A stretch of 64,000 bases of DNA from Candidatus Poribacteria bacterium (GTDB lineage: Bacteria > Poribacteria > WGA-4E > PCPOR2b), in assembly GCA_965116925.1 (NCBI GenBank), contig OZ220744.1, forward strand, positions 1,856,001-1,920,000, read 5' to 3'. Position numbers and translations under genes: made by a program. Under the pieces are notes generated by a model. The model made no database searches. It saw only the letters and a list, made by a program, of their open reading frames with translations, and was not told the DNA's origin. Within the stretch, counting starts at the first letter, position 1; the number at the start of each line of letters is the position of its first letter. Shown here piece after piece: positions 1 through 64,000 of this stretch.

Positions 1-1024
1 GTCGCTTGGCACCAATCGCCTTTCGTAATCCGATTTCTCGGGTCCGTTCCGTAACGGAAACCAACATCATATTCATAATGCCGATGCCGCCGACAAGCAA
101 CGAGAAACCCGCAATGCTACCCAGCGTGATTTTGATAACCCAACTAATTTTATTTAGCTGCTCCATACTCTCATTCAAAACCCAAATGTGGAAAAAATCG
201 TCTTGATTGCGATGTTGTTTCCGCATCACCGCTTTGACCTCTTCTTGGGCTTTGTCAATCAAATCTATATGTTTCGCCTTAACAGTGAACATCGTGACGT
301 GATCATTTCCGGTAAATCGCTCTTGTGCAGTTGTCAACGGTACAAACAAGATGTTATCAAGATTCCAACCAAAACGGAGGCTTCTTCCGCGCGTCTCCAT
401 CACACCTACCACCGTGAATCGCACCATCACTCTTTCTCGTTCTTCTCGTCTGATTTCCCAGTCGGCACTACGTGCCACCTTGATCTCTTTGCCAATGGGG
501 TCATCGTCGCCAAACAGTTCGGTTGCTAGTTCGGATCCAATGACACAGACTTTTTGCCGATCGTCGAATTCAGTTTCTGTAAAAAAACGTCCTCGTCCCA
601 CCTCCCAATTCATCCCAATCGGAAAATGCGAATCGACGCCGTTATATCCGGTGCGACTTTCAGCACCATCTGCGGCTTGAACAAGAACGCCACCCCATCG
701 GGGAATACGTGGTATCACCAATTCAACGGAAGGACACTCCGCTTCAATGGCTACGACATCATCGTACTTTAGAAACTCGCTGCTACGGTTGCGGACCCAT
801 TGCCCCTTTTTTTTAATCCAGCCACCGCGCCACATACTAAATTGACTAGCACCCCCTAGCTTATCCGCATCTTGGAGTACAAGCGTTTTTGCCCCATCCC
901 CTACAGCAATCATTGCAAGTACCGAAGCGACCCCAACAATAATCCCTAACATCGTCAAAAGGGAACGCATCTTGTTTATGCCAATAGCTCTGAGCCCGAT
1001 TGAAAATCCTTCACTGAGTTTCAA
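1..1024 (-). CDS. MacB/FtsX-family ABC transporter permease (3' end runs off the window)
   Basis: Missing from the ORF track because it has no stop in the window. Hand translation from TTG at 1024 (RBS GGAGAGAGG) gives MKLSEGFSIGLRAIGINKMRSLLTMLGIIVGVASVLAMIAVGDGAK...GGIGIMNMMLVSVTERTREIGLRKAIGAK. Paralog of the next gene. Confidence 0.9.
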   Translation of the reverse strand, partial: MKLSEGFSIGLRAIGINKMRSLLTMLGIIVGVASVLAMIAVGDGAKTLVLQDADKLGGASQFSMWRGGWIKKKGQWVRNRSSEFLKYDDVVAIEAECPSVELVIPRIPRWGGVLVQAADGAESRTGYNGVDSHFPIGMNWEVGRGRFFTETEFDDRQKVCVIGSELATELFGDDDPIGKEIKVARSADWEIRREERERVMVRFTVVGVMETRGRSLRFGWNLDNILFVPLTTAQERFTGNDHVTMFTVKAKHIDLIDKAQEEVKAVMRKQHRNQDDFFHIWVLNESMEQLNKISWVIKITLGSIAGFSLLVGGIGIMNMMLVSVTERTREIGLRKAIGAKR

Positions 1025-1253
1025 TATCCTCTCTCCTTTCGTGTTAATACCATTCTCAACGTTTCTGTAAACGAGGATGGTAGACTTCTGTTTCTAAATT
1101 AAATCCACACGTTTGAGAGTTCTTCACTCAGTTCCAAATTTCCTTTTTTCGTTTTCGCTCATGTTAAGATTTCGTGCAAAGACACCGAGTTTTTGCTTCA
1201 AAACTCGGTGTCTCTTCGTGCTTTGCGCTTTCTTTTTCTATGAACCTTCGCTT

Positions 1254-2561
1254 TTATTCTGTTCTCAATGCTTCGATGGGCGATAGTTGTGCGGCTTTTA
1301 CCGCAGGATAAACGCCGAAGACAATACCAATAAGTGCCGAAAAAGCAACGGAGATAATCATCCACTCTGTAGAGACAACAGCGGGCCACTCCGGGACAAT
1401 CTTAACAATGTTTACCGCAACACTTGCCATCCCGTGCCCGGCAGCAACACCCAACCCAATACCTATGATACCACCGACACTGCACATCGTTATTGCTTCA
1501 ATCAAGAATTGGAAAAGGATATCCTGTCGCTTGGCACCAACCGCTTTTCGTAACCCGATTTCTCGGGTCCGTTCCGTTACAGAAACCAACATCATGTTCA
1601 TGATACCGATGCCGCCCACAAGCAGCGAAAATCCGGCGATAACACCGAGCACGATTTTGATAACTTTGCTAATTTTGAACAGCTGCTCCATACCCGCCCG
1701 CATCTCCCAAACGTTAAAGAAGTTGTCTTCATTGCGGTGCCGTTTCCGTATCACCTCTGTGACCTCTTCCTTCGCTTGGTTAATCAATTCGACGCTCTTT
1801 GCTTGGACGGAAATCATTGTCACCCGATCATTGCCGGTAAATCGCTCCTGAACCGTTGTCAGGGGAAGAAGCACCCGGTCATCCAGATTCCACCCGAAAC
1901 GGAGACTTCGTCCACGAGGCTCCATCACCCCCACAACGGTGAACCGTTCCATGCTTCTGTCTTGGCTACGCTGTTCCCAGCGACGGCGCCTGTTGCCGGA
2001 GCCACGTGCGATCTTGATTGTCTTGCCAATTGGATCTTGACCCTGAAAAAGTTCGTTTGCTACCTCCGATCCGAGAACACAGACTTTAGATCGCTCCGTA
2101 ACATCTTCCTCTGTGATAAAACGCCCGCTTGCAGGCTCCCAGTTCATCCCAATTTGGTAGAAAGACGTAATCCCTTCATACCCCGTCCGTTTTTCCGCGC
2201 CGCCTTCCGCTTGTACAAGCACCCCACGCCACTGTGGAATGCGGGGGATAACCCCCTCGACCGAGGGACATTCGGCTTCAATCGCCAGAACATCTCCATA
2301 CTCAAAATATTCGTTGCTGCGATTCCGCTCCCAACGACCGCTGCCTTTACGGATATGGCTGCTCCTATACAATGTAACCTGATTGGCACCGCCAATCTTT
2401 TGGGCGTCCTGGAGCACAATCAGTTTTGCTCCATCGCCGATAGCAATCATCGCCAACACGGAGGCGATACCAATGACAATTCCGAGCATCGTCAAGAGCG
2501 ATCGCATCTTATTCGCGTGAATCGCTGCAAATCCGACTGAAAATCCTTCGCCAATTCTCAT
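1254..2561 (-). CDS. MacB/FtsX-family ABC transporter permease
   Basis: RSLLTMLGIVIGIASV and GGIGIMNMMLVSVTERTREIGLRKAVGA motifs, ending SPIEALRTE. Start moved to ATG 2561 behind RBS GGAGGAG (ORF track starts at 2618). Confidence 0.92.
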   Translation of the reverse strand: MRIGEGFSVGFAAIHANKMRSLLTMLGIVIGIASVLAMIAIGDGAKLIVLQDAQKIGGANQVTLYRSSHIRKGSGRWERNRSNEYFEYGDVLAIEAECPSVEGVIPRIPQWRGVLVQAEGGAEKRTGYEGITSFYQIGMNWEPASGRFITEEDVTERSKVCVLGSEVANELFQGQDPIGKTIKIARGSGNRRRRWEQRSQDRSMERFTVVGVMEPRGRSLRFGWNLDDRVLLPLTTVQERFTGNDRVTMISVQAKSVELINQAKEEVTEVIRKRHRNEDNFFNVWEMRAGMEQLFKISKVIKIVLGVIAGFSLLVGGIGIMNMMLVSVTERTREIGLRKAVGAKRQDILFQFLIEAITMCSVGGIIGIGLGVAAGHGMASVAVNIVKIVPEWPAVVSTEWMIISVAFSALIGIVFGVYPAVKAAQLSPIEALRTE

Positions 2562-2690
2562 CTCTACTCCTCCCCTATTTGCGCTGAATTCCGTCCTAAC
2601 ACTTGGACGAAACAGCATGAGATTGGTTTATGTCTTTGGTGATAGACAAACAACATCAGAACCTAAAGTGTCTAGTGAATCAGATTGATA

Positions 2691-2757
2691 GAAATTGTCT
2701 TGACAATTTCGGTAATCGCTGATAATATATACCTCCTAAATTTGGTTTAACCAAATT
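2691..2757 (+). promoter_or_regulatory. Putative sigma70 promoter for rpoZ with two palindromic operator-like sites
   Basis: TTGACA (2700-2705)-17 nt-TAATAT. Perfect inverted repeats GAAATTGTC-TT-GACAATTTC (2691-2710) and AATTTGGTT-T-AACCAAATT (2739-2757). Confidence 0.5.
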
Positions 2758-2784
2758 ACCCAATAAATTGCGAGGTTACTCAGA

Positions 2785-3132
2785 ATGCCACTTATCTATC
2801 TTGAGGATATCTTGGAGCAGACCGGTAACAAGTATTTGGCCGTGAATGTCGCAGCCAAACGGGCACGTGAAATTAATGCTGAAAATAGCCTGCCTATGTT
2901 AATGGCTAATACCGAAAAACCTGTTACGGTTGCAATTGATGAACTTAGATCGGGGCGGATTGACTACGAGGAGTTAGATCAACCGGAAGAACGCTCAGAA
3001 GACTCACCATTCGCTGCCGTAGAGGGGGAGGAAGACGAGGAGGCAGAGGGGTTGGAAGAACTTCAACCAACTGAGGAGTATTATGAAGAAGACGAGGTGA
3101 CAGATCCGGATGAGACAGAAGAAGGGCTGTAA
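2785..3132 (+). CDS. rpoZ: RNA polymerase omega subunit with acidic C-terminal tail
   Basis: NKYLAVNVAAKRAREI...KPVTVAIDELRSGRI omega motifs; RBS GAGG. Confidence 0.88.
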   Translation: MPLIYLEDILEQTGNKYLAVNVAAKRAREINAENSLPMLMANTEKPVTVAIDELRSGRIDYEELDQPEERSEDSPFAAVEGEEDEEAEGLEELQPTEEYYEEDEVTDPDETEEGL

Positions 3133-3212
3133 GTTAATTGTCCGGTGAAGTTGGAGACTGTCGCGCTGTCTGAAAGAATCTCCTAAAAAATAGTCACCGT
3201 TATGTTAGTTGT

Positions 3213-3268
3213 AAGGGGTCACGTGGGGAGGAATGAAGTTGTTCCCTTCCCACGTGACCCCTTTTTTT
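3213..3268 (+). terminator. Rho-independent terminator after rpoZ
   Basis: Stem AAGGGGTCACGTGGG / CCCACGTGACCCCTT followed by a T-run. Confidence 0.75.
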
Positions 3269-3363
3269 ATTTTCCAAAAGGTTCTGCTTTGTTGTTGATC
3301 CAAACCCGCAAACATGCTAAAATAAAAACGTATCATTTCAAACTTCAACTTTGGAGGTATAAC

Positions 3364-4251
3364 ATGGCATTAGGTGAGGGAGATTATAAATATGAATTAG
3401 TGGACGGATGGCCAAAACTGCCGGAGGGTTGGGTTTTCTCTATGGTGTCGGATGCAGCAGTCGATTCCAAGGGACGAATCTTCGCCTTCACCCGCGGTAT
3501 ACATCCGGTTATTGTTTTTGACAAAGAGGGGAACTTCGTTACCTCATGGGGGTATGGAGATTTCGGTGTTTCTCCACACCTTATTAGTCAATCGCACGGA
3601 ATCTTCATCGGGCCCGACGATGAAGTTTATCTGACCGATGCGTGGCAGCATATTGTGCGCCGCTACACACTGCTCGGTGACTTGGAGCGCGAGTGGGGAA
3701 CACGTGGTGTTGCTGGTGTGACATACCATAAACGCGAGTATAACATGCCCACCGGCGTGGCAATTGGGCCAGAAGGAGAAATCTACGTCGGGGATGGATA
3801 CGGCAATCGGCTCGTTCACAAATATTCCAAAGAGGGTGAGCACCTGCTAGCTTGGGGCGAGGCGGGCAGCGGTCCAGGTGAATTCGCAGTAGTCCATAAT
3901 ATCGGTTGTGATAAAACGGGGCGTGTCATCGTCTGTGACCGTGAGAACAACCGCATCCAGATCTTCGATCCCGATGGGAAACACATGGAAACATGGACGG
4001 ATGTCGTTGCCCCCGGCGATGTGTGGATCACTGATGACAACATGATTTATGTGGTCGAGCAGGGCGCGGGCTCGCGTGTCAGCGTCTGGACCCCGGAAGG
4101 AGAGCGATTAAGTCGGTTCTCTGGGGCGGAAAACAACGGTATCATCCAGTCGGCGCATGGACTTTGCGTTGATGACGAAGGCAGCATCTACGTTGCCGAG
4201 ATCGGCGAGCCGGGCCGTGGACAGCGGTTCCAGAAGTTCGCCCGCGTCTAA
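3364..4251 (+). CDS. NHL-repeat beta-propeller (peptidyl-alpha-hydroxyglycine alpha-amidating lyase-like)
   Basis: NHL repeats (PTGVAIGPEGEIYVGDGYGN, VCDRENNRIQIFD). Start at ATG 3364 after GGAGG. Confidence 0.85.
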   Translation: MALGEGDYKYELVDGWPKLPEGWVFSMVSDAAVDSKGRIFAFTRGIHPVIVFDKEGNFVTSWGYGDFGVSPHLISQSHGIFIGPDDEVYLTDAWQHIVRRYTLLGDLEREWGTRGVAGVTYHKREYNMPTGVAIGPEGEIYVGDGYGNRLVHKYSKEGEHLLAWGEAGSGPGEFAVVHNIGCDKTGRVIVCDRENNRIQIFDPDGKHMETWTDVVAPGDVWITDDNMIYVVEQGAGSRVSVWTPEGERLSRFSGAENNGIIQSAHGLCVDDEGSIYVAEIGEPGRGQRFQKFARV

Positions 4252-4267
4252 ACAGATTTGATTATGT

Positions 4268-4381
4268 TAGGAGTTACGCACTTCAGATTGTAGTTGACCG
4301 ATTTATCGGGCGTATTGTGGTTGCCGACAGCGATAAATCGCCGAACTACAAGGCGTTGAGCGTTCAACTGCATAAGTCCTA
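4268..4381. mobile_element. MITE of the TAGGA(C/G)TTACGCA...TGCGTAAGTCCTA family
   Basis: Terminal inverted repeats and a 5-bp direct repeat TATGT on both sides. Other copies: 25745-25857 (TSD TTACA), 37912-38072 (TSD TCCCTA), and about 30715-30832 and 40694-40910 without clear TSD. Confidence 0.75.
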
Positions 4382-4426
4382 TATGTTAAGAAACCGTAGG
4401 GGCGGGGTTATCCCGCCCTGACTCTT

Positions 4427-5677
4427 TTAGCCCGGTTGCACAGGGCGCGTCCGATCATGTCGAATCAGCGGACGACTCCCGTTGAGTGTTACAACGAACG
4501 ATCTCTCAATATGTAGCGACCCAACACCCGGCATCGAAATCATCGCTTCCAGATTGAGAACCATGTCCACCTCAAGCGGTAGGTCTGATGGAACATCCAC
4601 ACAATCATCCTGAATCCGCTGTCCATTGTCTGCGACAATAATCGGGTAATCTCGGACCTCCAAACCCAACCCATGTCCATGAGGAGATGACGCTGTGATG
4701 CCGTGTGCATTGAGTGTTTTCCACATGGCAGCTTGGGCGGCAGACGCTTTTGCACCCGGTGTCATCTCCTCTACTCCCGCCTCAACGCATTCCCGCAACG
4801 CCCTATGCCTCTCAATCAATACCGTTGACGGTTCGCGCATCGTCAGGGTTGTGCCGCTATCGGAGAAACACCCTTCATAAATGCAGCCAAAATCTACATA
4901 GAGTATGTCGTCATCTGTCAAGATATAGTTTGGCTCTGTGGCAAGCCCTAGCCCGCGCACCCCAAACGCGAAGTGATCGAAATCTGCGCCAGCCTTGCCG
5001 ATCTGCTGCCGATAATGTTGGACAACATCGGTGATTGGCTGCCCCGGTCGAGCAAGCGCGAGCCCTTCCATCGCTGCGGTCTCGCTGATCTCCGCTGAAC
5101 GGATTAACCGCGACAGCTCATCTTCGGTCTTGACCATCCGAACAAGACGAATGAGGTTTGAGCAATCCTTAATCTCTGCCTTTGGCAATCCCGCCTCAAT
5201 CGCTGCTTTCGCCCTCGATGATAACCCCTCCATTTCGATGCCGATTCGGGCATTAGTCAACCCTCGCTCCTTGAGAACACTCAAAAGTGCATCGGTAGGT
5301 GTAGCATCTCGCTGCGGTCGATGAAGTATATCAAAGATGCGTTGCTCCGCATCGGACAAGTCCCCTATCGGCAGCGAATCGTCTAACTCGTGATCTCCGA
5401 AGATATGCACGTCTTGCACCCACAGATCGGAGGCGTTCACCGCAAACGTCGGACTCGCGACAAGCGCGGGTTCACTTTCTAGTGGGAAGATTGCATAAGC
5501 AGCGGTCGGATCTGGATCGCTTGGCGCGCCCGGCACCATCATATACGCCTTGAATAGTGGGTCAATCCAGCACCGATAATCCGAAAAATAGGTGATGTTG
5601 ACCGGCGAGGTTGCTACCAAGACATCCACACCGCAGCGGCGCATATACTCCTGTGCACGGGTTTTGTTGAAAAGCAC
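4427..5677 (-). CDS. M24 family Xaa-Pro peptidase/creatinase-like protein
   Basis: Creatinase N-domain and metal ligands YVDFG, FSD, HGHGLGL, NLE, HIE. Confidence 0.85.
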   Translation of the reverse strand: MLFNKTRAQEYMRRCGVDVLVATSPVNITYFSDYRCWIDPLFKAYMMVPGAPSDPDPTAAYAIFPLESEPALVASPTFAVNASDLWVQDVHIFGDHELDDSLPIGDLSDAEQRIFDILHRPQRDATPTDALLSVLKERGLTNARIGIEMEGLSSRAKAAIEAGLPKAEIKDCSNLIRLVRMVKTEDELSRLIRSAEISETAAMEGLALARPGQPITDVVQHYRQQIGKAGADFDHFAFGVRGLGLATEPNYILTDDDILYVDFGCIYEGCFSDSGTTLTMREPSTVLIERHRALRECVEAGVEEMTPGAKASAAQAAMWKTLNAHGITASSPHGHGLGLEVRDYPIIVADNGQRIQDDCVDVPSDLPLEVDMVLNLEAMISMPGVGSLHIERSFVVTLNGSRPLIRHDRTRPVQPG

Positions 5678-5772
5678 CGTATGACTCCTTTGTTCAAAAC
5701 AGGTCTTATAGAAGCACGTAGGTTAGGTTGAACGGGAACCGTGAAACCCAACACTTAATCTACAAACAACTT

Positions 5773-5888
5773 GGCTCATGTTAAGAAATCGTGCAACAGA
5801 AACCGATTGAGTTCACTAGTTCATTTTTCACGTTTTACGCATCACGTTTCATATTCTTCACGCTTTGCACTTTCTCTTGACGTGAGCC
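5773..5888. repeat. Dispersed GCTCATGTTAAGA...(T/C)ATGAGC intergenic element
   Basis: Similar copies at about 1156-1246, 16450-16560, 20514, 26720-26795, 29956-30087, 46996-47087 and 63870-63959, each with different internal hairpins. Confidence 0.7.
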
Positions 5889-5895
5889 ACATCTC

Positions 5896-6999
5896 TTAGA
5901 ATTTCAAACCCAAGCTCACACGATGTGCCCGTTGCAGAGGACCAAAGTCAGCAAACGCATAATCTAGGGACAACATTGTCGCAGCAAAATTCATGTGGAT
6001 ACCCAAGCCGAGCGTAAGTCCCTCTTCATCGTTACCGCTGTCGGGCCCCAAGCGGAGTTTATACCCCCCACGAATCGCCGCCATCTTTCTGTACCAATAC
6101 TCTAATCCGAAGTTGAGCCGTTCGCTGTTATCATTCGGATGATTGGCGTCAAGTGCAACGGTCAGGAGGTTATCCCCACTATCAAGCAGATCGTAGGCGA
6201 TGCCGAGCCGGAAGTTGGACGGCAACGGAAACTCTACGGTTTCTAGTTCAGCTTTTCGCGTCGGATTCGTCGTATCTGGATAGGGGCGATAATCCGCATT
6301 CCTAGAGTCACCCGCTTCTTCGGCACCGGTCATAAGATCTGGACCGCTGAAACGCATCTCAGGACCGAAGTTGGAGAAACACATCCCTATCCGTAAACTT
6401 CTCCAACCTGTATGGTATAAGGTTCCGACATCAAGGGCAACCCCGGTGGCACTCTCCCGATGGATCTGTTGATGGATATATTTAGCATTGACACCAAAGG
6501 AAAGATTTACCCCCGACTCTTTTTCGTAAAGCTGTCGAGAATACGCCACCGATACCGCTGCATCCCATGCAGAGTACCAAAGCCCCGTTCCATCAGGCTT
6601 TGCAAGCGTTGTGATTTCCGTATCGGGGACGTTGAGGAATGTAACGCTTGCCCCCAAGGTGCCTACCTTTTCTAGCGGCGTGGCAAACGCCAGGTAGTTG
6701 TACCGGGTATCGGCAAGCCATATCGTATGCGTGTCCGAAAAGCTAGTCTGCTTGAGTTGGCTTAGCCCAGCTGGATTCCAATAGATGGTGGTGGCATCGT
6801 TGGCAAGCCCGCCAAACGCACCTCCCAAGCTGTCCACCCGCGCTCCTGGTCCAATTTTCAGAAACTGTGCACCGGCAGTCCCTACATTCGTGGTTGCGTC
6901 ACTTGGAACTGTCCATAAAAACGTGACAGTAACTAAGAGCGTAAAAATTATTGAGGCGAATCGCCACATTACTGGATTCTTAAAAATAATTTTGTGCAT
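5896..6999 (-). CDS. PorV/PorQ-family (UPF0164-like) outer-membrane beta-barrel
   Basis: Signal peptide, hallmark AQFLKIGPGAR...LGGA...IYWNPAGL, C-terminal RVSLGLKF beta-signal. Confidence 0.85.
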   Translation of the reverse strand: MHKIIFKNPVMWRFASIIFTLLVTVTFLWTVPSDATTNVGTAGAQFLKIGPGARVDSLGGAFGGLANDATTIYWNPAGLSQLKQTSFSDTHTIWLADTRYNYLAFATPLEKVGTLGASVTFLNVPDTEITTLAKPDGTGLWYSAWDAAVSVAYSRQLYEKESGVNLSFGVNAKYIHQQIHRESATGVALDVGTLYHTGWRSLRIGMCFSNFGPEMRFSGPDLMTGAEEAGDSRNADYRPYPDTTNPTRKAELETVEFPLPSNFRLGIAYDLLDSGDNLLTVALDANHPNDNSERLNFGLEYWYRKMAAIRGGYKLRLGPDSGNDEEGLTLGLGIHMNFAATMLSLDYAFADFGPLQRAHRVSLGLKF

Positions 7000-7023
7000 G
7001 TGCTTACCCTAGTTCATCCCCCT

Positions 7024-10017
7024 TTATCGAATAATCGAAAACCGGCCGATCTTATTCCCAATAACATCATTGCTGTCATCGCGTGCTTCAACATGATAGA
7101 TGTAGACGCCACTCGCAAGGGCTTGATTGTAGAGATTAAGAAGGTCAAATGTCTCCGTACCACCCTTGTCGCCCTGTGCTAAACGTTCATCCATATTGAA
7201 GGGTGAGAAACTTTCGTGTTCAATCTCTCGCACCAGTTCACCCACCAACGTATAAATCCGAATGGTACACCGCGGCGGCAGGTGCGTGAAGAAAATTTTG
7301 TCCGTTCCTTCAGCAGTCACAGCCCTATTCGTGATGAAGTAGGGATTTGGCACGACGCGGATTCGATCTAGATCTGCTTTGATATCTTCAGGGGCGAGCG
7401 ACGCGTCTTGTGTCGTCAACAGAAATTCGTCACCATCCCGCGGTGCGCTGATCCCCCCCATCTCAACAACGAATACATCCCCAGCAGAGATCTCATTGTT
7501 GGGATCCTTTATATAGACGTACCCACCCCGGATATAAATCCGGAAAAATCCCGGTGTGGCTTCCCGGCTATATGTGTCAACCCAACCTGCACCGAGAATT
7601 GCATATCCTTCGGCACGGTCGGGGTTGAACTGAATCTCCTCACCCGTATCTTCGTCCACCACTCTGACATGTGTATCATCAACGAACGTGATTGAGTACC
7701 TATGCGGACGGTAATACGTCGCCCAAAAGATGTTGGGCCAAGTGTTTTCGCCAACACCGGGAGATTGGATGTCCACCGACCACCCCGGAACAGAGCCTGT
7801 GGTCAGTTCCACGTTTTCGATCGGGTTTTCAGCTGGACTCCCGTAAGTCACATCAACCCCCGTTATCTTTAGAATGATTCCATCGAACATCGGAGAGAGC
7901 ACTTCAACAGCTTCGTGGTGAACAGGATCATACCACTCAAACGGTTGTGGTTCCACGACCGTTTGATCTGTTGTCATGTTGATAATCTCATAAGTGGGTG
8001 GTTGATAGCCGGGACCTGTCATATACGCAGCGGGCCCTATCTGCGTTGCGCCCTGCCAAACGATTTTATACTGATCCCCCGTCACCTTGTTTGGCGCGAG
8101 TACCATCGGTTCAACGGTGACAGTCCCTACCCCTTGACCTGCCACATCAGCAGCTGCCTCTCGATACCCAGCGGGTTGCGCGCGTGGAACAACATGAAGC
8201 ATCGTCTCAATCTGGCTGCTCTCCATTGAAATAAGTCCGGTTTTTGGGTTGCCGGTATCGAATGATGTCACCGCATAGGTGTATTGAATCCCGTTGGTCA
8301 ATCCTTCATCGGTGAAGAAATTCTTGATACCTGCATCTTCACCCAGCGCCTGTGAAGGTGTCGAAACAACGCGAAAAATATCGCCCGCCACAGGGGGACC
8401 TGAAGCACCATCCGTAATTGTTACATACAACCCCCCGAAGTAGATTAACGCACCGGAGCGATAGGTCCCGTCCGGATAAGGTTCTCCGGTGTTCGGATCC
8501 TTCACAATCGCATACCCCTCGCCGTTTGCTGGGAAGTCGGGATTATGCGCCATAACCTCCCATAGCGTTGTATTAATTATCTCGAAGGTGGTACTGGAAT
8601 TGAATTTGATTGCGTAGATAGCATTTTTGAAAAAGTCAGCAAAAAACGGTTCATCACCGCCGCTTGCAATGGTAGCATCTGACTGTTTCCCCACATGTGC
8701 GACCGTGAGGAAATTACCCGTCGCGCTCGGTTTGTCAAATTCCATCAGCATTGTCCAATCTTCCACCGGGCTGCCGGTATCTGGATCATACGAGGTATCT
8801 CGCCGATAGACTCTATAACCTTCAAAGATTTTCTCAGGATCGGTGGGATCCACATATTCGTCGATATTTTGCCCCATCCATTGTCCTTCACTTTCCCAGA
8901 CAAGCGTCACCTGTCCATCGGCGGGATAAGCGGTTACAACCGGGGATGGCGGCGGGGCAGGCGCAACGTAATCGTCGTCATACAGCTTCTGTGCCCAGTC
9001 CGCAGACGCTTGTAAACCGGCGAGTCCCTCACCGATAGCCACCGCTGTGACGATGGTGAACTCCTGTCCGGGCGCGAGCGATGCCACAGGTCCGTACGAC
9101 TGGACAAAACGCTGATCATCATAGTTTGCGGGGAGCGGGTCAACGCCGGGGACGCTGATATAAGCGTACATTTCCGCATCCGTCGTCGGATCAGTATTTA
9201 TCGTAATCCGTTTGTGCGCCGTAAAAGGAATTTTTGCCCCGGGGTCCTGCGGGTCATTCCCCACATACGCATCCAACACCCGCAAACCGATGTATCCGGG
9301 AGCAGAAGCGTTGGAGAACCCGTAAGAGAGATAGCGGTTCGGGTGGGCTTCGGGGTTGAGCGCGTCCGGCGTCTGATCCAATGCAATAAAGTCATCAGCC
9401 GAATAGCTCGCTGTACCTGTTTCGTTGCTAGACACATCTACATCATACCGGAACGCCATAAACAGGTCTTCAAGCGGCTCACCGCCAACGTTTTTGACCC
9501 TATATTCTAAAATAAAGAAATCGTAGAGCGGTGCATAACTCCACTGAAAGCCATCGACTACAATCTCTAAGCCGAGAATCAATCCCTGATTTGCATCGGG
9601 GTTCATATCGCTACACTTGAACATGATCGCTTGGCTTGTCGGTGTTCCTTTGGTAGTCACACCGGGCTTGTTTGAAATCACTTCAGGCACATCGTCGGTG
9701 GGCCAAATTTCGCTCTGTCTGCCATCGGATGTGGAGACACCAACCTCCCCACCTTTTTTGGCACCGATCCAGATATCGCCTTCATAGATGTAGGAATCGT
9801 TTGTGCCCGCGGGCCACCACCCTGAAGGGTTGGCGGTTGGGTTGGTGGGGTGGCCAACAACTGCGGTGTTGTAGACAGCGGACGACAGATTGCCTACATC
9901 CAATGCCTTCCAATCCACGGCAGCCATCACCGGCAGGATTGCTATAATCAGTAGCCCAGATATAAGGGCTACTCGTAGGGGCAGTGCTATATGCCTGCCC
10001 GGTTTCATATGTTTCAT
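7024..10017 (-). CDS. Large secreted protein with FN3-like segments and a T9SS-type C-terminal sorting domain
   Basis: Signal peptide; PAPPPSP-V...GQVTLVW...FEGYRVYR...YTYAVTSFD; CTD IRVVPNPY...IRIYTLVGELVR...LASGVYIYHV...GRFSIIR. Confidence 0.8.
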   Translation of the reverse strand: MKHMKPGRHIALPLRVALISGLLIIAILPVMAAVDWKALDVGNLSSAVYNTAVVGHPTNPTANPSGWWPAGTNDSYIYEGDIWIGAKKGGEVGVSTSDGRQSEIWPTDDVPEVISNKPGVTTKGTPTSQAIMFKCSDMNPDANQGLILGLEIVVDGFQWSYAPLYDFFILEYRVKNVGGEPLEDLFMAFRYDVDVSSNETGTASYSADDFIALDQTPDALNPEAHPNRYLSYGFSNASAPGYIGLRVLDAYVGNDPQDPGAKIPFTAHKRITINTDPTTDAEMYAYISVPGVDPLPANYDDQRFVQSYGPVASLAPGQEFTIVTAVAIGEGLAGLQASADWAQKLYDDDYVAPAPPPSPVVTAYPADGQVTLVWESEGQWMGQNIDEYVDPTDPEKIFEGYRVYRRDTSYDPDTGSPVEDWTMLMEFDKPSATGNFLTVAHVGKQSDATIASGGDEPFFADFFKNAIYAIKFNSSTTFEIINTTLWEVMAHNPDFPANGEGYAIVKDPNTGEPYPDGTYRSGALIYFGGLYVTITDGASGPPVAGDIFRVVSTPSQALGEDAGIKNFFTDEGLTNGIQYTYAVTSFDTGNPKTGLISMESSQIETMLHVVPRAQPAGYREAAADVAGQGVGTVTVEPMVLAPNKVTGDQYKIVWQGATQIGPAAYMTGPGYQPPTYEIINMTTDQTVVEPQPFEWYDPVHHEAVEVLSPMFDGIILKITGVDVTYGSPAENPIENVELTTGSVPGWSVDIQSPGVGENTWPNIFWATYYRPHRYSITFVDDTHVRVVDEDTGEEIQFNPDRAEGYAILGAGWVDTYSREATPGFFRIYIRGGYVYIKDPNNEISAGDVFVVEMGGISAPRDGDEFLLTTQDASLAPEDIKADLDRIRVVPNPYFITNRAVTAEGTDKIFFTHLPPRCTIRIYTLVGELVREIEHESFSPFNMDERLAQGDKGGTETFDLLNLYNQALASGVYIYHVEARDDSNDVIGNKIGRFSIIR

Positions 10018-10337
10018 TTTTCCTCCAAAAAAACAGGATAAGAGGTCCTACCTTACAATAACCTAAGTTGCTAGGGCCATTTAGTTTTCGGTTTTTTGGC
10101 TGATTTCAGAATGACCCGAATCCGTAGGCGGGGCATCTTGCCCCGCCGTAGCTTTGACCGGGAGATCGAACTACGGGAGAATTATGGTGAATTCTAAAAA
10201 TAAATAGACACTTTCGCCCCTCGGTTTCGATCCCCCCGATAAATCGGGGTAAACTAATTATCGGGGTAGGTGCGGTTGCCTAACCGCACCGGACATTGCT
10301 CGGAAATTACCGAATTAAAAAAATGATCTTCATAAAG

Positions 10338-10546
10338 GGTAGGTCTGCACTAAAGTGTGGAGTAGTGAAATCGGCACTCAAGCTTGCAAAATCGTTCATA
10401 CAGCAACAAGGCATTCATCAGAGAAATCCTCAATGAACACGGGGTTTCGAGGCGTATTACCGATGTATGACATTTCTGGGTGTGCCTCGGATTTTGCCCA
10501 TAATTTCAGACATTTGATGCCTACCACACTTAACTGCGGTGCTACC
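10338..10546. mobile_element. 209-bp MITE with GGTAG termini and 8-bp TSD
   Basis: Left end GGTAGGTCTGCACTAAAGTGTGG versus reverse-complemented right end GGTAGCACCGCAGTTAAGTGTGG. TCATAAAG is duplicated at 10330-10337 and 10547-10554. Confidence 0.8.
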
Positions 10547-10630
10547 TCATAAAGTTTGTGCTACAAAAAAGTGGCATTTATTATATGAAATGGTATAACA
10601 AACCTGATTTCTGTGTCGCAGCATGTCAGG

Positions 10631-11893
10631 CTACCTATTATTCCACATCTGGGCGCGGCGCATAAATACCAAGGGATCTGCCACCCATTCTGCATAGCCG
10701 ATGTTCTTGTTATCCGTCAGATAGTTCAGTTTTTCATCAATACAAGCAGCGAGTGCTGCATCTTCCACCGCTAGGGTAAATCCGCCGAGTTCAAACTGCT
10801 CATCAAGGGCGGTGACAACGAAGGTGTTACCAGAGACTTGGACGGCATCGCGATTTCCGATCTCTCCCCTTGCTATTGCGTCAACCCTCCCTGTGGCGAG
10901 GGCAGCCAGAAGGTCCGACTCCCCCACCTCATCCCCAAGATAAATGACTTGCGGCATATTATCCGAAGGTGGATAGAGATGACTCCGCCCTGCCAAATTT
11001 GGGGTGGCACCGGCGGCGGTAATCGTGTACGCCGCAGTGCCATCAGCAACGACAACCCCTAGCGGCGTCTCAACGCGCGTCCCCTCAACGAGAATACCGT
11101 TGGGGTCAACGAGCCCCGTCAGTTCCAGCAAACGTGCTTCTCCGGTCGTAGCGGAAAGCACACCCACGCGCACATCGCTCGTCAAATCCGCATGGGTGGC
11201 GAAACGTTCTACATCTTCAGTCCGCACCAAAAGCGACTGGCGAAACTTGATATGCCCCGACGTAAAAGTGATAACCGTGTTGCCGGTCACATCTCGGGTC
11301 CGAGAATCGAGAATCGTGATACCGCCGCCCACAATATCATATTCCGGTTCAGCAGACTTGAGCCAGATGTCCGGCCAGACCGCGATAGGGTAGCGGACAA
11401 AGGATAATCCTGCGCCTTGCATAGCCTCGAGTGCTGTCAACAGGTCTGCTTCATAGCCGAGATGCGTATTGAAAGCGTCGGAAGCAGGGTCTTCGTCAGC
11501 ACTGTAACTCACAGGCGAGAAATACGTGTAAAAACCGACGTTGAGGACTCGAGCCCCATCTGTGCAGGCCTGCGATGGCATAGCAGGTTGAACAATTTGC
11601 TGAAGTTGTTCGCAAGCGGAAAGCCCCACAACGAGAATAGCAATCGCTAACACAGATACGAATTTTGTGATTTTTTTAATATTCCTCTCGGTGCTTTTCC
11701 CACTGATAACTGGGGATGATAGTACCTTAACAGTTCCATTGCTGGGAAAAACGGCGGCAATATCTGGCGTAAGACGGACAATATTTGTACCAGCAGCATA
11801 TTGCTCTGCATATTTCCCACGAATCCCATTGTTCAGGGATGTTTCGTCATACTCAGAACATAATCCGTCATTGGGTGCGGTTATATCAGTCAT
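10631..11893 (-). CDS. Amino-acid-type (family 3) substrate-binding lipoprotein, fused N-terminally to a BrnA-like antitoxin remnant
   Basis: GYEADLLTAL, YDIVGGGITILDSR, GRVDAIARGE SBP motifs; lipobox VVGLSAC. The N-terminal SEYDETSLNNGIRGKYAEQYAAGTNIVRLTPDIAAVFPS resembles BrnA-like antitoxins. True start uncertain. Confidence 0.7.
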   Translation of the reverse strand: MTDITAPNDGLCSEYDETSLNNGIRGKYAEQYAAGTNIVRLTPDIAAVFPSNGTVKVLSSPVISGKSTERNIKKITKFVSVLAIAILVVGLSACEQLQQIVQPAMPSQACTDGARVLNVGFYTYFSPVSYSADEDPASDAFNTHLGYEADLLTALEAMQGAGLSFVRYPIAVWPDIWLKSAEPEYDIVGGGITILDSRTRDVTGNTVITFTSGHIKFRQSLLVRTEDVERFATHADLTSDVRVGVLSATTGEARLLELTGLVDPNGILVEGTRVETPLGVVVADGTAAYTITAAGATPNLAGRSHLYPPSDNMPQVIYLGDEVGESDLLAALATGRVDAIARGEIGNRDAVQVSGNTFVVTALDEQFELGGFTLAVEDAALAACIDEKLNYLTDNKNIGYAEWVADPLVFMRRAQMWNNR

Positions 11894-11951
11894 TTTCGTA
11901 GTATTTATCGAAATTACTTGCTGCTTTGTTAGGATGCCATTCAAATTCCAT
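11886..11951 (-). pseudogene. Internally deleted BrnT toxin remnant
   Basis: Hand translation MEFEWHPNKAASNFDKYYEND*. The BrnT-type N-terminus is joined directly to a C-terminal end that overlaps the antitoxin ATG. Confidence 0.7.
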
Positions 11952-11978
11952 GTTGTCGCCTTGAAAAGCCTACTCTTT

Positions 11979-14900
11979 CTAAAAATCCAAACTCACACCA
12001 ATCATAACCAACCGCGGCGAACTCCACGAGGCTGGACTGGAATGCTTTCTAGCGGTAAGCGGGATGCCATACCGGTCGTATGTCACCGGATCAAGCAGAT
12101 TGTCTAGATTTTTCGTGTTGAAGATGTTCCGAATATCCGCAAAGAGGGTATATATCACCCCACCAACCCGGCTTCGCTTACTAAGCAGCACATCAACATT
12201 GTAAGTTGGCGGATAACGCTTCGAGTTCACATCAGGTTTAATCGGCGCGCTCGGATTCGGGGTGTAGGGCAAACCGCTGCCGTATCGACCAATCAGATTG
12301 ATAGCACTGTCGAGGGGCAGTTGAATGTCCAACGTCCCAGAGACAACGTGCCGCTGATCCCAATCTAGGGGATGGCTTTCAGTCACTTCAGGTTGTTGCC
12401 GATAATAGGTCAAGTAGCCCAGGTTTCGACTGGAGCCTTTCCCCTTTGCAACGGAATAGGTATAACTGAGCATTCCAGAAACTGGACTATTCCCCGTGCG
12501 CCACTTGCGAACTGTCAACTCAAAGCCTTGAACCCGTCCGTAGATATCATTGATGAAATAGCTGTAATCGTTGGTGATGTCGACATGCACGCTACTCACC
12601 AGATTGTCAATATCCTTAGTGAACCCGGTGATGTCAGCCGTTAGGTCGTCGGCGAACTGCTGCGCGATTCCGACCTCATAAGCGATAGTTTTCTCCGGCT
12701 CCAAGTCGGGATTCCCGCGTCTACGGATCGCCCCCCGCATATCAAAATTGAGATTCTCGTAAAGATCATCGCCGCGCGGGATCTGGTAGTAGTGTCCATA
12801 CGTGAAGTGCAGCTTCGCCCGATCTGTTACCGGGAACGAGATGCCGAGACGTGGCGCGAGCATCTGTTTGGTGGAGGCCTCAACCGGGTTCTTGATAATG
12901 GGCAGCCCAACTGTGTAGACGCTTTTATCTAGCTTGATTGTTCCATCCTCATTGAGTTCAAGCGGATCCAAAGGATCTCCGGGTGAAACCCCGTCTGGAT
13001 TATACAGATCGTACCGCAATCCCGCATTGACGATCATTCCCGCATACTCCATCTTGTCTTGCAAGTATGCACTCAAGGAGCTAGGGGCTACATCATAAAA
13101 CTCCATGTAGAGGTTTGAGCTCCCCCAATTGGTTGTGCCGAGATTATAGATATCTTGTGCCGTGAAACCAACACCTGTCTGGATTTGGTGATTTTCTGTG
13201 ACTTGGCTGGCGAAATCCGCTTTCGCTATTGATGTCGTTGAATTGCGGTCAGTCCAGTTGTTATCGTCTCCTGCGATGTAGTAGGTTGTATCGTTGTACG
13301 CCTGTTGGGTTGGGTTTCTTATTCTTCCCGCTTCCTGATTCTCCTCAAAGGATTTGTCGGGGTCCCACGCGTTTTCATCAAACGTTTTATTCAACGGATC
13401 CCACAATTTATCCGGTTGATGGCTCTCAAAAGAGCGATGGAATTGCCCAAGCGTCAAGGTGTAGAAAGTACCGGAGTTGAGATTATGTGAGAGTTGCACG
13501 GAAAGGCCACGCCCATCTCTGTTCCCCACCGGAATCGCGCTGGGTAAAAAGCGCAGACCACCACCATAGGAGGTGGATTCCCGCTGATCGAAAAGCCCAC
13601 TCGCGGTAAGCTTAATTTCGGGAGTCACTTCAAACTTGAGTTTGCCCTGAAAGGTGTATCCCGTTGAATCAGCATTGGGGAGGAAACTTTCGTTTTGTTG
13701 CAGTTGGCTGGCAACCGAGAAGGTCAACCGGTTCCCCCATATCGGTCCGTTGAGAGCGAATTCCCCGATATGGCTCGGACTCAAATCATACGTTTTCGTA
13801 TCGTTGAATAACCCACTGTATTGGTTTAGATCCACGATGTAGCCATCGAACAGCGTAACCTGTTTCTTCTCATAGTCAATAACCGTGCCATCGGTGTCTC
13901 GATAAGGTTGACGCTCCATAATAACTTCACCCGCGGCATCCACCCTAGGCTCGCCTGTGGTGGGGTCAATAACAGGCAGCAATGGGTTTGCTGTCCTATC
14001 CGCATACACGCCGGGGACAATCTCCGTGAAAACGACCTGTGCATCCCCCTCTCGATCTGCCAACTCTTCGACCGTAGTGGGGTCTCCCCGATAGGGGGTT
14101 TGATAGCCGTAAGGTTCGCCGAGGAAGATCCCCCGGAAAGGTTCAAGTGCCACCGGTTGGAAGTCGTTGTCTGGATCTAACCACGGACCGTATACCGGAT
14201 CGCCGTGATGCGTCGCCCACTGCCCGACTCGATACCGGATTCGACCCGAAAACTTTTGGCTGCCAGCTTTCGTGATGAGATTGATCACGCCGGACTGTGC
14301 GTTACCGTGTTCTGCGTTGAATCCACCCGTGATGATTTCCATCTGTTCAAGGGCATTCGTGTTGATACTGATACCTAAACCGCTGCCAATTGGGTCATTG
14401 ACTGGGAGACCATCAATCAGATATTGAATCTCCATCGAACGACCGCCGCGAATATGGACCGCGCCGGAGGCGTTATTCACCGCCACGCCTGCCTGTGTTT
14501 GGAGAATCCCATTCACAGTATCGCGGGGCATGGCTTCGATATCTTCCGCTTCAATAATCCGTGTCGTTTGCGTAACATCTCGTTTAATCAGCGGTTTAGT
14601 AGCCGTTACCGTGACCTCTTCGAGCGTGACAACATCAGCAGCCTTTAGCGCGAAGTCTAAGGTTGTGGTAAGCCCGGCGAACACCTTCGCACCCGCCACC
14701 GTCTCCGTGCCGTAGCCGGTGAGTTCTGTTTTTACATCATAGCCGCCCGGCGGGATATTGATAAGGACATAATAGCCTGCCTCATTTGTCGTTGTGGTGC
14801 TGCTTGTTCCCACAAGTGTCACCGTGACATCTGCCAATGGTGCACCCGTTGCTTCAGCGGTAACCACACCTGAAACCTTCCCGGTGATGGCAGCAGAAGC

Positions 14901-15017
14901 GTCCCAGATACCCACCAACGCTACAAAAGCCACAATGAGTAGGAAGTAGGGATAGGCACTTATACCCGTCCTAATTCTATGAATCGTGTAACACGGTAAA
15001 TCATGTTTTCTTTTCAT
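11979..15017 (-). CDS. TonB-dependent receptor with N-terminal carboxypeptidase-regulatory-like domain
   Basis: Signal peptide; GKVSGVV...TNEAGYYVLINIPPGGY; plug HIRGGR...IDG...GGFNAEHGNAQSGVINLITK; GNPDLEPEKT; C-terminal PRLVMIGVSLDF. Confidence 0.92.
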   Translation of the reverse strand: MKRKHDLPCYTIHRIRTGISAYPYFLLIVAFVALVGIWDASAAITGKVSGVVTAEATGAPLADVTVTLVGTSSTTTTNEAGYYVLINIPPGGYDVKTELTGYGTETVAGAKVFAGLTTTLDFALKAADVVTLEEVTVTATKPLIKRDVTQTTRIIEAEDIEAMPRDTVNGILQTQAGVAVNNASGAVHIRGGRSMEIQYLIDGLPVNDPIGSGLGISINTNALEQMEIITGGFNAEHGNAQSGVINLITKAGSQKFSGRIRYRVGQWATHHGDPVYGPWLDPDNDFQPVALEPFRGIFLGEPYGYQTPYRGDPTTVEELADREGDAQVVFTEIVPGVYADRTANPLLPVIDPTTGEPRVDAAGEVIMERQPYRDTDGTVIDYEKKQVTLFDGYIVDLNQYSGLFNDTKTYDLSPSHIGEFALNGPIWGNRLTFSVASQLQQNESFLPNADSTGYTFQGKLKFEVTPEIKLTASGLFDQRESTSYGGGLRFLPSAIPVGNRDGRGLSVQLSHNLNSGTFYTLTLGQFHRSFESHQPDKLWDPLNKTFDENAWDPDKSFEENQEAGRIRNPTQQAYNDTTYYIAGDDNNWTDRNSTTSIAKADFASQVTENHQIQTGVGFTAQDIYNLGTTNWGSSNLYMEFYDVAPSSLSAYLQDKMEYAGMIVNAGLRYDLYNPDGVSPGDPLDPLELNEDGTIKLDKSVYTVGLPIIKNPVEASTKQMLAPRLGISFPVTDRAKLHFTYGHYYQIPRGDDLYENLNFDMRGAIRRRGNPDLEPEKTIAYEVGIAQQFADDLTADITGFTKDIDNLVSSVHVDITNDYSYFINDIYGRVQGFELTVRKWRTGNSPVSGMLSYTYSVAKGKGSSRNLGYLTYYRQQPEVTESHPLDWDQRHVVSGTLDIQLPLDSAINLIGRYGSGLPYTPNPSAPIKPDVNSKRYPPTYNVDVLLSKRSRVGGVIYTLFADIRNIFNTKNLDNLLDPVTYDRYGIPLTARKHSSPASWSSPRLVMIGVSLDF

Positions 15018-15040
15018 TTTTTATCCTCACTTTTGGTAAA

Positions 15041-15367
15041 CTACTCAAAGCTAGGTATTGCCTCCTCTAATGGTTCAATCGAAAGCCGCCAGCCAAGCGC
15101 ATTTAGAATGGTTCCGAGCGTATCGAGCGTTGGTGTGTTGTCGCTTGATAGCATCTTCAATACGGTTTGTGGTGCGGTATGGATTCGATTAGCAAGTTCA
15201 TGAATCCCGCCCTGCGCTTCAACAACGGTCTGTAGTGCTAGCATAAGTGCAGCAGTATCGCCATCAGTTTGGTATTCTTCTAGTGCCACTTGAAGGTAGC
15301 TAATTGCCTTCTCCCGGTCCGCAAACTTTTCAATTAGATATTCGCGCCATGTTCTCATTTCTCTCAT
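15041..15367 (-). CDS. Addiction-module antidote (HigA/HI1420-like HTH protein)
   Basis: YLQVALEE...ALQTVVEAQGGIHELA...LSSDNTPTLDTLGTILNALGWRL. Confidence 0.85.
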   Translation of the reverse strand: MREMRTWREYLIEKFADREKAISYLQVALEEYQTDGDTAALMLALQTVVEAQGGIHELANRIHTAPQTVLKMLSSDNTPTLDTLGTILNALGWRLSIEPLEEAIPSFE

Positions 15368-15376
15368 CGTTGTACC

Positions 15377-15550
15377 TCAATAGGTTTTGGCGCGTTCAAT
15401 GTCCCGTGTCTGCGATGACTTGTCACCACCACAGAGTAGAAGAACAACCGTGTTATTTATTTCACCGAAATAGACTCGATAACCGGCACCGAAATGGAGA
15501 CGTAATTCAAAAACACCCTCACCAACTATTATACCTTGACTTATCCGCAC
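15377..15550 (-). pseudogene. N-terminally truncated RelE/HI1419-type killer toxin
   Basis: Hand translation ...[49 protein letters not shown], the C-terminal half only. Confidence 0.8.
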
Positions 15551-15557
15551 TCGTCAA
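15528..15557 (-). promoter_or_regulatory. Near-consensus sigma70 promoter at the toxin truncation point
   Basis: Minus strand TTGACG-18 nt-TATAAT pointing into the antitoxin and TonB receptor genes. Confidence 0.6.
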
Positions 15558-15583
15558 ACAATCTAGTTCTTTTGATAAATCTA

Positions 15584-16426
15584 TCAACCCCGTGACGGCT
15601 CTGTCATCGTCTTTCTGAGCTCCCGATGCAATTCAGCAAGGTGGGTGTCATTCTCCATCACCTGCTTCAAGTGCACCATCCGCTCTGGACCGGCAGTACG
15701 GATCATCGCTTCGCCGAGGATGCTATCGATCCAGAACCGTGCTTCTTTACTGAACATGTCACGCAATTCCCCCAGTCGCTCCTCGGGGTAACGAGAGCAG
15801 AAGTTCATTGTGTACATCCGTCGCCGCTCAGAACCGCCAAACGCAGCGTGCTTGAGGTTTTGATTGAAGACGACAATATCGCCGGGATTTGTCTCCAAAA
15901 CGAGTGCCGGGACATCAGGACCGGACATCCCCCAGATCTTTCCGCTCTCGCGGATGTCGCGTTCAATCGTGTCGGCATAAGGCTCGCCAACGCGGTGGCT
16001 GCCGGGGATCACACGCAGTGCACCCGTATCGCGGGTCAGCGGATCGAGGTAGAACGGGATCTTGATATCCATCAGCCGGTTTCCATTGTAACCGTCGGAG
16101 TGCCAACGGGTGTCCCCAGCGTAGAGATTGCCATCGCCGCTTGTATAGTTAAAGTCATCACCGCAAATACTAGCAGCGATGTCGTGGATGCGTGGATCGT
16201 CTAGTAGGGAACTGAGGTACTCACTGAGATCCGGGAACGGGCAGATGCAAGAACGATTCACTCCGTCGTGCAACGCGCCGTTGTGTCCGCCACCGTGGGC
16301 AGCCCAAACAGCTTCAAACTCGTCAATAATCTTATCAGCGCAGTCAGCCAATAATCCCGGAAAGGATAAGAACCCAAACGTATCAAAGAATGCCATCTGT
16401 TGGTCGTTAAGTCGTGTTGATCCCAT
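15584..16426 (-). CDS. Phytanoyl-CoA dioxygenase (PhyH) family protein
   Basis: WHSDG (HxD), GALRVIPGSH, distal LKHAA; 280 aa from ATG 16426. Confidence 0.88.
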   Translation of the reverse strand: MGSTRLNDQQMAFFDTFGFLSFPGLLADCADKIIDEFEAVWAAHGGGHNGALHDGVNRSCICPFPDLSEYLSSLLDDPRIHDIAASICGDDFNYTSGDGNLYAGDTRWHSDGYNGNRLMDIKIPFYLDPLTRDTGALRVIPGSHRVGEPYADTIERDIRESGKIWGMSGPDVPALVLETNPGDIVVFNQNLKHAAFGGSERRRMYTMNFCSRYPEERLGELRDMFSKEARFWIDSILGEAMIRTAGPERMVHLKQVMENDTHLAELHRELRKTMTEPSRG

Positions 16427-16601
16427 TGTCACATCTCCAATCTCTATTGGGTCATGTTAAGCAATCGTGTAGCAGTAACCGTAGGGGCGGGGTTACCCCG
16501 CCCGTGCTTACCAAAAACTCGATTTCTCTTCGCGTTTTGCACCTTCTTTTTCTATCCAAACTCTGTTGACGGCATAATCTCAGCTAAGGCCAATTGAGCC
16601 A

Positions 16602-17444
16602 TTAACCTCGCGACGGTTCGGTCATCGTCTCTCTGAGTTCCCGATGCAATTCAGCAAGGTGGGTGTCATTTTCCATCACCTGCTCTAGGTGCACCATCCG
16701 CTCTGGGCCCGCGGTACGGATCATCGCTTCACCGTGGATGCGATCAATCCAGAACCGTGCCTCGTGACCTAGCTTCTCGCGTAACTCCCCAAGCCGTTCT
16801 TCCGGGTAACGGCGGCAGAAGTTCATCGTATACATCCGTCGCCGTTCAGAACCGCCAAACGCAGCGTGCTTGAGATTGTGGTTGAAGACAACAATATCGC
16901 CGGGGTTCGTTTCCAAAATAAGTGCCGGGACATCAGGACCGGACATCCCCCAGATCTGCCCACTCTCGCGAATATCGCGTTCAATAATGTCGGCATAAGG
17001 CTCGCCAACCCGGTGGCTGCCGGGGATAATGCGGAGCGCGCCGGTGTCGCGGGTCAGCGGATCGAGGTAGAAAGCGATCTTGATGCTCATCAACCGGTTT
17101 CCGTCGTAGCCGTCAGAGTGCCAACGGGTGTCCCCGGCGTAGAAATTACCATCGCCACTTGTATAATTAAAATCATCACCACAGATGCTGGCGGCGATGT
17201 CATGGATACGCGGGTCATCCAGTATAGAGCTGAGGTATTCGCTGCGATCCGGGAACGGGAAGATACAGGAACGATTCACCCCGTCGTGCAGTGCCCCGTG
17301 GTGTCCGCCACCGTGGGAAGTCCAGATAGCTTCAAATTCGTCAATAATCCTATCGGCACAATCAGCCAATAATCCCGGAAAGGACAGAAACCCAAACGTA
17401 TCAAAGAATGCCATCTGCTGGTCGTTGAGTCGCGTTGATGTCAT
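16602..17444 (-). CDS. PhyH family protein, close tandem paralog of 15584-16426
   Basis: Same motifs, same length (280 aa), highly similar sequence. Start at ATG 17444 after GGAGA. Confidence 0.88.
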   Translation of the reverse strand: MTSTRLNDQQMAFFDTFGFLSFPGLLADCADRIIDEFEAIWTSHGGGHHGALHDGVNRSCIFPFPDRSEYLSSILDDPRIHDIAASICGDDFNYTSGDGNFYAGDTRWHSDGYDGNRLMSIKIAFYLDPLTRDTGALRIIPGSHRVGEPYADIIERDIRESGQIWGMSGPDVPALILETNPGDIVVFNHNLKHAAFGGSERRRMYTMNFCRRYPEERLGELREKLGHEARFWIDRIHGEAMIRTAGPERMVHLEQVMENDTHLAELHRELRETMTEPSRG

Positions 17445-17523
17445 TATCGTGTCTCCAATTTGGTGGATGCAGCATCTGTTTAACGTTCTACGTTTCCTCA
17501 ATCGCGCAATTGTCGAGGAATAG

Positions 17524-17994
17524 TTAAAAATCTATACGGTAGCGACGCTTAATCCGATCGCTCTTTTTGTATAGATGATAGAATTTCCGGGGAACCTCTA
17601 CCGTTTCAACAAACCTAGCTCCCACAATTTCGCACGTTCTCCTTGAAGCCATATTGTCGGGATTACACGTAATCCAGATCGGATTAATCTCATGGCGGCG
17701 TGCGAGAGGCAAGATGAGTTGGCAGCTTCTTGCGGCGTATCGATGCCCCCTGTACGCCGGCGTAACATTGTAACCGATATGTCCTGCGTATTTTTCGAGG
17801 TTCTCATCGTTCCCGATCCGCAGCGAGATATGCCCCATATTTGTATTTTGACCGACAGATCTCATTGCGAACTCATAACTAGGGGCATATCCCTTTGAGG
17901 AATCGGCGGAACGCTTTTCAACTAAAATGAGCTCTAGATCGCCATCGACCAATCGTCCGGGATGCAAGAACCTAAAAGTAGTGTCATCACTCAT
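17524..17994 (-). CDS. GNAT acetyltransferase
   Basis: GHIGYNVTPAYRGHRYA acetyl-CoA motif; ITCNPDNMASRRTCE. Confidence 0.85.
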   Translation of the reverse strand: MSDDTTFRFLHPGRLVDGDLELILVEKRSADSSKGYAPSYEFAMRSVGQNTNMGHISLRIGNDENLEKYAGHIGYNVTPAYRGHRYAARSCQLILPLARRHEINPIWITCNPDNMASRRTCEIVGARFVETVEVPRKFYHLYKKSDRIKRRYRIDF

Positions 17995-18141
17995 TGCAGA
18001 CCGCCTATTACGCCATTACACCTGTAGTGGAAAATCTCGTCGTTTTCTGGCAATACGCTGAATAGCTCCAATCGTTACTCTAATACCCAAAATTAGTGAA
18101 CCTCTCTGCTACCTTCACGTTTCACGCTTTTGACATGAGTC

Positions 18142-18936
18142 TCAAATATCTGTACCTTCTCCTACCAGTTCTTCACCCATACGCTTCAAGCCAGCGGTCA
18201 GCCCCCCATCGACGATGAGGTTTGTTCCTGTGACGAAAGATGCTTGGTCTGATACCAAGAAAAGGGCAGCCGCAGCGATCTCTTCGGGCTTGCCAACCCG
18301 TTTGAGCGGATACCATTTCGACAGTCGGTTAAAGAGGTCTGGATCTTTTTCAAGCACCGCTGTCCATGCAGGCGTTTGAATGGATCCCGGACAGATCGAA
18401 TTGGCGCGGATGCCCCGCTCTCCGTAGCGGACAGCGATGTTTTGCGTCAGCGAGATAACCCCCGCCTTGGCAGCACTGTACGCCTCCTCGCCGAGTCCGA
18501 GCAACCCGTTCACCGAAGCGATGTTGACAATTGCTCCCTTGCGTTGACCAATCATGTGCGGCAAAGCCGCTTTACAACAGAGAAAGGCACTTGACAAACA
18601 GCCCCGGATATTTCTGTTCCACAGTTCCTCATCAACAGTGAGAATGTCATCTCCATCACAGAAGTACGCATTGTTCACCAAGATATCAACGCCGCCGTAA
18701 GCATCAATCGTTTGGGATACCATCGCTTCAACCGCAGCAGAATCCGTTACATCGGTATGCACAAACCGAGCGGTTCCGCCCTCACCTTCGATCGCTGCAA
18801 CGGTGTCCATTCCGGCGGTATCGTTGATGTCCGCTACGACGACGCAGGCTCCTTCGGAGGCGAATCGTTGGGCAGTCGCACGACCTATGCCCGATCCAGC
18901 CCCTGTTATAATCGCTGTTCGATTGGCTAATTGCAC
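18142..18936 (-). CDS. SDR family oxidoreductase
   Basis: TGAGSGIG, NNA, YSAAK catalytic motif. Confidence 0.92.
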   Translation of the reverse strand: MQLANRTAIITGAGSGIGRATAQRFASEGACVVVADINDTAGMDTVAAIEGEGGTARFVHTDVTDSAAVEAMVSQTIDAYGGVDILVNNAYFCDGDDILTVDEELWNRNIRGCLSSAFLCCKAALPHMIGQRKGAIVNIASVNGLLGLGEEAYSAAKAGVISLTQNIAVRYGERGIRANSICPGSIQTPAWTAVLEKDPDLFNRLSKWYPLKRVGKPEEIAAAALFLVSDQASFVTGTNLIVDGGLTAGLKRMGEELVGEGTDI

Positions 18937-18978
18937 AATGTCTGCTCCTTCCTATTCGCCCCCGGTAGGTGCGGTTTC

Positions 18979-19057
18979 ATGAAGTTTAAGTATTTAAATC
19001 TCATAAAACCGCGCCGGCGTCGCAAGCAAATTACCGAACTGTTTTTTTAATTTTCAT
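18979..19057. mobile_element. ATGAA...TTCAT mini-element (internally deleted copy) inserted in a hairpin loop
   Basis: Same termini as 42792-42908 and 43272-43388. Flanks GGTGCGGTT-TC | CC-AACCGCACC. Confidence 0.8.
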
Positions 19058-19105
19058 CCAACCGCACCGGTTTTGAGTGTCTCATTACACTATAAACGCC
19101 GCATC

Positions 19106-20485
19106 TTACAACCCTTCTTGGTCGCTCAATCGCTGTAACAGCTTACAATAGGCTATCTGCCCCTGTTCAAAGCTGCTGATCCGGAAAAATTCGTCCGGGG
19201 CATGGGCGTTTTCATCTTCTAAGCCGAAGGCAAAAGTCACTGTATAGACATCTAGCTTATCTAGGAAAAGACGACATACCGGAAGGGTGCCGCCCAGTTG
19301 CGTGAAATACGGTGTTTTTCCGTATACCTCCTCAAGCACTTCGTAGGCAGCCTGATTCCCCGGATGATCTGTGGGGATTCGGTACGCCGGGGAGGGCGCA
19401 GCCTTGGGAGTAGTCGCTATCTCCACTCCCGGAGGCGTATATTTTTCGATATGGGTCGCAAGTTGTTCCAAGATCTTGTTCGGGTTTTGATCGGGCACAA
19501 GGCGGCAGGTGATTTTGGCGTGGGCTTCACTCGGAATGACAGTTTTGCTGCCCTCCCCTTGGAAACCACCCCAGATCCCATTCAACTCAAGCGTTGGGCG
19601 AACCCATGCCCGTTCAAGTGCCGTATAACCGGGCTCACCAAACAGGCGATCCACACCGAGTTGTTCCTTATACTCCGTCTCGTCGTGACCGATAGCAGCA
19701 ATCTGGTCTCGATCCTCGGCGGAGAGCGGGATAACATCGTCGTAGAACCCTTCAACCAAGATATCGCCCGCTGGGCTACGCATAGAATCCAAGAGACGTA
19801 CGAGGGCGTGGATCGGGTTTTGGACGGTGCCACCGTAGATGCCGGAGTGCAGGTCTACATTGGGGCCCTTCACGTCAATCTGTAGCGCGCACAACCCCTT
19901 GAACCCAACAAGCAGTGAAGGCTGATCTTCACGCCACTGCAATCCATCGGCACTAACCACTAGATCGCAAGCCAATAATTCTTTCTGGGCATCTATCAGA
20001 TCCGGCAGATGACCGCTACCGATCTCCTCCTCACCTTCAAAGAAGAATTTCAGGTTGACCGGCAAGCTACCCTCAGTCTTTAGCAGTGCTTCCGTGGCGA
20101 GGATGGGGATGAGCATGTTTCCTTTGTCATCGGAGGAACCACGGGCGTACACCTTTCCATCCTGCACGACGGGTTCAAACGGCGGGCTAGACCACAGATC
20201 GACCGGATCAACGGGCTGCGTATCAAAGTGACCATAGATCAAAACAGTCGGTTTATCGGGCGCGTGTAACCATTCACCGTAGACCACCGGAGGTCCACCG
20301 GTCGGCAGGATGCGTATCCCTTCAATGCCAGCAGCGTCCATACGGTTTGCAACCCATTCACCTGCCCGTTGAATATCACCGGCATGTTCAGATAGTGCGG
20401 AGATGCTCGGAATACGGATAAAGTCTAACATTTCGTCCAAGAACCGAGACCTGTTGGTTTCCAGATAATTTTCCCAATTCGCCAT
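19106..20485 (-). CDS. M20 family dipeptidase
   Basis: YGHFDTQP, ARGSSDDKG, EGEEEIGS, HAPDE metal-binding motifs. Confidence 0.92.
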   Translation of the reverse strand: MANWENYLETNRSRFLDEMLDFIRIPSISALSEHAGDIQRAGEWVANRMDAAGIEGIRILPTGGPPVVYGEWLHAPDKPTVLIYGHFDTQPVDPVDLWSSPPFEPVVQDGKVYARGSSDDKGNMLIPILATEALLKTEGSLPVNLKFFFEGEEEIGSGHLPDLIDAQKELLACDLVVSADGLQWREDQPSLLVGFKGLCALQIDVKGPNVDLHSGIYGGTVQNPIHALVRLLDSMRSPAGDILVEGFYDDVIPLSAEDRDQIAAIGHDETEYKEQLGVDRLFGEPGYTALERAWVRPTLELNGIWGGFQGEGSKTVIPSEAHAKITCRLVPDQNPNKILEQLATHIEKYTPPGVEIATTPKAAPSPAYRIPTDHPGNQAAYEVLEEVYGKTPYFTQLGGTLPVCRLFLDKLDVYTVTFAFGLEDENAHAPDEFFRISSFEQGQIAYCKLLQRLSDQEGL

Positions 20486-20598
20486 AGATTTCCCTTTTCT
20501 CCCTTTTGTCTTTCGCTCATATTAAGAAATCGTGCAATAGAACCCCTAGAGGTGGGGTTGCTGTATCAATGAACTAGTGAACCAATAAACTAATGAAC

Positions 20599-21414
20599 TC
20601 ATGCACCTTCAGCCACAAGCGTCATTTCCTCTTTGCCATCAAGGCCAGCAGCAACTGGAAAGGACTTCCGTTCCGGCTGCCCGTTGCGTGGCACATAACG
20701 AACTTGCGGCGAGAAGTATGCGTAAAGCGCGGTGTTCCTCGAATTCGGCGATCTATTCGGACCTGAACCGTGCGCCATGAGGCTGTGGAAAAACAGCGCA
20801 CTCCCCGCAGCCAAAGGAACATCAATCTGCTCTGAGAAATCGCGATCCTCGTGATCTGTCAAGGATTCATTCTGCTTACGAGCGATATGTCCCCAAGACT
20901 GAAGTCCCCATTTGTGGCTCTGCGGGATCACCTTAAAACATCCGTTTTCAGGTGTGGCATCATTGAGCGCGATGCTAACCGTTACCAGCGTCGGTGGCTC
21001 CATGGGCCAATACGCAGAATCTTGGTGGATGCCGTGCGCGGAACCGTGGAATGCCGGCTTAAACATTAACGTACTTCTGAACAGCAGCAGATCCTGACCG
21101 ATAAGGTTTTGCACAACTTGGATTAACTTCGGATGGACTGAGAGGCGACGAAATACCTCCGAATACTGACGGGTGTTTTCAGCCTTTCTGAGCACCGGAA
21201 GTTTATCGTCCTCTGCCAACGCCTGTGACGCAGTTTTCGCGTAAGGTTCGCGTTGAAAGTGCCCATTTTCGCCTTCTGCTTCGAGTTCGGCGGCGAGTTT
21301 GTGCAGACGCAGAATTTCCGCCTGACATTCCGCCAATTCTTCGGATGATAGTAGGTTCTCTACAACGAGGTAGCCCTCTTCTTCAAAGAAAGTTTTCTGT
21401 TCTTGTAGGGTCAT
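20599..21414 (-). CDS. PhyH family dioxygenase
   Basis: IHQDSAYW, ENGCFKVIPQSH, HGSGPNRS. Start at ATG 21414 after AAGGAG. Confidence 0.88.
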   Translation of the reverse strand: MTLQEQKTFFEEEGYLVVENLLSSEELAECQAEILRLHKLAAELEAEGENGHFQREPYAKTASQALAEDDKLPVLRKAENTRQYSEVFRRLSVHPKLIQVVQNLIGQDLLLFRSTLMFKPAFHGSAHGIHQDSAYWPMEPPTLVTVSIALNDATPENGCFKVIPQSHKWGLQSWGHIARKQNESLTDHEDRDFSEQIDVPLAAGSALFFHSLMAHGSGPNRSPNSRNTALYAYFSPQVRYVPRNGQPERKSFPVAAGLDGKEEMTLVAEGA

Positions 21415-21442
21415 ATCAATCTCCTTGACCATTTGAGTTTCA

Positions 21443-22378
21443 TTATCGGCGGTGTGATGCACCACCTACAATCTCGGCAAGCCGTTTCACAAGATATGCG
21501 TTAAAATTGTAGGGAGCCCCATACCCGGGTGCCTCTTGGAATTTTCGGCAAATGAACAGATGACAACCATCGCAATCAGCTTCGATAATGAGCGGGCGTC
21601 CGGAAGAATCACGTAGGAAATCAACGACACCAATCTCAAACCCGATCAGATCCGCCAAACGCAGGGCAAGCGATACCATCTCCTCATCAAGGGTTTCTAA
21701 AAATTCGTAACGTGCTCCCGTTGCAACGTTGATAATCGACTTTTCAGCACTATCAACACCCTCCTTCACCCGCATCGTACCCATAACCACCCGATCCCCG
21801 ACGACGTACATACGATAAACGCGGTCATTGGTTTGTGCTGTCGTGCCGACGAACTGTTGCACATAATAAGGCGGTGCAAGCACGAGCGTCTGATCGAGGA
21901 GGCGGTTGCGTTCCCCAAAAGCGACCTGATAGGCCTGATCTCCCCTCCGCGTCGTTATCGCTCCTCCCTCACGCCGTAAAATCCGATGCCCCACACCACC
22001 GCATAGGTGTGTCGATTTCAATAGGGCAATTCCGTACCGGTCCAACATCTCCACCACCGCATCGGGTGTCTGAGAGATAACTGTTTCAGGTGTCGGCAGG
22101 TTGTTTTCGACCATTAACCGAGAGGTCGCGATTTTATCAATAGCAATCTTCTGCGCTCGTATCGAATTAATAACCAACCGTTCTGACTCAAGTTGTCTCA
22201 ACGCATTCTGTTCGTCGCAGGGTAGCACATAGACCAGATCTACGTCCGTCTGATCGAGCGTCGCCGTTGTCAGCCGGCAACTCTGTCCACCGACAAGACT
22301 GATTTCATGCTCAAGTCCCCGAACCAGATCCTCCAATAGAAACCAGTAAGCGGGTTCGTAGAGCAATCCGATTTTCAT
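21443..22378 (-). CDS. RimK-like ATP-grasp ligase
   Basis: IDKIATSRLM...LPTPET, YYVQQFV, RMYVVGD, INVATGA, GVVDFL...IIEAD. Overlaps the RraA stop (ATGA-type coupling). Confidence 0.75.
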   Translation of the reverse strand: MKIGLLYEPAYWFLLEDLVRGLEHEISLVGGQSCRLTTATLDQTDVDLVYVLPCDEQNALRQLESERLVINSIRAQKIAIDKIATSRLMVENNLPTPETVISQTPDAVVEMLDRYGIALLKSTHLCGGVGHRILRREGGAITTRRGDQAYQVAFGERNRLLDQTLVLAPPYYVQQFVGTTAQTNDRVYRMYVVGDRVVMGTMRVKEGVDSAEKSIINVATGARYEFLETLDEEMVSLALRLADLIGFEIGVVDFLRDSSGRPLIIEADCDGCHLFICRKFQEAPGYGAPYNFNAYLVKRLAEIVGGASHRR

Positions 22379-23112
22379 AACGAATCTAGCGCACGTTTTC
22401 GGAGCTCGTCAAACTTCTCAGCGCACGCAGCCCGCGCTGCCCGCCACCCCTCTAAGTCACGTTTGCCAGTTTTCACGAAGTCAAGCACATAGCCTTCAGC
22501 TTCCATATATTCCGCGCACAAACGGGCAACACAACCAGCAATATGATTCGGAATTGTCGTTACGCCGTTGCAATCCCCATGTATCAAATCTCCGGGATAG
22601 ACCGTAGTCCCGCCAACATGCACCGGGATGTTCACATCGGCGATTTGGTGGTAGCCGTGGGAGGGGTTGGTACCGCTCGTGAAGGTGGGGAAATTGATCT
22701 CCCGTACCTGATCTAAATCTCGCCCGGCACCACTCGTGATTAGTCCTACGCAACCGAATGTCTGATAGGTCATGCACATCACTTCACCGAATGTCGCCGC
22801 AGCAGACGGAACATCGAGATCCTGGAAGACAACAACACGGGGTTCAGGAATTGAATCCATCTGTGCAAGCTGTTCCTCCATACCGGCGTAGGTCTCCCCT
22901 TCTCGCGGCGGATTGTCGGTAGAAAGCGTCGCTGTTGTTGCGTAACCGACCAGCGGTGGCATTTCTGGGAAACAGGCTTGGATGCGGTCATCCATATAGC
23001 CGGTGTTTCGCGGACGGACATCAAACAGTTCGATAACGTTACAAATTGTGGGCGTATCTGCGACCTTAAGAAGTTCTAACTCTTCGGATGAAATTGTTTG
23101 GACTGGATTCAT
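22375..23112 (-). CDS. RraA/HMG-aldolase family protein
   Basis: DTPTICNVIE, VGYATT, ATFGEVM, GAGRDL, VYPGDLIHGDCNGV. Confidence 0.85.
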   Translation of the reverse strand: MNPVQTISSEELELLKVADTPTICNVIELFDVRPRNTGYMDDRIQACFPEMPPLVGYATTATLSTDNPPREGETYAGMEEQLAQMDSIPEPRVVVFQDLDVPSAAATFGEVMCMTYQTFGCVGLITSGAGRDLDQVREINFPTFTSGTNPSHGYHQIADVNIPVHVGGTTVYPGDLIHGDCNGVTTIPNHIAGCVARLCAEYMEAEGYVLDFVKTGKRDLEGWRAARAACAEKFDELRKRALDSL

Positions 23113-23925
23113 AATTTTCCCCTTAGGGCTATTCTTAAAATGCGAAGTACAAATTCCATCGAAATTTGCAAAAACTGATTATAACACGATTTGATTGCGA
23201 AGGCATATATTTTTTTATTATTTGTAGGATTTACGCATTTCCTCTTAAAGTCTCCCTGATAAGGGGGATTTAGGGGGTTAAATGCAATCAGATAACGACT
23301 TTTCAGTCCGTAGGTTGGGTTGAACGGAACCGATGAAAATGCCACACATGACAACTGGGGTTAGAGGGACGATGCGGGTTGAAAGTTCACAAGTCGAGTG
23401 AAACCCAACATTTTATCTGCAGCGGATAAAGGTGTTGGGTTTCACTCTTTCTATCTACAAAGCAGTGTTGTTGAAAAACAAAGCATCTACCGTCGTTGAT
23501 AGGGATTCGGTTTGACCCGTTCAACCCAACCTACGATACTGTATGAATCCCATAGGCCGGGCCCCAATGAACCAAACTGTTTTTCACGTTTCACGCATCA
23601 CGTTTCACGCCCTTATTTTTCTACGAGCCTATATTCCTTCCCTCAAAGGGGTGAAACATTTGTTTCTTTGAGAAACATCTGTGTCACCCGCCCCGTACCT
23701 TGAGTTTGAAAGGGTTTGCGAGGTATTTGTCTCAAAATTGGTCTTCCAGCCGTTTCACCCCTTGTTGTCCCTTTACCCGGTTCCATCTCATACAATTAAT
23801 AACATCTACATGGGGTTAACGCAACGCTGCAAAGTGCGTGAAAGATAGAGCCAGAGCCGTTTTATGTGCTCATCTTCGATGCAGTATGAAGACAAAACAA
23901 CCTTATATATTCCTCCATGTACATC

Positions 23926-23942
23926 TTGGCAGATGTTTTGCA
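23926..23942 (+). promoter_or_regulatory. Sigma54 (-24/-12) promoter upstream of ferritin
   Basis: TTGGCAGATGTTTTGCA fits GG-N10-GC. Candidate UAS palindrome TGTTTCT-TTG-AGAAACA at 23661-23677. Confidence 0.65.
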
Positions 23943-23981
23943 TATAGAGAAGCATAAATTAAACGACAGAAAGGAGAAACC

Positions 23982-24479
23982 ATGTTAAGCCCAACCATTC
24001 AGGAAGCATTGAACAAACAGATTAATCATGAATTTTACTCCTCCTACTTCTATCTCGCGGTGTCAGCCTACTTTGAATCGCTTAATTTGGGTGGCTTCAC
24101 GCATTGGATGCGGTTGCAAAGTCAAGAAGAGAGAGAACACGGGATGAGGTTGTTAGATCACCTCCACGACAGGAACGGACAGGCGACATTTGAAGCGATT
24201 GCTCAACCACCTATAGAATTTCAGTCGCCAGCAGAAGCCTTTCAGCAGGCTTTGCAGCATGAGGACCATGTAACGCAGACTATCAATCGGTTCTACGAAC
24301 TGGCGGTGCAAGAGAAAGACTACGCAACACAGGTGGAGTTACAGTGGTTTATTTCTGAGCAGGTCGAAGAGGAAAAGCGAGCCCGTCAAATACTGGATCA
24401 ACTCAAAATGATTGGCGATCAGGGGACAGCTTTGTACCTGTTGGACAAGGAATTAGGGGAACGCGAGAGCGACGGCTAA
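23982..24479 (+). CDS. ftnA: Non-heme ferritin
   Basis: INHEFYSSYFYL, EEREHG, QHEDHVT, WFISEQVEEE ferroxidase residues. Confidence 0.92.
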   Translation: MLSPTIQEALNKQINHEFYSSYFYLAVSAYFESLNLGGFTHWMRLQSQEEREHGMRLLDHLHDRNGQATFEAIAQPPIEFQSPAEAFQQALQHEDHVTQTINRFYELAVQEKDYATQVELQWFISEQVEEEKRARQILDQLKMIGDQGTALYLLDKELGERESDG

Positions 24480-24534
24480 ACGTGACTTCGGTTTTTTTTA
24501 AGCGTAGGAACTATTAGACAACACAGGGAGAATT

Positions 24535-25116
24535 ATGGATACTTTAACGCAAGCTCTCAGTCAGGAAGCACTTCTTGGCGCGAGAATTGGTGAGGTTTAT
24601 AGAGCGGAGTCCAATGAGATCGAGGCGCAATTTGAAAGGTCCGAGCAACACAATGAGTGTACGCCTGTGGAACCCAACCTCGGTCCCGCCGTCCAACCGA
24701 GTTCTTTGCCTGTTACAGTCTATATGGAGAACATGGCAAAAGAACATATCCTTGTCGTTGATGACGAACAGAACATGCGTAACACCCTCGCATTCATTCT
24801 GGAAACAGCGAATTATCATGTCACAACCGCAGCAGAGGGGCGATCTGCTTTGGAGGAGATATTGGCGGCGCGAAAGGGCGATCAGCCAGTAGACCTGCTC
24901 ATCACGGATATGCGGCTACCCGGTTTAACTGGACTTCAATTGATTGATGAGTTGAATTACCTGAAAATAAAAATCCCTGTGCTAGTCATCACTGCCTATG
25001 GGGACCGGTCACTACTTCTTGAACTGGAACGCACCGGTTATGCGGACTACCTTGACAAGCCCTTTGATTACAAAGAACTTGTCAGGCGCGTTGATTTGCT
25101 CATGGAAAAAAGATGA
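24535..25116 (+). CDS. Single receiver-domain response regulator with N-terminal extension
   Basis: ILVVDDE, DLLITDMRLP, ITAYG, DKPF. No output domain; the start may be 24733. Confidence 0.85.
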   Translation: MDTLTQALSQEALLGARIGEVYRAESNEIEAQFERSEQHNECTPVEPNLGPAVQPSSLPVTVYMENMAKEHILVVDDEQNMRNTLAFILETANYHVTTAAEGRSALEEILAARKGDQPVDLLITDMRLPGLTGLQLIDELNYLKIKIPVLVITAYGDRSLLLELERTGYADYLDKPFDYKELVRRVDLLMEKR

Positions 25117-25157
25117 GCTGGGTGAAATACATCAATAAAAACAAGGAGGAAATTGAT

Positions 25158-25373
25158 ATGCTTTGGGGTGAAGCGTCTTTAAGGCTCAAACTTAACGGTT
25201 TTGAGGATGGATTAAACCACACGATAGATCGATTAACCTATGAGATCCTTCAGGAGTATCGCGAAGGGGTTGATGTGGCACATCAGTTGATGGAACCCCC
25301 AATGTGGGACACCTTTGAGGATCTACCGATTCCATTCTTCAGTCCGAGGCATGAACCGGACGAAATTGCCTAG
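25158..25373 (+). CDS. Small hypothetical protein
   Basis: Strong RBS AAGGAGG before ATG 25158; co-oriented with the ferritin/regulator genes. Confidence 0.55.
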   Translation: MLWGEASLRLKLNGFEDGLNHTIDRLTYEILQEYREGVDVAHQLMEPPMWDTFEDLPIPFFSPRHEPDEIA

Positions 25374-25879
25374 GGCGTGTTGACATTTCACACGGCGTAG
25401 GTTGGGTTGAATGGTAAAAGCAAGTTCCTATCAAATACAATAGAAGCTACGCTTTCCAGTAACACTCCTTTATAGGATAGATGAAGTGAAACCCAACACC
25501 AATTTGGTCATTTCTGATAGGTGTCGGATATGAAAATCCGATCTACAGATTGTCTAGCAACTTAGGCTAAATAACCTAAGTTGCTAGTTATTGGAAATCC
25601 ATCAGAACCTGTAGGTCGAGATTCATATCTTGACACCCAAATGTCAACAGAACTAAACAGTAAAGCGGAACATTAATATTAAAAGAAATTGACGCAAAGC
25701 TTAATACAATCTGGACGCTGTATCTACAGCGGACCAACATTACATAGGACTTACGCAGCGAACCGTAGGCGGGACATCTTGCCCCGCACCACCTATACTG
25801 AAATGCACAAGTCTGAAGGTGGGACATTTGGCTCCGTGCTAAAATGCGTAAATCCTGTTACATAAAGGAGGCAAATACC

Positions 25880-26683
25880 ATGGCAGTCATCACCGTTTCC
25901 AGAGAATACTACAGTCGCGGCACACAGATTGCCCGGCAGGTTGCCCAAGACCTGGGATATAACTATTTTGATAAAAATATCCTCACCGAGGTGGCACGCG
26001 CCGCCAACACAACCGCCAAACAGATTAGCCGCTATGACGAGAAGTGCGAGAATGGGCTGAAAGGTTTCCTCAAGAAACTCTTTGTACCGGAGTTCTCACG
26101 ATACCTCGATTTCCCGTACTACTACTACCCCTCCGAATTTCTGATGGATAGCTACCCTGTTGAGAGGGATACAGCCTTTGAAGAAGATCTGATTCCGACC
26201 GAAGCGGAGACATTGGGATTCTTCCAGCATGTCATCGAAAAGCTCTGGAAGTTGGACAATGTTGTCATTGTCGGACGCGGCAGCCAAATGATTCTCGCCA
26301 ATCTGCCAAATACACTCCACGTCCGCTTTACTGCGCCGGTGGCAGACCGCATTGAACGGATCATAGCGGATCAAGGAATTGTTTATCCCTTAGCTCAGAA
26401 AGAGGTTGAAGACGCTGACAAGCAACAGGCACAATATATCAAATATTCCTATGATGCCGATTGGGCGGATCCCAAGCACTACGATCTCGTACTAAATACT
26501 GGATCTATGAGCGACGAACAAGCGGCAAAAGTTATCATCACCGCTATCCGTAATCAGGAGACTGAAGCGCAGAACGGGAAAGGTGTGGACACATGGAAGG
26601 AAAAAAGACCAAGCGCACTCCCCTCTTTTATCTCCCACACCCCTCCGAGCATACTCCGCGACCAGCCCAGACATTGGGGCTAA
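25880..26683 (+). CDS. Cytidylate kinase-like family protein
   Basis: VITVSREYYSRG, NVVIVGRGSQ, DPKHYDLVLNT. Start at 25880 after AAGGAGG; the ORF-track ATG lies inside a MITE. Confidence 0.85.
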   Translation: MAVITVSREYYSRGTQIARQVAQDLGYNYFDKNILTEVARAANTTAKQISRYDEKCENGLKGFLKKLFVPEFSRYLDFPYYYYPSEFLMDSYPVERDTAFEEDLIPTEAETLGFFQHVIEKLWKLDNVVIVGRGSQMILANLPNTLHVRFTAPVADRIERIIADQGIVYPLAQKEVEDADKQQAQYIKYSYDADWADPKHYDLVLNTGSMSDEQAAKVIITAIRNQETEAQNGKGVDTWKEKRPSALPSFISHTPPSILRDQPRHWG

Positions 26684-26787
26684 CGATGCTGCCTGATGAA
26701 TATGGAAAGGCAAAGAGAAGCCGAGTTTTTTCTTCAAAACTCGGCTTCTTTCTTCTGCTCTAGGTTGCTTCTGCACAATTTCTTAAC

Positions 26788-27381
26788 ATGAGCCAAGACT
26801 CAGTATTGAAAGAAGGTGAATTGGCTGTGACATTAGCGGAAACCTTTGATTTATGCCAAGAGATTGAGCTGAGACACGCAAAGCTATACGCGACACTATC
26901 TGTCCGGTTGGGCGATGTTGATGAACGAATTGCTCGGTTTTGGCTGGAGATGAGCGCAGAGGAGTGGCAACACCATCTCCTTGTCGGTTTTGGACGCTCG
27001 CTCTGTGCCCAGACTTTCGGACTAGATGGTCCCGCCCCTCAGTTTGCCGACGTATCTATCGAACGGATTAACGACACATTGAGTGAGTATGAAGAGCGTG
27101 TGCGTGCAAAGCAGGTCACTCTCAATGACGCATTTGAGATTGCCATTGCACTTGAAACCGGTGAGTCAGATACAATCTACGCCGAGCTGGTTGCGACCAT
27201 CAAAGACGCAATTTATCAGAGCAATCGACCCTATCTATTGGACCGCATCTCCCAGATGGAAAAGGATATGCACGATCACGTGAATCATCTGATTGATGCC
27301 GCCAAACGGTTTTCTATTAATCCAGATATAGTCCGAAAAGCACACCGCTTGACAGATCCCCACACCCCTCCATTGAATTGA
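26788..27381 (+). CDS. Ferritin-like/rubrerythrin-fold protein
   Basis: EIE...Y...EEWQH and ALE...Y...DMHDH di-iron-like pattern. The ATG at 26788 lies in a repeat terminus, so the true start may be 26821 or 26827. Confidence 0.6.
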   Translation: MSQDSVLKEGELAVTLAETFDLCQEIELRHAKLYATLSVRLGDVDERIARFWLEMSAEEWQHHLLVGFGRSLCAQTFGLDGPAPQFADVSIERINDTLSEYEERVRAKQVTLNDAFEIAIALETGESDTIYAELVATIKDAIYQSNRPYLLDRISQMEKDMHDHVNHLIDAAKRFSINPDIVRKAHRLTDPHTPPLN

Positions 27382-27457
27382 CCTAGCCACCTAACCAAGC
27401 ATGGAAGCGAGGAGGAGAGTGAGCGTGGAAACGAAAAAAACACGCCCCCTCGTTACC

Positions 27458-28204
27458 TCACAGACTCGTTCCCTCGTCCTTAACGCTTTCCGTTAGTTCC
27501 AAAAAGATGTCCTCCAAGCTCAAATCCGTCGCTGTGCGGTTCTGACGCAGCTCATCCATTGTTCCTACCGCAACGAGTTTCCCTTCGTTAATGATGCCGA
27601 TTCGATCACACACGCGTTCTGCGATTTCAAGGATGTGCGTGCTCATGAACACCGTGCACCCACGATCACAGCACGCACGTAAGAGCTCCTTTGCGATGCG
27701 AGCACTTTTGGGGTCAAGACCGCTAGTCGGTTCATCGAGAAACAGGACGCGCGGCTCATGCACCAACACCCCTATCAAAAGGATCTTCTTCTGCATGCCG
27801 TAGGAGTAGCTTTTAATCAGTGTGTCCGCAGTATCGGTAAGGTCAAACGCCGCTAACAGCTCCTCCATCCGCTGTTCTGACCGTTTAGGATCAATTTCAT
27901 ACAGATCTGCAATGAAGCGAACAAACTGCCTCCCCGTTAATGTCTCATAAAGGTTTGGCGTATCAGGCATCAATCCCGTTATCGCCTTCACCTGTGAAGC
28001 CTGTGTTCGGAGGTCGTAGCCACAAATCGTCACTGTGCCAGCGGTTGGACGGATTAAGCCCGTTAGCATGTTGATGGTTGTGGTTTTTCCGGCACCGTTG
28101 GGACCCAAGAAGCCGAAAAGCTCACCCGCTTCGACCTGCATAGTCAAGCCATCCACAGCGACAAGTTTACCGAAACGTTTTGTCAAATCTTTTGTTGTAA
28201 TCAT
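27458..28204 (-). CDS. ABC-2 type transporter ATP-binding protein
   Basis: GPNGAGKTT, YSYGMQ, LDEPTSGLDP, STH. Confidence 0.93.
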   Translation of the reverse strand: MITTKDLTKRFGKLVAVDGLTMQVEAGELFGFLGPNGAGKTTTINMLTGLIRPTAGTVTICGYDLRTQASQVKAITGLMPDTPNLYETLTGRQFVRFIADLYEIDPKRSEQRMEELLAAFDLTDTADTLIKSYSYGMQKKILLIGVLVHEPRVLFLDEPTSGLDPKSARIAKELLRACCDRGCTVFMSTHILEIAERVCDRIGIINEGKLVAVGTMDELRQNRTATDLSLEDIFLELTESVKDEGTSL

Positions 28205-28319
28205 TTTTACAGAGGAGTATCCAAAGTCGTTGTTAGTCCTACGGTTTACGCTTCACGTATTATATCATATCACCAGAGAAATTCAACGCTAGGGTTATTT
28301 ATAGTAGATTTTAGAATTA

Positions 28320-29684
28320 CTAAAGTTTAGACAATTTTTATTTTCTTGATGTAGCCGTATCAAGGGTTTGTTGAATATCGTCGGCATTGATGTTTTTACC
28401 GAACATCGCAGAAACTAATCGGTTTTCCATTAAAGCCCGTAGATACCGCACCATCAACCCGCGTGTCAACTTAGCGGGTCGATACCAATCAATGCCCAAT
28501 GTCTGAGTTACCTGCTCGATGGTTACCGGCGTGTCAGTATGGGAAGTGACAGCGAATAACAGTTGGGTCATGCAACTGGCTATGAAACTGAGTTGGACAA
28601 ACCGATTGATACTTTTTCGACACTTGACCCGATAGGTGTCAAATCCGAAGTGTTGCTTGGTGTCCCGAAAGGCGGTCTCAATCAACCATCTCTTTTGGTA
28701 GTATCGAACAATCTGCGGTAAATCTAGAGTTAAGTCAGTGGTAAAGACACAGAAGTATCGAAACGGCTTACGCCTTTTGTCACGCGTTCGCATCACCACG
28801 ACCCGAACGGGTTGTGGACACATTTTGGTTCGGGCGACTATACTTGCTATGGCATACTGTTTGTCGTCAATGTCAGTCGTTTTATACCGCAGATACGGCA
28901 GATGAATCCGTTTGCCGTATCTCTTAGGTCTGCCGGGTTTGGATTGCTTGGCAGCGGTAGGTAACCGATAGAACACTGCATTCGACTTGGCACGACACAA
29001 CAGGTGATGTCCCGCTTTAAGGACACAGCCAAACACTTTCTGTCGAGCGAATCCCCGGTCAAAGATAATCAGTCCCGCAGGGATGCGGCTGCACATCCGT
29101 TTGAGGACTGACTCACTAGTGTCGCGCTTTGTCTGTGGACACATCAACTTGACAAACACCGGAAAAAGTATCGTCTCGTGGACGGTGCTACAAAGTAATC
29201 CCAATGCACCAAACTGATGACCATGGTGAAACTTCGATTGATTCGTGTTGCGTGTGTGATAGCGATGGTTCCTGAAAAAATGAAGTCCAAATTGTGTCTC
29301 GCCGGTCTTTCGTGCGTGCGTCTCATCGTAAACGTAGACCCAGTTATCGAAACACCTCTGTAACAACTTCAGCAGATGGTGACCGACTCTATCGGCGTCC
29401 CACTTGCCACGCGAAAGGAACTTCACCAGCGAGTGGTAACCCGTTTTCGGACGAACCGCTTGATAAATGCCGGTCAGCGTCGCACCTTCGCGCTGTGTGA
29501 TAAGTCCCACAACAAAGACACAAAACAGATGAAAGTTTTGAGACTTGAATAACGGACGAAAATCGGTTAAAATAGCATTCAGGCAGAATATGAGGTACAT
29601 AACTTCTCCTTTCAAAATTGTGATGGATTTCTGAAAGGATAACCTCTTTTCTGCCTTTTTGCATTAAAATTGTCTAAACTTTAG
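28320..29684 (-). mobile_element. Complete IS element (DDE, IS701/IS4-like), 1365 bp
   Basis: Perfect 19-bp TIR CTAAAGTTTAGACAATTTT (28320-28338 / 29666-29684). 8-bp TSD TAGAATTA at 28312-28319 and 29685-29692. Confidence 0.93.
28338..29600 (-). CDS. DDE transposase
   Basis: YDETHARK, IFDRGF, YQKRWLIETAFRDTKQ. Start at 29600 after AAGGAG. Confidence 0.9.
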   Translation of the reverse strand: MYLIFCLNAILTDFRPLFKSQNFHLFCVFVVGLITQREGATLTGIYQAVRPKTGYHSLVKFLSRGKWDADRVGHHLLKLLQRCFDNWVYVYDETHARKTGETQFGLHFFRNHRYHTRNTNQSKFHHGHQFGALGLLCSTVHETILFPVFVKLMCPQTKRDTSESVLKRMCSRIPAGLIIFDRGFARQKVFGCVLKAGHHLLCRAKSNAVFYRLPTAAKQSKPGRPKRYGKRIHLPYLRYKTTDIDDKQYAIASIVARTKMCPQPVRVVVMRTRDKRRKPFRYFCVFTTDLTLDLPQIVRYYQKRWLIETAFRDTKQHFGFDTYRVKCRKSINRFVQLSFIASCMTQLLFAVTSHTDTPVTIEQVTQTLGIDWYRPAKLTRGLMVRYLRALMENRLVSAMFGKNINADDIQQTLDTATSRK

Positions 29685-30134
29685 TAGAATTAATGAGACA
29701 CTCCAAATCGGCGCAGTTGGAAACAGCGCCTACCAAACATGGGGAGCGAAAGTGTCCCTTTATTTTTAGAATTCACTATAGTTTTTGGTTTTTGACTGAT
29801 TTTGGAACGACCCGAACCCGTAGGCGGGGCACCTGGTCTCCCCGCCGTTGCGTTAACCAAGACATCAAGCTACGGAAGAATTAAATGACCCTCAATTCAA
29901 CGGAAATAGGCATTGACAGAGCTCATTGACAATGCTATCCTATCTATACACATGTCGCTCATGTTAAGATTTAATGCAAAGAAACCGAATATTCGTAGGG
30001 GTTGGGTCACCCAACCCTCACGGCGGGCGGGAAGACCCCGCCCCTACGATTTCGCTTCGTGTTTTGCACTTTCTTTTTATATGAGCCTCTTTTTATAGTA
30101 GCCATACATTTTTTCAACTCACAGGAGGTTTACA

Positions 30135-30668
30135 ATGGCAAACACAGTCTTACTCGATCCAATCGCTCCAAACGACGTGTCCGACAAATTTCTCGCGCCA
30201 CGCCTTGACGACCTCAACGGTAAGGTAATGGGCTTGCTGGACATCAGCAAAAATGGTGGTGACATCTTCCTCGACCGTGTCGAAGAGCTGATGCGCGAGC
30301 ACTTTGACCTTATAGATGTCGTTCGAGTAACAAAGCCAACCTTCGCACGTCCTGCACCGCAAGAGCTAATCACGGAACTTGCCGATCAGTGCGACTTCGT
30401 GGTTGAAGGACTCGCGGACTGAGGTTCCTGTATATCGTGCAGTGTGCACGACGGAACCGCTTTAGAAGAACGTGGCATCCCCAGTGTAGCGATCTGCTCG
30501 GATGTGTTTTTCGCTGCCGGAGAAGTGCAAGCGAAATCGCTCGGCTATCGCGATTTCCATCCGACTACCGTTGATCACCCAATCCAAAGCCTCACGCCCG
30601 ATCAGATCCGCGGTCGTGCAGATGGTATCGTTGAAAAGATTACCGCTGTCCTAACGAAGTCCTCATAA
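30135..30668 (+). CDS. UGSC-motif selenoprotein (thioredoxin-like U-x-x-C); joins ORFs 30135-30422 and 30444-30668
   Basis: In-frame TGA at 30420-30422 followed by GGT TCC TGT (U-G-S-C-I-S-C-S-V-H-D). The frame stays open to 30668. Confidence 0.85.
30423..30458 (+). promoter_or_regulatory. Putative bacterial SECIS hairpin
   Basis: Immediately 3' of the UGA: GGTTCC...TCGTGCA-GTG-TGCACGA-C-GGAACC two-part stem. Confidence 0.65.
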
Positions 30669-30917
30669 TGGTGAGACATTCTTTTTGAAAATAAGACTTG
30701 GTTGAAACAGTTAATAGGACTTACGCAGTTGGTTCATAAGTCCCCCTGACAAGGGGGATTTAGGGGGTTGGGGAATTTAGGGGGTGAAAAATAAAAAATC
30801 TCGCATCACGTGCTGAATTTGCGTAAGTCCTGTTGTTTTCACGTTTCACGCTCTGCCTAGAGCGCGTCCCAACAGTTGCAAACTACCACCATTGGTTAAA
30901 CAGGAGTGTGCACAGCC

Positions 30918-32549
30918 ATGAACATCATCTTTATCATGAACGATACCTTTCGTAGGGATCACGTAGGGTGTTATGGTAACACCTGGATTCAGACACCCAA
31001 TCTGGATGGATTTGCCCAGCATGCAGCGGTGTTTGAGCAATTCTACGCAGCTTCCTACCCGACGGTGCCCAACCGGTGGGACTTGGCGACCGGATGTTTC
31101 GGTTTTCCGTCTCGCGGGTGGCAGCCGCTAAGTCCTAGAGATGTAACTTGGGGGCAGCTCCTGTCTGCAAACGGTGTGCACACCCAAATGATCTGGGATA
31201 CCCCAATGCTCGCGATGCACGATTACAACTACACGCGCGGTTTTGGGGGGCTCAGTTTTGTGCATAGCCAGAAAGGCGATCCATGGATAACCACCCCTAC
31301 CCTCGACATTCAGCTAGGGGCACAACCCCATAAGATCCGCAATATCTCCGGCCTACAAAACTACCTCCGCAACCACGCCGCCCGCCAGTTTGATCGCGAA
31401 TTCTGCATTGGACGCGGGATGTCAGAGGCGATGGACTGGTTGGAAACCAACTACAACCAAGAGTCGTTTTTCCTCTATATTGATATGTGGGACCCCCATG
31501 AGCCGTTCGACTGCCCTTGGTACGACTACGCCCTGTACGCTGACCCCGATTATGACGGCGATCAGATGTTGTACCCAGAATACGGTCGTCCAACATATAT
31601 GTCCGAGGCGGAGGCGGCACATCTCCGTGCACTCTATGCCGGCAACGTTACACTGACGGATCGATGGGTGGGTGCATTTCTGGATCTGGCAGAACGGTTG
31701 GGACTCTTCAAAAATACCCTGATCATCTGGGCGTCCGATCACGGACATCTGTTCGGAGACCACGACCTGCAAGGCAAACCGGGAGCGGAGCTCGGCAAAC
31801 TCTACGAAATCACCGTCCGAATCCCCCTCCTGGTCCATCACCCTGAAGGGCTGGGAGCAGGCGAGCGGGTCCACGGTATTGTCCAACCCCCTGACATTTT
31901 ACCTTCAATCTTAGATTTCCTTGGAATCTCGGAGCCATCGCACATCCAAGGGGCATCCTTCCTACCTTTGATGACAGGAGACGCCGCAAAAATACACGAT
32001 TATGCCTTTTCAAGTCGATTCCCACCGAGTGCAGGGACAACCGGCTATACGCCGGTAGAGGGTGCCACCTTCGACGGTTGGGTCGGATCTGACCGAAACG
32101 TTGAACCTAGCACCATCACCGATGACGAGTGGGCTTACCTCTGTGCGCCGCAGGGGATGCCTTCCGAACTGTATAACCTGAGAACTGACCCCGACCAAAA
32201 ACATAACGTCGCTGATGCCCATCCCGATGTGGCTGAACGGATGCGCCGGGCTTGGATTGACTTTCTTGAGGATCACAGTGCCTCCGAAACGCGCATTCGC
32301 CCCTTCCAAGATGCAAACGTCGAAGTGCACACGCCGACAAGCGGAACGGTGTACGCCTTCCGAGATGATCAAGGACAATGGATCGCTTACCCCACTGAAG
32401 GACAAGCACGACGCGCTGCATATCACGACGATGCACCGGGACCGAAGCGGGAGATCCAAAAGATAACCTTCGGCGACCTACTAGCCGATAATCCGAAAAA
32501 CCTGATTCACCTATACGGGCAGTATTACTGGGCACAAGATCTGGCTTAA
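30918..32549 (+). CDS. Sulfatase/alkaline-phosphatase superfamily hydrolase with a Thr nucleophile motif
   Basis: NIIFIMNDTFRRD, TPNLD, YPTVPNR (T in place of C/S), WDPHEPF, SDHG, ELYNLRTDP. Confidence 0.85.
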   Translation: MNIIFIMNDTFRRDHVGCYGNTWIQTPNLDGFAQHAAVFEQFYAASYPTVPNRWDLATGCFGFPSRGWQPLSPRDVTWGQLLSANGVHTQMIWDTPMLAMHDYNYTRGFGGLSFVHSQKGDPWITTPTLDIQLGAQPHKIRNISGLQNYLRNHAARQFDREFCIGRGMSEAMDWLETNYNQESFFLYIDMWDPHEPFDCPWYDYALYADPDYDGDQMLYPEYGRPTYMSEAEAAHLRALYAGNVTLTDRWVGAFLDLAERLGLFKNTLIIWASDHGHLFGDHDLQGKPGAELGKLYEITVRIPLLVHHPEGLGAGERVHGIVQPPDILPSILDFLGISEPSHIQGASFLPLMTGDAAKIHDYAFSSRFPPSAGTTGYTPVEGATFDGWVGSDRNVEPSTITDDEWAYLCAPQGMPSELYNLRTDPDQKHNVADAHPDVAERMRRAWIDFLEDHSASETRIRPFQDANVEVHTPTSGTVYAFRDDQGQWIAYPTEGQARRAAYHDDAPGPKREIQKITFGDLLADNPKNLIHLYGQYYWAQDLA

Positions 32550-32588
32550 TAACCTTTCACATCGTTGCAAATGGAGATTTTCCAAACC

Positions 32589-33425
32589 ATGGCAGGAACA
32601 CAAACTTTAGAAAACACATCAATCGAGATTATCCACGAGATTGAGCGGGCAAATATTCAGCACGCGCTGTTTGATTTCGACGGAACGATCTCCCTCGTTC
32701 GCGACGGGTGGCAGACTGTCATGGTGCCCATGATGGTAGACATCCTGCTTGAGGAGACGCAGACCGATGAAACGCCGGAAGAGTTAGAACAGGTCGTTGT
32801 TGAATTTGTGGATAACCTGACCGGCAAGCAGACTATTTATCAAATGATGCAACTGTGCGAAGAGGTTGAAAAACGAGGCGGGGTCCCCAAGCAACCGTTG
32901 GAATACAAAGATCTATATAACAGTCTGCTCCTACCAACCGTGGATAAACGCATCGCCAAGCTGGCAAACGGAGAGATTGAAGCCGCGGATCTGCGCGTAC
33001 CGATGTCCCTTGAGTTCCTACAGTCCTTGCAGAAACGTGGTATTAAACGTTACCTCGCTAGTGGGACCGATGTTGAATTTGTTCGCCATGAAGCAGGATT
33101 ACTAGGTGCGGCCTCCTACTTTGATGGGGGGATCTTCGGGGCATTGCGGGAGTATCAAAACTTCTCGAAGGCGATGGTGATTCAGCAGATCTTCGATGAC
33201 TTCAATCTAACTGGAAGCGAGCTGCTAGTGGTCGGAGACGGTTCGGTGGAGATTGAAAACGCGAAAACTGTCGGCGCAATCGCCGTGGGTGTCACCTCTG
33301 CGGAGAACAACCGTTACCAAATGAACGCGGACAAACGGGGCAGGCTACTTCACGCCGGTGCAGATATTCTGATCCCCGACTTTCAGGACGGGGATCAACT
33401 CTTAGCCTATCTTTTTGATCGTTAA
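32589..33425 (+). CDS. HAD family hydrolase
   Basis: LFDFDGT motif I, LASGT, K, VVGDGSVEI. Confidence 0.85.
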   Translation: MAGTQTLENTSIEIIHEIERANIQHALFDFDGTISLVRDGWQTVMVPMMVDILLEETQTDETPEELEQVVVEFVDNLTGKQTIYQMMQLCEEVEKRGGVPKQPLEYKDLYNSLLLPTVDKRIAKLANGEIEAADLRVPMSLEFLQSLQKRGIKRYLASGTDVEFVRHEAGLLGAASYFDGGIFGALREYQNFSKAMVIQQIFDDFNLTGSELLVVGDGSVEIENAKTVGAIAVGVTSAENNRYQMNADKRGRLLHAGADILIPDFQDGDQLLAYLFDR

Positions 33426-33827
33426 CCTGCAATACGCCCAATGCCTTAGCTTTAGGTATTCAACTGCGTAAGTCCCCCTGATAAGGGGGATTTAGGGGGG
33501 TGGCTGTGTATTGAGAGTGTCTCATTAATTCTAACATCTACTCTAATCTCAACCATTTTTTTAGGGCGTAATGCCATATTATGGCATTACGCCTTAAATT
33601 TGGTTAGCATTTTGAGGGCATTGGTTGATATATTTTATGAGTGAAGAGGTGTGCATAATTCTTCTCGGAGAACATGCCAGTGATTTTGCTTGAGTGATAC
33701 CTCCTTGTGGAATACGGCGTTGCGTACCTTGCTTAAACAGTTGTATAATTTTAGTGGGGAAAAGGTTGCGGACACCAACTGACCTCAATCAGGGAGACCG
33801 ATTTAGGACACAGAGGAGGAAAGACAG

Positions 33828-35016
33828 ATGCAACGGAGATACAATCTCACACATTTCATTTTAGCTGGCGTTGTCGTATTAGTGCTGACACTACTGATGG
33901 TACGCGTTGACGCACAGGCACGGATTGCCTTCATGTCTGATAGGGATGGGAACTGGGAAATCTATGTGATGGACAACGATGGGGGCAATCAGCGAAATCT
34001 CACTAATAATCCTAGTGATGATAGGGACCCCTCATGGTCCCCTGACGGCAAACAGATTGCCTTTACTTCTAGTACACTGTCAGGCAAATTATGATTGTCT
34101 ATATGGATCGAGACTCATAATACTTCGTAGGGGTCACCCGACCCCCGCACTGGCAAATAAGGGCGGGGAGACCCCGCCCCTACAATTTATTTTCGTGCTT
34201 TGCACTTTCTACATGAGCCCTGATTGAAAGCAAACGATAACATATATAATAATTCCAAAACTTATATGACTGAGTACTAGTAGGATGGACATTAAGGTTG
34301 AGAACCGTCAAGTCTACGTGATGGACAACGATGGTGGGAATCAACGAAGGCTCTCTAACAATGACTTCTCTGAGTTGCATCCCGCATGGTCGCCCGATGG
34401 TAAACGTATTGCCTTTGCTTCTGGTGGAGATATTGACATTACGCTTGGGAACCGTCAAATCTACCTGATAGACGCCGATGGACAGAATACGCGAAACCTC
34501 TCTAACAATTTCTTTAATGACGAAAATCCCTCATGGTCTCCGGACGGTAAAAGCATTGCCTTTGATACCTTGAGGGGTGGGAACATGGAAATCTACGTGA
34601 TGGACGACGACGGGGGCAATCAGCGAAACCTCACCAAAAATCCCCGTCATGACGAAAATCCCTCATGGTCCCCTGATGGTAAACGTATTGCCTTTGTTTA
34701 CCTTAGGGGTGGGAACAGAAACATCTACGTAATGGATAACGACGGGGGCAATCAACGAAAAGTCACCAAAAATCCCTTTAAGGATTGGGACCCCGCATGG
34801 TCTCCGGACGGTAAACGGATCGCCTTCGTGTCTAATAGGGAGGATGATGGGAACAGGGAAATCTTCGTGATAAACGCCGATGGGAGTAATCCTCGAAACC
34901 TCACCAATCATCCCGATGATGACGTTGCCCCTGCATGGTATAGTCCTGCTTTTACAGTTGCTCCCGCAGGCAAAAAGTTTAGAATGTGGGGACGGCTCAA
35001 GCAGGTCGACCGATAA
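33828..35016 (+). pseudogene. PD40/TolB-like repeat protein interrupted by a MITE
   Basis: Removing 208 bp between the CTAG copies (34069 / 34277) restores the frame ...IAFTSSRMDIKVENRQVYVMD... Confidence 0.85.
34073..34276. mobile_element. MITE with CTAG target duplication
   Basis: Imperfect TIRs TACACTGTCAGGCAAATT / TACTCAGTCATATAAGTT (reverse complement); internal GTAG-type hairpins. Confidence 0.8.
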
Positions 35017-35208
35017 CGCCATTATTGAGAGAATCGTGCTTGTTGAAATGCGGGAGCGTACCGGCGTGGGTCAGAAACCCCAAGGAAGGCGCGAAGACTT
35101 TATGCGATAATAATACGAGTGACCTCTTTAATTGGAAATGGGTTGTCAACACCAGATAACCTCTATCAACCCCAAAGAAAAAAATTGAAAACAGAGGAGG
35201 AATAGCAG

Positions 35209-36171
35209 ATGCAACGGAGATACAATCTGACACATTTTCTTTTGGCTAGCGTTGTCGTCTTGGGCCTAACGCCGCTGATGCTATGCGTTGAGGCACAGGC
35301 GCAGATTGCCTTCGTATCTGAGAGGGATGGAAACCCTGAAATCTACGTGATGGACAGCAATGGGAAGAATCAGCATAGACTTACCAATAATCCGCATGAT
35401 GACTGGGATCCCTCCTGGTCCCCCGACGGCAAACAGATTACCTTCATGTCTGATAGGGATGGGAACAGTGAAATCTACGTGATGGACAACGATGGAGGCA
35501 ATCCTCAAAACCTCACTAACAATGTTGGTGATGACAGGTCTCCCTCCTGGTCCCCCGACGGCAAACAGATTACCTTCATGTCTGATAGGGATGGGAACAG
35601 TGAAATCTACGTGATAGACAACGATGGGAGGAACCCACAAAGACTTACTGAAAATCCCAATGAGGACGATTTTCCCTCATGGGCCCCCGATGGTAAACAG
35701 ATTGTCTTCTCGTCTGCGAGGGCGGGGCACTTTGATTATGAAATCTACGTGATGGACGCCGATGGGAGGAATCCACAAAGACTTACTGAAAATCTAAAGA
35801 CTGACTGGGATCCCTCATGGTCACCGGACGGTAAACAGATTGCCTTCACGTCTGATAGGAAGGCTGCCTTTGAAAACTTTGAAATCTACGTGATGGACAC
35901 CGATGGGGCGAATCCACAGAGACTCACTGAAAATCGCGTTGATGACTGGGATCCCTCATGGTCACCGGACGGTGAACGGATTGCCTTCATGTCGGAGAGG
36001 GATGGGAACCCTGAAATCTACGTGATGGACAACGATGGGGGCAATCAGCAGAACCTTACCAATAATCCGCATGATGACTGGTCTCCCTCATGGTTTAACT
36101 CTCCTTTTTCGGTTTCTCCCGCAGGGAAAAAAATCATGATATGGGGTTGGCTCAAACGGGTTGACCGATAA
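35209..36171 (+). CDS. PD40/TolB-like beta-propeller secreted protein
   Basis: Signal peptide (AQA), repeated [23 protein letters not shown]-terminal [19 protein letters not shown]. Confidence 0.88.
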
Positions 36172-36233
36172 CTACCATTATTGAAAGAACGCAAGGATAA
36201 GAAATTGCTTTGAGAACAGAGGAGGAATAACAA

Positions 36234-37205
36234 ATGCAACGGAGATACAATCTCGCCCATTTGATATTAGCTAGTGTTATAGTCTTGGGCCTAACACCGT
36301 TAATGGTAACCGTTGATGCACAAGCACGGATTGCCTTTGAATCTGATAGGGATGGGCACATTAAAAACAACTCTTGGGCTTATGAAATCTACGTGATGGA
36401 CAACGATGGGGGCAATCAGCGAAATCTCACTAATAATCCTGCTGACGACAGGTCCCCTTCATGGTCTCCGGACGGCAAACGGATTGCCTTCATGTCGGAG
36501 AGGGATGGGAACCCTGAAATCTACGTGATGGACAACGATGGCGGGAATCAGCGAAACCTCACCAAGCATCTAGATAACGACAAGTCTCCCTCATGGTCCC
36601 CTGACGGCAAACGGATTGCCTTCGGGCGGCACGGGGCAATCTACGTGATGGATACCGATGGGGGTAGTCAACAAAGGCTCACTAAGGATCGCATGAATGG
36701 CGAGGATCCCTCATGGTCTCCCGACAGCAAACACATTGTCTTCGTGTCTAATAGGGCGGGGAACAAAGACATCTTCGTGATAGACGCTGATGGAAGGAAT
36801 CAGCGAAACCTCACCAATGATGACCGTTTTGATGAGGATCCCTCATGGTCTCCTGACGGTAAGCGCATTGCTTTTTCTTCTTGGAGGAATGGGATAGGTG
36901 AAAACAAAGACATCTTCGTGATGGACGCCGATGGTGCCAATCCGCAAAACCTCACCAATCATCCCGATAACGACTGGCATCCCGTATGGTCACCGGACGG
37001 CAAACGGATTGCCTTCGTGTCGAATAGAACTAAGGATTTGAATCGGGACATCTTCGTGATGGACACCGATGGGGGTAATCCGCGAAACCTCACCAATCAT
37101 CCCAATGATGACGAAGATCCTGCATGGTATCACCCTGTGCTTTCAGTTGCTCCTGCGGGTAAGACCCTCACGATATGGGGGCAGCTCAAGCAGGTGAACC
37201 GATAA
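36234..37205 (+). CDS. PD40/TolB-like beta-propeller secreted protein
   Basis: As above; C-terminal VAPAGKTLTIWGQLKQVNR. Confidence 0.88.
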   Translation: MQRRYNLAHLILASVIVLGLTPLMVTVDAQARIAFESDRDGHIKNNSWAYEIYVMDNDGGNQRNLTNNPADDRSPSWSPDGKRIAFMSERDGNPEIYVMDNDGGNQRNLTKHLDNDKSPSWSPDGKRIAFGRHGAIYVMDTDGGSQQRLTKDRMNGEDPSWSPDSKHIVFVSNRAGNKDIFVIDADGRNQRNLTNDDRFDEDPSWSPDGKRIAFSSWRNGIGENKDIFVMDADGANPQNLTNHPDNDWHPVWSPDGKRIAFVSNRTKDLNRDIFVMDTDGGNPRNLTNHPNDDEDPAWYHPVLSVAPAGKTLTIWGQLKQVNR

Positions 37206-37271
37206 CTCCATTATTGACAGAACGGTGTTTAAGGATAAAAGCCCGATTTGAGAACAAAGGAGGAATGGCAG

Positions 37272-37718
37272 ATGCAACGAAGATATAGTCTCGCCCGTTT
37301 GACTTTAGCTAGCATTTTAGTCTTGGGTCTGACACCGTTGATGGCAGTCGTTGATGCACAGGCACAGATTGCCTTCATGTCTGATAGGGATGGGAACCCT
37401 GAAATCTTTGTGATGGACAGCAATGGGAAGAATCAGCATAGACTCATCAATAATCCCAATGGTGACTGGTCTCCCTCATGGTCATCTGCCGGCAAGCGCA
37501 TTGCTTTTATCTCTGATAGGGATAGGCACCCTGACGTTATACCCGGTTGGTTTACTTCTGAAATCTACCTGATGGACGCCGATGGGGGGAATCCTCAGAA
37601 CCTCACCAATAATCCTCATGATGAATGTTGTCCCTCATGGTTTAACTCTCCTTTTTCGGTTTCTCCTGTAGGCAAAAAATTCACGATATGAGGACAGCTC
37701 AAACAGCTCAATCGATAA
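37272..37718 (+). pseudogene. Degenerate PD40 paralog
   Basis: Only about two repeats remain. TGG to TGA at 37689 destroys the conserved Trp; the frame continues GQLKQLNR* to 37718. Confidence 0.75.
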
Positions 37719-38075
37719 CTGCCATTATTGGGAAAGCAGCATTGTCGAGATATGAATCTCGACCTACACGAGTAGGAAATAGATGATCATCCCTAGTGGT
37801 TCAGAACAAATGGAATGAAGGTCTCTGTTCCCTAGGAACGACTCGGTTCCAAGTCCAGCGGGGGTTTTCAATGTCAACATGTCTAGCAACTTAGGCTATT
37901 TTAACTCCCTATAGGACTTACGCAGTTGCGCTCTCAAAGTTCTGTAGTTTGGCGATTCATCGTCACACAAGATAACTCTCAACGCCCGATGAATCGGGCA
38001 ACTACAGTAGGCACCGGTTCTGTTTCGTAGGGAACGCGGATCTGCGTTCCCTATTGAAGTGCGTAACTCCCATCC

Positions 38076-39986
38076 CTATTGAGCCCGTCGTGGTATCCTA
38101 TAAATCCAAACATAGTCGATGCCGTTAAGGGTTATCACATGTTCTAGCTCACCGTTGAGCGTTCCCGTTTGCGGCACCCATCCCGCTTGGGATTCGCGGA
38201 TATGGACCACCTCATAATCTGGGACGATTTCTTCATCTGGGTTGGGCCAGTGCACCTGCCCGGCAAAGTAGGGAAGAAAGAGGTGGGCACTTGGCGGAAA
38301 GGTTTTAACACTTAATGCTTGTGCATTTGGTTTCTTATTTAGGTATTTTGCCGCGAGATCGTATCCCACGCCCCCGCCTTCACCGACTGTAATAATTTTT
38401 CTGATATCAGTGAGTTTGAAGCAGAGGTTGTAGTAGGTGCCGTAGTAGGGGTGAAGCCGGAGGATCGGCACGATTTGGATTAGGAAGAGACAGAGGACGG
38501 TCACGATAGAAAAGGTAAGTTTTTGGGCATTTGCTCCGGTTCCAAACCGGGAGTCGATATAGGAGTAGCCCCATTTAAGAAACTCAAAAAAGCCGATAGC
38601 GGCAAGTATCTCCAGCATTGGGAAAGCGGGGAGCAGATACCGACTAAACTTCTTGCTCGTTAGCGAGAGACAGAGGGTAAACAGTAGGACAACTACTACC
38701 AACGCAAGAGCTATCCGAAACTGTCGCGCATACCCTTCCTCATGGCGTTTCCTCCACAGAAAGAGACACCCGGCGAATGCTAAAGGAAGCGTCAACGGCG
38801 TGGTATTTATACAGAGTACCAACGGGTAGAAGAGCCAGCCGGGGTCATGTAACACCTGTCCTAAGAAAAAGTGTTGAAGGTTATGCGGCGTAGTAATCGC
38901 CCACGCAACACCATCGAACACCCACCAAACGGTCCGGACCATATAGCCGGATACCACACCTATCACCACGACCGATGAAAAATATAGGGTGAGGCGTTGA
39001 CGCACCCCTTTCTGTAACTCCCGATACGTGAGCAGCGTGATGCCTAACAGACACACCCCAAACACCAAAAAGACGGGGTTCCAAAAGATGGGCAACAACG
39101 CGAAAACGGTGAGTAACGTGCAACTCAGGAAACAGAGCCCCGCCCCAAGCCCCCGTAAAAAGAACTGCCGCCACGTCTCCTCCCGATTCCGAAACAGGGC
39201 GAAGCAGATAGGCACCCACAAGAGAAGAATAAGGGCATTGCTTTTGGAAAGGCAGGCTAGACCGAATGCAATTCCAGAACCGACAAGGTAACGACGTTTT
39301 TGAGGTGTTTGACAATAGAGCAGGAAGGACAGGACCGTTAACAGGATAAACATCGCCGCCAACGCATCGGTGTGGACGCGACGGGATTGGGCTAATAAGA
39401 GTGGGGAGAAGGATAGAAACACCGCACCGATGATTGCAACCCAACGTCCAAACAACCGATATAGCAGCACCGCTGCTACACCAATCCCGATTAACAAGGC
39501 GACGCCGATGAACCACCGGGCTAACGCTAAGCCTTGAATACTTATATGGGGTTCAGTAAATAGGGTGCGCAGGGCAGCAAGCCACATCGTTATGACACCG
39601 GGGTGGAAGGTGACGAGGGTTTCTGAAAAGGCACCCATATCGACCGCGGCCATAAACACTGTACTATGGTCCAACCACCCACGTTCATCAGAAGTCCAGT
39701 GGGCACCCAAAGAGAACAGCCGAGGTACACTCGCAGCCACAAATAAGCATACACCAAACAAGAGTGAAGAAGAAGTTTTCAGGGAGAACGGTTTCATTGG
39801 GAGGTGGATTGTGCACCGGCAGGAGTTGGATTGGGCGGTTCTCTCAAGAATCTGCTGTACCTGATTTGCCAATATCCGTTTCCTGCCTTCTTTATATTCG
39901 TGATTGGCATACATTTCCCGAAAGGCTATTAGCCCGAGAACGTCACCAATCGTTTGGGAGATGTAATTCGTTCGCCTTTTGTTCAT
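38076..39986 (-). CDS. GT-C fold glycosyltransferase (GT39/ArnT/PMT-like)
   Basis: WTSDE acidic motif, HPG, many TM segments, LACLSK, RYLLP. The start may be 39797. Confidence 0.8.
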   Translation of the reverse strand: MNKRRTNYISQTIGDVLGLIAFREMYANHEYKEGRKRILANQVQQILERTAQSNSCRCTIHLPMKPFSLKTSSSLLFGVCLFVAASVPRLFSLGAHWTSDERGWLDHSTVFMAAVDMGAFSETLVTFHPGVITMWLAALRTLFTEPHISIQGLALARWFIGVALLIGIGVAAVLLYRLFGRWVAIIGAVFLSFSPLLLAQSRRVHTDALAAMFILLTVLSFLLYCQTPQKRRYLVGSGIAFGLACLSKSNALILLLWVPICFALFRNREETWRQFFLRGLGAGLCFLSCTLLTVFALLPIFWNPVFLVFGVCLLGITLLTYRELQKGVRQRLTLYFSSVVVIGVVSGYMVRTVWWVFDGVAWAITTPHNLQHFFLGQVLHDPGWLFYPLVLCINTTPLTLPLAFAGCLFLWRKRHEEGYARQFRIALALVVVVLLFTLCLSLTSKKFSRYLLPAFPMLEILAAIGFFEFLKWGYSYIDSRFGTGANAQKLTFSIVTVLCLFLIQIVPILRLHPYYGTYYNLCFKLTDIRKIITVGEGGGVGYDLAAKYLNKKPNAQALSVKTFPPSAHLFLPYFAGQVHWPNPDEEIVPDYEVVHIRESQAGWVPQTGTLNGELEHVITLNGIDYVWIYRIPRRAQ

Positions 39987-40170
39987 TTGCTGCTCTGCTT
40001 CGGAGCAGTGAGAGGCAACGCAATTACTGCCTAACAGGGCGGAATGCTCATCTAGGATAATTTGTAGATAGGTTGGTGCCTATTCTGCTTAGGACCCAAC
40101 TATCGCAGCAAGTAGGTTGTTATGCTAAAAGCCCCTGAAGAGACCTTTAGCATAACGAAGCTGCCTAATT

Positions 40171-40398
40171 TTACTGACTCGTGCAGCACCAGCCAGCCCT
40201 TCGGGCATGGAGCATCGTTTGCGTTCGGTGCCCTTTCGTACATGTGAAGTGCGGGTGGCCATCGGCAGGCAGGTTACCGTTAATGTCCTGACCTGGGTCT
40301 GCCTCTGCATCATAGGTAAAACATGTAATCATTGACACAGCTAACAGACTGAGTGCGAAAATGAAAACCATTCCGAGGATCACTGCTTTCCGTAACAT
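40171..40398 (-). CDS. Small secreted Cys/His-rich peptide
   Basis: RBS GAAAGGAG; signal peptide ending AEA; mature DPGQ...HPHFTCTKGH...HARRAGWCCTSQ; hairpin downstream at 40119-40156. Confidence 0.65.
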   Translation of the reverse strand: MLRKAVILGMVFIFALSLLAVSMITCFTYDAEADPGQDINGNLPADGHPHFTCTKGHRTQTMLHARRAGWCCTSQ

Positions 40399-40940
40399 TG
40401 TGTTTAACTCCTTTCGGATTTGCAGAAGCAAGCCACTCCTGCTGTTAGGGATAGAATTTTCTAAATCTTCCAATTTCGGGACAGGCATGAACAAGTTTTA
40501 CAGTTCACAACTTCATCTGTCCCGTTGCGATTATAAAATACCAGCTAATAAATAGAAAATCCAGTCACCTTTTGGGCGTAGTGCCATATTATGTCAGTAC
40601 GCCTTGAAATTAATTGCAGATTGAATAGAAATAGCTTGTCAACCTTGAATTGATAGGTCTAAATCCAGATTTTTAATCAAGATTAAACGGGGGTATGACT
40701 TACGCAGTTGAGTAATCAGCACCTAAGGCCCCCCTCTATCGTTGGGGCAGATTTCCTAATCTGCCCACAGGTTGGGAAACCTGTGTCTACGAGGGCAGCT
40801 GTGAAAGGATTATATTGCTTTGAATCCCGCCTGTCCCGATTTATCGGAGATTTATCGGGGCAGGCGGAAATAGGGATAACGATTTGCACAACCAAAGTGC
40901 GTAAATCCTAACTTGGATAGCGGTTCAACGGTGAGGATTA

Positions 40941-42533
40941 CTAGCCGGATCGGTGACGTTCAACAGTGAGTTGGCTCATGTTTTGAACCAGATCGATTAT
41001 GTCGGTGAGGTGATCATCGAAGTGGATTTCCAGCGGCGAGAATGTGTATTGAAAGTGGGGTGCTAACAGGATTATGGCAAAATCCTCCTGTAGGATAGAC
41101 AGCACACGTCGCCCAATCCTCCGCCTTGTCGCTGTGTTCTCTGTTTGGTTGAGTTGAGAGAGCATCTCATCAACTTGGGGGTTGGCGTAGCCAAAAAAGT
41201 TGTCTATCCCGTCGGAACGGAAGAATTGCGACAGGCGACTGTGCCCAACCCCAAAAAAGATCTGGGTTAAAAAGGCATCCGTATCTTCCCCCATCTCTAT
41301 AGAATTTACCACAGAGGCACCTGTTGACTTTCCAATCAGCTGAACCAAATGGCGAAACACACCAGCCGCGCAGGCGATTTGAAGGTCAAAGGGCAGGCGA
41401 GGCGATTGTGAACGCTCCCCTTCTTCATTAACCTGTTCCATCCGAAGATAGAGGTCGATTGCCCGGTAGTCGATTGCTTCTTTAAGGAGCCTACAGTTCC
41501 TTTCCTCCGATAGAGGTCCGTGATGACGGTTGAGAAATAGGACGTAGTAGTTGTCCTGAAAAAAGGGCCACTGTTGACAGGGCACTGTTGTTGGAGATTC
41601 GTAGAAGGACCGCAGCGCATGGGGAGAGACAGAAAGCAGGTCTAATGTGCCGTTCTCTAACGCCTTAATCGCGTTAGGTGAGCGTGTAAAACGTCTTAGG
41701 GTCAACCAATCAATGGGGGGATTTCCTCCGCGATAGTAATCCGGGTTTTGCGTGAAGCGGAAGGTCGAGGCGTCGGGACGAAAGGATTTCAATTGATAGG
41801 GGCCAGAGGTTACGCGGTAGGGCTGGGATGCATGGGAAGGGTGAACGGAGATCCCGCTCAGATGAAGGGGAAAGAGTGCTTCTTCTTGAGAAAGTTGAAC
41901 CCGAAGTTGGGTCTTGCCATCCGGTTTTATCTCTGTTATAATCGGTGCGATGCGACTCTTGGAAAACGCTGCAATAATCTCTTCAAACGTAATCGGCTTT
42001 CCGTCACTCCAACGCAGGTCATCTCTCAAGGTCAATTGCCACTGTGAATTTCCTTTCACCGCCTTGCAAGCGGTTGCAAGGCGTCCTTCGATCTTGCCGT
42101 TTCGGTGGTACACGAGGAGCGGGTCATAGCATAGGTTCTGGAGCCAAAAGTTTAGTGCCGGGTGCAATTTGGCCGAAGGGTCCGTTTCTGTTGGAATCAA
42201 CTCTCCGATCTCAAGCCGATTAACAGGTGCCTCCTCGTCGGGGTGTACGGTACGAAGGATTCCGGTGTAGGAGACTCCCATCAGTTTTTGAAGCTGTTGG
42301 GCAATAGCCTTCTGATCTGGATCTCGTGAATTCAGGAGTGACAGCAGAAATTGGATCTGCTCTGGTTGCAGATAGGAATCAGCCAACTGGTGTTTGAGAA
42401 GATTCACATCTTTTCTGCAGCGGATGACCTGTCGCGGTGAAAGTCCAATCCCCTCGGCAATCTCTTTGTCGCTGGCTTGGGGGTGTTCCTTTTGATAGGC
42501 AATCAGTTTGAGGAGCGTATTGACTTTGGCCAT
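40941..42533 (-). CDS. HTH plus family-5 solute-binding domain fusion (SgrR-like architecture), no signal peptide
   Basis: HPQASDKEIAEGIGLSPRQV HTH; LTLRDDLRWSDGKPIT, TSGPYQL, NPDYY, GYANPQVDEML SBP_bac_5 motifs. Confidence 0.8.
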   Translation of the reverse strand: MAKVNTLLKLIAYQKEHPQASDKEIAEGIGLSPRQVIRCRKDVNLLKHQLADSYLQPEQIQFLLSLLNSRDPDQKAIAQQLQKLMGVSYTGILRTVHPDEEAPVNRLEIGELIPTETDPSAKLHPALNFWLQNLCYDPLLVYHRNGKIEGRLATACKAVKGNSQWQLTLRDDLRWSDGKPITFEEIIAAFSKSRIAPIITEIKPDGKTQLRVQLSQEEALFPLHLSGISVHPSHASQPYRVTSGPYQLKSFRPDASTFRFTQNPDYYRGGNPPIDWLTLRRFTRSPNAIKALENGTLDLLSVSPHALRSFYESPTTVPCQQWPFFQDNYYVLFLNRHHGPLSEERNCRLLKEAIDYRAIDLYLRMEQVNEEGERSQSPRLPFDLQIACAAGVFRHLVQLIGKSTGASVVNSIEMGEDTDAFLTQIFFGVGHSRLSQFFRSDGIDNFFGYANPQVDEMLSQLNQTENTATRRRIGRRVLSILQEDFAIILLAPHFQYTFSPLEIHFDDHLTDIIDLVQNMSQLTVERHRSG

Positions 42534-42630
42534 TTGTATCAGTTAAGAAGGGTTTTGGTAGAATAACCTAACGCAAGTTGCTAGTGTTGAGAATCCATCG
42601 GTTTGTCGTTAAGATTGAGGGATTCTATCT

Positions 42631-42947
42631 TTCGCTCCAGAGGAGCGATATGTCTATAGAGCGGCGATCAGACCAATCCCTGCGCTCCAGAGGAGCGCGA
42701 TGTGCATGGCAGGGTGAGTTACCACAACCCATTCGCTTCAGAGGAGCGATATGTCTATAGAACGGCGATCAGACCAATCCCTGCGCTCCAGATGAAGTTT
42801 AAGTATTTAAATCGGTAATCCCTATTTTCCTCGAAACATACGGTAGGCGCGGTTTCAAACCGCGCCGGTGTCGCTAGCAAATTACCGAATTATTTTTTTA
42901 ATTTTCATGAGGAGCGCGATGTGCATGGCAGAGCGAGTTACCACAAC
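42631..42947. repeat. 101-bp tandem duplication with four CGCTCC-AGA-GGAGCG hairpins; the last one carries an insertion
   Basis: Units start at 42631 and 42732. A related repeat AGCCCCAGCGGGGCGACATGT occurs twice on the minus strand at about 46828-46900. Confidence 0.8.
42792..42908. mobile_element. 117-bp ATGAA...TTCAT mini-element
   Basis: The empty site GCGCTCC-AGA-GGAGCGC is present in the neighbouring tandem unit; the filled site duplicates the central G. Confidence 0.88.
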
Positions 42948-42957
42948 TCATCAATGC

Positions 42958-43140
42958 CTACTCATCATCTTCCATTTCCCAATCAAAATCGCTCGCAGCA
43001 GCATAAGTCCCGTAACTACAGCAGCAGAGGGGAAGCCAATTAAAATCCTTGGCTTCTGTCGTGTCTTCCGTATCTTCCTCGGTCATGAAGATATCCGTTG
43101 GTAGGTTGGTTTCTGCGGCATGAATCGTTTTACACGCCAT
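42958..43140 (-). CDS. 60-aa acidic peptide with a CCC motif
   Basis: RBS AAGGAGG; MACKTIHAAETNLPTDIFMTEEDTEDTTEAKDFNWLPLCCCSYGTYAAASDFDWEMEDDE. Confidence 0.7.
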   Translation of the reverse strand: MACKTIHAAETNLPTDIFMTEEDTEDTTEAKDFNWLPLCCCSYGTYAAASDFDWEMEDDE

Positions 43141-43271
43141 CGTTTTCCTCCTTATAGCTAGTACTCTGTCAAATAAATCGTGATAAGCCACTCACCGCTT
43201 AACTTGGATAGACATATCCAAGCCGCTTTGTGGGGGAAGTATCTAAAGGAGCCTTTTGTACCACAATCTGT

Positions 43272-43388
43272 ATGAAGTTTAAGTATTTAAATCGGTAATC
43301 CCTATTTTCCTCGAAACATACGGTAGGCGCGGTTTTCAACCGCGCCGGTGTCGCTAGCAAATTACCGAACTGTTTTTTTAATTTTCAT
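43272..43388. mobile_element. 117-bp ATGAA...TTCAT mini-element
   Basis: Near-identical to 42792-42908. Flanks CACAATCT-GT | TT-AGATTGTG. Confidence 0.88.
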
Positions 43389-43597
43389 TTAGATTGTGAT
43401 CCCCGTCCGCAAACTAACAGTTTGCGTTACATTTGTCAGATTATCCAATGATTACAACGTTTGCTGAATCAGCAGCCTCTAAATGTCAACACGCCCTAGA
43501 AAACTGTATTATAAAGATAAAGTCCTTCAATTTTAACAGAAAACCGACGACTTTTCAATGCCTACTTACCAAAACGCCAGAAGCTACATCAATACTG

Positions 43598-44395
43598 CTA
43601 TTTCTCCTTCCTTACCTCTACCAGCATTGATACACTAAATATATCAACATTGGCACGGGAAGAATCTTTGGCAGCCTGACGGAGATTAGCGGTTAGTAGA
43701 TACATACCGGGAGACGGAAAAATTAATTCACATTCACCGCCGGCGTCCGCAACTGTTGTCAGCGTTGCGTCATGTCCGCTGTCCGCCTCCGAATAAGCCC
43801 GGACCTGTTGCCCCGGAACTGATTGACCTCTCGACAGAACGCGAACCACGAATGGCTTTCCCACAAAAATCTTGTTTGGATGTGTTACCGGCACGATCTC
43901 TAAAAACGCGCCGGTAGCTTCCAGAACACGTTTCGTATATTTCTTCACTGTAACGAAAGTGGTTGCCTGAAACCATCGATGCGCCGACTGGATAATCTTT
44001 TTGCCGGGGAGTTGGTCTTTCGGTTTGTGAACCCACGTCCTCTTGCCGTCTACCTCAAGTTCTGTCACATAGTGAGCTGGGCGATCTGTTTCGATTCGAT
44101 AGGTGCCCTGCCCTGTCAGCTCCATCTCCGCAACAGTCCTCGTCTGACCAAAATAAGTAGATGCTGGTCCGATACGCCATCCTTCCGGATGGATGACTGA
44201 TAAAAGGGTTCCTGGCCCCTGTCCAGAGACAAACCGTTGGTCGCCCCATGTGTGCTCTATACCCAACCAAGGGGATTCACGGTTTGTATAGAAAAAGTTG
44301 GGCAATATCCACTGCTGCCCATGCCCAAAAACCGGTGTAATCATCGCAAGAAAAAAAGTTACAACAAAAACACAGGTTGCCACATGTTTTAACAT
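43598..44395 (-). CDS. DUF4198 domain secreted protein (Co/Ni-uptake associated family)
   Basis: Signal peptide then H-x-x-WILP; LEIVPVTHPN...GKPFVVRVL...G...GMYLL. Confidence 0.75.
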   Translation of the reverse strand: MLKHVATCVFVVTFFLAMITPVFGHGQQWILPNFFYTNRESPWLGIEHTWGDQRFVSGQGPGTLLSVIHPEGWRIGPASTYFGQTRTVAEMELTGQGTYRIETDRPAHYVTELEVDGKRTWVHKPKDQLPGKKIIQSAHRWFQATTFVTVKKYTKRVLEATGAFLEIVPVTHPNKIFVGKPFVVRVLSRGQSVPGQQVRAYSEADSGHDATLTTVADAGGECELIFPSPGMYLLTANLRQAAKDSSRANVDIFSVSMLVEVRKEK

Positions 44396-44628
44396 AGTTA
44401 TCCTCCTATGTAATTCATTCTTCTAAGAAAGTTGAGAATCGCGCTATTTTATACGACACAATAATGTAAACATTCTCGCATTTAACCTCAACCATTTTTT
44501 CAGGGCGTACTGACATAATATGGCAGTACGCCCTAAATATGGCTCGCATTTTGGGGTTATGGGTTGATATATTTTATACTAGTGTGTTTTTCCTTTGAGA
44601 TTGACAACGGCTTGAGACTTATACGGTA

Positions 44629-45708
44629 TTGACCACTGACGTGCAGTTTCAATCATTCCTTCAAAAACGTGGGTTAAATCGTCTCATTTCTCCACTGCTA
44701 GGGCTTGGGGTTTCGGGAATCTTGGTCATCTATCTGGCAGGACAGATTGACTACCCCCATTTTCTCAGCCTTGCTAAAAACGTTCCGCTCTGGTTTTTCT
44801 TTGGACTGTTTGCTTTATTCGTTCTGTTAAACGTCTTCCGTGCTTTGCGTTTCCGTATGCTTTTGGCTCGGAAGGAGCTGCCGTTGGGGGTCCTATTCCC
44901 AATTACTTTGTGCCACAACTTTTTTGTGCGCACACTGCCACTGATGGTCGGTGAGCTTTCCTATATTGCACTGCTGCGCCGACACCTGAAAATCCCTGTA
45001 AGCGAGGGAATCCGCAGTCTTTTTGAGGCACGTCTGTTTGACCTACAATTTGTTATAGCGGGTGGCATCCTTGGTCTACTGACGTTGGGACGCGAACCTA
45101 CAGGTTATGTGTTGACCGTTTTAGCCCTCGCTGGGGGCTTGATTATAGTGAATCGCATTCTTTTCAGTGTACTCCCCAAAGGTATAGAACGAATCTGGGC
45201 ATTTATCGTCAGGATATATCCGTGGCGTCATACGGCTTTACTGGACTCTATCGGTCATAGATTAGGGGAGGTCTCGCTTCAACTTGACCGGTTTCGCTAT
45301 CTTCGCCCCTTGTTGAAAGCCCTAACCTTTTCCCTCTGTACCTATGGGATTAACGTGAGCTGCCAGCTGCTGCTTTTATCAACGCTAAATGTCAATCAAA
45401 GACTGAATGTGTTGTTGGTTGTCATTTCAATCGTTATGATTGCTGCATGGTTTCCGTTTTCATTGAGCGGCTTTGGGGTCATAGAGGGGAGTTGGGCGGC
45501 TAGCTTGGTCATGTTTGCTGATATGGAGGTGGGGGCGGCACTCTCAGTTGGGCTTTTTATTCATTGTTGTCAGGTGCTGATGACCGTTCTGTTGGGGTTA
45601 TTGGGGTTCGTCCTATTGACACCCCAAGTCCGGGAGCGTCTGATGTCCGCTTGTAACCAGACCCAGAAGCGGGTGTCCACTCTACCGTTTGGTAGGCGCT
45701 GTTTCTAA
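44629..45708 (+). CDS. Lysylphosphatidylglycerol-synthase TM / flippase-like (UPF0104) protein
   Basis: FRALRFRMLL, GEL, EARLFD, FSLSGFGVIEG; multi-TM. Confidence 0.8.
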   Translation: MTTDVQFQSFLQKRGLNRLISPLLGLGVSGILVIYLAGQIDYPHFLSLAKNVPLWFFFGLFALFVLLNVFRALRFRMLLARKELPLGVLFPITLCHNFFVRTLPLMVGELSYIALLRRHLKIPVSEGIRSLFEARLFDLQFVIAGGILGLLTLGREPTGYVLTVLALAGGLIIVNRILFSVLPKGIERIWAFIVRIYPWRHTALLDSIGHRLGEVSLQLDRFRYLRPLLKALTFSLCTYGINVSCQLLLLSTLNVNQRLNVLLVVISIVMIAAWFPFSLSGFGVIEGSWAASLVMFADMEVGAALSVGLFIHCCQVLMTVLLGLLGFVLLTPQVRERLMSACNQTQKRVSTLPFGRRCF

Positions 45709-45855
45709 CTGCGCCGTCTCAATCCGGTCTACCGTTTGGTAGGCGCTGTTTCCAACTGCGCCGTTCCGAGGATCCCAATCATCGGAATTTGCACGCCTCA
45801 GGCACTCTATCCTGAAAATCCTTAAATCCCGAAAATCCTGATTCAGACAATAAAG

Positions 45856-46647
45856 ATGCACCGCTCTCAAATATACAAACCCGTATCAGCGAAACACCAG
45901 AAAAAGATTTCGGTTGTGATAACTGTCTATAACGAACAAGACAACGTTATGCCACTTGCTGACGCACTTCATACGGTGCTTGATGCCCAACCCTACGATT
46001 ACGAAATCATCTTTATTGATGACGGAAGCGTTGATGACACCTACAAAATCCTGCGGCGTGCTCAGACAAAGATTTGCAACTTAACGATTATCCGATTAAA
46101 AAGAAACCTAGGTCAAACACCCGCTTTTTCTGCCGGGTTCTCCTACGCAACAGGAGACTATATCATCAGCATGGACGGCGATTTGCAAAACGATCCCCAA
46201 GATATTCCCAAACTGCTCGAAGCGATTGAGGGAAAATATGATGCTATATGTGGCTGGCGCAAACACCGCCAAGACTCTGCGACCAAACGGTTCGTTTCGA
46301 GAGCGTTCAACCTCATCCGCTATTTTATCTTCAGGGACCCAGTCCATGACACCAGTTGCTCACTCAAGATATTCCGATCAGCGGCGGTCAAATCACTCTT
46401 GCCGTTACGGTCAAAGATGCACGGTTGCCTCACTTCAATGCTCTATTTGCGGGGTTACAAAGTTGGAGAAATAGTCGTCACTCACCATCCTCGAATTCAC
46501 GGCGAAACAAAGTACCGAAACCCTTTTCGGGTTTTTCGTATTTTTTGGATGCTGCTCTATGTCCGATTCTGGTGGTATTATACCCACCAACCACAAAAGG
46601 GCAATACGCTTGATTGTTCCCAAATTCGTGAGATTGTGAAACTGTAA
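45856..46647 (+). CDS. GT2 polyprenol-phosphate glycosyltransferase (DPM1/ArnC-like)
   Basis: ISVVITVYNEQDN, IDDGSVD, MDGDLQNDP, HHPRIHGETKY. Confidence 0.88.
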   Translation: MHRSQIYKPVSAKHQKKISVVITVYNEQDNVMPLADALHTVLDAQPYDYEIIFIDDGSVDDTYKILRRAQTKICNLTIIRLKRNLGQTPAFSAGFSYATGDYIISMDGDLQNDPQDIPKLLEAIEGKYDAICGWRKHRQDSATKRFVSRAFNLIRYFIFRDPVHDTSCSLKIFRSAAVKSLLPLRSKMHGCLTSMLYLRGYKVGEIVVTHHPRIHGETKYRNPFRVFRIFWMLLYVRFWWYYTHQPQKGNTLDCSQIREIVKL

Positions 46648-47146
46648 CTTGACGCAAGGGATTGGGGGTGGAGATTCCCGTTCTTTCTCCAAAATAGCTG
46701 AGAGGCGATCATAAATAACTTTCAATGCGTCTACGCATCAGGAGAAGGATCTCCTGCCCACAGTGGGAGAGGCTTCCTAGCCTTGATGTATATACCATCG
46801 GTCTAATTAGCGATTCAGACAAATGGCACATGTCGCCCCGCTGGGGCTTAGGAGAAGGGGCCCATTGTCCGGCTATAGACATGTCGCCCCGCTGGGGCTA
46901 AATGAACCAACGAACCTTTTCCCATTTTCACCCATCACGGCTTCAATCCTGCAAATCCTTAAATCCTGAGTATCCTGATTCAGACAATAAATAATTGGTT
47001 CACGTAACAAGAAAGTGCAAAGCACGGAGAGAAACCGAGTTTTGAAGAAAAAACTCGGTTTCTTTGCACGAAATCTTAACATGAGCGACTGTCTTATACT
47101 ACTATTTGCTGACAGCAGTCTTTCCCAAATCTGTTAGGAAGAGTTT

Positions 47147-48205
47147 ATGATTATTTCGCGCACACCGATACGAATCAGTTTTGTTGGGGGCGGCACCGAC
47201 ATCGCCAACTTTTACCGGCGATATGGTGGAGAGGTCATCAGCACTGCTATCGACAAATACATCTCTGTCTGCATCACGAAGGGACAAAACTCTCAAATTG
47301 CTATCAACACCCCTGACCACCGTGAAACGGTTTCTAACCCTGACCACATTCAACATTCTTTGATTCGAGAGGCGGTGCGAAGAACGGGTGTCGCTGGTGG
47401 CATATCCATCACGGTCAACTCTGATGTGCCCTCGCGCGGTTGTGGGTTGGGGTCGTCAAGTGCATTGACCGTCGGACTGCTCAATGCCCTTTACGCCTAT
47501 CGGGGGATCGAAATACCCACAGAAGTCCTCGCGCAGCAAGCGTGTGAGATTGAAATAGAACGCTTGAACCAGCCCATCGGGAAGCAGGATCAGTATATCG
47601 CCGCTTACGGGGGGTTGAAACGAATCCAATTCAACAGAGATGAGAGTGTCCATACGCAAGCCATTCCAGTAACCCCCGAAACAATAGCGCGTTTGGAAGA
47701 AAACTTCACCCTATTCTACACAGGGATTCAACGCCGCGCCGAGACCATCCTGCACGAACAGAAACGTTCTGCGAGTCCCCAGACGCTGCTGCAAATGAGA
47801 GAGCTCGTGCCAGCGTTTTACGATGTTCTAGTCAAGGGAAACCACCACGGGGGTTGCCTTGATGAGGTTGGACATCTGTTACACCGTGCTTGGGAGTTGA
47901 AGCGTTCCCTCTGCGATAGTATTTCAAACCCGACGTTGGACACCATCTATGAACGCGCCATCGCTGCCGGTGCATTGGGCGGCAAGATTCTGGGCGCAGG
48001 GGGTGGTGGATACTTCCTGTTTTATGTCCCCAAAGAAAAACAGGGGGCTGTAACAACGGGACTTTCTGATTTGGGGCTCTCGCGGTTGGCGTTTCGCTTT
48101 GAACCCAAAGGTAGTCAACTCATCGAAGGAAGGAATTTTGATGAAAATCATTTAATCACTGCAATCTTGCCAGTCTTTTTCAGATTTTCAAATTCCATCA
48201 CATAG
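47147..48205 (+). CDS. GHMP sugar kinase, HddA-like (heptose-7-phosphate 1-kinase family)
   Basis: TPIRISFVGGGTD, GLGSSS, IGKQDQY, GGKILGAGGGG. Confidence 0.85.
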   Translation: MIISRTPIRISFVGGGTDIANFYRRYGGEVISTAIDKYISVCITKGQNSQIAINTPDHRETVSNPDHIQHSLIREAVRRTGVAGGISITVNSDVPSRGCGLGSSSALTVGLLNALYAYRGIEIPTEVLAQQACEIEIERLNQPIGKQDQYIAAYGGLKRIQFNRDESVHTQAIPVTPETIARLEENFTLFYTGIQRRAETILHEQKRSASPQTLLQMRELVPAFYDVLVKGNHHGGCLDEVGHLLHRAWELKRSLCDSISNPTLDTIYERAIAAGALGGKILGAGGGGYFLFYVPKEKQGAVTTGLSDLGLSRLAFRFEPKGSQLIEGRNFDENHLITAILPVFFRFSNSIT

Positions 48206-51200
48206 ATATAAATCCCGCTCGTTACCTCTGTCGCCATCTGATTAAGCAGCAACCATTCAGCACGACTACCATCAGAAGTAGTGACTGTCAAGCTGTCAAG
48301 ACGTTCTCCATTCGTATTATAAATCTCAATCGTTGTGCCGGTGGGAAGGCGGTCAAACGTGACAGCACTCTTATGAAATTGGTTGGGGCGAATCGGATTA
48401 GGGTATACTCTCGCTTTTGAAAAATCCTGAAAATTGTCAACACCAGCTTCGAGCGGCACATCAAATGTTTGGGTTGCTTCCAGTAGGTTTATAGGATTTC
48501 GATCGGTATCTCGCACGTCCGAAACGGTGATTTCATAGGTGCGCCCGGGAACCAGATCCGCTGCTCGGAAGGTGAGGGTGGCTCGCGTTCCCATCCGGTC
48601 TCGAATTACGGAAATAGGATTTGTACCGGTCAATTGCTTCGGTTCTCTTAACAGATAGAGGCGTGGATTGCCTATGGAAGCTCCCATCTGTTTGTCATAG
48701 GTAACGGCGACCTGGTTATCTTGGATATACGCAGCCGCAATCAGTTTGGGCGGGGTGCGAGGCGTAACGGAAACCGGCTTGGACTGGGCTGATTCGACCC
48801 CCGCCTCATTCTTTGCGGAGACGGTGTACCAGTAGGTTACATCCTTGGTCACTTTCCGGTCAAGGTAACCCACAAAATCTATATCCTCCACAATTGCTTC
48901 AAAGTGGGAGGGGGCTTTATCTGGATCCCCAACTGCTCGATAGACAGTATAAGATACCGCTTCTTCTAGTGTCTCCCAGTCAACCCGAACTGCACGCGCA
49001 CTGAGCGGCGTGGCAGATAGCCCATACGGCTGAATGTTCACAACGCTATTTGGATCACTCGCATGAATGTGCGTAAATGTAAGCAGGTTCACCTCATTGT
49101 TAAGGTAGAGTTCACTAAAGTTGTCCCGATTCAAATCGGCTTGGAATAAGCGCGGCGTTTCCCAAGCCTCGTGATACCAGATTGGATCAAGGTTGGATGA
49201 AACCTGATCTCCATCCATGCGATGACTCCATTTGAACACATAGACGCTTGGATTCGCAAGTATCACTAACTCATTTTCCAAGTCGCCGTCAACATCACCG
49301 ATTGCGAGACTATTCCCCTTCAGGTTGGATGGTGTGATTGCCTGCGACCATATTGATTGGTAGCGCGAGGCACCACTTGCCCGGGTTTGGGGAGTGGTGC
49401 CTACCGGTGGAAAAGCGGTAAATACCTGATACTCCCAACGCGGCCGCATCGAAGGCAAATATTCCTCTTTTACCGTTCCGCCGACGACGAATTCGGGAAT
49501 ACCATCCCCGGTGAGGTCGCCCGCTGCCAGTTGATAGGCGTTCTTGATATCAAGTTTCATCCGCCATTTTTCAACCAACAGATCATCTCCGACAGATTCG
49601 TAGATAAAGAGTTCACCCTCACTATCTGCCACCATTAACTCCAAGACACCGTTCGCGTCGAAATCGCCGACTGCGAACTGTTCGCCAAAAACATTGGAGC
49701 CTTCTGTCTCATTCTTGATGACAAGTATTTCATCGTAGCTATCGTTTCCACGGTTTTCAAAGATACGGATATTGTCGTTAAAATTGTCTGCGCCGACAAT
49801 CTCTTTCCTGCCATCGTTGTCCAGATCAACAATCTGCCCTGATGAGAGAAAAGTGGTTTCCCAAATAATCTTTTCCGGATAGCCATCTTGTGTCACACTT
49901 TCGAGGAGGAAAAGTCTCTCTCGCGTACCGGATAAAATCTCTAACAACCCATCTCCATCGGTATCATCAACCGCAAAAGGTTTAGCATTAATGGTACTAG
50001 TATGTTGGAGTTGATAGATGCCAGCACGAGTCCGTTCATGGACTTCGATCCCGGAAGCGGCGTCGCCGGCGATTGGAAGTCCGACAATTTCGAGCATACC
50101 GTCCCGATCAAAATCGGCAGTAACGCTGCCTAGGTGCATTGGAGGAAGTGTGGTCGAGGTCTCAACAAATCCGTTTGGTGGGATAGATCTGTCGATAACC
50201 TCCGCGCGATAGAATTTTCCACCGTTGTCATCAAGCGTCTCCAACCCCACATCGTTACGAGAGGTAATGAATAGATCGTAACTCCCTGTATCAAGTGAGA
50301 GCGTGAAGAAATGTTCCCGGCTTGCAGAGTTTTCCTCAATAGGTCTAAACGGAGCGGTCGCTTCGCGGGCACGTTGGCTCAATGTATTGATTGTGAAGTC
50401 ATCTGTTGACCAGCTGACGATGGTAGCATAGTTGTCCTTTGTAATCTGATTCTGTACCTTTACATTCTGCACTTGAGGTGGCGTTCGATCTATCGAGACG
50501 ACGACCTCATCACGCAGCACTTTTCCGTCCACGCTATTGACCTCAAGACGAATGGTGTAAATACCTTCTGCTATGGAGGAAGTTTCCCAGACGAGCAGCG
50601 TTTCATTTATCTTCTGCTGTTGAGAAGGTGCATCAATAGGTTGAAACGCTGTTGGGACAACCGATGGTCCATATAACAGCTGCCATGTCTCAAATTTGAA
50701 TCCGCCAGCGGTGCCAACAATCTCGATCTGGTTTGAGCCCCCACTGTGGGCTTCTGGCGAAAGAATGTGTGCTTTTAGAGAACCGCTCGCCATCAGAGCG
50801 CGTGCGGCATTCAGATTGCCCGCCCCAACGAGTTCGGGGCTTTCTGTAATCGGGTCGGTGGTCGAAAGTAGAATCTGCCGGACCTCCTGATGCGTCAGAC
50901 TTGGACGTTTCGATATAATTAAAGCGGCAACCCCGGAGACATGCGCTGTTGCCATTGACGTGCCAGAGAGGGGACGGTATCGATTGTTGATATGTGTACT
51001 TACAATCACATTGCCCGGTGCGCCGATGTCGATAGAGGCACCAAAGTTGGATTGGTAAAACTTCTGTTTGTGTTGCTCAGTTGCGGCAACGGAGATTACC
51101 TTGCGATAACCAGCGGGAAAAATGGATGCCCCTTCAGACTCATTTCCTGATGCGGCAACCATCAGGACTCCCCGCGCGTAGGCGTAATCCACAGCGTCAC

Positions 51201-52200
51201 GAAGTACAAAGGAACGCTCACGTCCCCCCCAACTCATATTGATAACCCGTGCACCGTTGTCCACAGCATAGACAATTGCCGCTGCCGAACGGTCATCCCG
51301 TATTCCCTCCACACCAGCACCTCGGATCGGCATCAGAGTGCAATTCCACGCAATGCCGGCAATGCCAACATCGTTGTCTACCGCTGCTCCGATTATTCCT
51401 GTAACATGCGTTCCGTGCCCTGATTCATCTATAGGATCATTGTCGCCGTTCTGCGACTTTCCACTCCCATCGCGACTTGGCGGTTCCGAAAAGTCCCAGC
51501 CGTGCACATCGTCAATGTACCCGTTATCGTCATCATCAATTCCGTTGTCGGGAACTTCATCAGCATTGATCCAGGTCTGTGAAGCCAGATCTTCGTGGGT
51601 GTAATCAAAGCCTGTGTCCACAACTGCGATGATGACTTCTGGATCGCCCTTCTCAATTGCCCACGCCCCCGGCATATCGATCAGTGACAGATTCCACTGT
51701 TCCTCGAAGTGTGGATCGTTCGGGATAATTTCGGCTGCCTGTGTTTGGCGAATGTAGTTGAATTCGATTGCTTCAATCAGCGCGTGTGCGGCGTAATCCA
51801 CTTTAATAGTATGTAGATCAATAGGGACCTGAAAACGCAGAAGATAGGTGCGTTTAAGGTTTGGATTGGCACCCGGGTGAGCAATGTGCGGAAAGAGCGG
51901 ATAGACTGACCGAACCCCCATCTGATTGTAGAGTTTTTGTAACGGCGACTTGGCGTGAAGTCGCTCCCACTCGGCTCGCGCTTTGGGTGTCACGCGAATC
52001 AGGAGTTCTCCGGGGGCGAATTGGGAATTGTCCGCTATTGGAAGTGCAAACACGCTCTGAGCACCAATAGTTGTTGACAGGGAAAGGATTAATAATATTA
52101 GAAGTAGGGTAGGTCCTAATACCGGAGGAAGCGAGGTAGCGAGGCGGCGAGGTAGCGAGAAATTATTTAGATCTATTTGGGACGAACGATGCACTTTCAT
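48148..52200 (-). CDS. S8 subtilisin-like protease with FG-GAP repeats, FN3 and a T9SS-type CTD
   Basis: Catalytic VVDTG, HGTHV, GTSMA; DFDRDG/DLDNDG repeats; C-terminal VYPNP...IYNTNGE...SGIYIY...KIAVIK. Confidence 0.9.
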   Translation of the reverse strand: MKVHRSSQIDLNNFSLPRRLATSLPPVLGPTLLLILLILSLSTTIGAQSVFALPIADNSQFAPGELLIRVTPKARAEWERLHAKSPLQKLYNQMGVRSVYPLFPHIAHPGANPNLKRTYLLRFQVPIDLHTIKVDYAAHALIEAIEFNYIRQTQAAEIIPNDPHFEEQWNLSLIDMPGAWAIEKGDPEVIIAVVDTGFDYTHEDLASQTWINADEVPDNGIDDDDNGYIDDVHGWDFSEPPSRDGSGKSQNGDNDPIDESGHGTHVTGIIGAAVDNDVGIAGIAWNCTLMPIRGAGVEGIRDDRSAAAIVYAVDNGARVINMSWGGRERSFVLRDAVDYAYARGVLMVAASGNESEGASIFPAGYRKVISVAATEQHKQKFYQSNFGASIDIGAPGNVIVSTHINNRYRPLSGTSMATAHVSGVAALIISKRPSLTHQEVRQILLSTTDPITESPELVGAGNLNAARALMASGSLKAHILSPEAHSGGSNQIEIVGTAGGFKFETWQLLYGPSVVPTAFQPIDAPSQQQKINETLLVWETSSIAEGIYTIRLEVNSVDGKVLRDEVVVSIDRTPPQVQNVKVQNQITKDNYATIVSWSTDDFTINTLSQRAREATAPFRPIEENSASREHFFTLSLDTGSYDLFITSRNDVGLETLDDNGGKFYRAEVIDRSIPPNGFVETSTTLPPMHLGSVTADFDRDGMLEIVGLPIAGDAASGIEVHERTRAGIYQLQHTSTINAKPFAVDDTDGDGLLEILSGTRERLFLLESVTQDGYPEKIIWETTFLSSGQIVDLDNDGRKEIVGADNFNDNIRIFENRGNDSYDEILVIKNETEGSNVFGEQFAVGDFDANGVLELMVADSEGELFIYESVGDDLLVEKWRMKLDIKNAYQLAAGDLTGDGIPEFVVGGTVKEEYLPSMRPRWEYQVFTAFPPVGTTPQTRASGASRYQSIWSQAITPSNLKGNSLAIGDVDGDLENELVILANPSVYVFKWSHRMDGDQVSSNLDPIWYHEAWETPRLFQADLNRDNFSELYLNNEVNLLTFTHIHASDPNSVVNIQPYGLSATPLSARAVRVDWETLEEAVSYTVYRAVGDPDKAPSHFEAIVEDIDFVGYLDRKVTKDVTYWYTVSAKNEAGVESAQSKPVSVTPRTPPKLIAAAYIQDNQVAVTYDKQMGASIGNPRLYLLREPKQLTGTNPISVIRDRMGTRATLTFRAADLVPGRTYEITVSDVRDTDRNPINLLEATQTFDVPLEAGVDNFQDFSKARVYPNPIRPNQFHKSAVTFDRLPTGTTIEIYNTNGERLDSLTVTTSDGSRAEWLLLNQMATEVTSGIYIYVMEFENLKKTGKIAVIK

Positions 52201-52230
52201 TTACAATAATCACCTTTGATCGAATCGAGA

Positions 52231-52259
52231 TTTACATCCATTTAGCCTAGTGTTATAAT
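52231..52259 (+). promoter_or_regulatory. Sigma70 promoter for purB
   Basis: TTTACA-17 nt-TATAAT with TG extended -10. Confidence 0.65.
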
Positions 52260-52303
52260 TTAACATATCATAGCAAAAATTTACAAAGGGAGATATACAT
52301 ATT

Positions 52304-53713
52304 ATGGAACTTTACGAAGCAGTGAGTCCTCTTGATTTCAGATATTACGGGGGCAGTGAAGCGGTTATGAAGAAACTACTGCCCTACGTCTCGGAAGCCG
52401 CTTACGTCCAATATCAAGCCAAAGTCGAGGCTGCATTGGTGCGGACGCTTGCCAAGTACGGCATCTGCTCGCATGAGATTGCGGATGAAGTTGAACGGGC
52501 ATCGGAAGAGGTGACAGCCGCAGAGGTTTACGAAGAGCAGTCGCGCATTCGACACAACATCCGTTCACTTGTAAATGTGATTCGACGAAAGATTTCTCCG
52601 GAGGCGCGTCCGTATGTTCACCTATTCGCAACGTCCGCGGACATCCTTGATACCGCAACAGCGTTACGCTTCAAGGACCTTACTCAAAAGGTAATTCTTC
52701 CAGATCTCATCAAACTTGAGAATCGGTTTATCGACCTCGCACGGGAGCACGCGGAAACGGTGCAGATTGGACGGACTCATGGTCAACATGCAGAACCGAT
52801 TACCTTCGGCTACGCCATGGCACTTTACGTCAGCCGGATTGGGAATCGCATTGAACTGATAGACCGTACAAGCCAAAATCTACGCGGCCAATTTTCGGGC
52901 GCAGTGGGAGCGTTCAACGGACTTGCGCTGATAGTTGAGCAGCCGGAGCAGATGGAGGCCGACCTTCTGGCAGAACTCGGATTGAAACCGTCGGATACAC
53001 ACACTTCGACGCAGTGTGTTGAACCTGAGTTTATCACCGACCTCGCTTACGCGATTACCTCTGCTTACACCATCCTTGCAAATTTCGCAGATGACATCCG
53101 CCACCTCTATCGGACGGAAATCGCCGAGATCAGCAAGCAGTATGATCCCCAATTGGTCGGCTCCTCCACGATGCCGCACAAGGTTAATCCCGAAACGTTT
53201 GAAACGGTGAAGGGGCTCTGGAAAGCGTTTGTGCCGCGTATGACGACGGTGTTTATGGACCAGATTTTGGAGCATCAACGCGATCTTACCAACTCCGCAT
53301 CGAGCCGTTTCCTGACGGAACTTTTCACCGCATTTGACTATTCGATTTATCGTTTAATTCGCGCCTTGGGGGAGATGGATGTGAAGGTGGATAATATGCA
53401 GCGCAATCTTGAGGCGAGCGCAGGGGACACGGTCGCAGAACCGATCTATCTTTTGATGGCGTATTACGGATTTCCTGACGCTTACGACCACACCCGCAAA
53501 CTTGTCGCTCAAGTACATCAGACGGGGCAACAGTTGACGGATCTTCTGTGGGCGGATGAGACATTGCAACCGTTCCTTGAACAACTCACACCAATACAAC
53601 AGGAGGCACTCCGCGATCCAAAGAAGTACGTCGGGGCATCTGCACAGCGGACGCATGCAACTTGCGACGAATGGGAAAAACGGGTGCAACAAATCTCGGT
53701 AACCTGTGGATAG
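52304..53713 (+). CDS. purB: Adenylosuccinate lyase
   Basis: SPLDFRY, GRTHGQHAEPITFG, GSSTMPHKVNP, HQRDLTNSA. Confidence 0.9.
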   Translation: MELYEAVSPLDFRYYGGSEAVMKKLLPYVSEAAYVQYQAKVEAALVRTLAKYGICSHEIADEVERASEEVTAAEVYEEQSRIRHNIRSLVNVIRRKISPEARPYVHLFATSADILDTATALRFKDLTQKVILPDLIKLENRFIDLAREHAETVQIGRTHGQHAEPITFGYAMALYVSRIGNRIELIDRTSQNLRGQFSGAVGAFNGLALIVEQPEQMEADLLAELGLKPSDTHTSTQCVEPEFITDLAYAITSAYTILANFADDIRHLYRTEIAEISKQYDPQLVGSSTMPHKVNPETFETVKGLWKAFVPRMTTVFMDQILEHQRDLTNSASSRFLTELFTAFDYSIYRLIRALGEMDVKVDNMQRNLEASAGDTVAEPIYLLMAYYGFPDAYDHTRKLVAQVHQTGQQLTDLLWADETLQPFLEQLTPIQQEALRDPKKYVGASAQRTHATCDEWEKRVQQISVTCG

Positions 53714-53719
53714 GAAACT

Positions 53720-56434
53720 TTAGAAGGTAAATCCAAGCCCAATCTGCGTAGTGGAGGTGTCTCGTCTGCCCAAGTACAATTTACTATATCCAGCCCTTAG
53801 ATTCAAGCTGGGGGTTATGTAAATACGGACTCCCATTTCATAGTGATAGAAATATGTCGCGTCGAAATCCGACTGGACCTTAATAGAACCTGTAGCGTCA
53901 ACCACGATTTTATCCGACGGATAGAGCTTCAAACCTGCACCAAGAATGGGCGTCGTGTGCGTTGTCCTAGTCCGGGAGTCAGCTTCGTATTCCGCAATAC
54001 CACCCAGAAACATAACTGCAATATTACTTTTTTCTAAAGCGGGTCCCCACTGGACCATTGCGCTTACGTTTGTGTTACCTGGATGGGAAAAGTCCAGTTG
54101 TGCCCCTAACGTCGGCTGGTGTTTTCCCTCACGTAGGTAAGCGATCCTGAACATTTTATCTCCTTCCCAATCACGGAGGGGAGCGTTGTGACCCGCAGCA
54201 CTTACCCATACCCCTTGGTACATGGGATAGGTTGGAGACCTTAGCGGAGGCTCTTCAGGTGTATCTGCTGGTATGGTTAGGGGAGGATCTCGCGGTTCTA
54301 CCTCTTCTGGCTCCTCTCCCGGTTTAATGTCCACAGGTTCCGATTCTGCCGGGCTTTCATTTCCGCTGTCATCAGTTGCGGTTTTAGTTTCTACAGGTTC
54401 CGATTCTATCTCGCTTTCATCTCCTCTATCGTCAGTTGCGGCTTTAATTTCTATCTGCCTCGATTCGGATTCGCTTCTGTTTCCTGTTTCATCGGTCGCA
54501 GTCAGATAATACCGGAGGGATCCAGCCTCGCTGACCGTTATGCCTACGGCGTATATACCCGATCCATCTGCCTCGGTAAGTTTTTGGCTGTTGGTAGGTG
54601 AAAAATGAACGTGAACCGCTTTGATAGCGTTACTGTCTGTTACTTCCGCTCTGATGGTAATTTGTTGATTGACCGTGAAATTAGCACCTTCGGGCGGATC
54701 TAGGAGATTGATTGTTGGGGGCAGATCCGCAACGATGGCGATTTGATAATTACGATCTGGAGTTTCCGGCTGCCTGAATGTCAAATGACCCTCATATTCG
54801 ACCTTAACGTAGTATTCAATCGAATTAACATACTTCTGTGAAACCAAACCCGCCTTATAGATCCACGTTGAGGAGGCCGATTGCTTATCCCACAAACGCA
54901 TTTTCTGATTGTTCTGTTCTAATTCGTTCTTGTCTCTGTCGTAGGTTTTGTAGTGGATCGTAACCTGTTGAGGCCCTTTGGAGGTGATTAGATTTAGCGC
55001 AAGTGGGATTATCTCTCCCGCCAATGCTGTTGAAGGAGAATTATGCTTCATGGTGGGTGGTATCTCAAGATCGATTTCCTTATGGCGATTCGGTTCGATC
55101 GTAACAGCCCTCCTTTTGGATCTCCTTGCATAAATTCCTTCCACAATGTAATCGCCCGTAAGCAGTCTGCGCTTGACGATTCCGGTGCCTAACATCGTCT
55201 TACCAATGTTGCCTCCTTTAATCCAGATTTCTGCCTGTGGCAGCAAGGAAATTACAGTCAATTCACCTGTTAAGTTTCTACGTACTTCTTCAAGTAATCC
55301 ACCAAAAATTGGGTGATCTGTTCCTATCCTTGGAGGCAATTTCTGGTCTGGGTTATGGCGAATTGATTCTTCAAACTGCTCTCGCACTTTGTCATTACCT
55401 TCTCCAGCTCCCCATTTTGAGCAGCCCAAGTAGAGATAGGCTTCCGCTCGCTGTTCTGAATCTGCAAGCTCTTGTATGGCTGAACTTAAGACCTTGATAG
55501 CCTCGCTGTATTTTGCCTGTTCATATAGCCTAATCCCTTTGTCAAGCATGGCATGACGAGGACGGGGTTTGGGTGGCTCCGGCTCGGGTGAATTAACCTG
55601 AGACTCAACTGGCTTCGATTTGACACGTGGCGGATCAGCCAGAGGCTTGGCTGGTTTCGGTTGAACAGATGATGGATTAACCGGTTTCGGTTCGACGGGG
55701 GGTGGATCCACTTGAGGTGTGGCTGGCTCAGATTCGATAGGTAATGGATCAACCTTGGGTTTGGTTGGTCGCGGTTGGACGGGTGTCGGAGTGATTGGTA
55801 TATTAGCCAGTGTCTTGAGATAATTTACAGGAACAGCAAAATTGAGATGCTGTCCATCACGAAAAGTTAGGAGTGAAACCCCTACCACTTCGCCTTTTTC
55901 ATTAAAGATGGGACCGCCACTGCTCCCCTGAGAGATTGGAGCGGTCATTTGGAAAAGCTTACCGGTGGAATCGCCACGAATCGCGCTGATAATACCAGCC
56001 GAGAATAAGACCTCTAGCCCCCTCGGATTGCCCGCGATGTACACTTTATCATCAATCTGAACCGTATCGCTGTCACCAAGAGGAAGTGCAGGTGCGTCGA
56101 TCCCTACGACTTTTATTATTGCCAGATCACGCGCTTTATCAACGACCTGGATTGTTTCAACAGGATATATCTCTTCCTTTCCAGCTAACTTCGCGCTTCC
56201 AATCCACATATTGTCGATAACATGATGATTAGTTGCAATATGGCCATCATGGATAACAAATCCGCTACCCGTCCAACGGTTGCCTTTGGTATCTGTGAAA
56301 CCCAAGTGTACCGTAGAATCTAAAGCGATTTCGACAATCTCTTGGGGAGTCGGGGCAGCTTCGACAGTTGTCCCGCAGAACAGCACAAGTCCCCCAACCA
56401 TAAAATTCAGTAATAATTTTTGCCTACGTTGCAT
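53720..56434 (-). CDS. Secreted trypsin-like protease with Pro linker, TPR, PEGA-like, Ig-like domains and a C-terminal beta-barrel-like domain
   Basis: ATNHHVI/DLAII/GSSGGP triad; PKP-rich linker; AEAYLYLG; ends QIGLGFTF. Start at ATG 56434. Confidence 0.8.
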   Translation of the reverse strand: MQRRQKLLLNFMVGGLVLFCGTTVEAAPTPQEIVEIALDSTVHLGFTDTKGNRWTGSGFVIHDGHIATNHHVIDNMWIGSAKLAGKEEIYPVETIQVVDKARDLAIIKVVGIDAPALPLGDSDTVQIDDKVYIAGNPRGLEVLFSAGIISAIRGDSTGKLFQMTAPISQGSSGGPIFNEKGEVVGVSLLTFRDGQHLNFAVPVNYLKTLANIPITPTPVQPRPTKPKVDPLPIESEPATPQVDPPPVEPKPVNPSSVQPKPAKPLADPPRVKSKPVESQVNSPEPEPPKPRPRHAMLDKGIRLYEQAKYSEAIKVLSSAIQELADSEQRAEAYLYLGCSKWGAGEGNDKVREQFEESIRHNPDQKLPPRIGTDHPIFGGLLEEVRRNLTGELTVISLLPQAEIWIKGGNIGKTMLGTGIVKRRLLTGDYIVEGIYARRSKRRAVTIEPNRHKEIDLEIPPTMKHNSPSTALAGEIIPLALNLITSKGPQQVTIHYKTYDRDKNELEQNNQKMRLWDKQSASSTWIYKAGLVSQKYVNSIEYYVKVEYEGHLTFRQPETPDRNYQIAIVADLPPTINLLDPPEGANFTVNQQITIRAEVTDSNAIKAVHVHFSPTNSQKLTEADGSGIYAVGITVSEAGSLRYYLTATDETGNRSESESRQIEIKAATDDRGDESEIESEPVETKTATDDSGNESPAESEPVDIKPGEEPEEVEPRDPPLTIPADTPEEPPLRSPTYPMYQGVWVSAAGHNAPLRDWEGDKMFRIAYLREGKHQPTLGAQLDFSHPGNTNVSAMVQWGPALEKSNIAVMFLGGIAEYEADSRTRTTHTTPILGAGLKLYPSDKIVVDATGSIKVQSDFDATYFYHYEMGVRIYITPSLNLRAGYSKLYLGRRDTSTTQIGLGFTF

Positions 56435-56474
56435 AGAATTGTGTCCTTTCACAGAAGGACACACTCAAATGGCA

Positions 56475-56873
56475 TCATTGGTTCAAAAAATCGTGCGAGA
56501 TTGATAGACCATTCTTCCATGCTTCATAGGAAAAGACTTTTTCTTTCTCCTTATAAACCAACTTGATTGTTGTCCCAATCGGGACTTTCAGACCGCCTCG
56601 TATCGGGGTAACGTTAGATTTTTCTCGGTTGGGGGCAGGTGATATGGCGAAATCCTGTGCCCGTGGTTCTATGAAATCATCGCCTTGGGGTAGCTTTATA
56701 AACACCCTTGCCCACGGAATAGCATTAATGGACACAGCTACAGGTAGTGATGTAAGGGATTCTTCATCTTGAGAGCTCGGGGAGGATTCTCCGTCCCAAG
56801 ATATTATAAAAATAATTAAACCAGCAATAAAAATGACGCTAACAGTAGCGATAACTATAATCAGTCTAACCAT
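56475..56873 (-). CDS. Small membrane-anchored protein with a PEGA-like domain
   Basis: N-terminal TM, Ser-rich linker, VSINAIPWARVFI...NVTPI. Start at 56873 after AGGAG. Confidence 0.7.
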   Translation of the reverse strand: MVRLIIVIATVSVIFIAGLIIFIISWDGESSPSSQDEESLTSLPVAVSINAIPWARVFIKLPQGDDFIEPRAQDFAISPAPNREKSNVTPIRGGLKVPIGTTIKLVYKEKEKVFSYEAWKNGLSISHDFLNQ

Positions 56874-56921
56874 ACCTAATTCTCCTGTTCTGATCGCCAT
56901 TATATAGGGTAATTGAGAAAA

Positions 56922-59900
56922 TCAAAAGGTATATCCAAGCCCAACCTGTATATTGGAAACGTTTTGAGTGCCTAAAAACAATTGACCATATCCGGCTCTT
57001 AGGCTCAATTTATCGGTTATATAAAAACGGATGCCCCCTTCATAGTGATAGAGATCCATGGTGTCAGAACCCTGCTGAAATTGAATTGAACCTGTGGCAT
57101 CTATTACAATTCTGTCCCGCGGATAGAGTTTCACCCCCCCACCAAAGATAGGGGTAGTATGAGCTGACCGAAGAGAATCCTCATACTGTGCGATGCCACC
57201 CAGCAACGTAAACGTAGCCTTGGTTTTTCCTGGGGGGCGTGGTCCCCACTGAACCATCGCGCTCATGTTCGTGAGATCCGGAGAAAAGTCTAGTTGCACG
57301 CCTAGCGTTGATCGGCTTTTACCCTCACGGAGATAAGCAAGCCTGAACATATAATTCCCATCCCCAGCAAAGGTGGAAGCACCGTCCCCAGAAACGCTTG
57401 CCCATATCCCTTCGTATATTGGAGGATTTGGCTCTTCGGGGGGCGGTGGAGGAGGCGGTTTAATTTCTACCTGTCTCGATTTTGACTCAGTTGTGTTGCC
57501 CACTTCATCAGTTGCAGTTAGGTAATACTTGATGGATTTGGCTTGAGGGAATGTTATATTTGTGGTGTATATATTCGAGGATTTTTCTTGGGACATTTTT
57601 TTACTACTGCCCGATGAAAAATGAACATGAACTGCTTTGATGGAGACACTAGCTTTTACTTCCGCTCCGATGGTAATTTGTTCATTGACTTCAAATTCGG
57701 CAGGGTCGTCGGACGGATATAGCACGGATATTGTTGGTTTATCTACGCTTCTTGTAATTTCTATCCGTCTCGACTCCGACTCACTTGTGTTTCCCGCTTC
57801 ATCGGTCGCAACCAGATAATACCGGAGGGGCTGGCTGACTGTTATCTTTGTGGTATATACATCGGAGGAATTTTCTTGAGACATTTTTTGCCTATTACTC
57901 GATGAAAAATGAACGTGAACCGCTTTGATAGCGTGGCTAGCACTTACTTCCGCTCTGATGGTAATTTCTTGATCGCGCTCGAATTTCGCACCATCGGGTG
58001 GATATAACAGGGATATTGTTAGTGGTTTATCATCGACGATAGAGATTTGATGATGGCGATTTTGATCTCTTGGATGTCTGAACAACCCATGATTCTCATA
58101 TTCGATCTCAATGTAGTATTCAATTGAACCGACGTGTTTTTGTGAGGGCAAATCCACCTTGTAGATCCCCGTTGATGAGGCGGGTTGCTGGGCCCATAAA
58201 TCCATCTCCTGATCGTTCTGTTCTAATTCCTTGCGGTTTCTGTTGTAGGTTTTGTAATGGACTTTAACGTGTTGGGAGGCTTTGGTACTGATTAACTTCA
58301 CTTCAAGTGGGATTATTTTACCAACGGATATGTTTGAAGGCGGATCATGCTTTATGTCGGGTGGTATCCCCAGATCTATTTCCTTATGGCGATTTGGTTC
58401 AATCGTAATAGCCCTCCTTTTGGATCCTCCTTCATAAATTCCTTCCACAATGTAGTCGCCTGTAAGTAGTCTGCGCTTGACGATGCCAGTGCCTAACATT
58501 TTCCTATCAACCTCGTTGCCTTCGATCCAAATCTCTGTGTGTGGTAGTAGAGAGATTACGGTCAATTCGCCTGTTAATTCTTTGCGTACTTCCTCGATTA
58601 ACTCAGCAAAAATTGGGTGATCTTTCCCTAACCTTGGCGGCAATTCTTGATCGGGATTGTGGCGAATTGCCCTTTGAAATTGATCCCTCACCTTGTCATT
58701 GCCTTCACCGATTCCCCTTTTTGAACCTCCTAAATAAAGATAGGCTTCTGCCCGCTGTTTCGGATCTTCGAGCTCGCGTATGGCTGAACTTAAAGCTTGG
58801 ATTGCCTCTCTGTATCTTGCCTGTTCATACAACTCAATCCCTTTTTCAAGATTTTCTTGAGTTGTAATTTTCATTCCCAAATGCCTCGGTTTCGACTTGC
58901 TTTCGTTGCCTTCCTCATCAGTTGCAGTTAGATAATACTGGAGGGTTACGATATTTTGGATTGTGATATCTATGGTGTATATGTCTGAGGAACCTTTTGC
59001 AGTAAGTTTGTGACTTTGTGGATCGTTAAACCGTGAGAAGATATGGATGTGGACATCTTTGACAGCACTATTGTCTGTTACCTTTGCTCTAAAGGTAATT
59101 TCTTGATTGGCACCGAATGTCGCATCAGGAGGTGGATATAGCACCGATATTGTTGGCGGTTTATCATCGACGATAGGGATTTGATAATAACGAGATTGAG
59201 ACCTTGGATATCTGAACGGTAAGTGATTATCATATTTGACTGCAATGTAGTATTTAATCGAACCGACACGCTTTTGTGAAGGCAAATCCATTTTGTAGGA
59301 CCACGATGATGACGCGGATGGCTGGTTCGACAAACGCATCTTCTGACTTTTCTTTTCTGATTCGTTGCCGTTTTTGTCGTAGGTTGAGTAATGAATCGTA
59401 ACTTGTTGGGGAGCTTTGGAACTGATTAAATTCAACGTAAGTGGAATTATTTCGCCGACGGATACGCGTGAAGGAGGAGCATGCTTCATGATGGGCGATA
59501 TCTTAGGAGATGTGGGAGTGATTGGTATACCCTTTTCTTTAGCCAGTTGCTTGAGATAATTCACAGCGATAGCAAAATTGAGATTCTCAGGAATAGTAAC
59601 GGTAAAATCCGGTTGTAGAAAGCTGGGCACCCCGCCATAAACGATACCGATGACTTCGCCCTTATCGTTTAGCACAGGACCTCCACTACTCCCTTTAGAA
59701 GTCGGAGCTGTCATTTGGAGTAGTTTGCAGGGAGCGTGCCAATCCCAGGAGGTGCCACCGGATAGTGGGAAGGTTGTCAGGTAGGCACCGGGTGGTCGGA
59801 TGGCACTTATCTCGCCACTTGAAAATGTACCTTCCAATCTATGTGGGTTACCCATGACGTAAACTTTATCAGCAACCTGAACCGCATCACTATCACCAAG

Positions 59901-60917
59901 GAAAAGCGCAGGTGTGTCAATCCCTGTGGCTTTTACTATTGCCAAGTCACGTTCTTTATCAACAAAAAGAACTCTAATACGGTACTTCTTTGCCTTTCCA
60001 AACAACTTTGCGGTTCCAATTGACATATTTTCGATAACGTGATAGTTGGTCGCAATTAGATCATCATGGACGATGAAACCGCTACCCAGTCCAGGGGTGT
60101 GCTTGGCATCTTTGGTCTCCAAGAGTACCGTAGAACGTTCAGCGATTTTGGCAATCTCTTGGGGAGTCAGAGTTGGTTTCGGTTCGGTAGGTAGAGGTGC
60201 GGATTGGGGCTCGGTTGTTTTCGGTTTGACGGGAGGAAGATCGACCTTAGGCTTGACGGGTTTCGGCTTGATCCGTGTCGGAAGGGTTGGCATCAGTGCC
60301 TTGAGATAATTTACCGGAATCGCAAAATTGAGATTCTGCCCATTACGATGAGTTGCGAATGAAATCCCTATCACCTCGCCCTTTTCATTAAAGACAGGAC
60401 CGCCACTACTCCCCTGAGAAATCGGTGCTGTCATTTGGAAGAATTTATCAGGGTCGCCACGAATCGCACTGATAATGCCATCCGAGAATGAGCCTTCTAG
60501 TCCCTGTGGATTGCCCGCGACGTAAACTTTATCACCAATTCGAACCGTATCACTATCACCAAGGGAAAGTACCGAGGCATCGATCCCTCCAACTTTTATT
60601 ACTGCCAAATCGTGCTCTTTGTCAGTTTCAAGGATTGTTTCAACAGGATACACCTCTTCCTTTCCTACCAACTTCGCAAATCCAATCGACATATCATTGA
60701 CAACGTGATGATTAGTCGCAATATGGCCACCGTAGACAACAAATCCACTACCCGTCCAACGGTTACCTTGGGCATCTCTGAAGACCAAATGTACTGTAGA
60801 ATCTAAAGCGATTTCGGCAATCTCTGGGGTAGTCAGGGCAATTGCCACAGTCATTCCGTAAAAAAACAAAAGTACCCCAACCATAAAACTCAGTAATAAT
60901 TTTCGCCTACGTTGCAT
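56922..60917 (-). CDS. Paralog with two trypsin domains, extra Ig-like repeats and a C-terminal beta-barrel-like domain
   Basis: Two intact H/D/GSSGGP triads; ends QVGLGYTF. Start at ATG 60917. Confidence 0.8.
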   Translation of the reverse strand: MQRRRKLLLSFMVGVLLFFYGMTVAIALTTPEIAEIALDSTVHLVFRDAQGNRWTGSGFVVYGGHIATNHHVVNDMSIGFAKLVGKEEVYPVETILETDKEHDLAVIKVGGIDASVLSLGDSDTVRIGDKVYVAGNPQGLEGSFSDGIISAIRGDPDKFFQMTAPISQGSSGGPVFNEKGEVIGISFATHRNGQNLNFAIPVNYLKALMPTLPTRIKPKPVKPKVDLPPVKPKTTEPQSAPLPTEPKPTLTPQEIAKIAERSTVLLETKDAKHTPGLGSGFIVHDDLIATNYHVIENMSIGTAKLFGKAKKYRIRVLFVDKERDLAIVKATGIDTPALFLGDSDAVQVADKVYVMGNPHRLEGTFSSGEISAIRPPGAYLTTFPLSGGTSWDWHAPCKLLQMTAPTSKGSSGGPVLNDKGEVIGIVYGGVPSFLQPDFTVTIPENLNFAIAVNYLKQLAKEKGIPITPTSPKISPIMKHAPPSRVSVGEIIPLTLNLISSKAPQQVTIHYSTYDKNGNESEKKSQKMRLSNQPSASSSWSYKMDLPSQKRVGSIKYYIAVKYDNHLPFRYPRSQSRYYQIPIVDDKPPTISVLYPPPDATFGANQEITFRAKVTDNSAVKDVHIHIFSRFNDPQSHKLTAKGSSDIYTIDITIQNIVTLQYYLTATDEEGNESKSKPRHLGMKITTQENLEKGIELYEQARYREAIQALSSAIRELEDPKQRAEAYLYLGGSKRGIGEGNDKVRDQFQRAIRHNPDQELPPRLGKDHPIFAELIEEVRKELTGELTVISLLPHTEIWIEGNEVDRKMLGTGIVKRRLLTGDYIVEGIYEGGSKRRAITIEPNRHKEIDLGIPPDIKHDPPSNISVGKIIPLEVKLISTKASQHVKVHYKTYNRNRKELEQNDQEMDLWAQQPASSTGIYKVDLPSQKHVGSIEYYIEIEYENHGLFRHPRDQNRHHQISIVDDKPLTISLLYPPDGAKFERDQEITIRAEVSASHAIKAVHVHFSSSNRQKMSQENSSDVYTTKITVSQPLRYYLVATDEAGNTSESESRRIEITRSVDKPTISVLYPSDDPAEFEVNEQITIGAEVKASVSIKAVHVHFSSGSSKKMSQEKSSNIYTTNITFPQAKSIKYYLTATDEVGNTTESKSRQVEIKPPPPPPPEEPNPPIYEGIWASVSGDGASTFAGDGNYMFRLAYLREGKSRSTLGVQLDFSPDLTNMSAMVQWGPRPPGKTKATFTLLGGIAQYEDSLRSAHTTPIFGGGVKLYPRDRIVIDATGSIQFQQGSDTMDLYHYEGGIRFYITDKLSLRAGYGQLFLGTQNVSNIQVGLGYTF

Positions 60918-60957
60918 AAAATTGTATCCTTGTACAGAAGCACACACTCAAATACCA

Positions 60958-61455
60958 TCATTGATTCATAAAATCGTGTGAGATTGTCTTTCCATCTTTC
61001 CATTCCTCGTAACGAAAGATTTTTTCGTTGCCACGGTATATCAACTTAATTGCTGTCCCAACCGGGACTTTCAGATCGCCTGGTATCGGAGTAACGTTAG
61101 AATCTCTCCCGTGGGGTTCGGGGGCTATTGTGAAATCTTGTGGCCGTGGCTCCATGAAATAATCGTTTTCAGGCAGCTTTATGAAAACTCTTGCCCACGG
61201 TATAGCGTTAATGGATACCGACACAGTTTCGGCTTCAGTTCTAGTTACAGGTTGCGTTGGTGAGGTAGGAGGAGCTATTGGAGTCTTCTTAGGTTGACGG
61301 ACTCCTGAAGAATCATCGTTGATCTTAGCAGTCGCCGTACCGCTTGCCCCCGGCGTAGGTCCAGAGGTATTCACGGGCCAAAACATTTTGAAAATAATTA
61401 AACCAGCGATAACAATGACGATAGCAGTGGCGACAACTATAACCGATCTGTTCAT
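60958..61455 (-). CDS. Small membrane-anchored PEGA-like protein, paralog of 56475-56873
   Basis: TM, Pro/Thr linker, VSINAIPWARVFIKLP, ends ISHDFMNQ. Confidence 0.72.
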   Translation of the reverse strand: MNRSVIVVATAIVIVIAGLIIFKMFWPVNTSGPTPGASGTATAKINDDSSGVRQPKKTPIAPPTSPTQPVTRTEAETVSVSINAIPWARVFIKLPENDYFMEPRPQDFTIAPEPHGRDSNVTPIPGDLKVPVGTAIKLIYRGNEKIFRYEEWKDGKTISHDFMNQ

Positions 61456-61762
61456 ACCTAACTATCCTTTACTGAGCGAGGTTGGGTGTTATGGAGGAAT
61501 AGGTAGCACGTTTAGATAACACCCACAAAGAAGGACTATGATTATCACACATCTTCACAGCTTAATTTATTTTTCAGTAACTTTGAGGAGCGTTAGTATG
61601 TAAAAATTATAGCACCCTTTCCAAAAGGGTGTCAATTGATTCACACCTGTTTTTTGATGGATCGTCATAGCATCTTTTGATAGAATCATGCTATAATATT
61701 TTCAGTATTGATAAAAAGGACGACACATTCAAAAGGGAAATCTCTAGGAGAGGAAAACAACC

Positions 61763-62827
61763 ATGTCAAACACACTATTTCCCACAACCGTCATCGGCAG
61801 CCTGCCCCGATCTGCGTGGGTGCGCGAGTTAATTCTTGACCGAAAGGATGGAAAGATATCCGAAGAGGAAACAGACCACTTGCTGAACCCGGCGGTCGAA
61901 TCAGCGCTGCGTCTGCAAGAGCGAGCGGGGTTAGATGAGGTCACCGATGGGGAATGGCGCAGAGAAAGTTACGTCAAGGTTTTTGCTGACCGGGTACGGG
62001 GTTTTCGAGCAGATCTCAATCCTAGTGGTGGGTTGCCCTATCCGGCAGTAGTCGAGCCAATCGAGTCTTACCGGCCCTTAGTGGTTGATGAAATCCGTTA
62101 CATCCGGGGACTAACTCAGCGACGCATCAAGGCAACCTTACCCGCCCCCTATATCATTGGCAGGCGGATGTGGCATCCCGAACACTCAAAAGCCGCCTAT
62201 CCTACCCGCGAGCAGCTGATGACCGACTGCGTGCCGATTCTGCGACAGGAAATTGAACTCCTTCGTGAAGCGGGTGCGGACACGATACAACTCGACGAGC
62301 CGTGGCTTAGCACCATGGTGGATCCCGACTTTCGAGAGCGAGAAGGTGTCACTGATGTTCAGTATGAGATGGATCAGTGTGTCGATTTTATTAACCAAAC
62401 GCTAGACGGAATTGAAGGTGTTGAGACAGGGATGCATCTGTGCCACGCACACTTCGATCACAAACACGGGACAGAGGGACCCTATGACCTAATCATGCCC
62501 GCCTTGGCGAAGGTTCGGGTCGGCACAATTTCTATGGAATATGCTACCCCTGTCGCAGGCGGTTTAGCCTCGCTCGCTCAATTTCCTGAGAATGTACGAT
62601 TGGGACTTGGGTGCATTGACCATTGTGACCGGCAGGTGGAAACGCCAGAAGATGTAATAGCCCGCGTGGAGGAAGCCATGCGTTATGTGGACAAAGAGCG
62701 CATTACGCTGCATCCGGATTGCGGCTTTTCACCGTCAGTTCAGAATCCTATGGATATAGACGAAGCGTACTTGAAACTAAAGGCGATGTGTCAGGCAGCA
62801 AAGCTGCTCCGCGAAAAATACGCATGA
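61763..62827 (+). CDS. Cobalamin-independent methionine synthase II family (catalytic domain only)
   Basis: TTVIGSLPR, TDGEWRR, IQLDEP, HLC, SMEY, PDCGF Zn ligands. Confidence 0.87.
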   Translation: MSNTLFPTTVIGSLPRSAWVRELILDRKDGKISEEETDHLLNPAVESALRLQERAGLDEVTDGEWRRESYVKVFADRVRGFRADLNPSGGLPYPAVVEPIESYRPLVVDEIRYIRGLTQRRIKATLPAPYIIGRRMWHPEHSKAAYPTREQLMTDCVPILRQEIELLREAGADTIQLDEPWLSTMVDPDFREREGVTDVQYEMDQCVDFINQTLDGIEGVETGMHLCHAHFDHKHGTEGPYDLIMPALAKVRVGTISMEYATPVAGGLASLAQFPENVRLGLGCIDHCDRQVETPEDVIARVEEAMRYVDKERITLHPDCGFSPSVQNPMDIDEAYLKLKAMCQAAKLLREKYA

Positions 62828-62854
62828 GACTGATTGCCCTGAAGGGAGATTGCA

Positions 62855-63871
62855 ATGACAACACCAGAAGCTGCAGCAGAACTTTACAAGAAAACTGTTG
62901 TGATAGATTGCCTAAATGTGAGCAATTGGGAGAGTCCGGCTGTGTTCCACAGCTTGCACGCCGGGGGTGTAACAGCCATCAACGCCACCGTTGCGACATG
63001 GGAAAATTATCAGCAAACTTTGGACAACATTGCTGCTTGGTTTCGCCGTCTTCGAGAATACAACGACATCCTTGTGCAGGTAAAAACCGTGAACGAACTT
63101 CTGCAAGCCAAGCAGAACGGCAAAGTCGGTATAATCTTCGGTTCTCAGAACGCTTCTCCCATTGAGAACGATCTCGACCGACTCGCGCTCTTTCATGCAC
63201 TCGGAATGCGAGTCATCCAAGTGACCTACCACGAGCGGAATCTGTTGGGAAATGGCTGCTGGGAACGTAGAGACGACGGTTTGAGCAACTTTGGTGTTGA
63301 TGCTGTCCGAGAGATGAATGCACTGGGTATCCTGATTGATCTCTCCCATGTTGGCGATCGCACCACATTGGAGGCAATAGAGTTGTCAGACAAACCTGTC
63401 GCGATTACCCACGCGAACGCTCGTTCCTATTTCAACCATCCCCGAAACAAGACGGACGATGCGCTGAAATTGTTGAAAGAACGAAATGGCGTAATCGGTG
63501 CAACATCCATCACCTCCTTTTTGCCAACCCAATTTGCATCCACCCTAGCGGACTATGTGGATGCGATAGATGACATGGTGGAACGGGTCGGGATTGACCA
63601 CGTGGGTGTTGGAACAGACTTTACACAGGATCAGCCAGTTTCGTTCTGGGAGTATATCGGCGCGCAACAGGGGACAAAATATCCGTCCACCTTTGTGAAT
63701 CCAGACGTGCGATACGACCAGTTGCCGATGTCTCCCAAGGGCTTTGAAACACCCGATAAGTTTCCAGACCTGGGAGCCGCGCTTCTAAAACGAGGTTACA
63801 AACCGGACGAGGTTACCAAAATTCTGGGTGGAAACTGGATTCGACTCTTTCGAGAGGTGTGGGCAGAGTAA
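62855..63871 (+). CDS. M19 membrane-dipeptidase family protein
   Basis: IDLSHVG, ITHAN, GIDHVGVGTDF, KILGGNW. Confidence 0.88.
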   Translation: MTTPEAAAELYKKTVVIDCLNVSNWESPAVFHSLHAGGVTAINATVATWENYQQTLDNIAAWFRRLREYNDILVQVKTVNELLQAKQNGKVGIIFGSQNASPIENDLDRLALFHALGMRVIQVTYHERNLLGNGCWERRDDGLSNFGVDAVREMNALGILIDLSHVGDRTTLEAIELSDKPVAITHANARSYFNHPRNKTDDALKLLKERNGVIGATSITSFLPTQFASTLADYVDAIDDMVERVGIDHVGVGTDFTQDQPVSFWEYIGAQQGTKYPSTFVNPDVRYDQLPMSPKGFETPDKFPDLGAALLKRGYKPDEVTKILGGNWIRLFREVWAE

Positions 63872-63901
63872 AATGCGAAGAGAAACCGAGTTTTTTCGGA
63901 G

Positions 63902-63928
63902 GTAGGGGCGGGGTTACCCCGCCCCTAC
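63902..63928. repeat. GTAG-type REP-like palindrome (representative copy)
   Basis: GTAGGGGCGGGGTTACCCCGCCCCTAC. Related copies at 4396, 16481 and 29995; other GTAG-led hairpins at 10124, 10266, 18965, 23310, 25765, 29820, 38027, 42843, 43323 and about 45690. Confidence 0.8.
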
Positions 63929-64000
63929 GGTTTTTTTGAACTCTTTCTTAACATGAACCAATGGGGAAGGAACAGCAATGGAATCAAATCAAGGCATATA

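Follow-up and report, generated by a model that had tools for sequence, protein, structure and literature searches.

How does one short mobile element come to lie at the exact centre of several unrelated hairpins, and is it the sequence or the shape of the target that is read? The question is raised by a window of 64,000 nucleotides (the whole stretch of DNA that was analysed) from a Poribacteria genome. The initial annotation had described three copies of a mini-element, each in the loop of a different hairpin with only the central loop base duplicated. The coordinates of all three are borne out (Table 1). Their palindromes differ, two nucleotides separate arm from element on both sides, and the centre base (C, G or T) is found on both sides; the empty form of the second target is present as well. 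Conserved 28-bp terminal inverted repeats hold for copies 2 and 3, with 21/28 and 19/28 positions matched, but not for copy 1, in which 14/28 positions match and TCGGTAAT is absent on the left because the inner part of the left end is lost. The divergent fourth end is real, and excision of the element nested beside it leaves two nucleotides followed by a REP arm; its partner end was not found. Rfam gave zero matches over 42500-43600.

Table 1. Location of the MITE copies, their targets and the related insertion sequence (IS).
Feature	Position	Strand	Remark
MITE type A, copy 1, internally deleted, 79 bp	18979..19057	+	left end truncated after 22 nt
Host REP left arm and loop bases 1-2, copy 1	18968..18978	.	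last base (C) is the duplicated base
Duplicated base, last loop base and host REP right arm, copy 1	19058..19068	.	
MITE type A, copy 2, full length, 117 bp	42792..42908	+	imperfect 28-bp terminal inverted repeats
Host palindrome left arm and two loop bases, copy 2	42783..42791	.	G duplicated
Duplicated base, last loop base and host palindrome right arm, copy 2	42909..42917	.	
Second target in unoccupied form, loop of 3 nt	42682..42698	.	starts 101 bp upstream of the filled arm at 42783
GTAG-type REP hairpin within copy 2	42842..42868	+	
MITE type A, copy 3, full length, 117 bp	43272..43388	+	
Host REP left arm and two loop bases, copy 3	43262..43271	.	T duplicated
Duplicated base, last loop base and host REP right arm, copy 3	43389..43398	.	
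GTAG-type REP hairpin within copy 3	43322..43348	+	
Orphan end, same MITE family	10306..10333	-	type B/D-like interior
Unrelated nested element outside the MITE family	10338..10546	.	8-bp target duplication, 10330-10337 and 10547-10554
IS630-type IS, 1,241 bp, two copies	G000:C1:1430426-1431666 and 4122211-4123451		

For copy 1, the host REP with an uninterrupted 3-nt TCC loop is found at the syntenic position in 2/19 congeners (L401, L402). Four sequencing runs over 40900-45700 gave only short contigs and no orthologous empty allele. Skipped forms with 3-nt loops derived from these reads at copy 3 were rejected as empty alleles, since they could be other REP copies.

A search for long copies with the same ends led to a 1,241-bp IS in two copies that carries an IS630-family transposase gene. 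Its 28-bp ends match each other at 24/28 positions, and its single ORF of 384 aa terminates within the right end. MITE ends are identical to the IS ends at 27/28, 27/28 and 23/28 positions, the right end of copy 2 being one that agrees at 27/28. Judged by these sequences, the IS is the likely parent of the family, and the repeats can be classed as bacterial MITEs, since they are short, non-coding and multi-copy and share their ends with an autonomous IS. The transposase, which had been taken for an uncharacterised one, is an IS630-family DDE enzyme: it scores 161.1 bits against the NCBIfam IS630 model NF033545 (cut-off 100), contains the Pfam domains DDE_3, HTH_29 and HTH_32 with two N-terminal HTH regions, and has a predicted structure (pLDDT 87.3) for which the top seven Foldseek matches are all Mos1 (best E 3e-8, at a TM-score of only about 0.4). 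Solved structures searched by sequence returned only a weak Sleeping Beauty match (E 0.057), and among the best 30 of 1,466 records of a plasmid search there are only distant IS630 elements of 26-28% identity and no named close relative. The catalytic residues D191 and D273 are invariant and E334 is nearly so. IS630 enzymes carry a DD34-37E-type triad, and the spacing varies across ITm groups. Here the triad is DD60E, with a spacing of 60 and not about 35 because of an insert of about 25 residues; most palindrome-targeting relatives have DD59-63E.

The termini search of the whole genome returned 111 paired MITE copies of 79-147 bp, 97/111 of them measuring 115-117 bp. When a palindrome is defined by at least 6/7 matching arm pairs at the geometry of the window copies, 100/111 pairs are palindrome-centred, that is, they do not mostly lie outside palindromes, compared with 0.17% of 20,000 random positions. 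A single base is duplicated in 86/111 pairs, and in 46/50 once the commonest REP is set aside. Centred insertion into unrelated palindromes with a 1-bp duplication, as annotated from the window copies, thus extends to the genome. All four bases occur among the 86 duplications (G 32, C 27, A 16, T 11); five apparent 2-bp duplications all lie in homopolymer runs and none is TA. An exact empty allele elsewhere in the genome was found for the 1-bp reading in 63/86 cases, for the 0-bp reading in 6 and for the 2-bp reading in 0. Halves of the 24 distinct target arms rarely pair when crossed, 22/552 (4.0%) being palindromic. Most targets are REPs, and palindromes with few or no further copies are also among them; numerous targets have arms of only 5-9 bp.

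It is highly improbable that this pattern results from loose insertion followed by survival only at hairpin tips, or from gene conversion spreading a few REP-plus-MITE units. The coding mask holds 0/111 insertion sites, the most frequent oriented target class has 11 members and chimeric flanks are frequent among the copies, all of which such a history would produce. However, the 81 clean sites fall into 44 distinct type-by-target classes, eight identical copies of the type-B MITE each lie in different targets, and a register exact to one base is not something that selection would fix. A TA-ended MITE family of the same genome, subject to the same selection, lacks any hairpin bias, with TA/TA at 176/189 junctions and 6/7 arm pairs in 0/189. 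A count of 1/60 targets within the TA-ended MITE was set aside, its search motifs being too narrow.

The proposal that structure and not sequence is recognised stands in part. Symmetry matters beyond any consensus: a symmetric weight matrix fitted to the targets holds only 3.65 bits, and of 39,891 non-coding positions that reach at least its 25th-percentile score, 3.4% are palindromic, versus 31/35 distinct real targets. The left and right target halves match each other without a common consensus. The bases next to the loop matter too, however. Used 3-nt-loop hairpins close with TT, CC or CT in 89/100 cases, while of 237 empty GG-closed ones 0/237 have a used counterpart, and the arm ends TTGGG, CGGGG and CGAGG show zero use despite 103, 88 and 38 empty sites. 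Evenly spaced hairpins account for 1,284/2,551 empty hairpins of the genome, and at most two unique even sites are used. Since even hairpins are abundant yet almost unused, and the 3-nt-loop families are used unevenly, the transposase found here does not read parity freely.

Relatives differ in the duplication. A single base is duplicated at the hairpin centre in 14/15 full-length copies of genome G047 and in 36/54 full-length copies of the ATGAAG-ended group. Homologues in Chloroflexota, Cyanobacteriota, Acidobacteriota and Bipolaricaulota insert at evenly spaced palindrome centres with no duplication, and the empty sites of blunt centred insertions outside Poribacteria have 2-nt spacers. The annotated 1-nt stagger therefore describes this genome (86/111) but is not fixed in the lineage, because relatives insert bluntly. 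Both outcomes coexist in genome G054, 0 bp and 1 bp in 4 and 4 of 23 pairs, matching the spacer. A strict rule of duplicating 0 bp in even and 1 bp in odd spacers is contradicted by genome G044, which has five off-centre 1-bp duplications in 4-nt or 2-nt spacers (L184, L203, L308, L310, L316). A rule of spacer minus 2 was also discarded, with no 4-nt spacer and 2-bp duplication in its support. Neither a clean duplication nor an empty allele is present in 25/111 pairs of this genome, 17/54 full-length copies and 15/23 pairs of G054, and we tentatively ascribe these junctions mostly to recombination between copies.

Readout of the duplex, in which subunits read degenerate B-form half-sites with pyrimidines before the cut and purines after it, is an unlikely account of these data. 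The stagger would then be specific to the transposase, 1 for the majority of Poribacteria and 0 for the majority of the others; REPs would supply two well-spaced half-sites. Marked base preferences by the loop, including T at -2 and A at +2 in 64/66 centred junctions of G343, agree with such half-sites, as do the almost complete restriction of this genome to odd spacers, the off-centre duplications of G044 and the flanks in G401, which resemble a relaxed form of the CCTA/TAGG sites of TA-using relatives. Yet about 40,000 matrix-acceptable, non-palindromic non-coding sites are left unused, target halves match each other and not a common consensus, and both duplication lengths follow the spacer within one genome.

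The TA-using relatives form a DD35E IS630 lineage (G044, G509, G516, G525) with TA duplication in a CTAG/CCTAGG context in 13/16 copies examined. They share with the palindrome-targeting elements ends that start with ATGAA, an inner GGTAAT-like motif, about 33% protein identity and the host group, but make the classical TA duplication and do not target hairpins. Such a lineage also bears on the idea that shape is read by a host protein, where a binder of REP hairpins, such as RAYT/TnpA-REP, gyrase or Pol I, would bring in the transpososome or set up a nick. REPs make up most targets, and Pol I, gyrase and IHF bind REPs according to the available part of one study (PMC1525189). This idea is nevertheless very unlikely: some target palindromes recur rarely or never, centred targeting tracks the transposase lineage over five phyla with unrelated REPs, and the TA lineage of the same host group ignores hairpins. 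The transposase trees are quick ones with neither bootstrap nor outgroup, and the order of events is not readable from them.

The reading that we consider probable is that of an IS630-derived lineage which has lost TA recognition, prefers hairpin-capable palindromes and makes a 0-1 nt stagger set largely by the target. Shared ends and target behaviour, both observed, suggest that the IS630-type transposase mobilises the MITEs in trans, and transposition may be of the cut-and-paste type as in ISY100. The most likely cause of the targeting would be that the transposase dimer, which has to kink and unpair target DNA in this superfamily, captures sites where a hairpin or small cruciform can form, with an added preference for pyrimidines adjoining the loop. 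We infer that extrusion of the hairpin or cruciform is the recognised feature; arms of 5-9 bp are short for spontaneous cruciform formation. Strand joining would usually occur one base 3' of the 5'-arm end on both strands, a pattern with exceptions, and a join point one base past the 5' arm entails a 1-bp duplication in a 3-nt spacer and none in a 2-nt spacer. Nested stacks arise because the GTAG-type REP in the interior of the MITEs also serves the family as a target and is hit at other loci of the genome. More tentatively, it is quite possible that a whole IS630/mariner branch spanning several phyla picks secondary structure, with loop geometry and not the enzyme setting the 0- or 1-bp duplication. 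On this view both active sites would contact the loops of a hairpin or cruciform, nearly regardless of its arm sequence. Ends shifted one base inward, which would restore a TA duplication, fit only TA-centred targets. This shift was rejected because the terminal A and T are constant whatever the target elsewhere, and because copies of the TA lineage, with the same ATG...CAT ends, have their TA outside these.

Insertion at TA with a duplication of 2 bp is regarded as a hallmark of IS630/Tc1/mariner elements and is explained structurally for Mos1. The elements described here resemble IS630, ISY100 and Mos1 in having one transposase gene, short inverted ends and HTH plus DDE_3 domains, and their MITEs, like RUP and Correia, have ends in common with an IS. 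Unlike these, they use palindrome centres and no TA, duplicate a single bp, whichever base it is, or nothing in place of 2 bp, and differ in D-E spacing. ITm insertion is described as being into TA (PMC8533490, and PMC2170065 in the part available), and into TATA for Sailor. For ISY100, the accessible sections describe cleavage at the 3' ends and, for the 5' ends, 2-3 nt inside them, and 3/39 products with TA at one side and just A at the opposite side (PMC2170065). In Mos1, the target is bent by about 147 degrees with flipped bases, according to excerpts of PMC5481204. REP-targeting ISs named in the available text of PMC1525189 are ISPsy8, IS1397 and ISKpn1 (IS3 family), ISRm22 (IS4) and ISPa11, ISPpu9, ISPpu10 and IS621 (IS110). 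As far as that text goes, they are alike in a fixed insertion point in REPs, at the symmetry axis for ISPsy8 and ISRm22, and in hybrid flanks through recombination between copies for ISRm22; they are unlike in belonging to other families with one REP consensus each, the axis-targeting ones duplicating 3 or 6 bp (PMC1525189). In general, REP-specific ISs have an IS3, IS4, IS110, IS256 or IS5 transposase and make 3-6-bp repeats or none by family, whereas here a single element with an IS630-type enzyme enters 24 arms in one genome with a 1- or 0-bp duplication. IS630 is absent from those parts of PMC1525189, and a keyword literature search found no description of palindrome-centre targeting by an IS630-type element.

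A natural lineage that has dropped TA, next to a relative that uses it, makes target choice of these enzymes directly testable and lets one ask whether a DDE transposase reads DNA shape. It may also serve as a test for the extrusion of short palindromes in vivo and as a means of inserting DNA almost without a scar at designed hairpins; if secondary structure is read, every designed palindrome would be a landing pad provided that its loop is suitable, and scar-free insertion would be possible. From the view of the host, these elements are selfish DNA for which intergenic REPs are low-cost landing sites. Such elements evade annotation that relies on target duplications. A metagenome scan gave five loci, with both flanks at one of them. 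The gene flanking copies 2 and 3 is itself multi-copy and present in 12/19 congeners.

The genome of Candidatus Poribacteria (GCA_965116925.1; G000) consists of a single contig of 6.47 Mb, in which the window occupies C1:1856001-1920000. Scanning with 13 end seeds from the genome itself yields 243 MITE ends, one of them added by hand, which resolve into 111 paired elements and 21 orphans; some pairs are nested copies and a few are chimeric, and all were kept in the counts that follow. Element length is 115–117 bp in 97 of the 111 pairs. In 100 pairs, arms located exactly 2 nt from each junction form at least six out of seven Watson–Crick pairs, a degree of pairing reached by 0.17% of 20,000 random positions and by 22 out of 552 cross-pairings of 24 distinct arms. 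In line with the initial annotation, most insertions in this genome lie at palindrome centres.

In 86 of the 111 pairs, the base before the left junction recurs immediately after the right junction (46/50 outside the commonest REP type, 40/61 within it). The duplicated base is G in 32, C in 27, A in 16 and T in 11 cases, and the five cases that look like 2-bp duplications are runs of a single base. Reconstructed loops of these 86 pairs contain 3 nt in 82, 1 nt in three and 5 nt in one case. An exact empty allele is found elsewhere in the genome for 63 of them when 1 bp is read as duplicated, for six when no duplication is assumed and for none with a 2-bp reading. The 25 pairs lacking a duplication mostly consist of two halves that each fit some known empty loop, which suggests recombination between copies; hybrid flanks of this origin are also reported for ISRm22 (PMC1525189). 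Some copies have perfectly inverted flanks with neither a direct duplication nor a matching empty site (see table), which could stem from inversion between copies or from template-switch correction of a long hairpin.

Locations of the elements and neighbouring features (C1, contig of G000; L, individual loci)
Feature	Location	Remark
MITE copy 1	window 18979-19057	
MITE copy 2	window 42792-42908	
MITE copy 3	window 43272-43388	
Orphan MITE end	window 10306-10333	
Nested element	window 10338-10546	209 bp
ORF adjoining orphan end	window 7024-10017	minus strand, 997 aa
DUF4198 gene	window 43598-44395	beside copy 3
IS, first copy	C1:1430426-1431666	1,241 bp, ends as MITEs, one 384-aa ORF
IS, second copy	C1:4122211-4123451	as first copy, 17 differences
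Three-element stacks	C1:4122104-4123578; L259, L268 (G343)	
Unique even sites	C1:1421130; C1:3707076	
Inverted flanks	L018; L019; L024; L025; C1:978792; C1:3411772; C1:4103641; C1:4187298	
TA-ended MITE	C1:415670 (example); around window 18960-19095 (remnants)	

All three window copies sit in a host palindrome with a single base duplicated, and the empty form of the second target is present 101 bp upstream, both as originally claimed. The imperfect 28-bp ends with a conserved inner motif are found in copies 2 and 3, but the first copy is internally deleted, has lost the left inner motif and matches between its two ends at only 14 of 28 positions. The proposed fourth end is real but no partner end was found for it, and the neighbouring nested element is unrelated: it has short inverted ends, is flanked by an 8-bp target duplication, is inserted across the orphan-end tip and belongs to a different MITE family. 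Comparison of the adjoining ORF with Pfam at E 0.001 gave no match; the DUF4198 gene has a second copy in the genome and up to three in congeners. The locus of the first copy is syntenic in all 19 congeners, and none of them has the element within the region compared; the same REP is present with its TCC loop uninterrupted in two, a variant with a 4-nt loop occurs in one, and 16 have no such REP.

The symmetric weight matrix built on 35 distinct targets holds 3.65 bits, and 39,891 of 1,029,606 non-coding positions reach its 25th-percentile score. Readout of half-sites in duplex DNA is a rather unlikely explanation of target choice, as 3.4% of these passing positions are palindromic compared with 31 of the 35 real targets. 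The initial proposal that structure rather than sequence is recognized agrees with this low information content, but the bases closing the loop matter as well: TT, CC or CT closes 89 of 100 used hairpins, and no GG-closed hairpin is used although 237 empty ones exist in the genome. Sequence still matters for target use beside symmetry. Help from a host REP-binding factor is improbable, in our estimate. The median hairpin energy (DNA) of the reconstructed targets is -7.1 kcal/mol, and most of their arms measure 7–9 bp. Evenly spaced hairpins account for 1,284 of the 2,551 available with perfect 7-bp arms, and only two unique even sites are apparently used in the genome, both without duplication.

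Another MITE family in G000 is TA-ended (189 paired copies, mostly 98–104 bp); it shows TA at both junctions in 176 of 189 pairs and six of seven arm matches in none of the 189; therefore, intergenic survival does not force hairpin sites. Selection as the origin of the pattern is at odds with this family, and gene conversion of one copied unit with the spread of 81 clean sites over 44 distinct type-by-target classes and with eight identical type-B copies that occupy different targets, so that we regard either process as highly improbable. Within the TA-ended MITE lies a REP belonging to the class that the hairpin MITEs hit most frequently. Because it inserts into the AT-rich ends of hairpin-targeting elements, it may account for many orphan ends.

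Long copies with the same ends and a transposase gene had been anticipated, and two such elements of 1,241 bp were found, with no further close copies in G000. Both sit in the REP inside a MITE, which thereby brings its own landing site, and one belongs to a triple stack; in the three-element stacks each element is centred in the REP of the previous one. Three MITE ends are identical to the IS ends at 27, 27 and 23 of 28 positions. The enzyme, first described as uncharacterised, scores 161 bits against the NCBIfam IS630 cut-off of 100, contains DDE_3 and HTH domains and has the catalytic triad D191-D273-E334 with 60 residues between the last two; its predicted structure (pLDDT 87) has Mos1 as best structural matches. 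From the shared ends and identical target behaviour we infer that this transposase moves the MITEs. Its stop and last codons lie within the right terminal repeat, likewise in most distant homologues. Residue 275, after the second catalytic Asp-Asn, is Trp in distant homologues and Arg in most Poribacteria members; two subgroups again have Trp, next to changed residues.

Homologues occur in 14 of 61 sampled relatives by protein search and in 41 of 176 genomes of the phylum by profile search, the latter count including fragments and the DD35E group. Among 54 full-length ATGAAG-ended copies (56 rows minus two nested mis-pairings), 36 show a single-base duplication at a hairpin centre, one a duplication without hairpin and 17 none. 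Genome G047 adds 14 of 15 further copies with such a central duplication, with arms down to 5 bp. G054, with the same ends, has four blunt insertions at even sites and four single-base duplications at odd sites, all with matching empties, and 15 of its 23 pairs are assigned to neither. In G064, one of four cases is single-base and two are blunt. G044 has 10 single-base cases, one blunt and 21 without assignment among 32; five of its single-base duplications lie off-centre in even spacers and break a strict parity rule of none at even and one at odd spacers. TA is presumably the ancestral target state of the superfamily. Of 16 copies of the DD35E lineage with similar ends, 13 have TA at both junctions, and these all come from genomes of the Poribacteria order; the remaining three, from G401, are flanked by short palindromic sequences other than TA. 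In quick, unrooted trees, the Poribacteria DD59-60E proteins form a group (SH-aLRT 100) apart from the TA group.

Homologues at 43–48% identity are present in Cyanobacteriota, Chloroflexota, Bipolaricaulota and Acidobacteriota. They share the end pattern and likewise occupy palindrome centres, with arms 1 or 0 nt from the junction. These insertions duplicate nothing, as the empty copies have 2-nt spacers (9/9 for the main target of G061, 4/4 in two Nostocaceae genomes). In G343, which belongs to the phylum of an Anaerolineae genome, 329 matches to the ends were counted. A subset of 70 loci comprises 92 junction pairs: 66 of these are centred, their arms lying 1 or 0 nt away, and the remaining 26 are chimeric or ambiguous. 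Empty alleles support the blunt form for 56 of the 92, the 1-bp form for one and neither for 35, and for one target with 76 empties, each of the 50 listed has a 2-nt spacer. The MITE of G343 likewise measures 116 bp and likewise contains its own target. The postulated 1-nt stagger therefore describes the duplicating pairs of G000 but not these relatives.

The ends, the partner element, the target symmetry and the duplication lengths are direct observations. Cleavage of ISY100 is described at its 3' ends, which are then joined at TA to positions separated by 2 bp; one base of the duplication was missing from 3 of 39 products (PMC2170065). Mos1 imposes a bend of about 147 degrees on its target (PMC5481204) and traps flipped adenines (PMC5481204, PMC8934666). 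In the present IS630-derived lineage, adenine trapping would have been lost. Sites that kink and unpair at the centre, owing to their ability to form a hairpin or small cruciform, would be favoured. The usual point of attack on each strand would be one base beyond the 5' arm, with an expected duplication of 1 bp at 3-nt spacers and none at 2-nt spacers. We consider this preference and mode of attack probable, with considerable room for doubt.

IS3, IS4, IS110, IS256 and IS5 elements are described as inserting specifically into REPs, also at the symmetry axis, with a separate REP consensus for each; passages of that account do not name IS630 (PMC1525189). Passages of other sources describe ITm elements as TA-duplicating and Sailor as TATA-duplicating (PMC8533490), palindromic consensus sequences as common among transposons with individual sites seldom palindromes (PMC2577343), and a general range of IS duplications of 1–14 bp (PMC11708052), by which a length of 1 bp is not in itself unprecedented. 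Insertion of the present kind is not described in passages of PMC2817692, PMC9366434, PMC3184786 and PMC3733652. Keyword searches of mostly open-access literature retrieved no IS630 element at palindrome centres with 0–1-bp duplication; an earlier description is possible. The hairpin-targeting observation is real and the system is of IS630/mariner type, alike in protein and fold, but not an ordinary family member because TA target and 2-bp duplication are both lacking.

MITE lengths in G000, G044, G054, G343 and G064 cluster at 114–117 bp across two phyla; less populated classes lie around 85, 127–129, 147–150 and 156–157 bp, and all are near whole helical turns (10.5 bp); lengths of 79, 98, 164 and 192–197 bp fall off this pattern. 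The classes may reflect a phasing constraint on end pairing.
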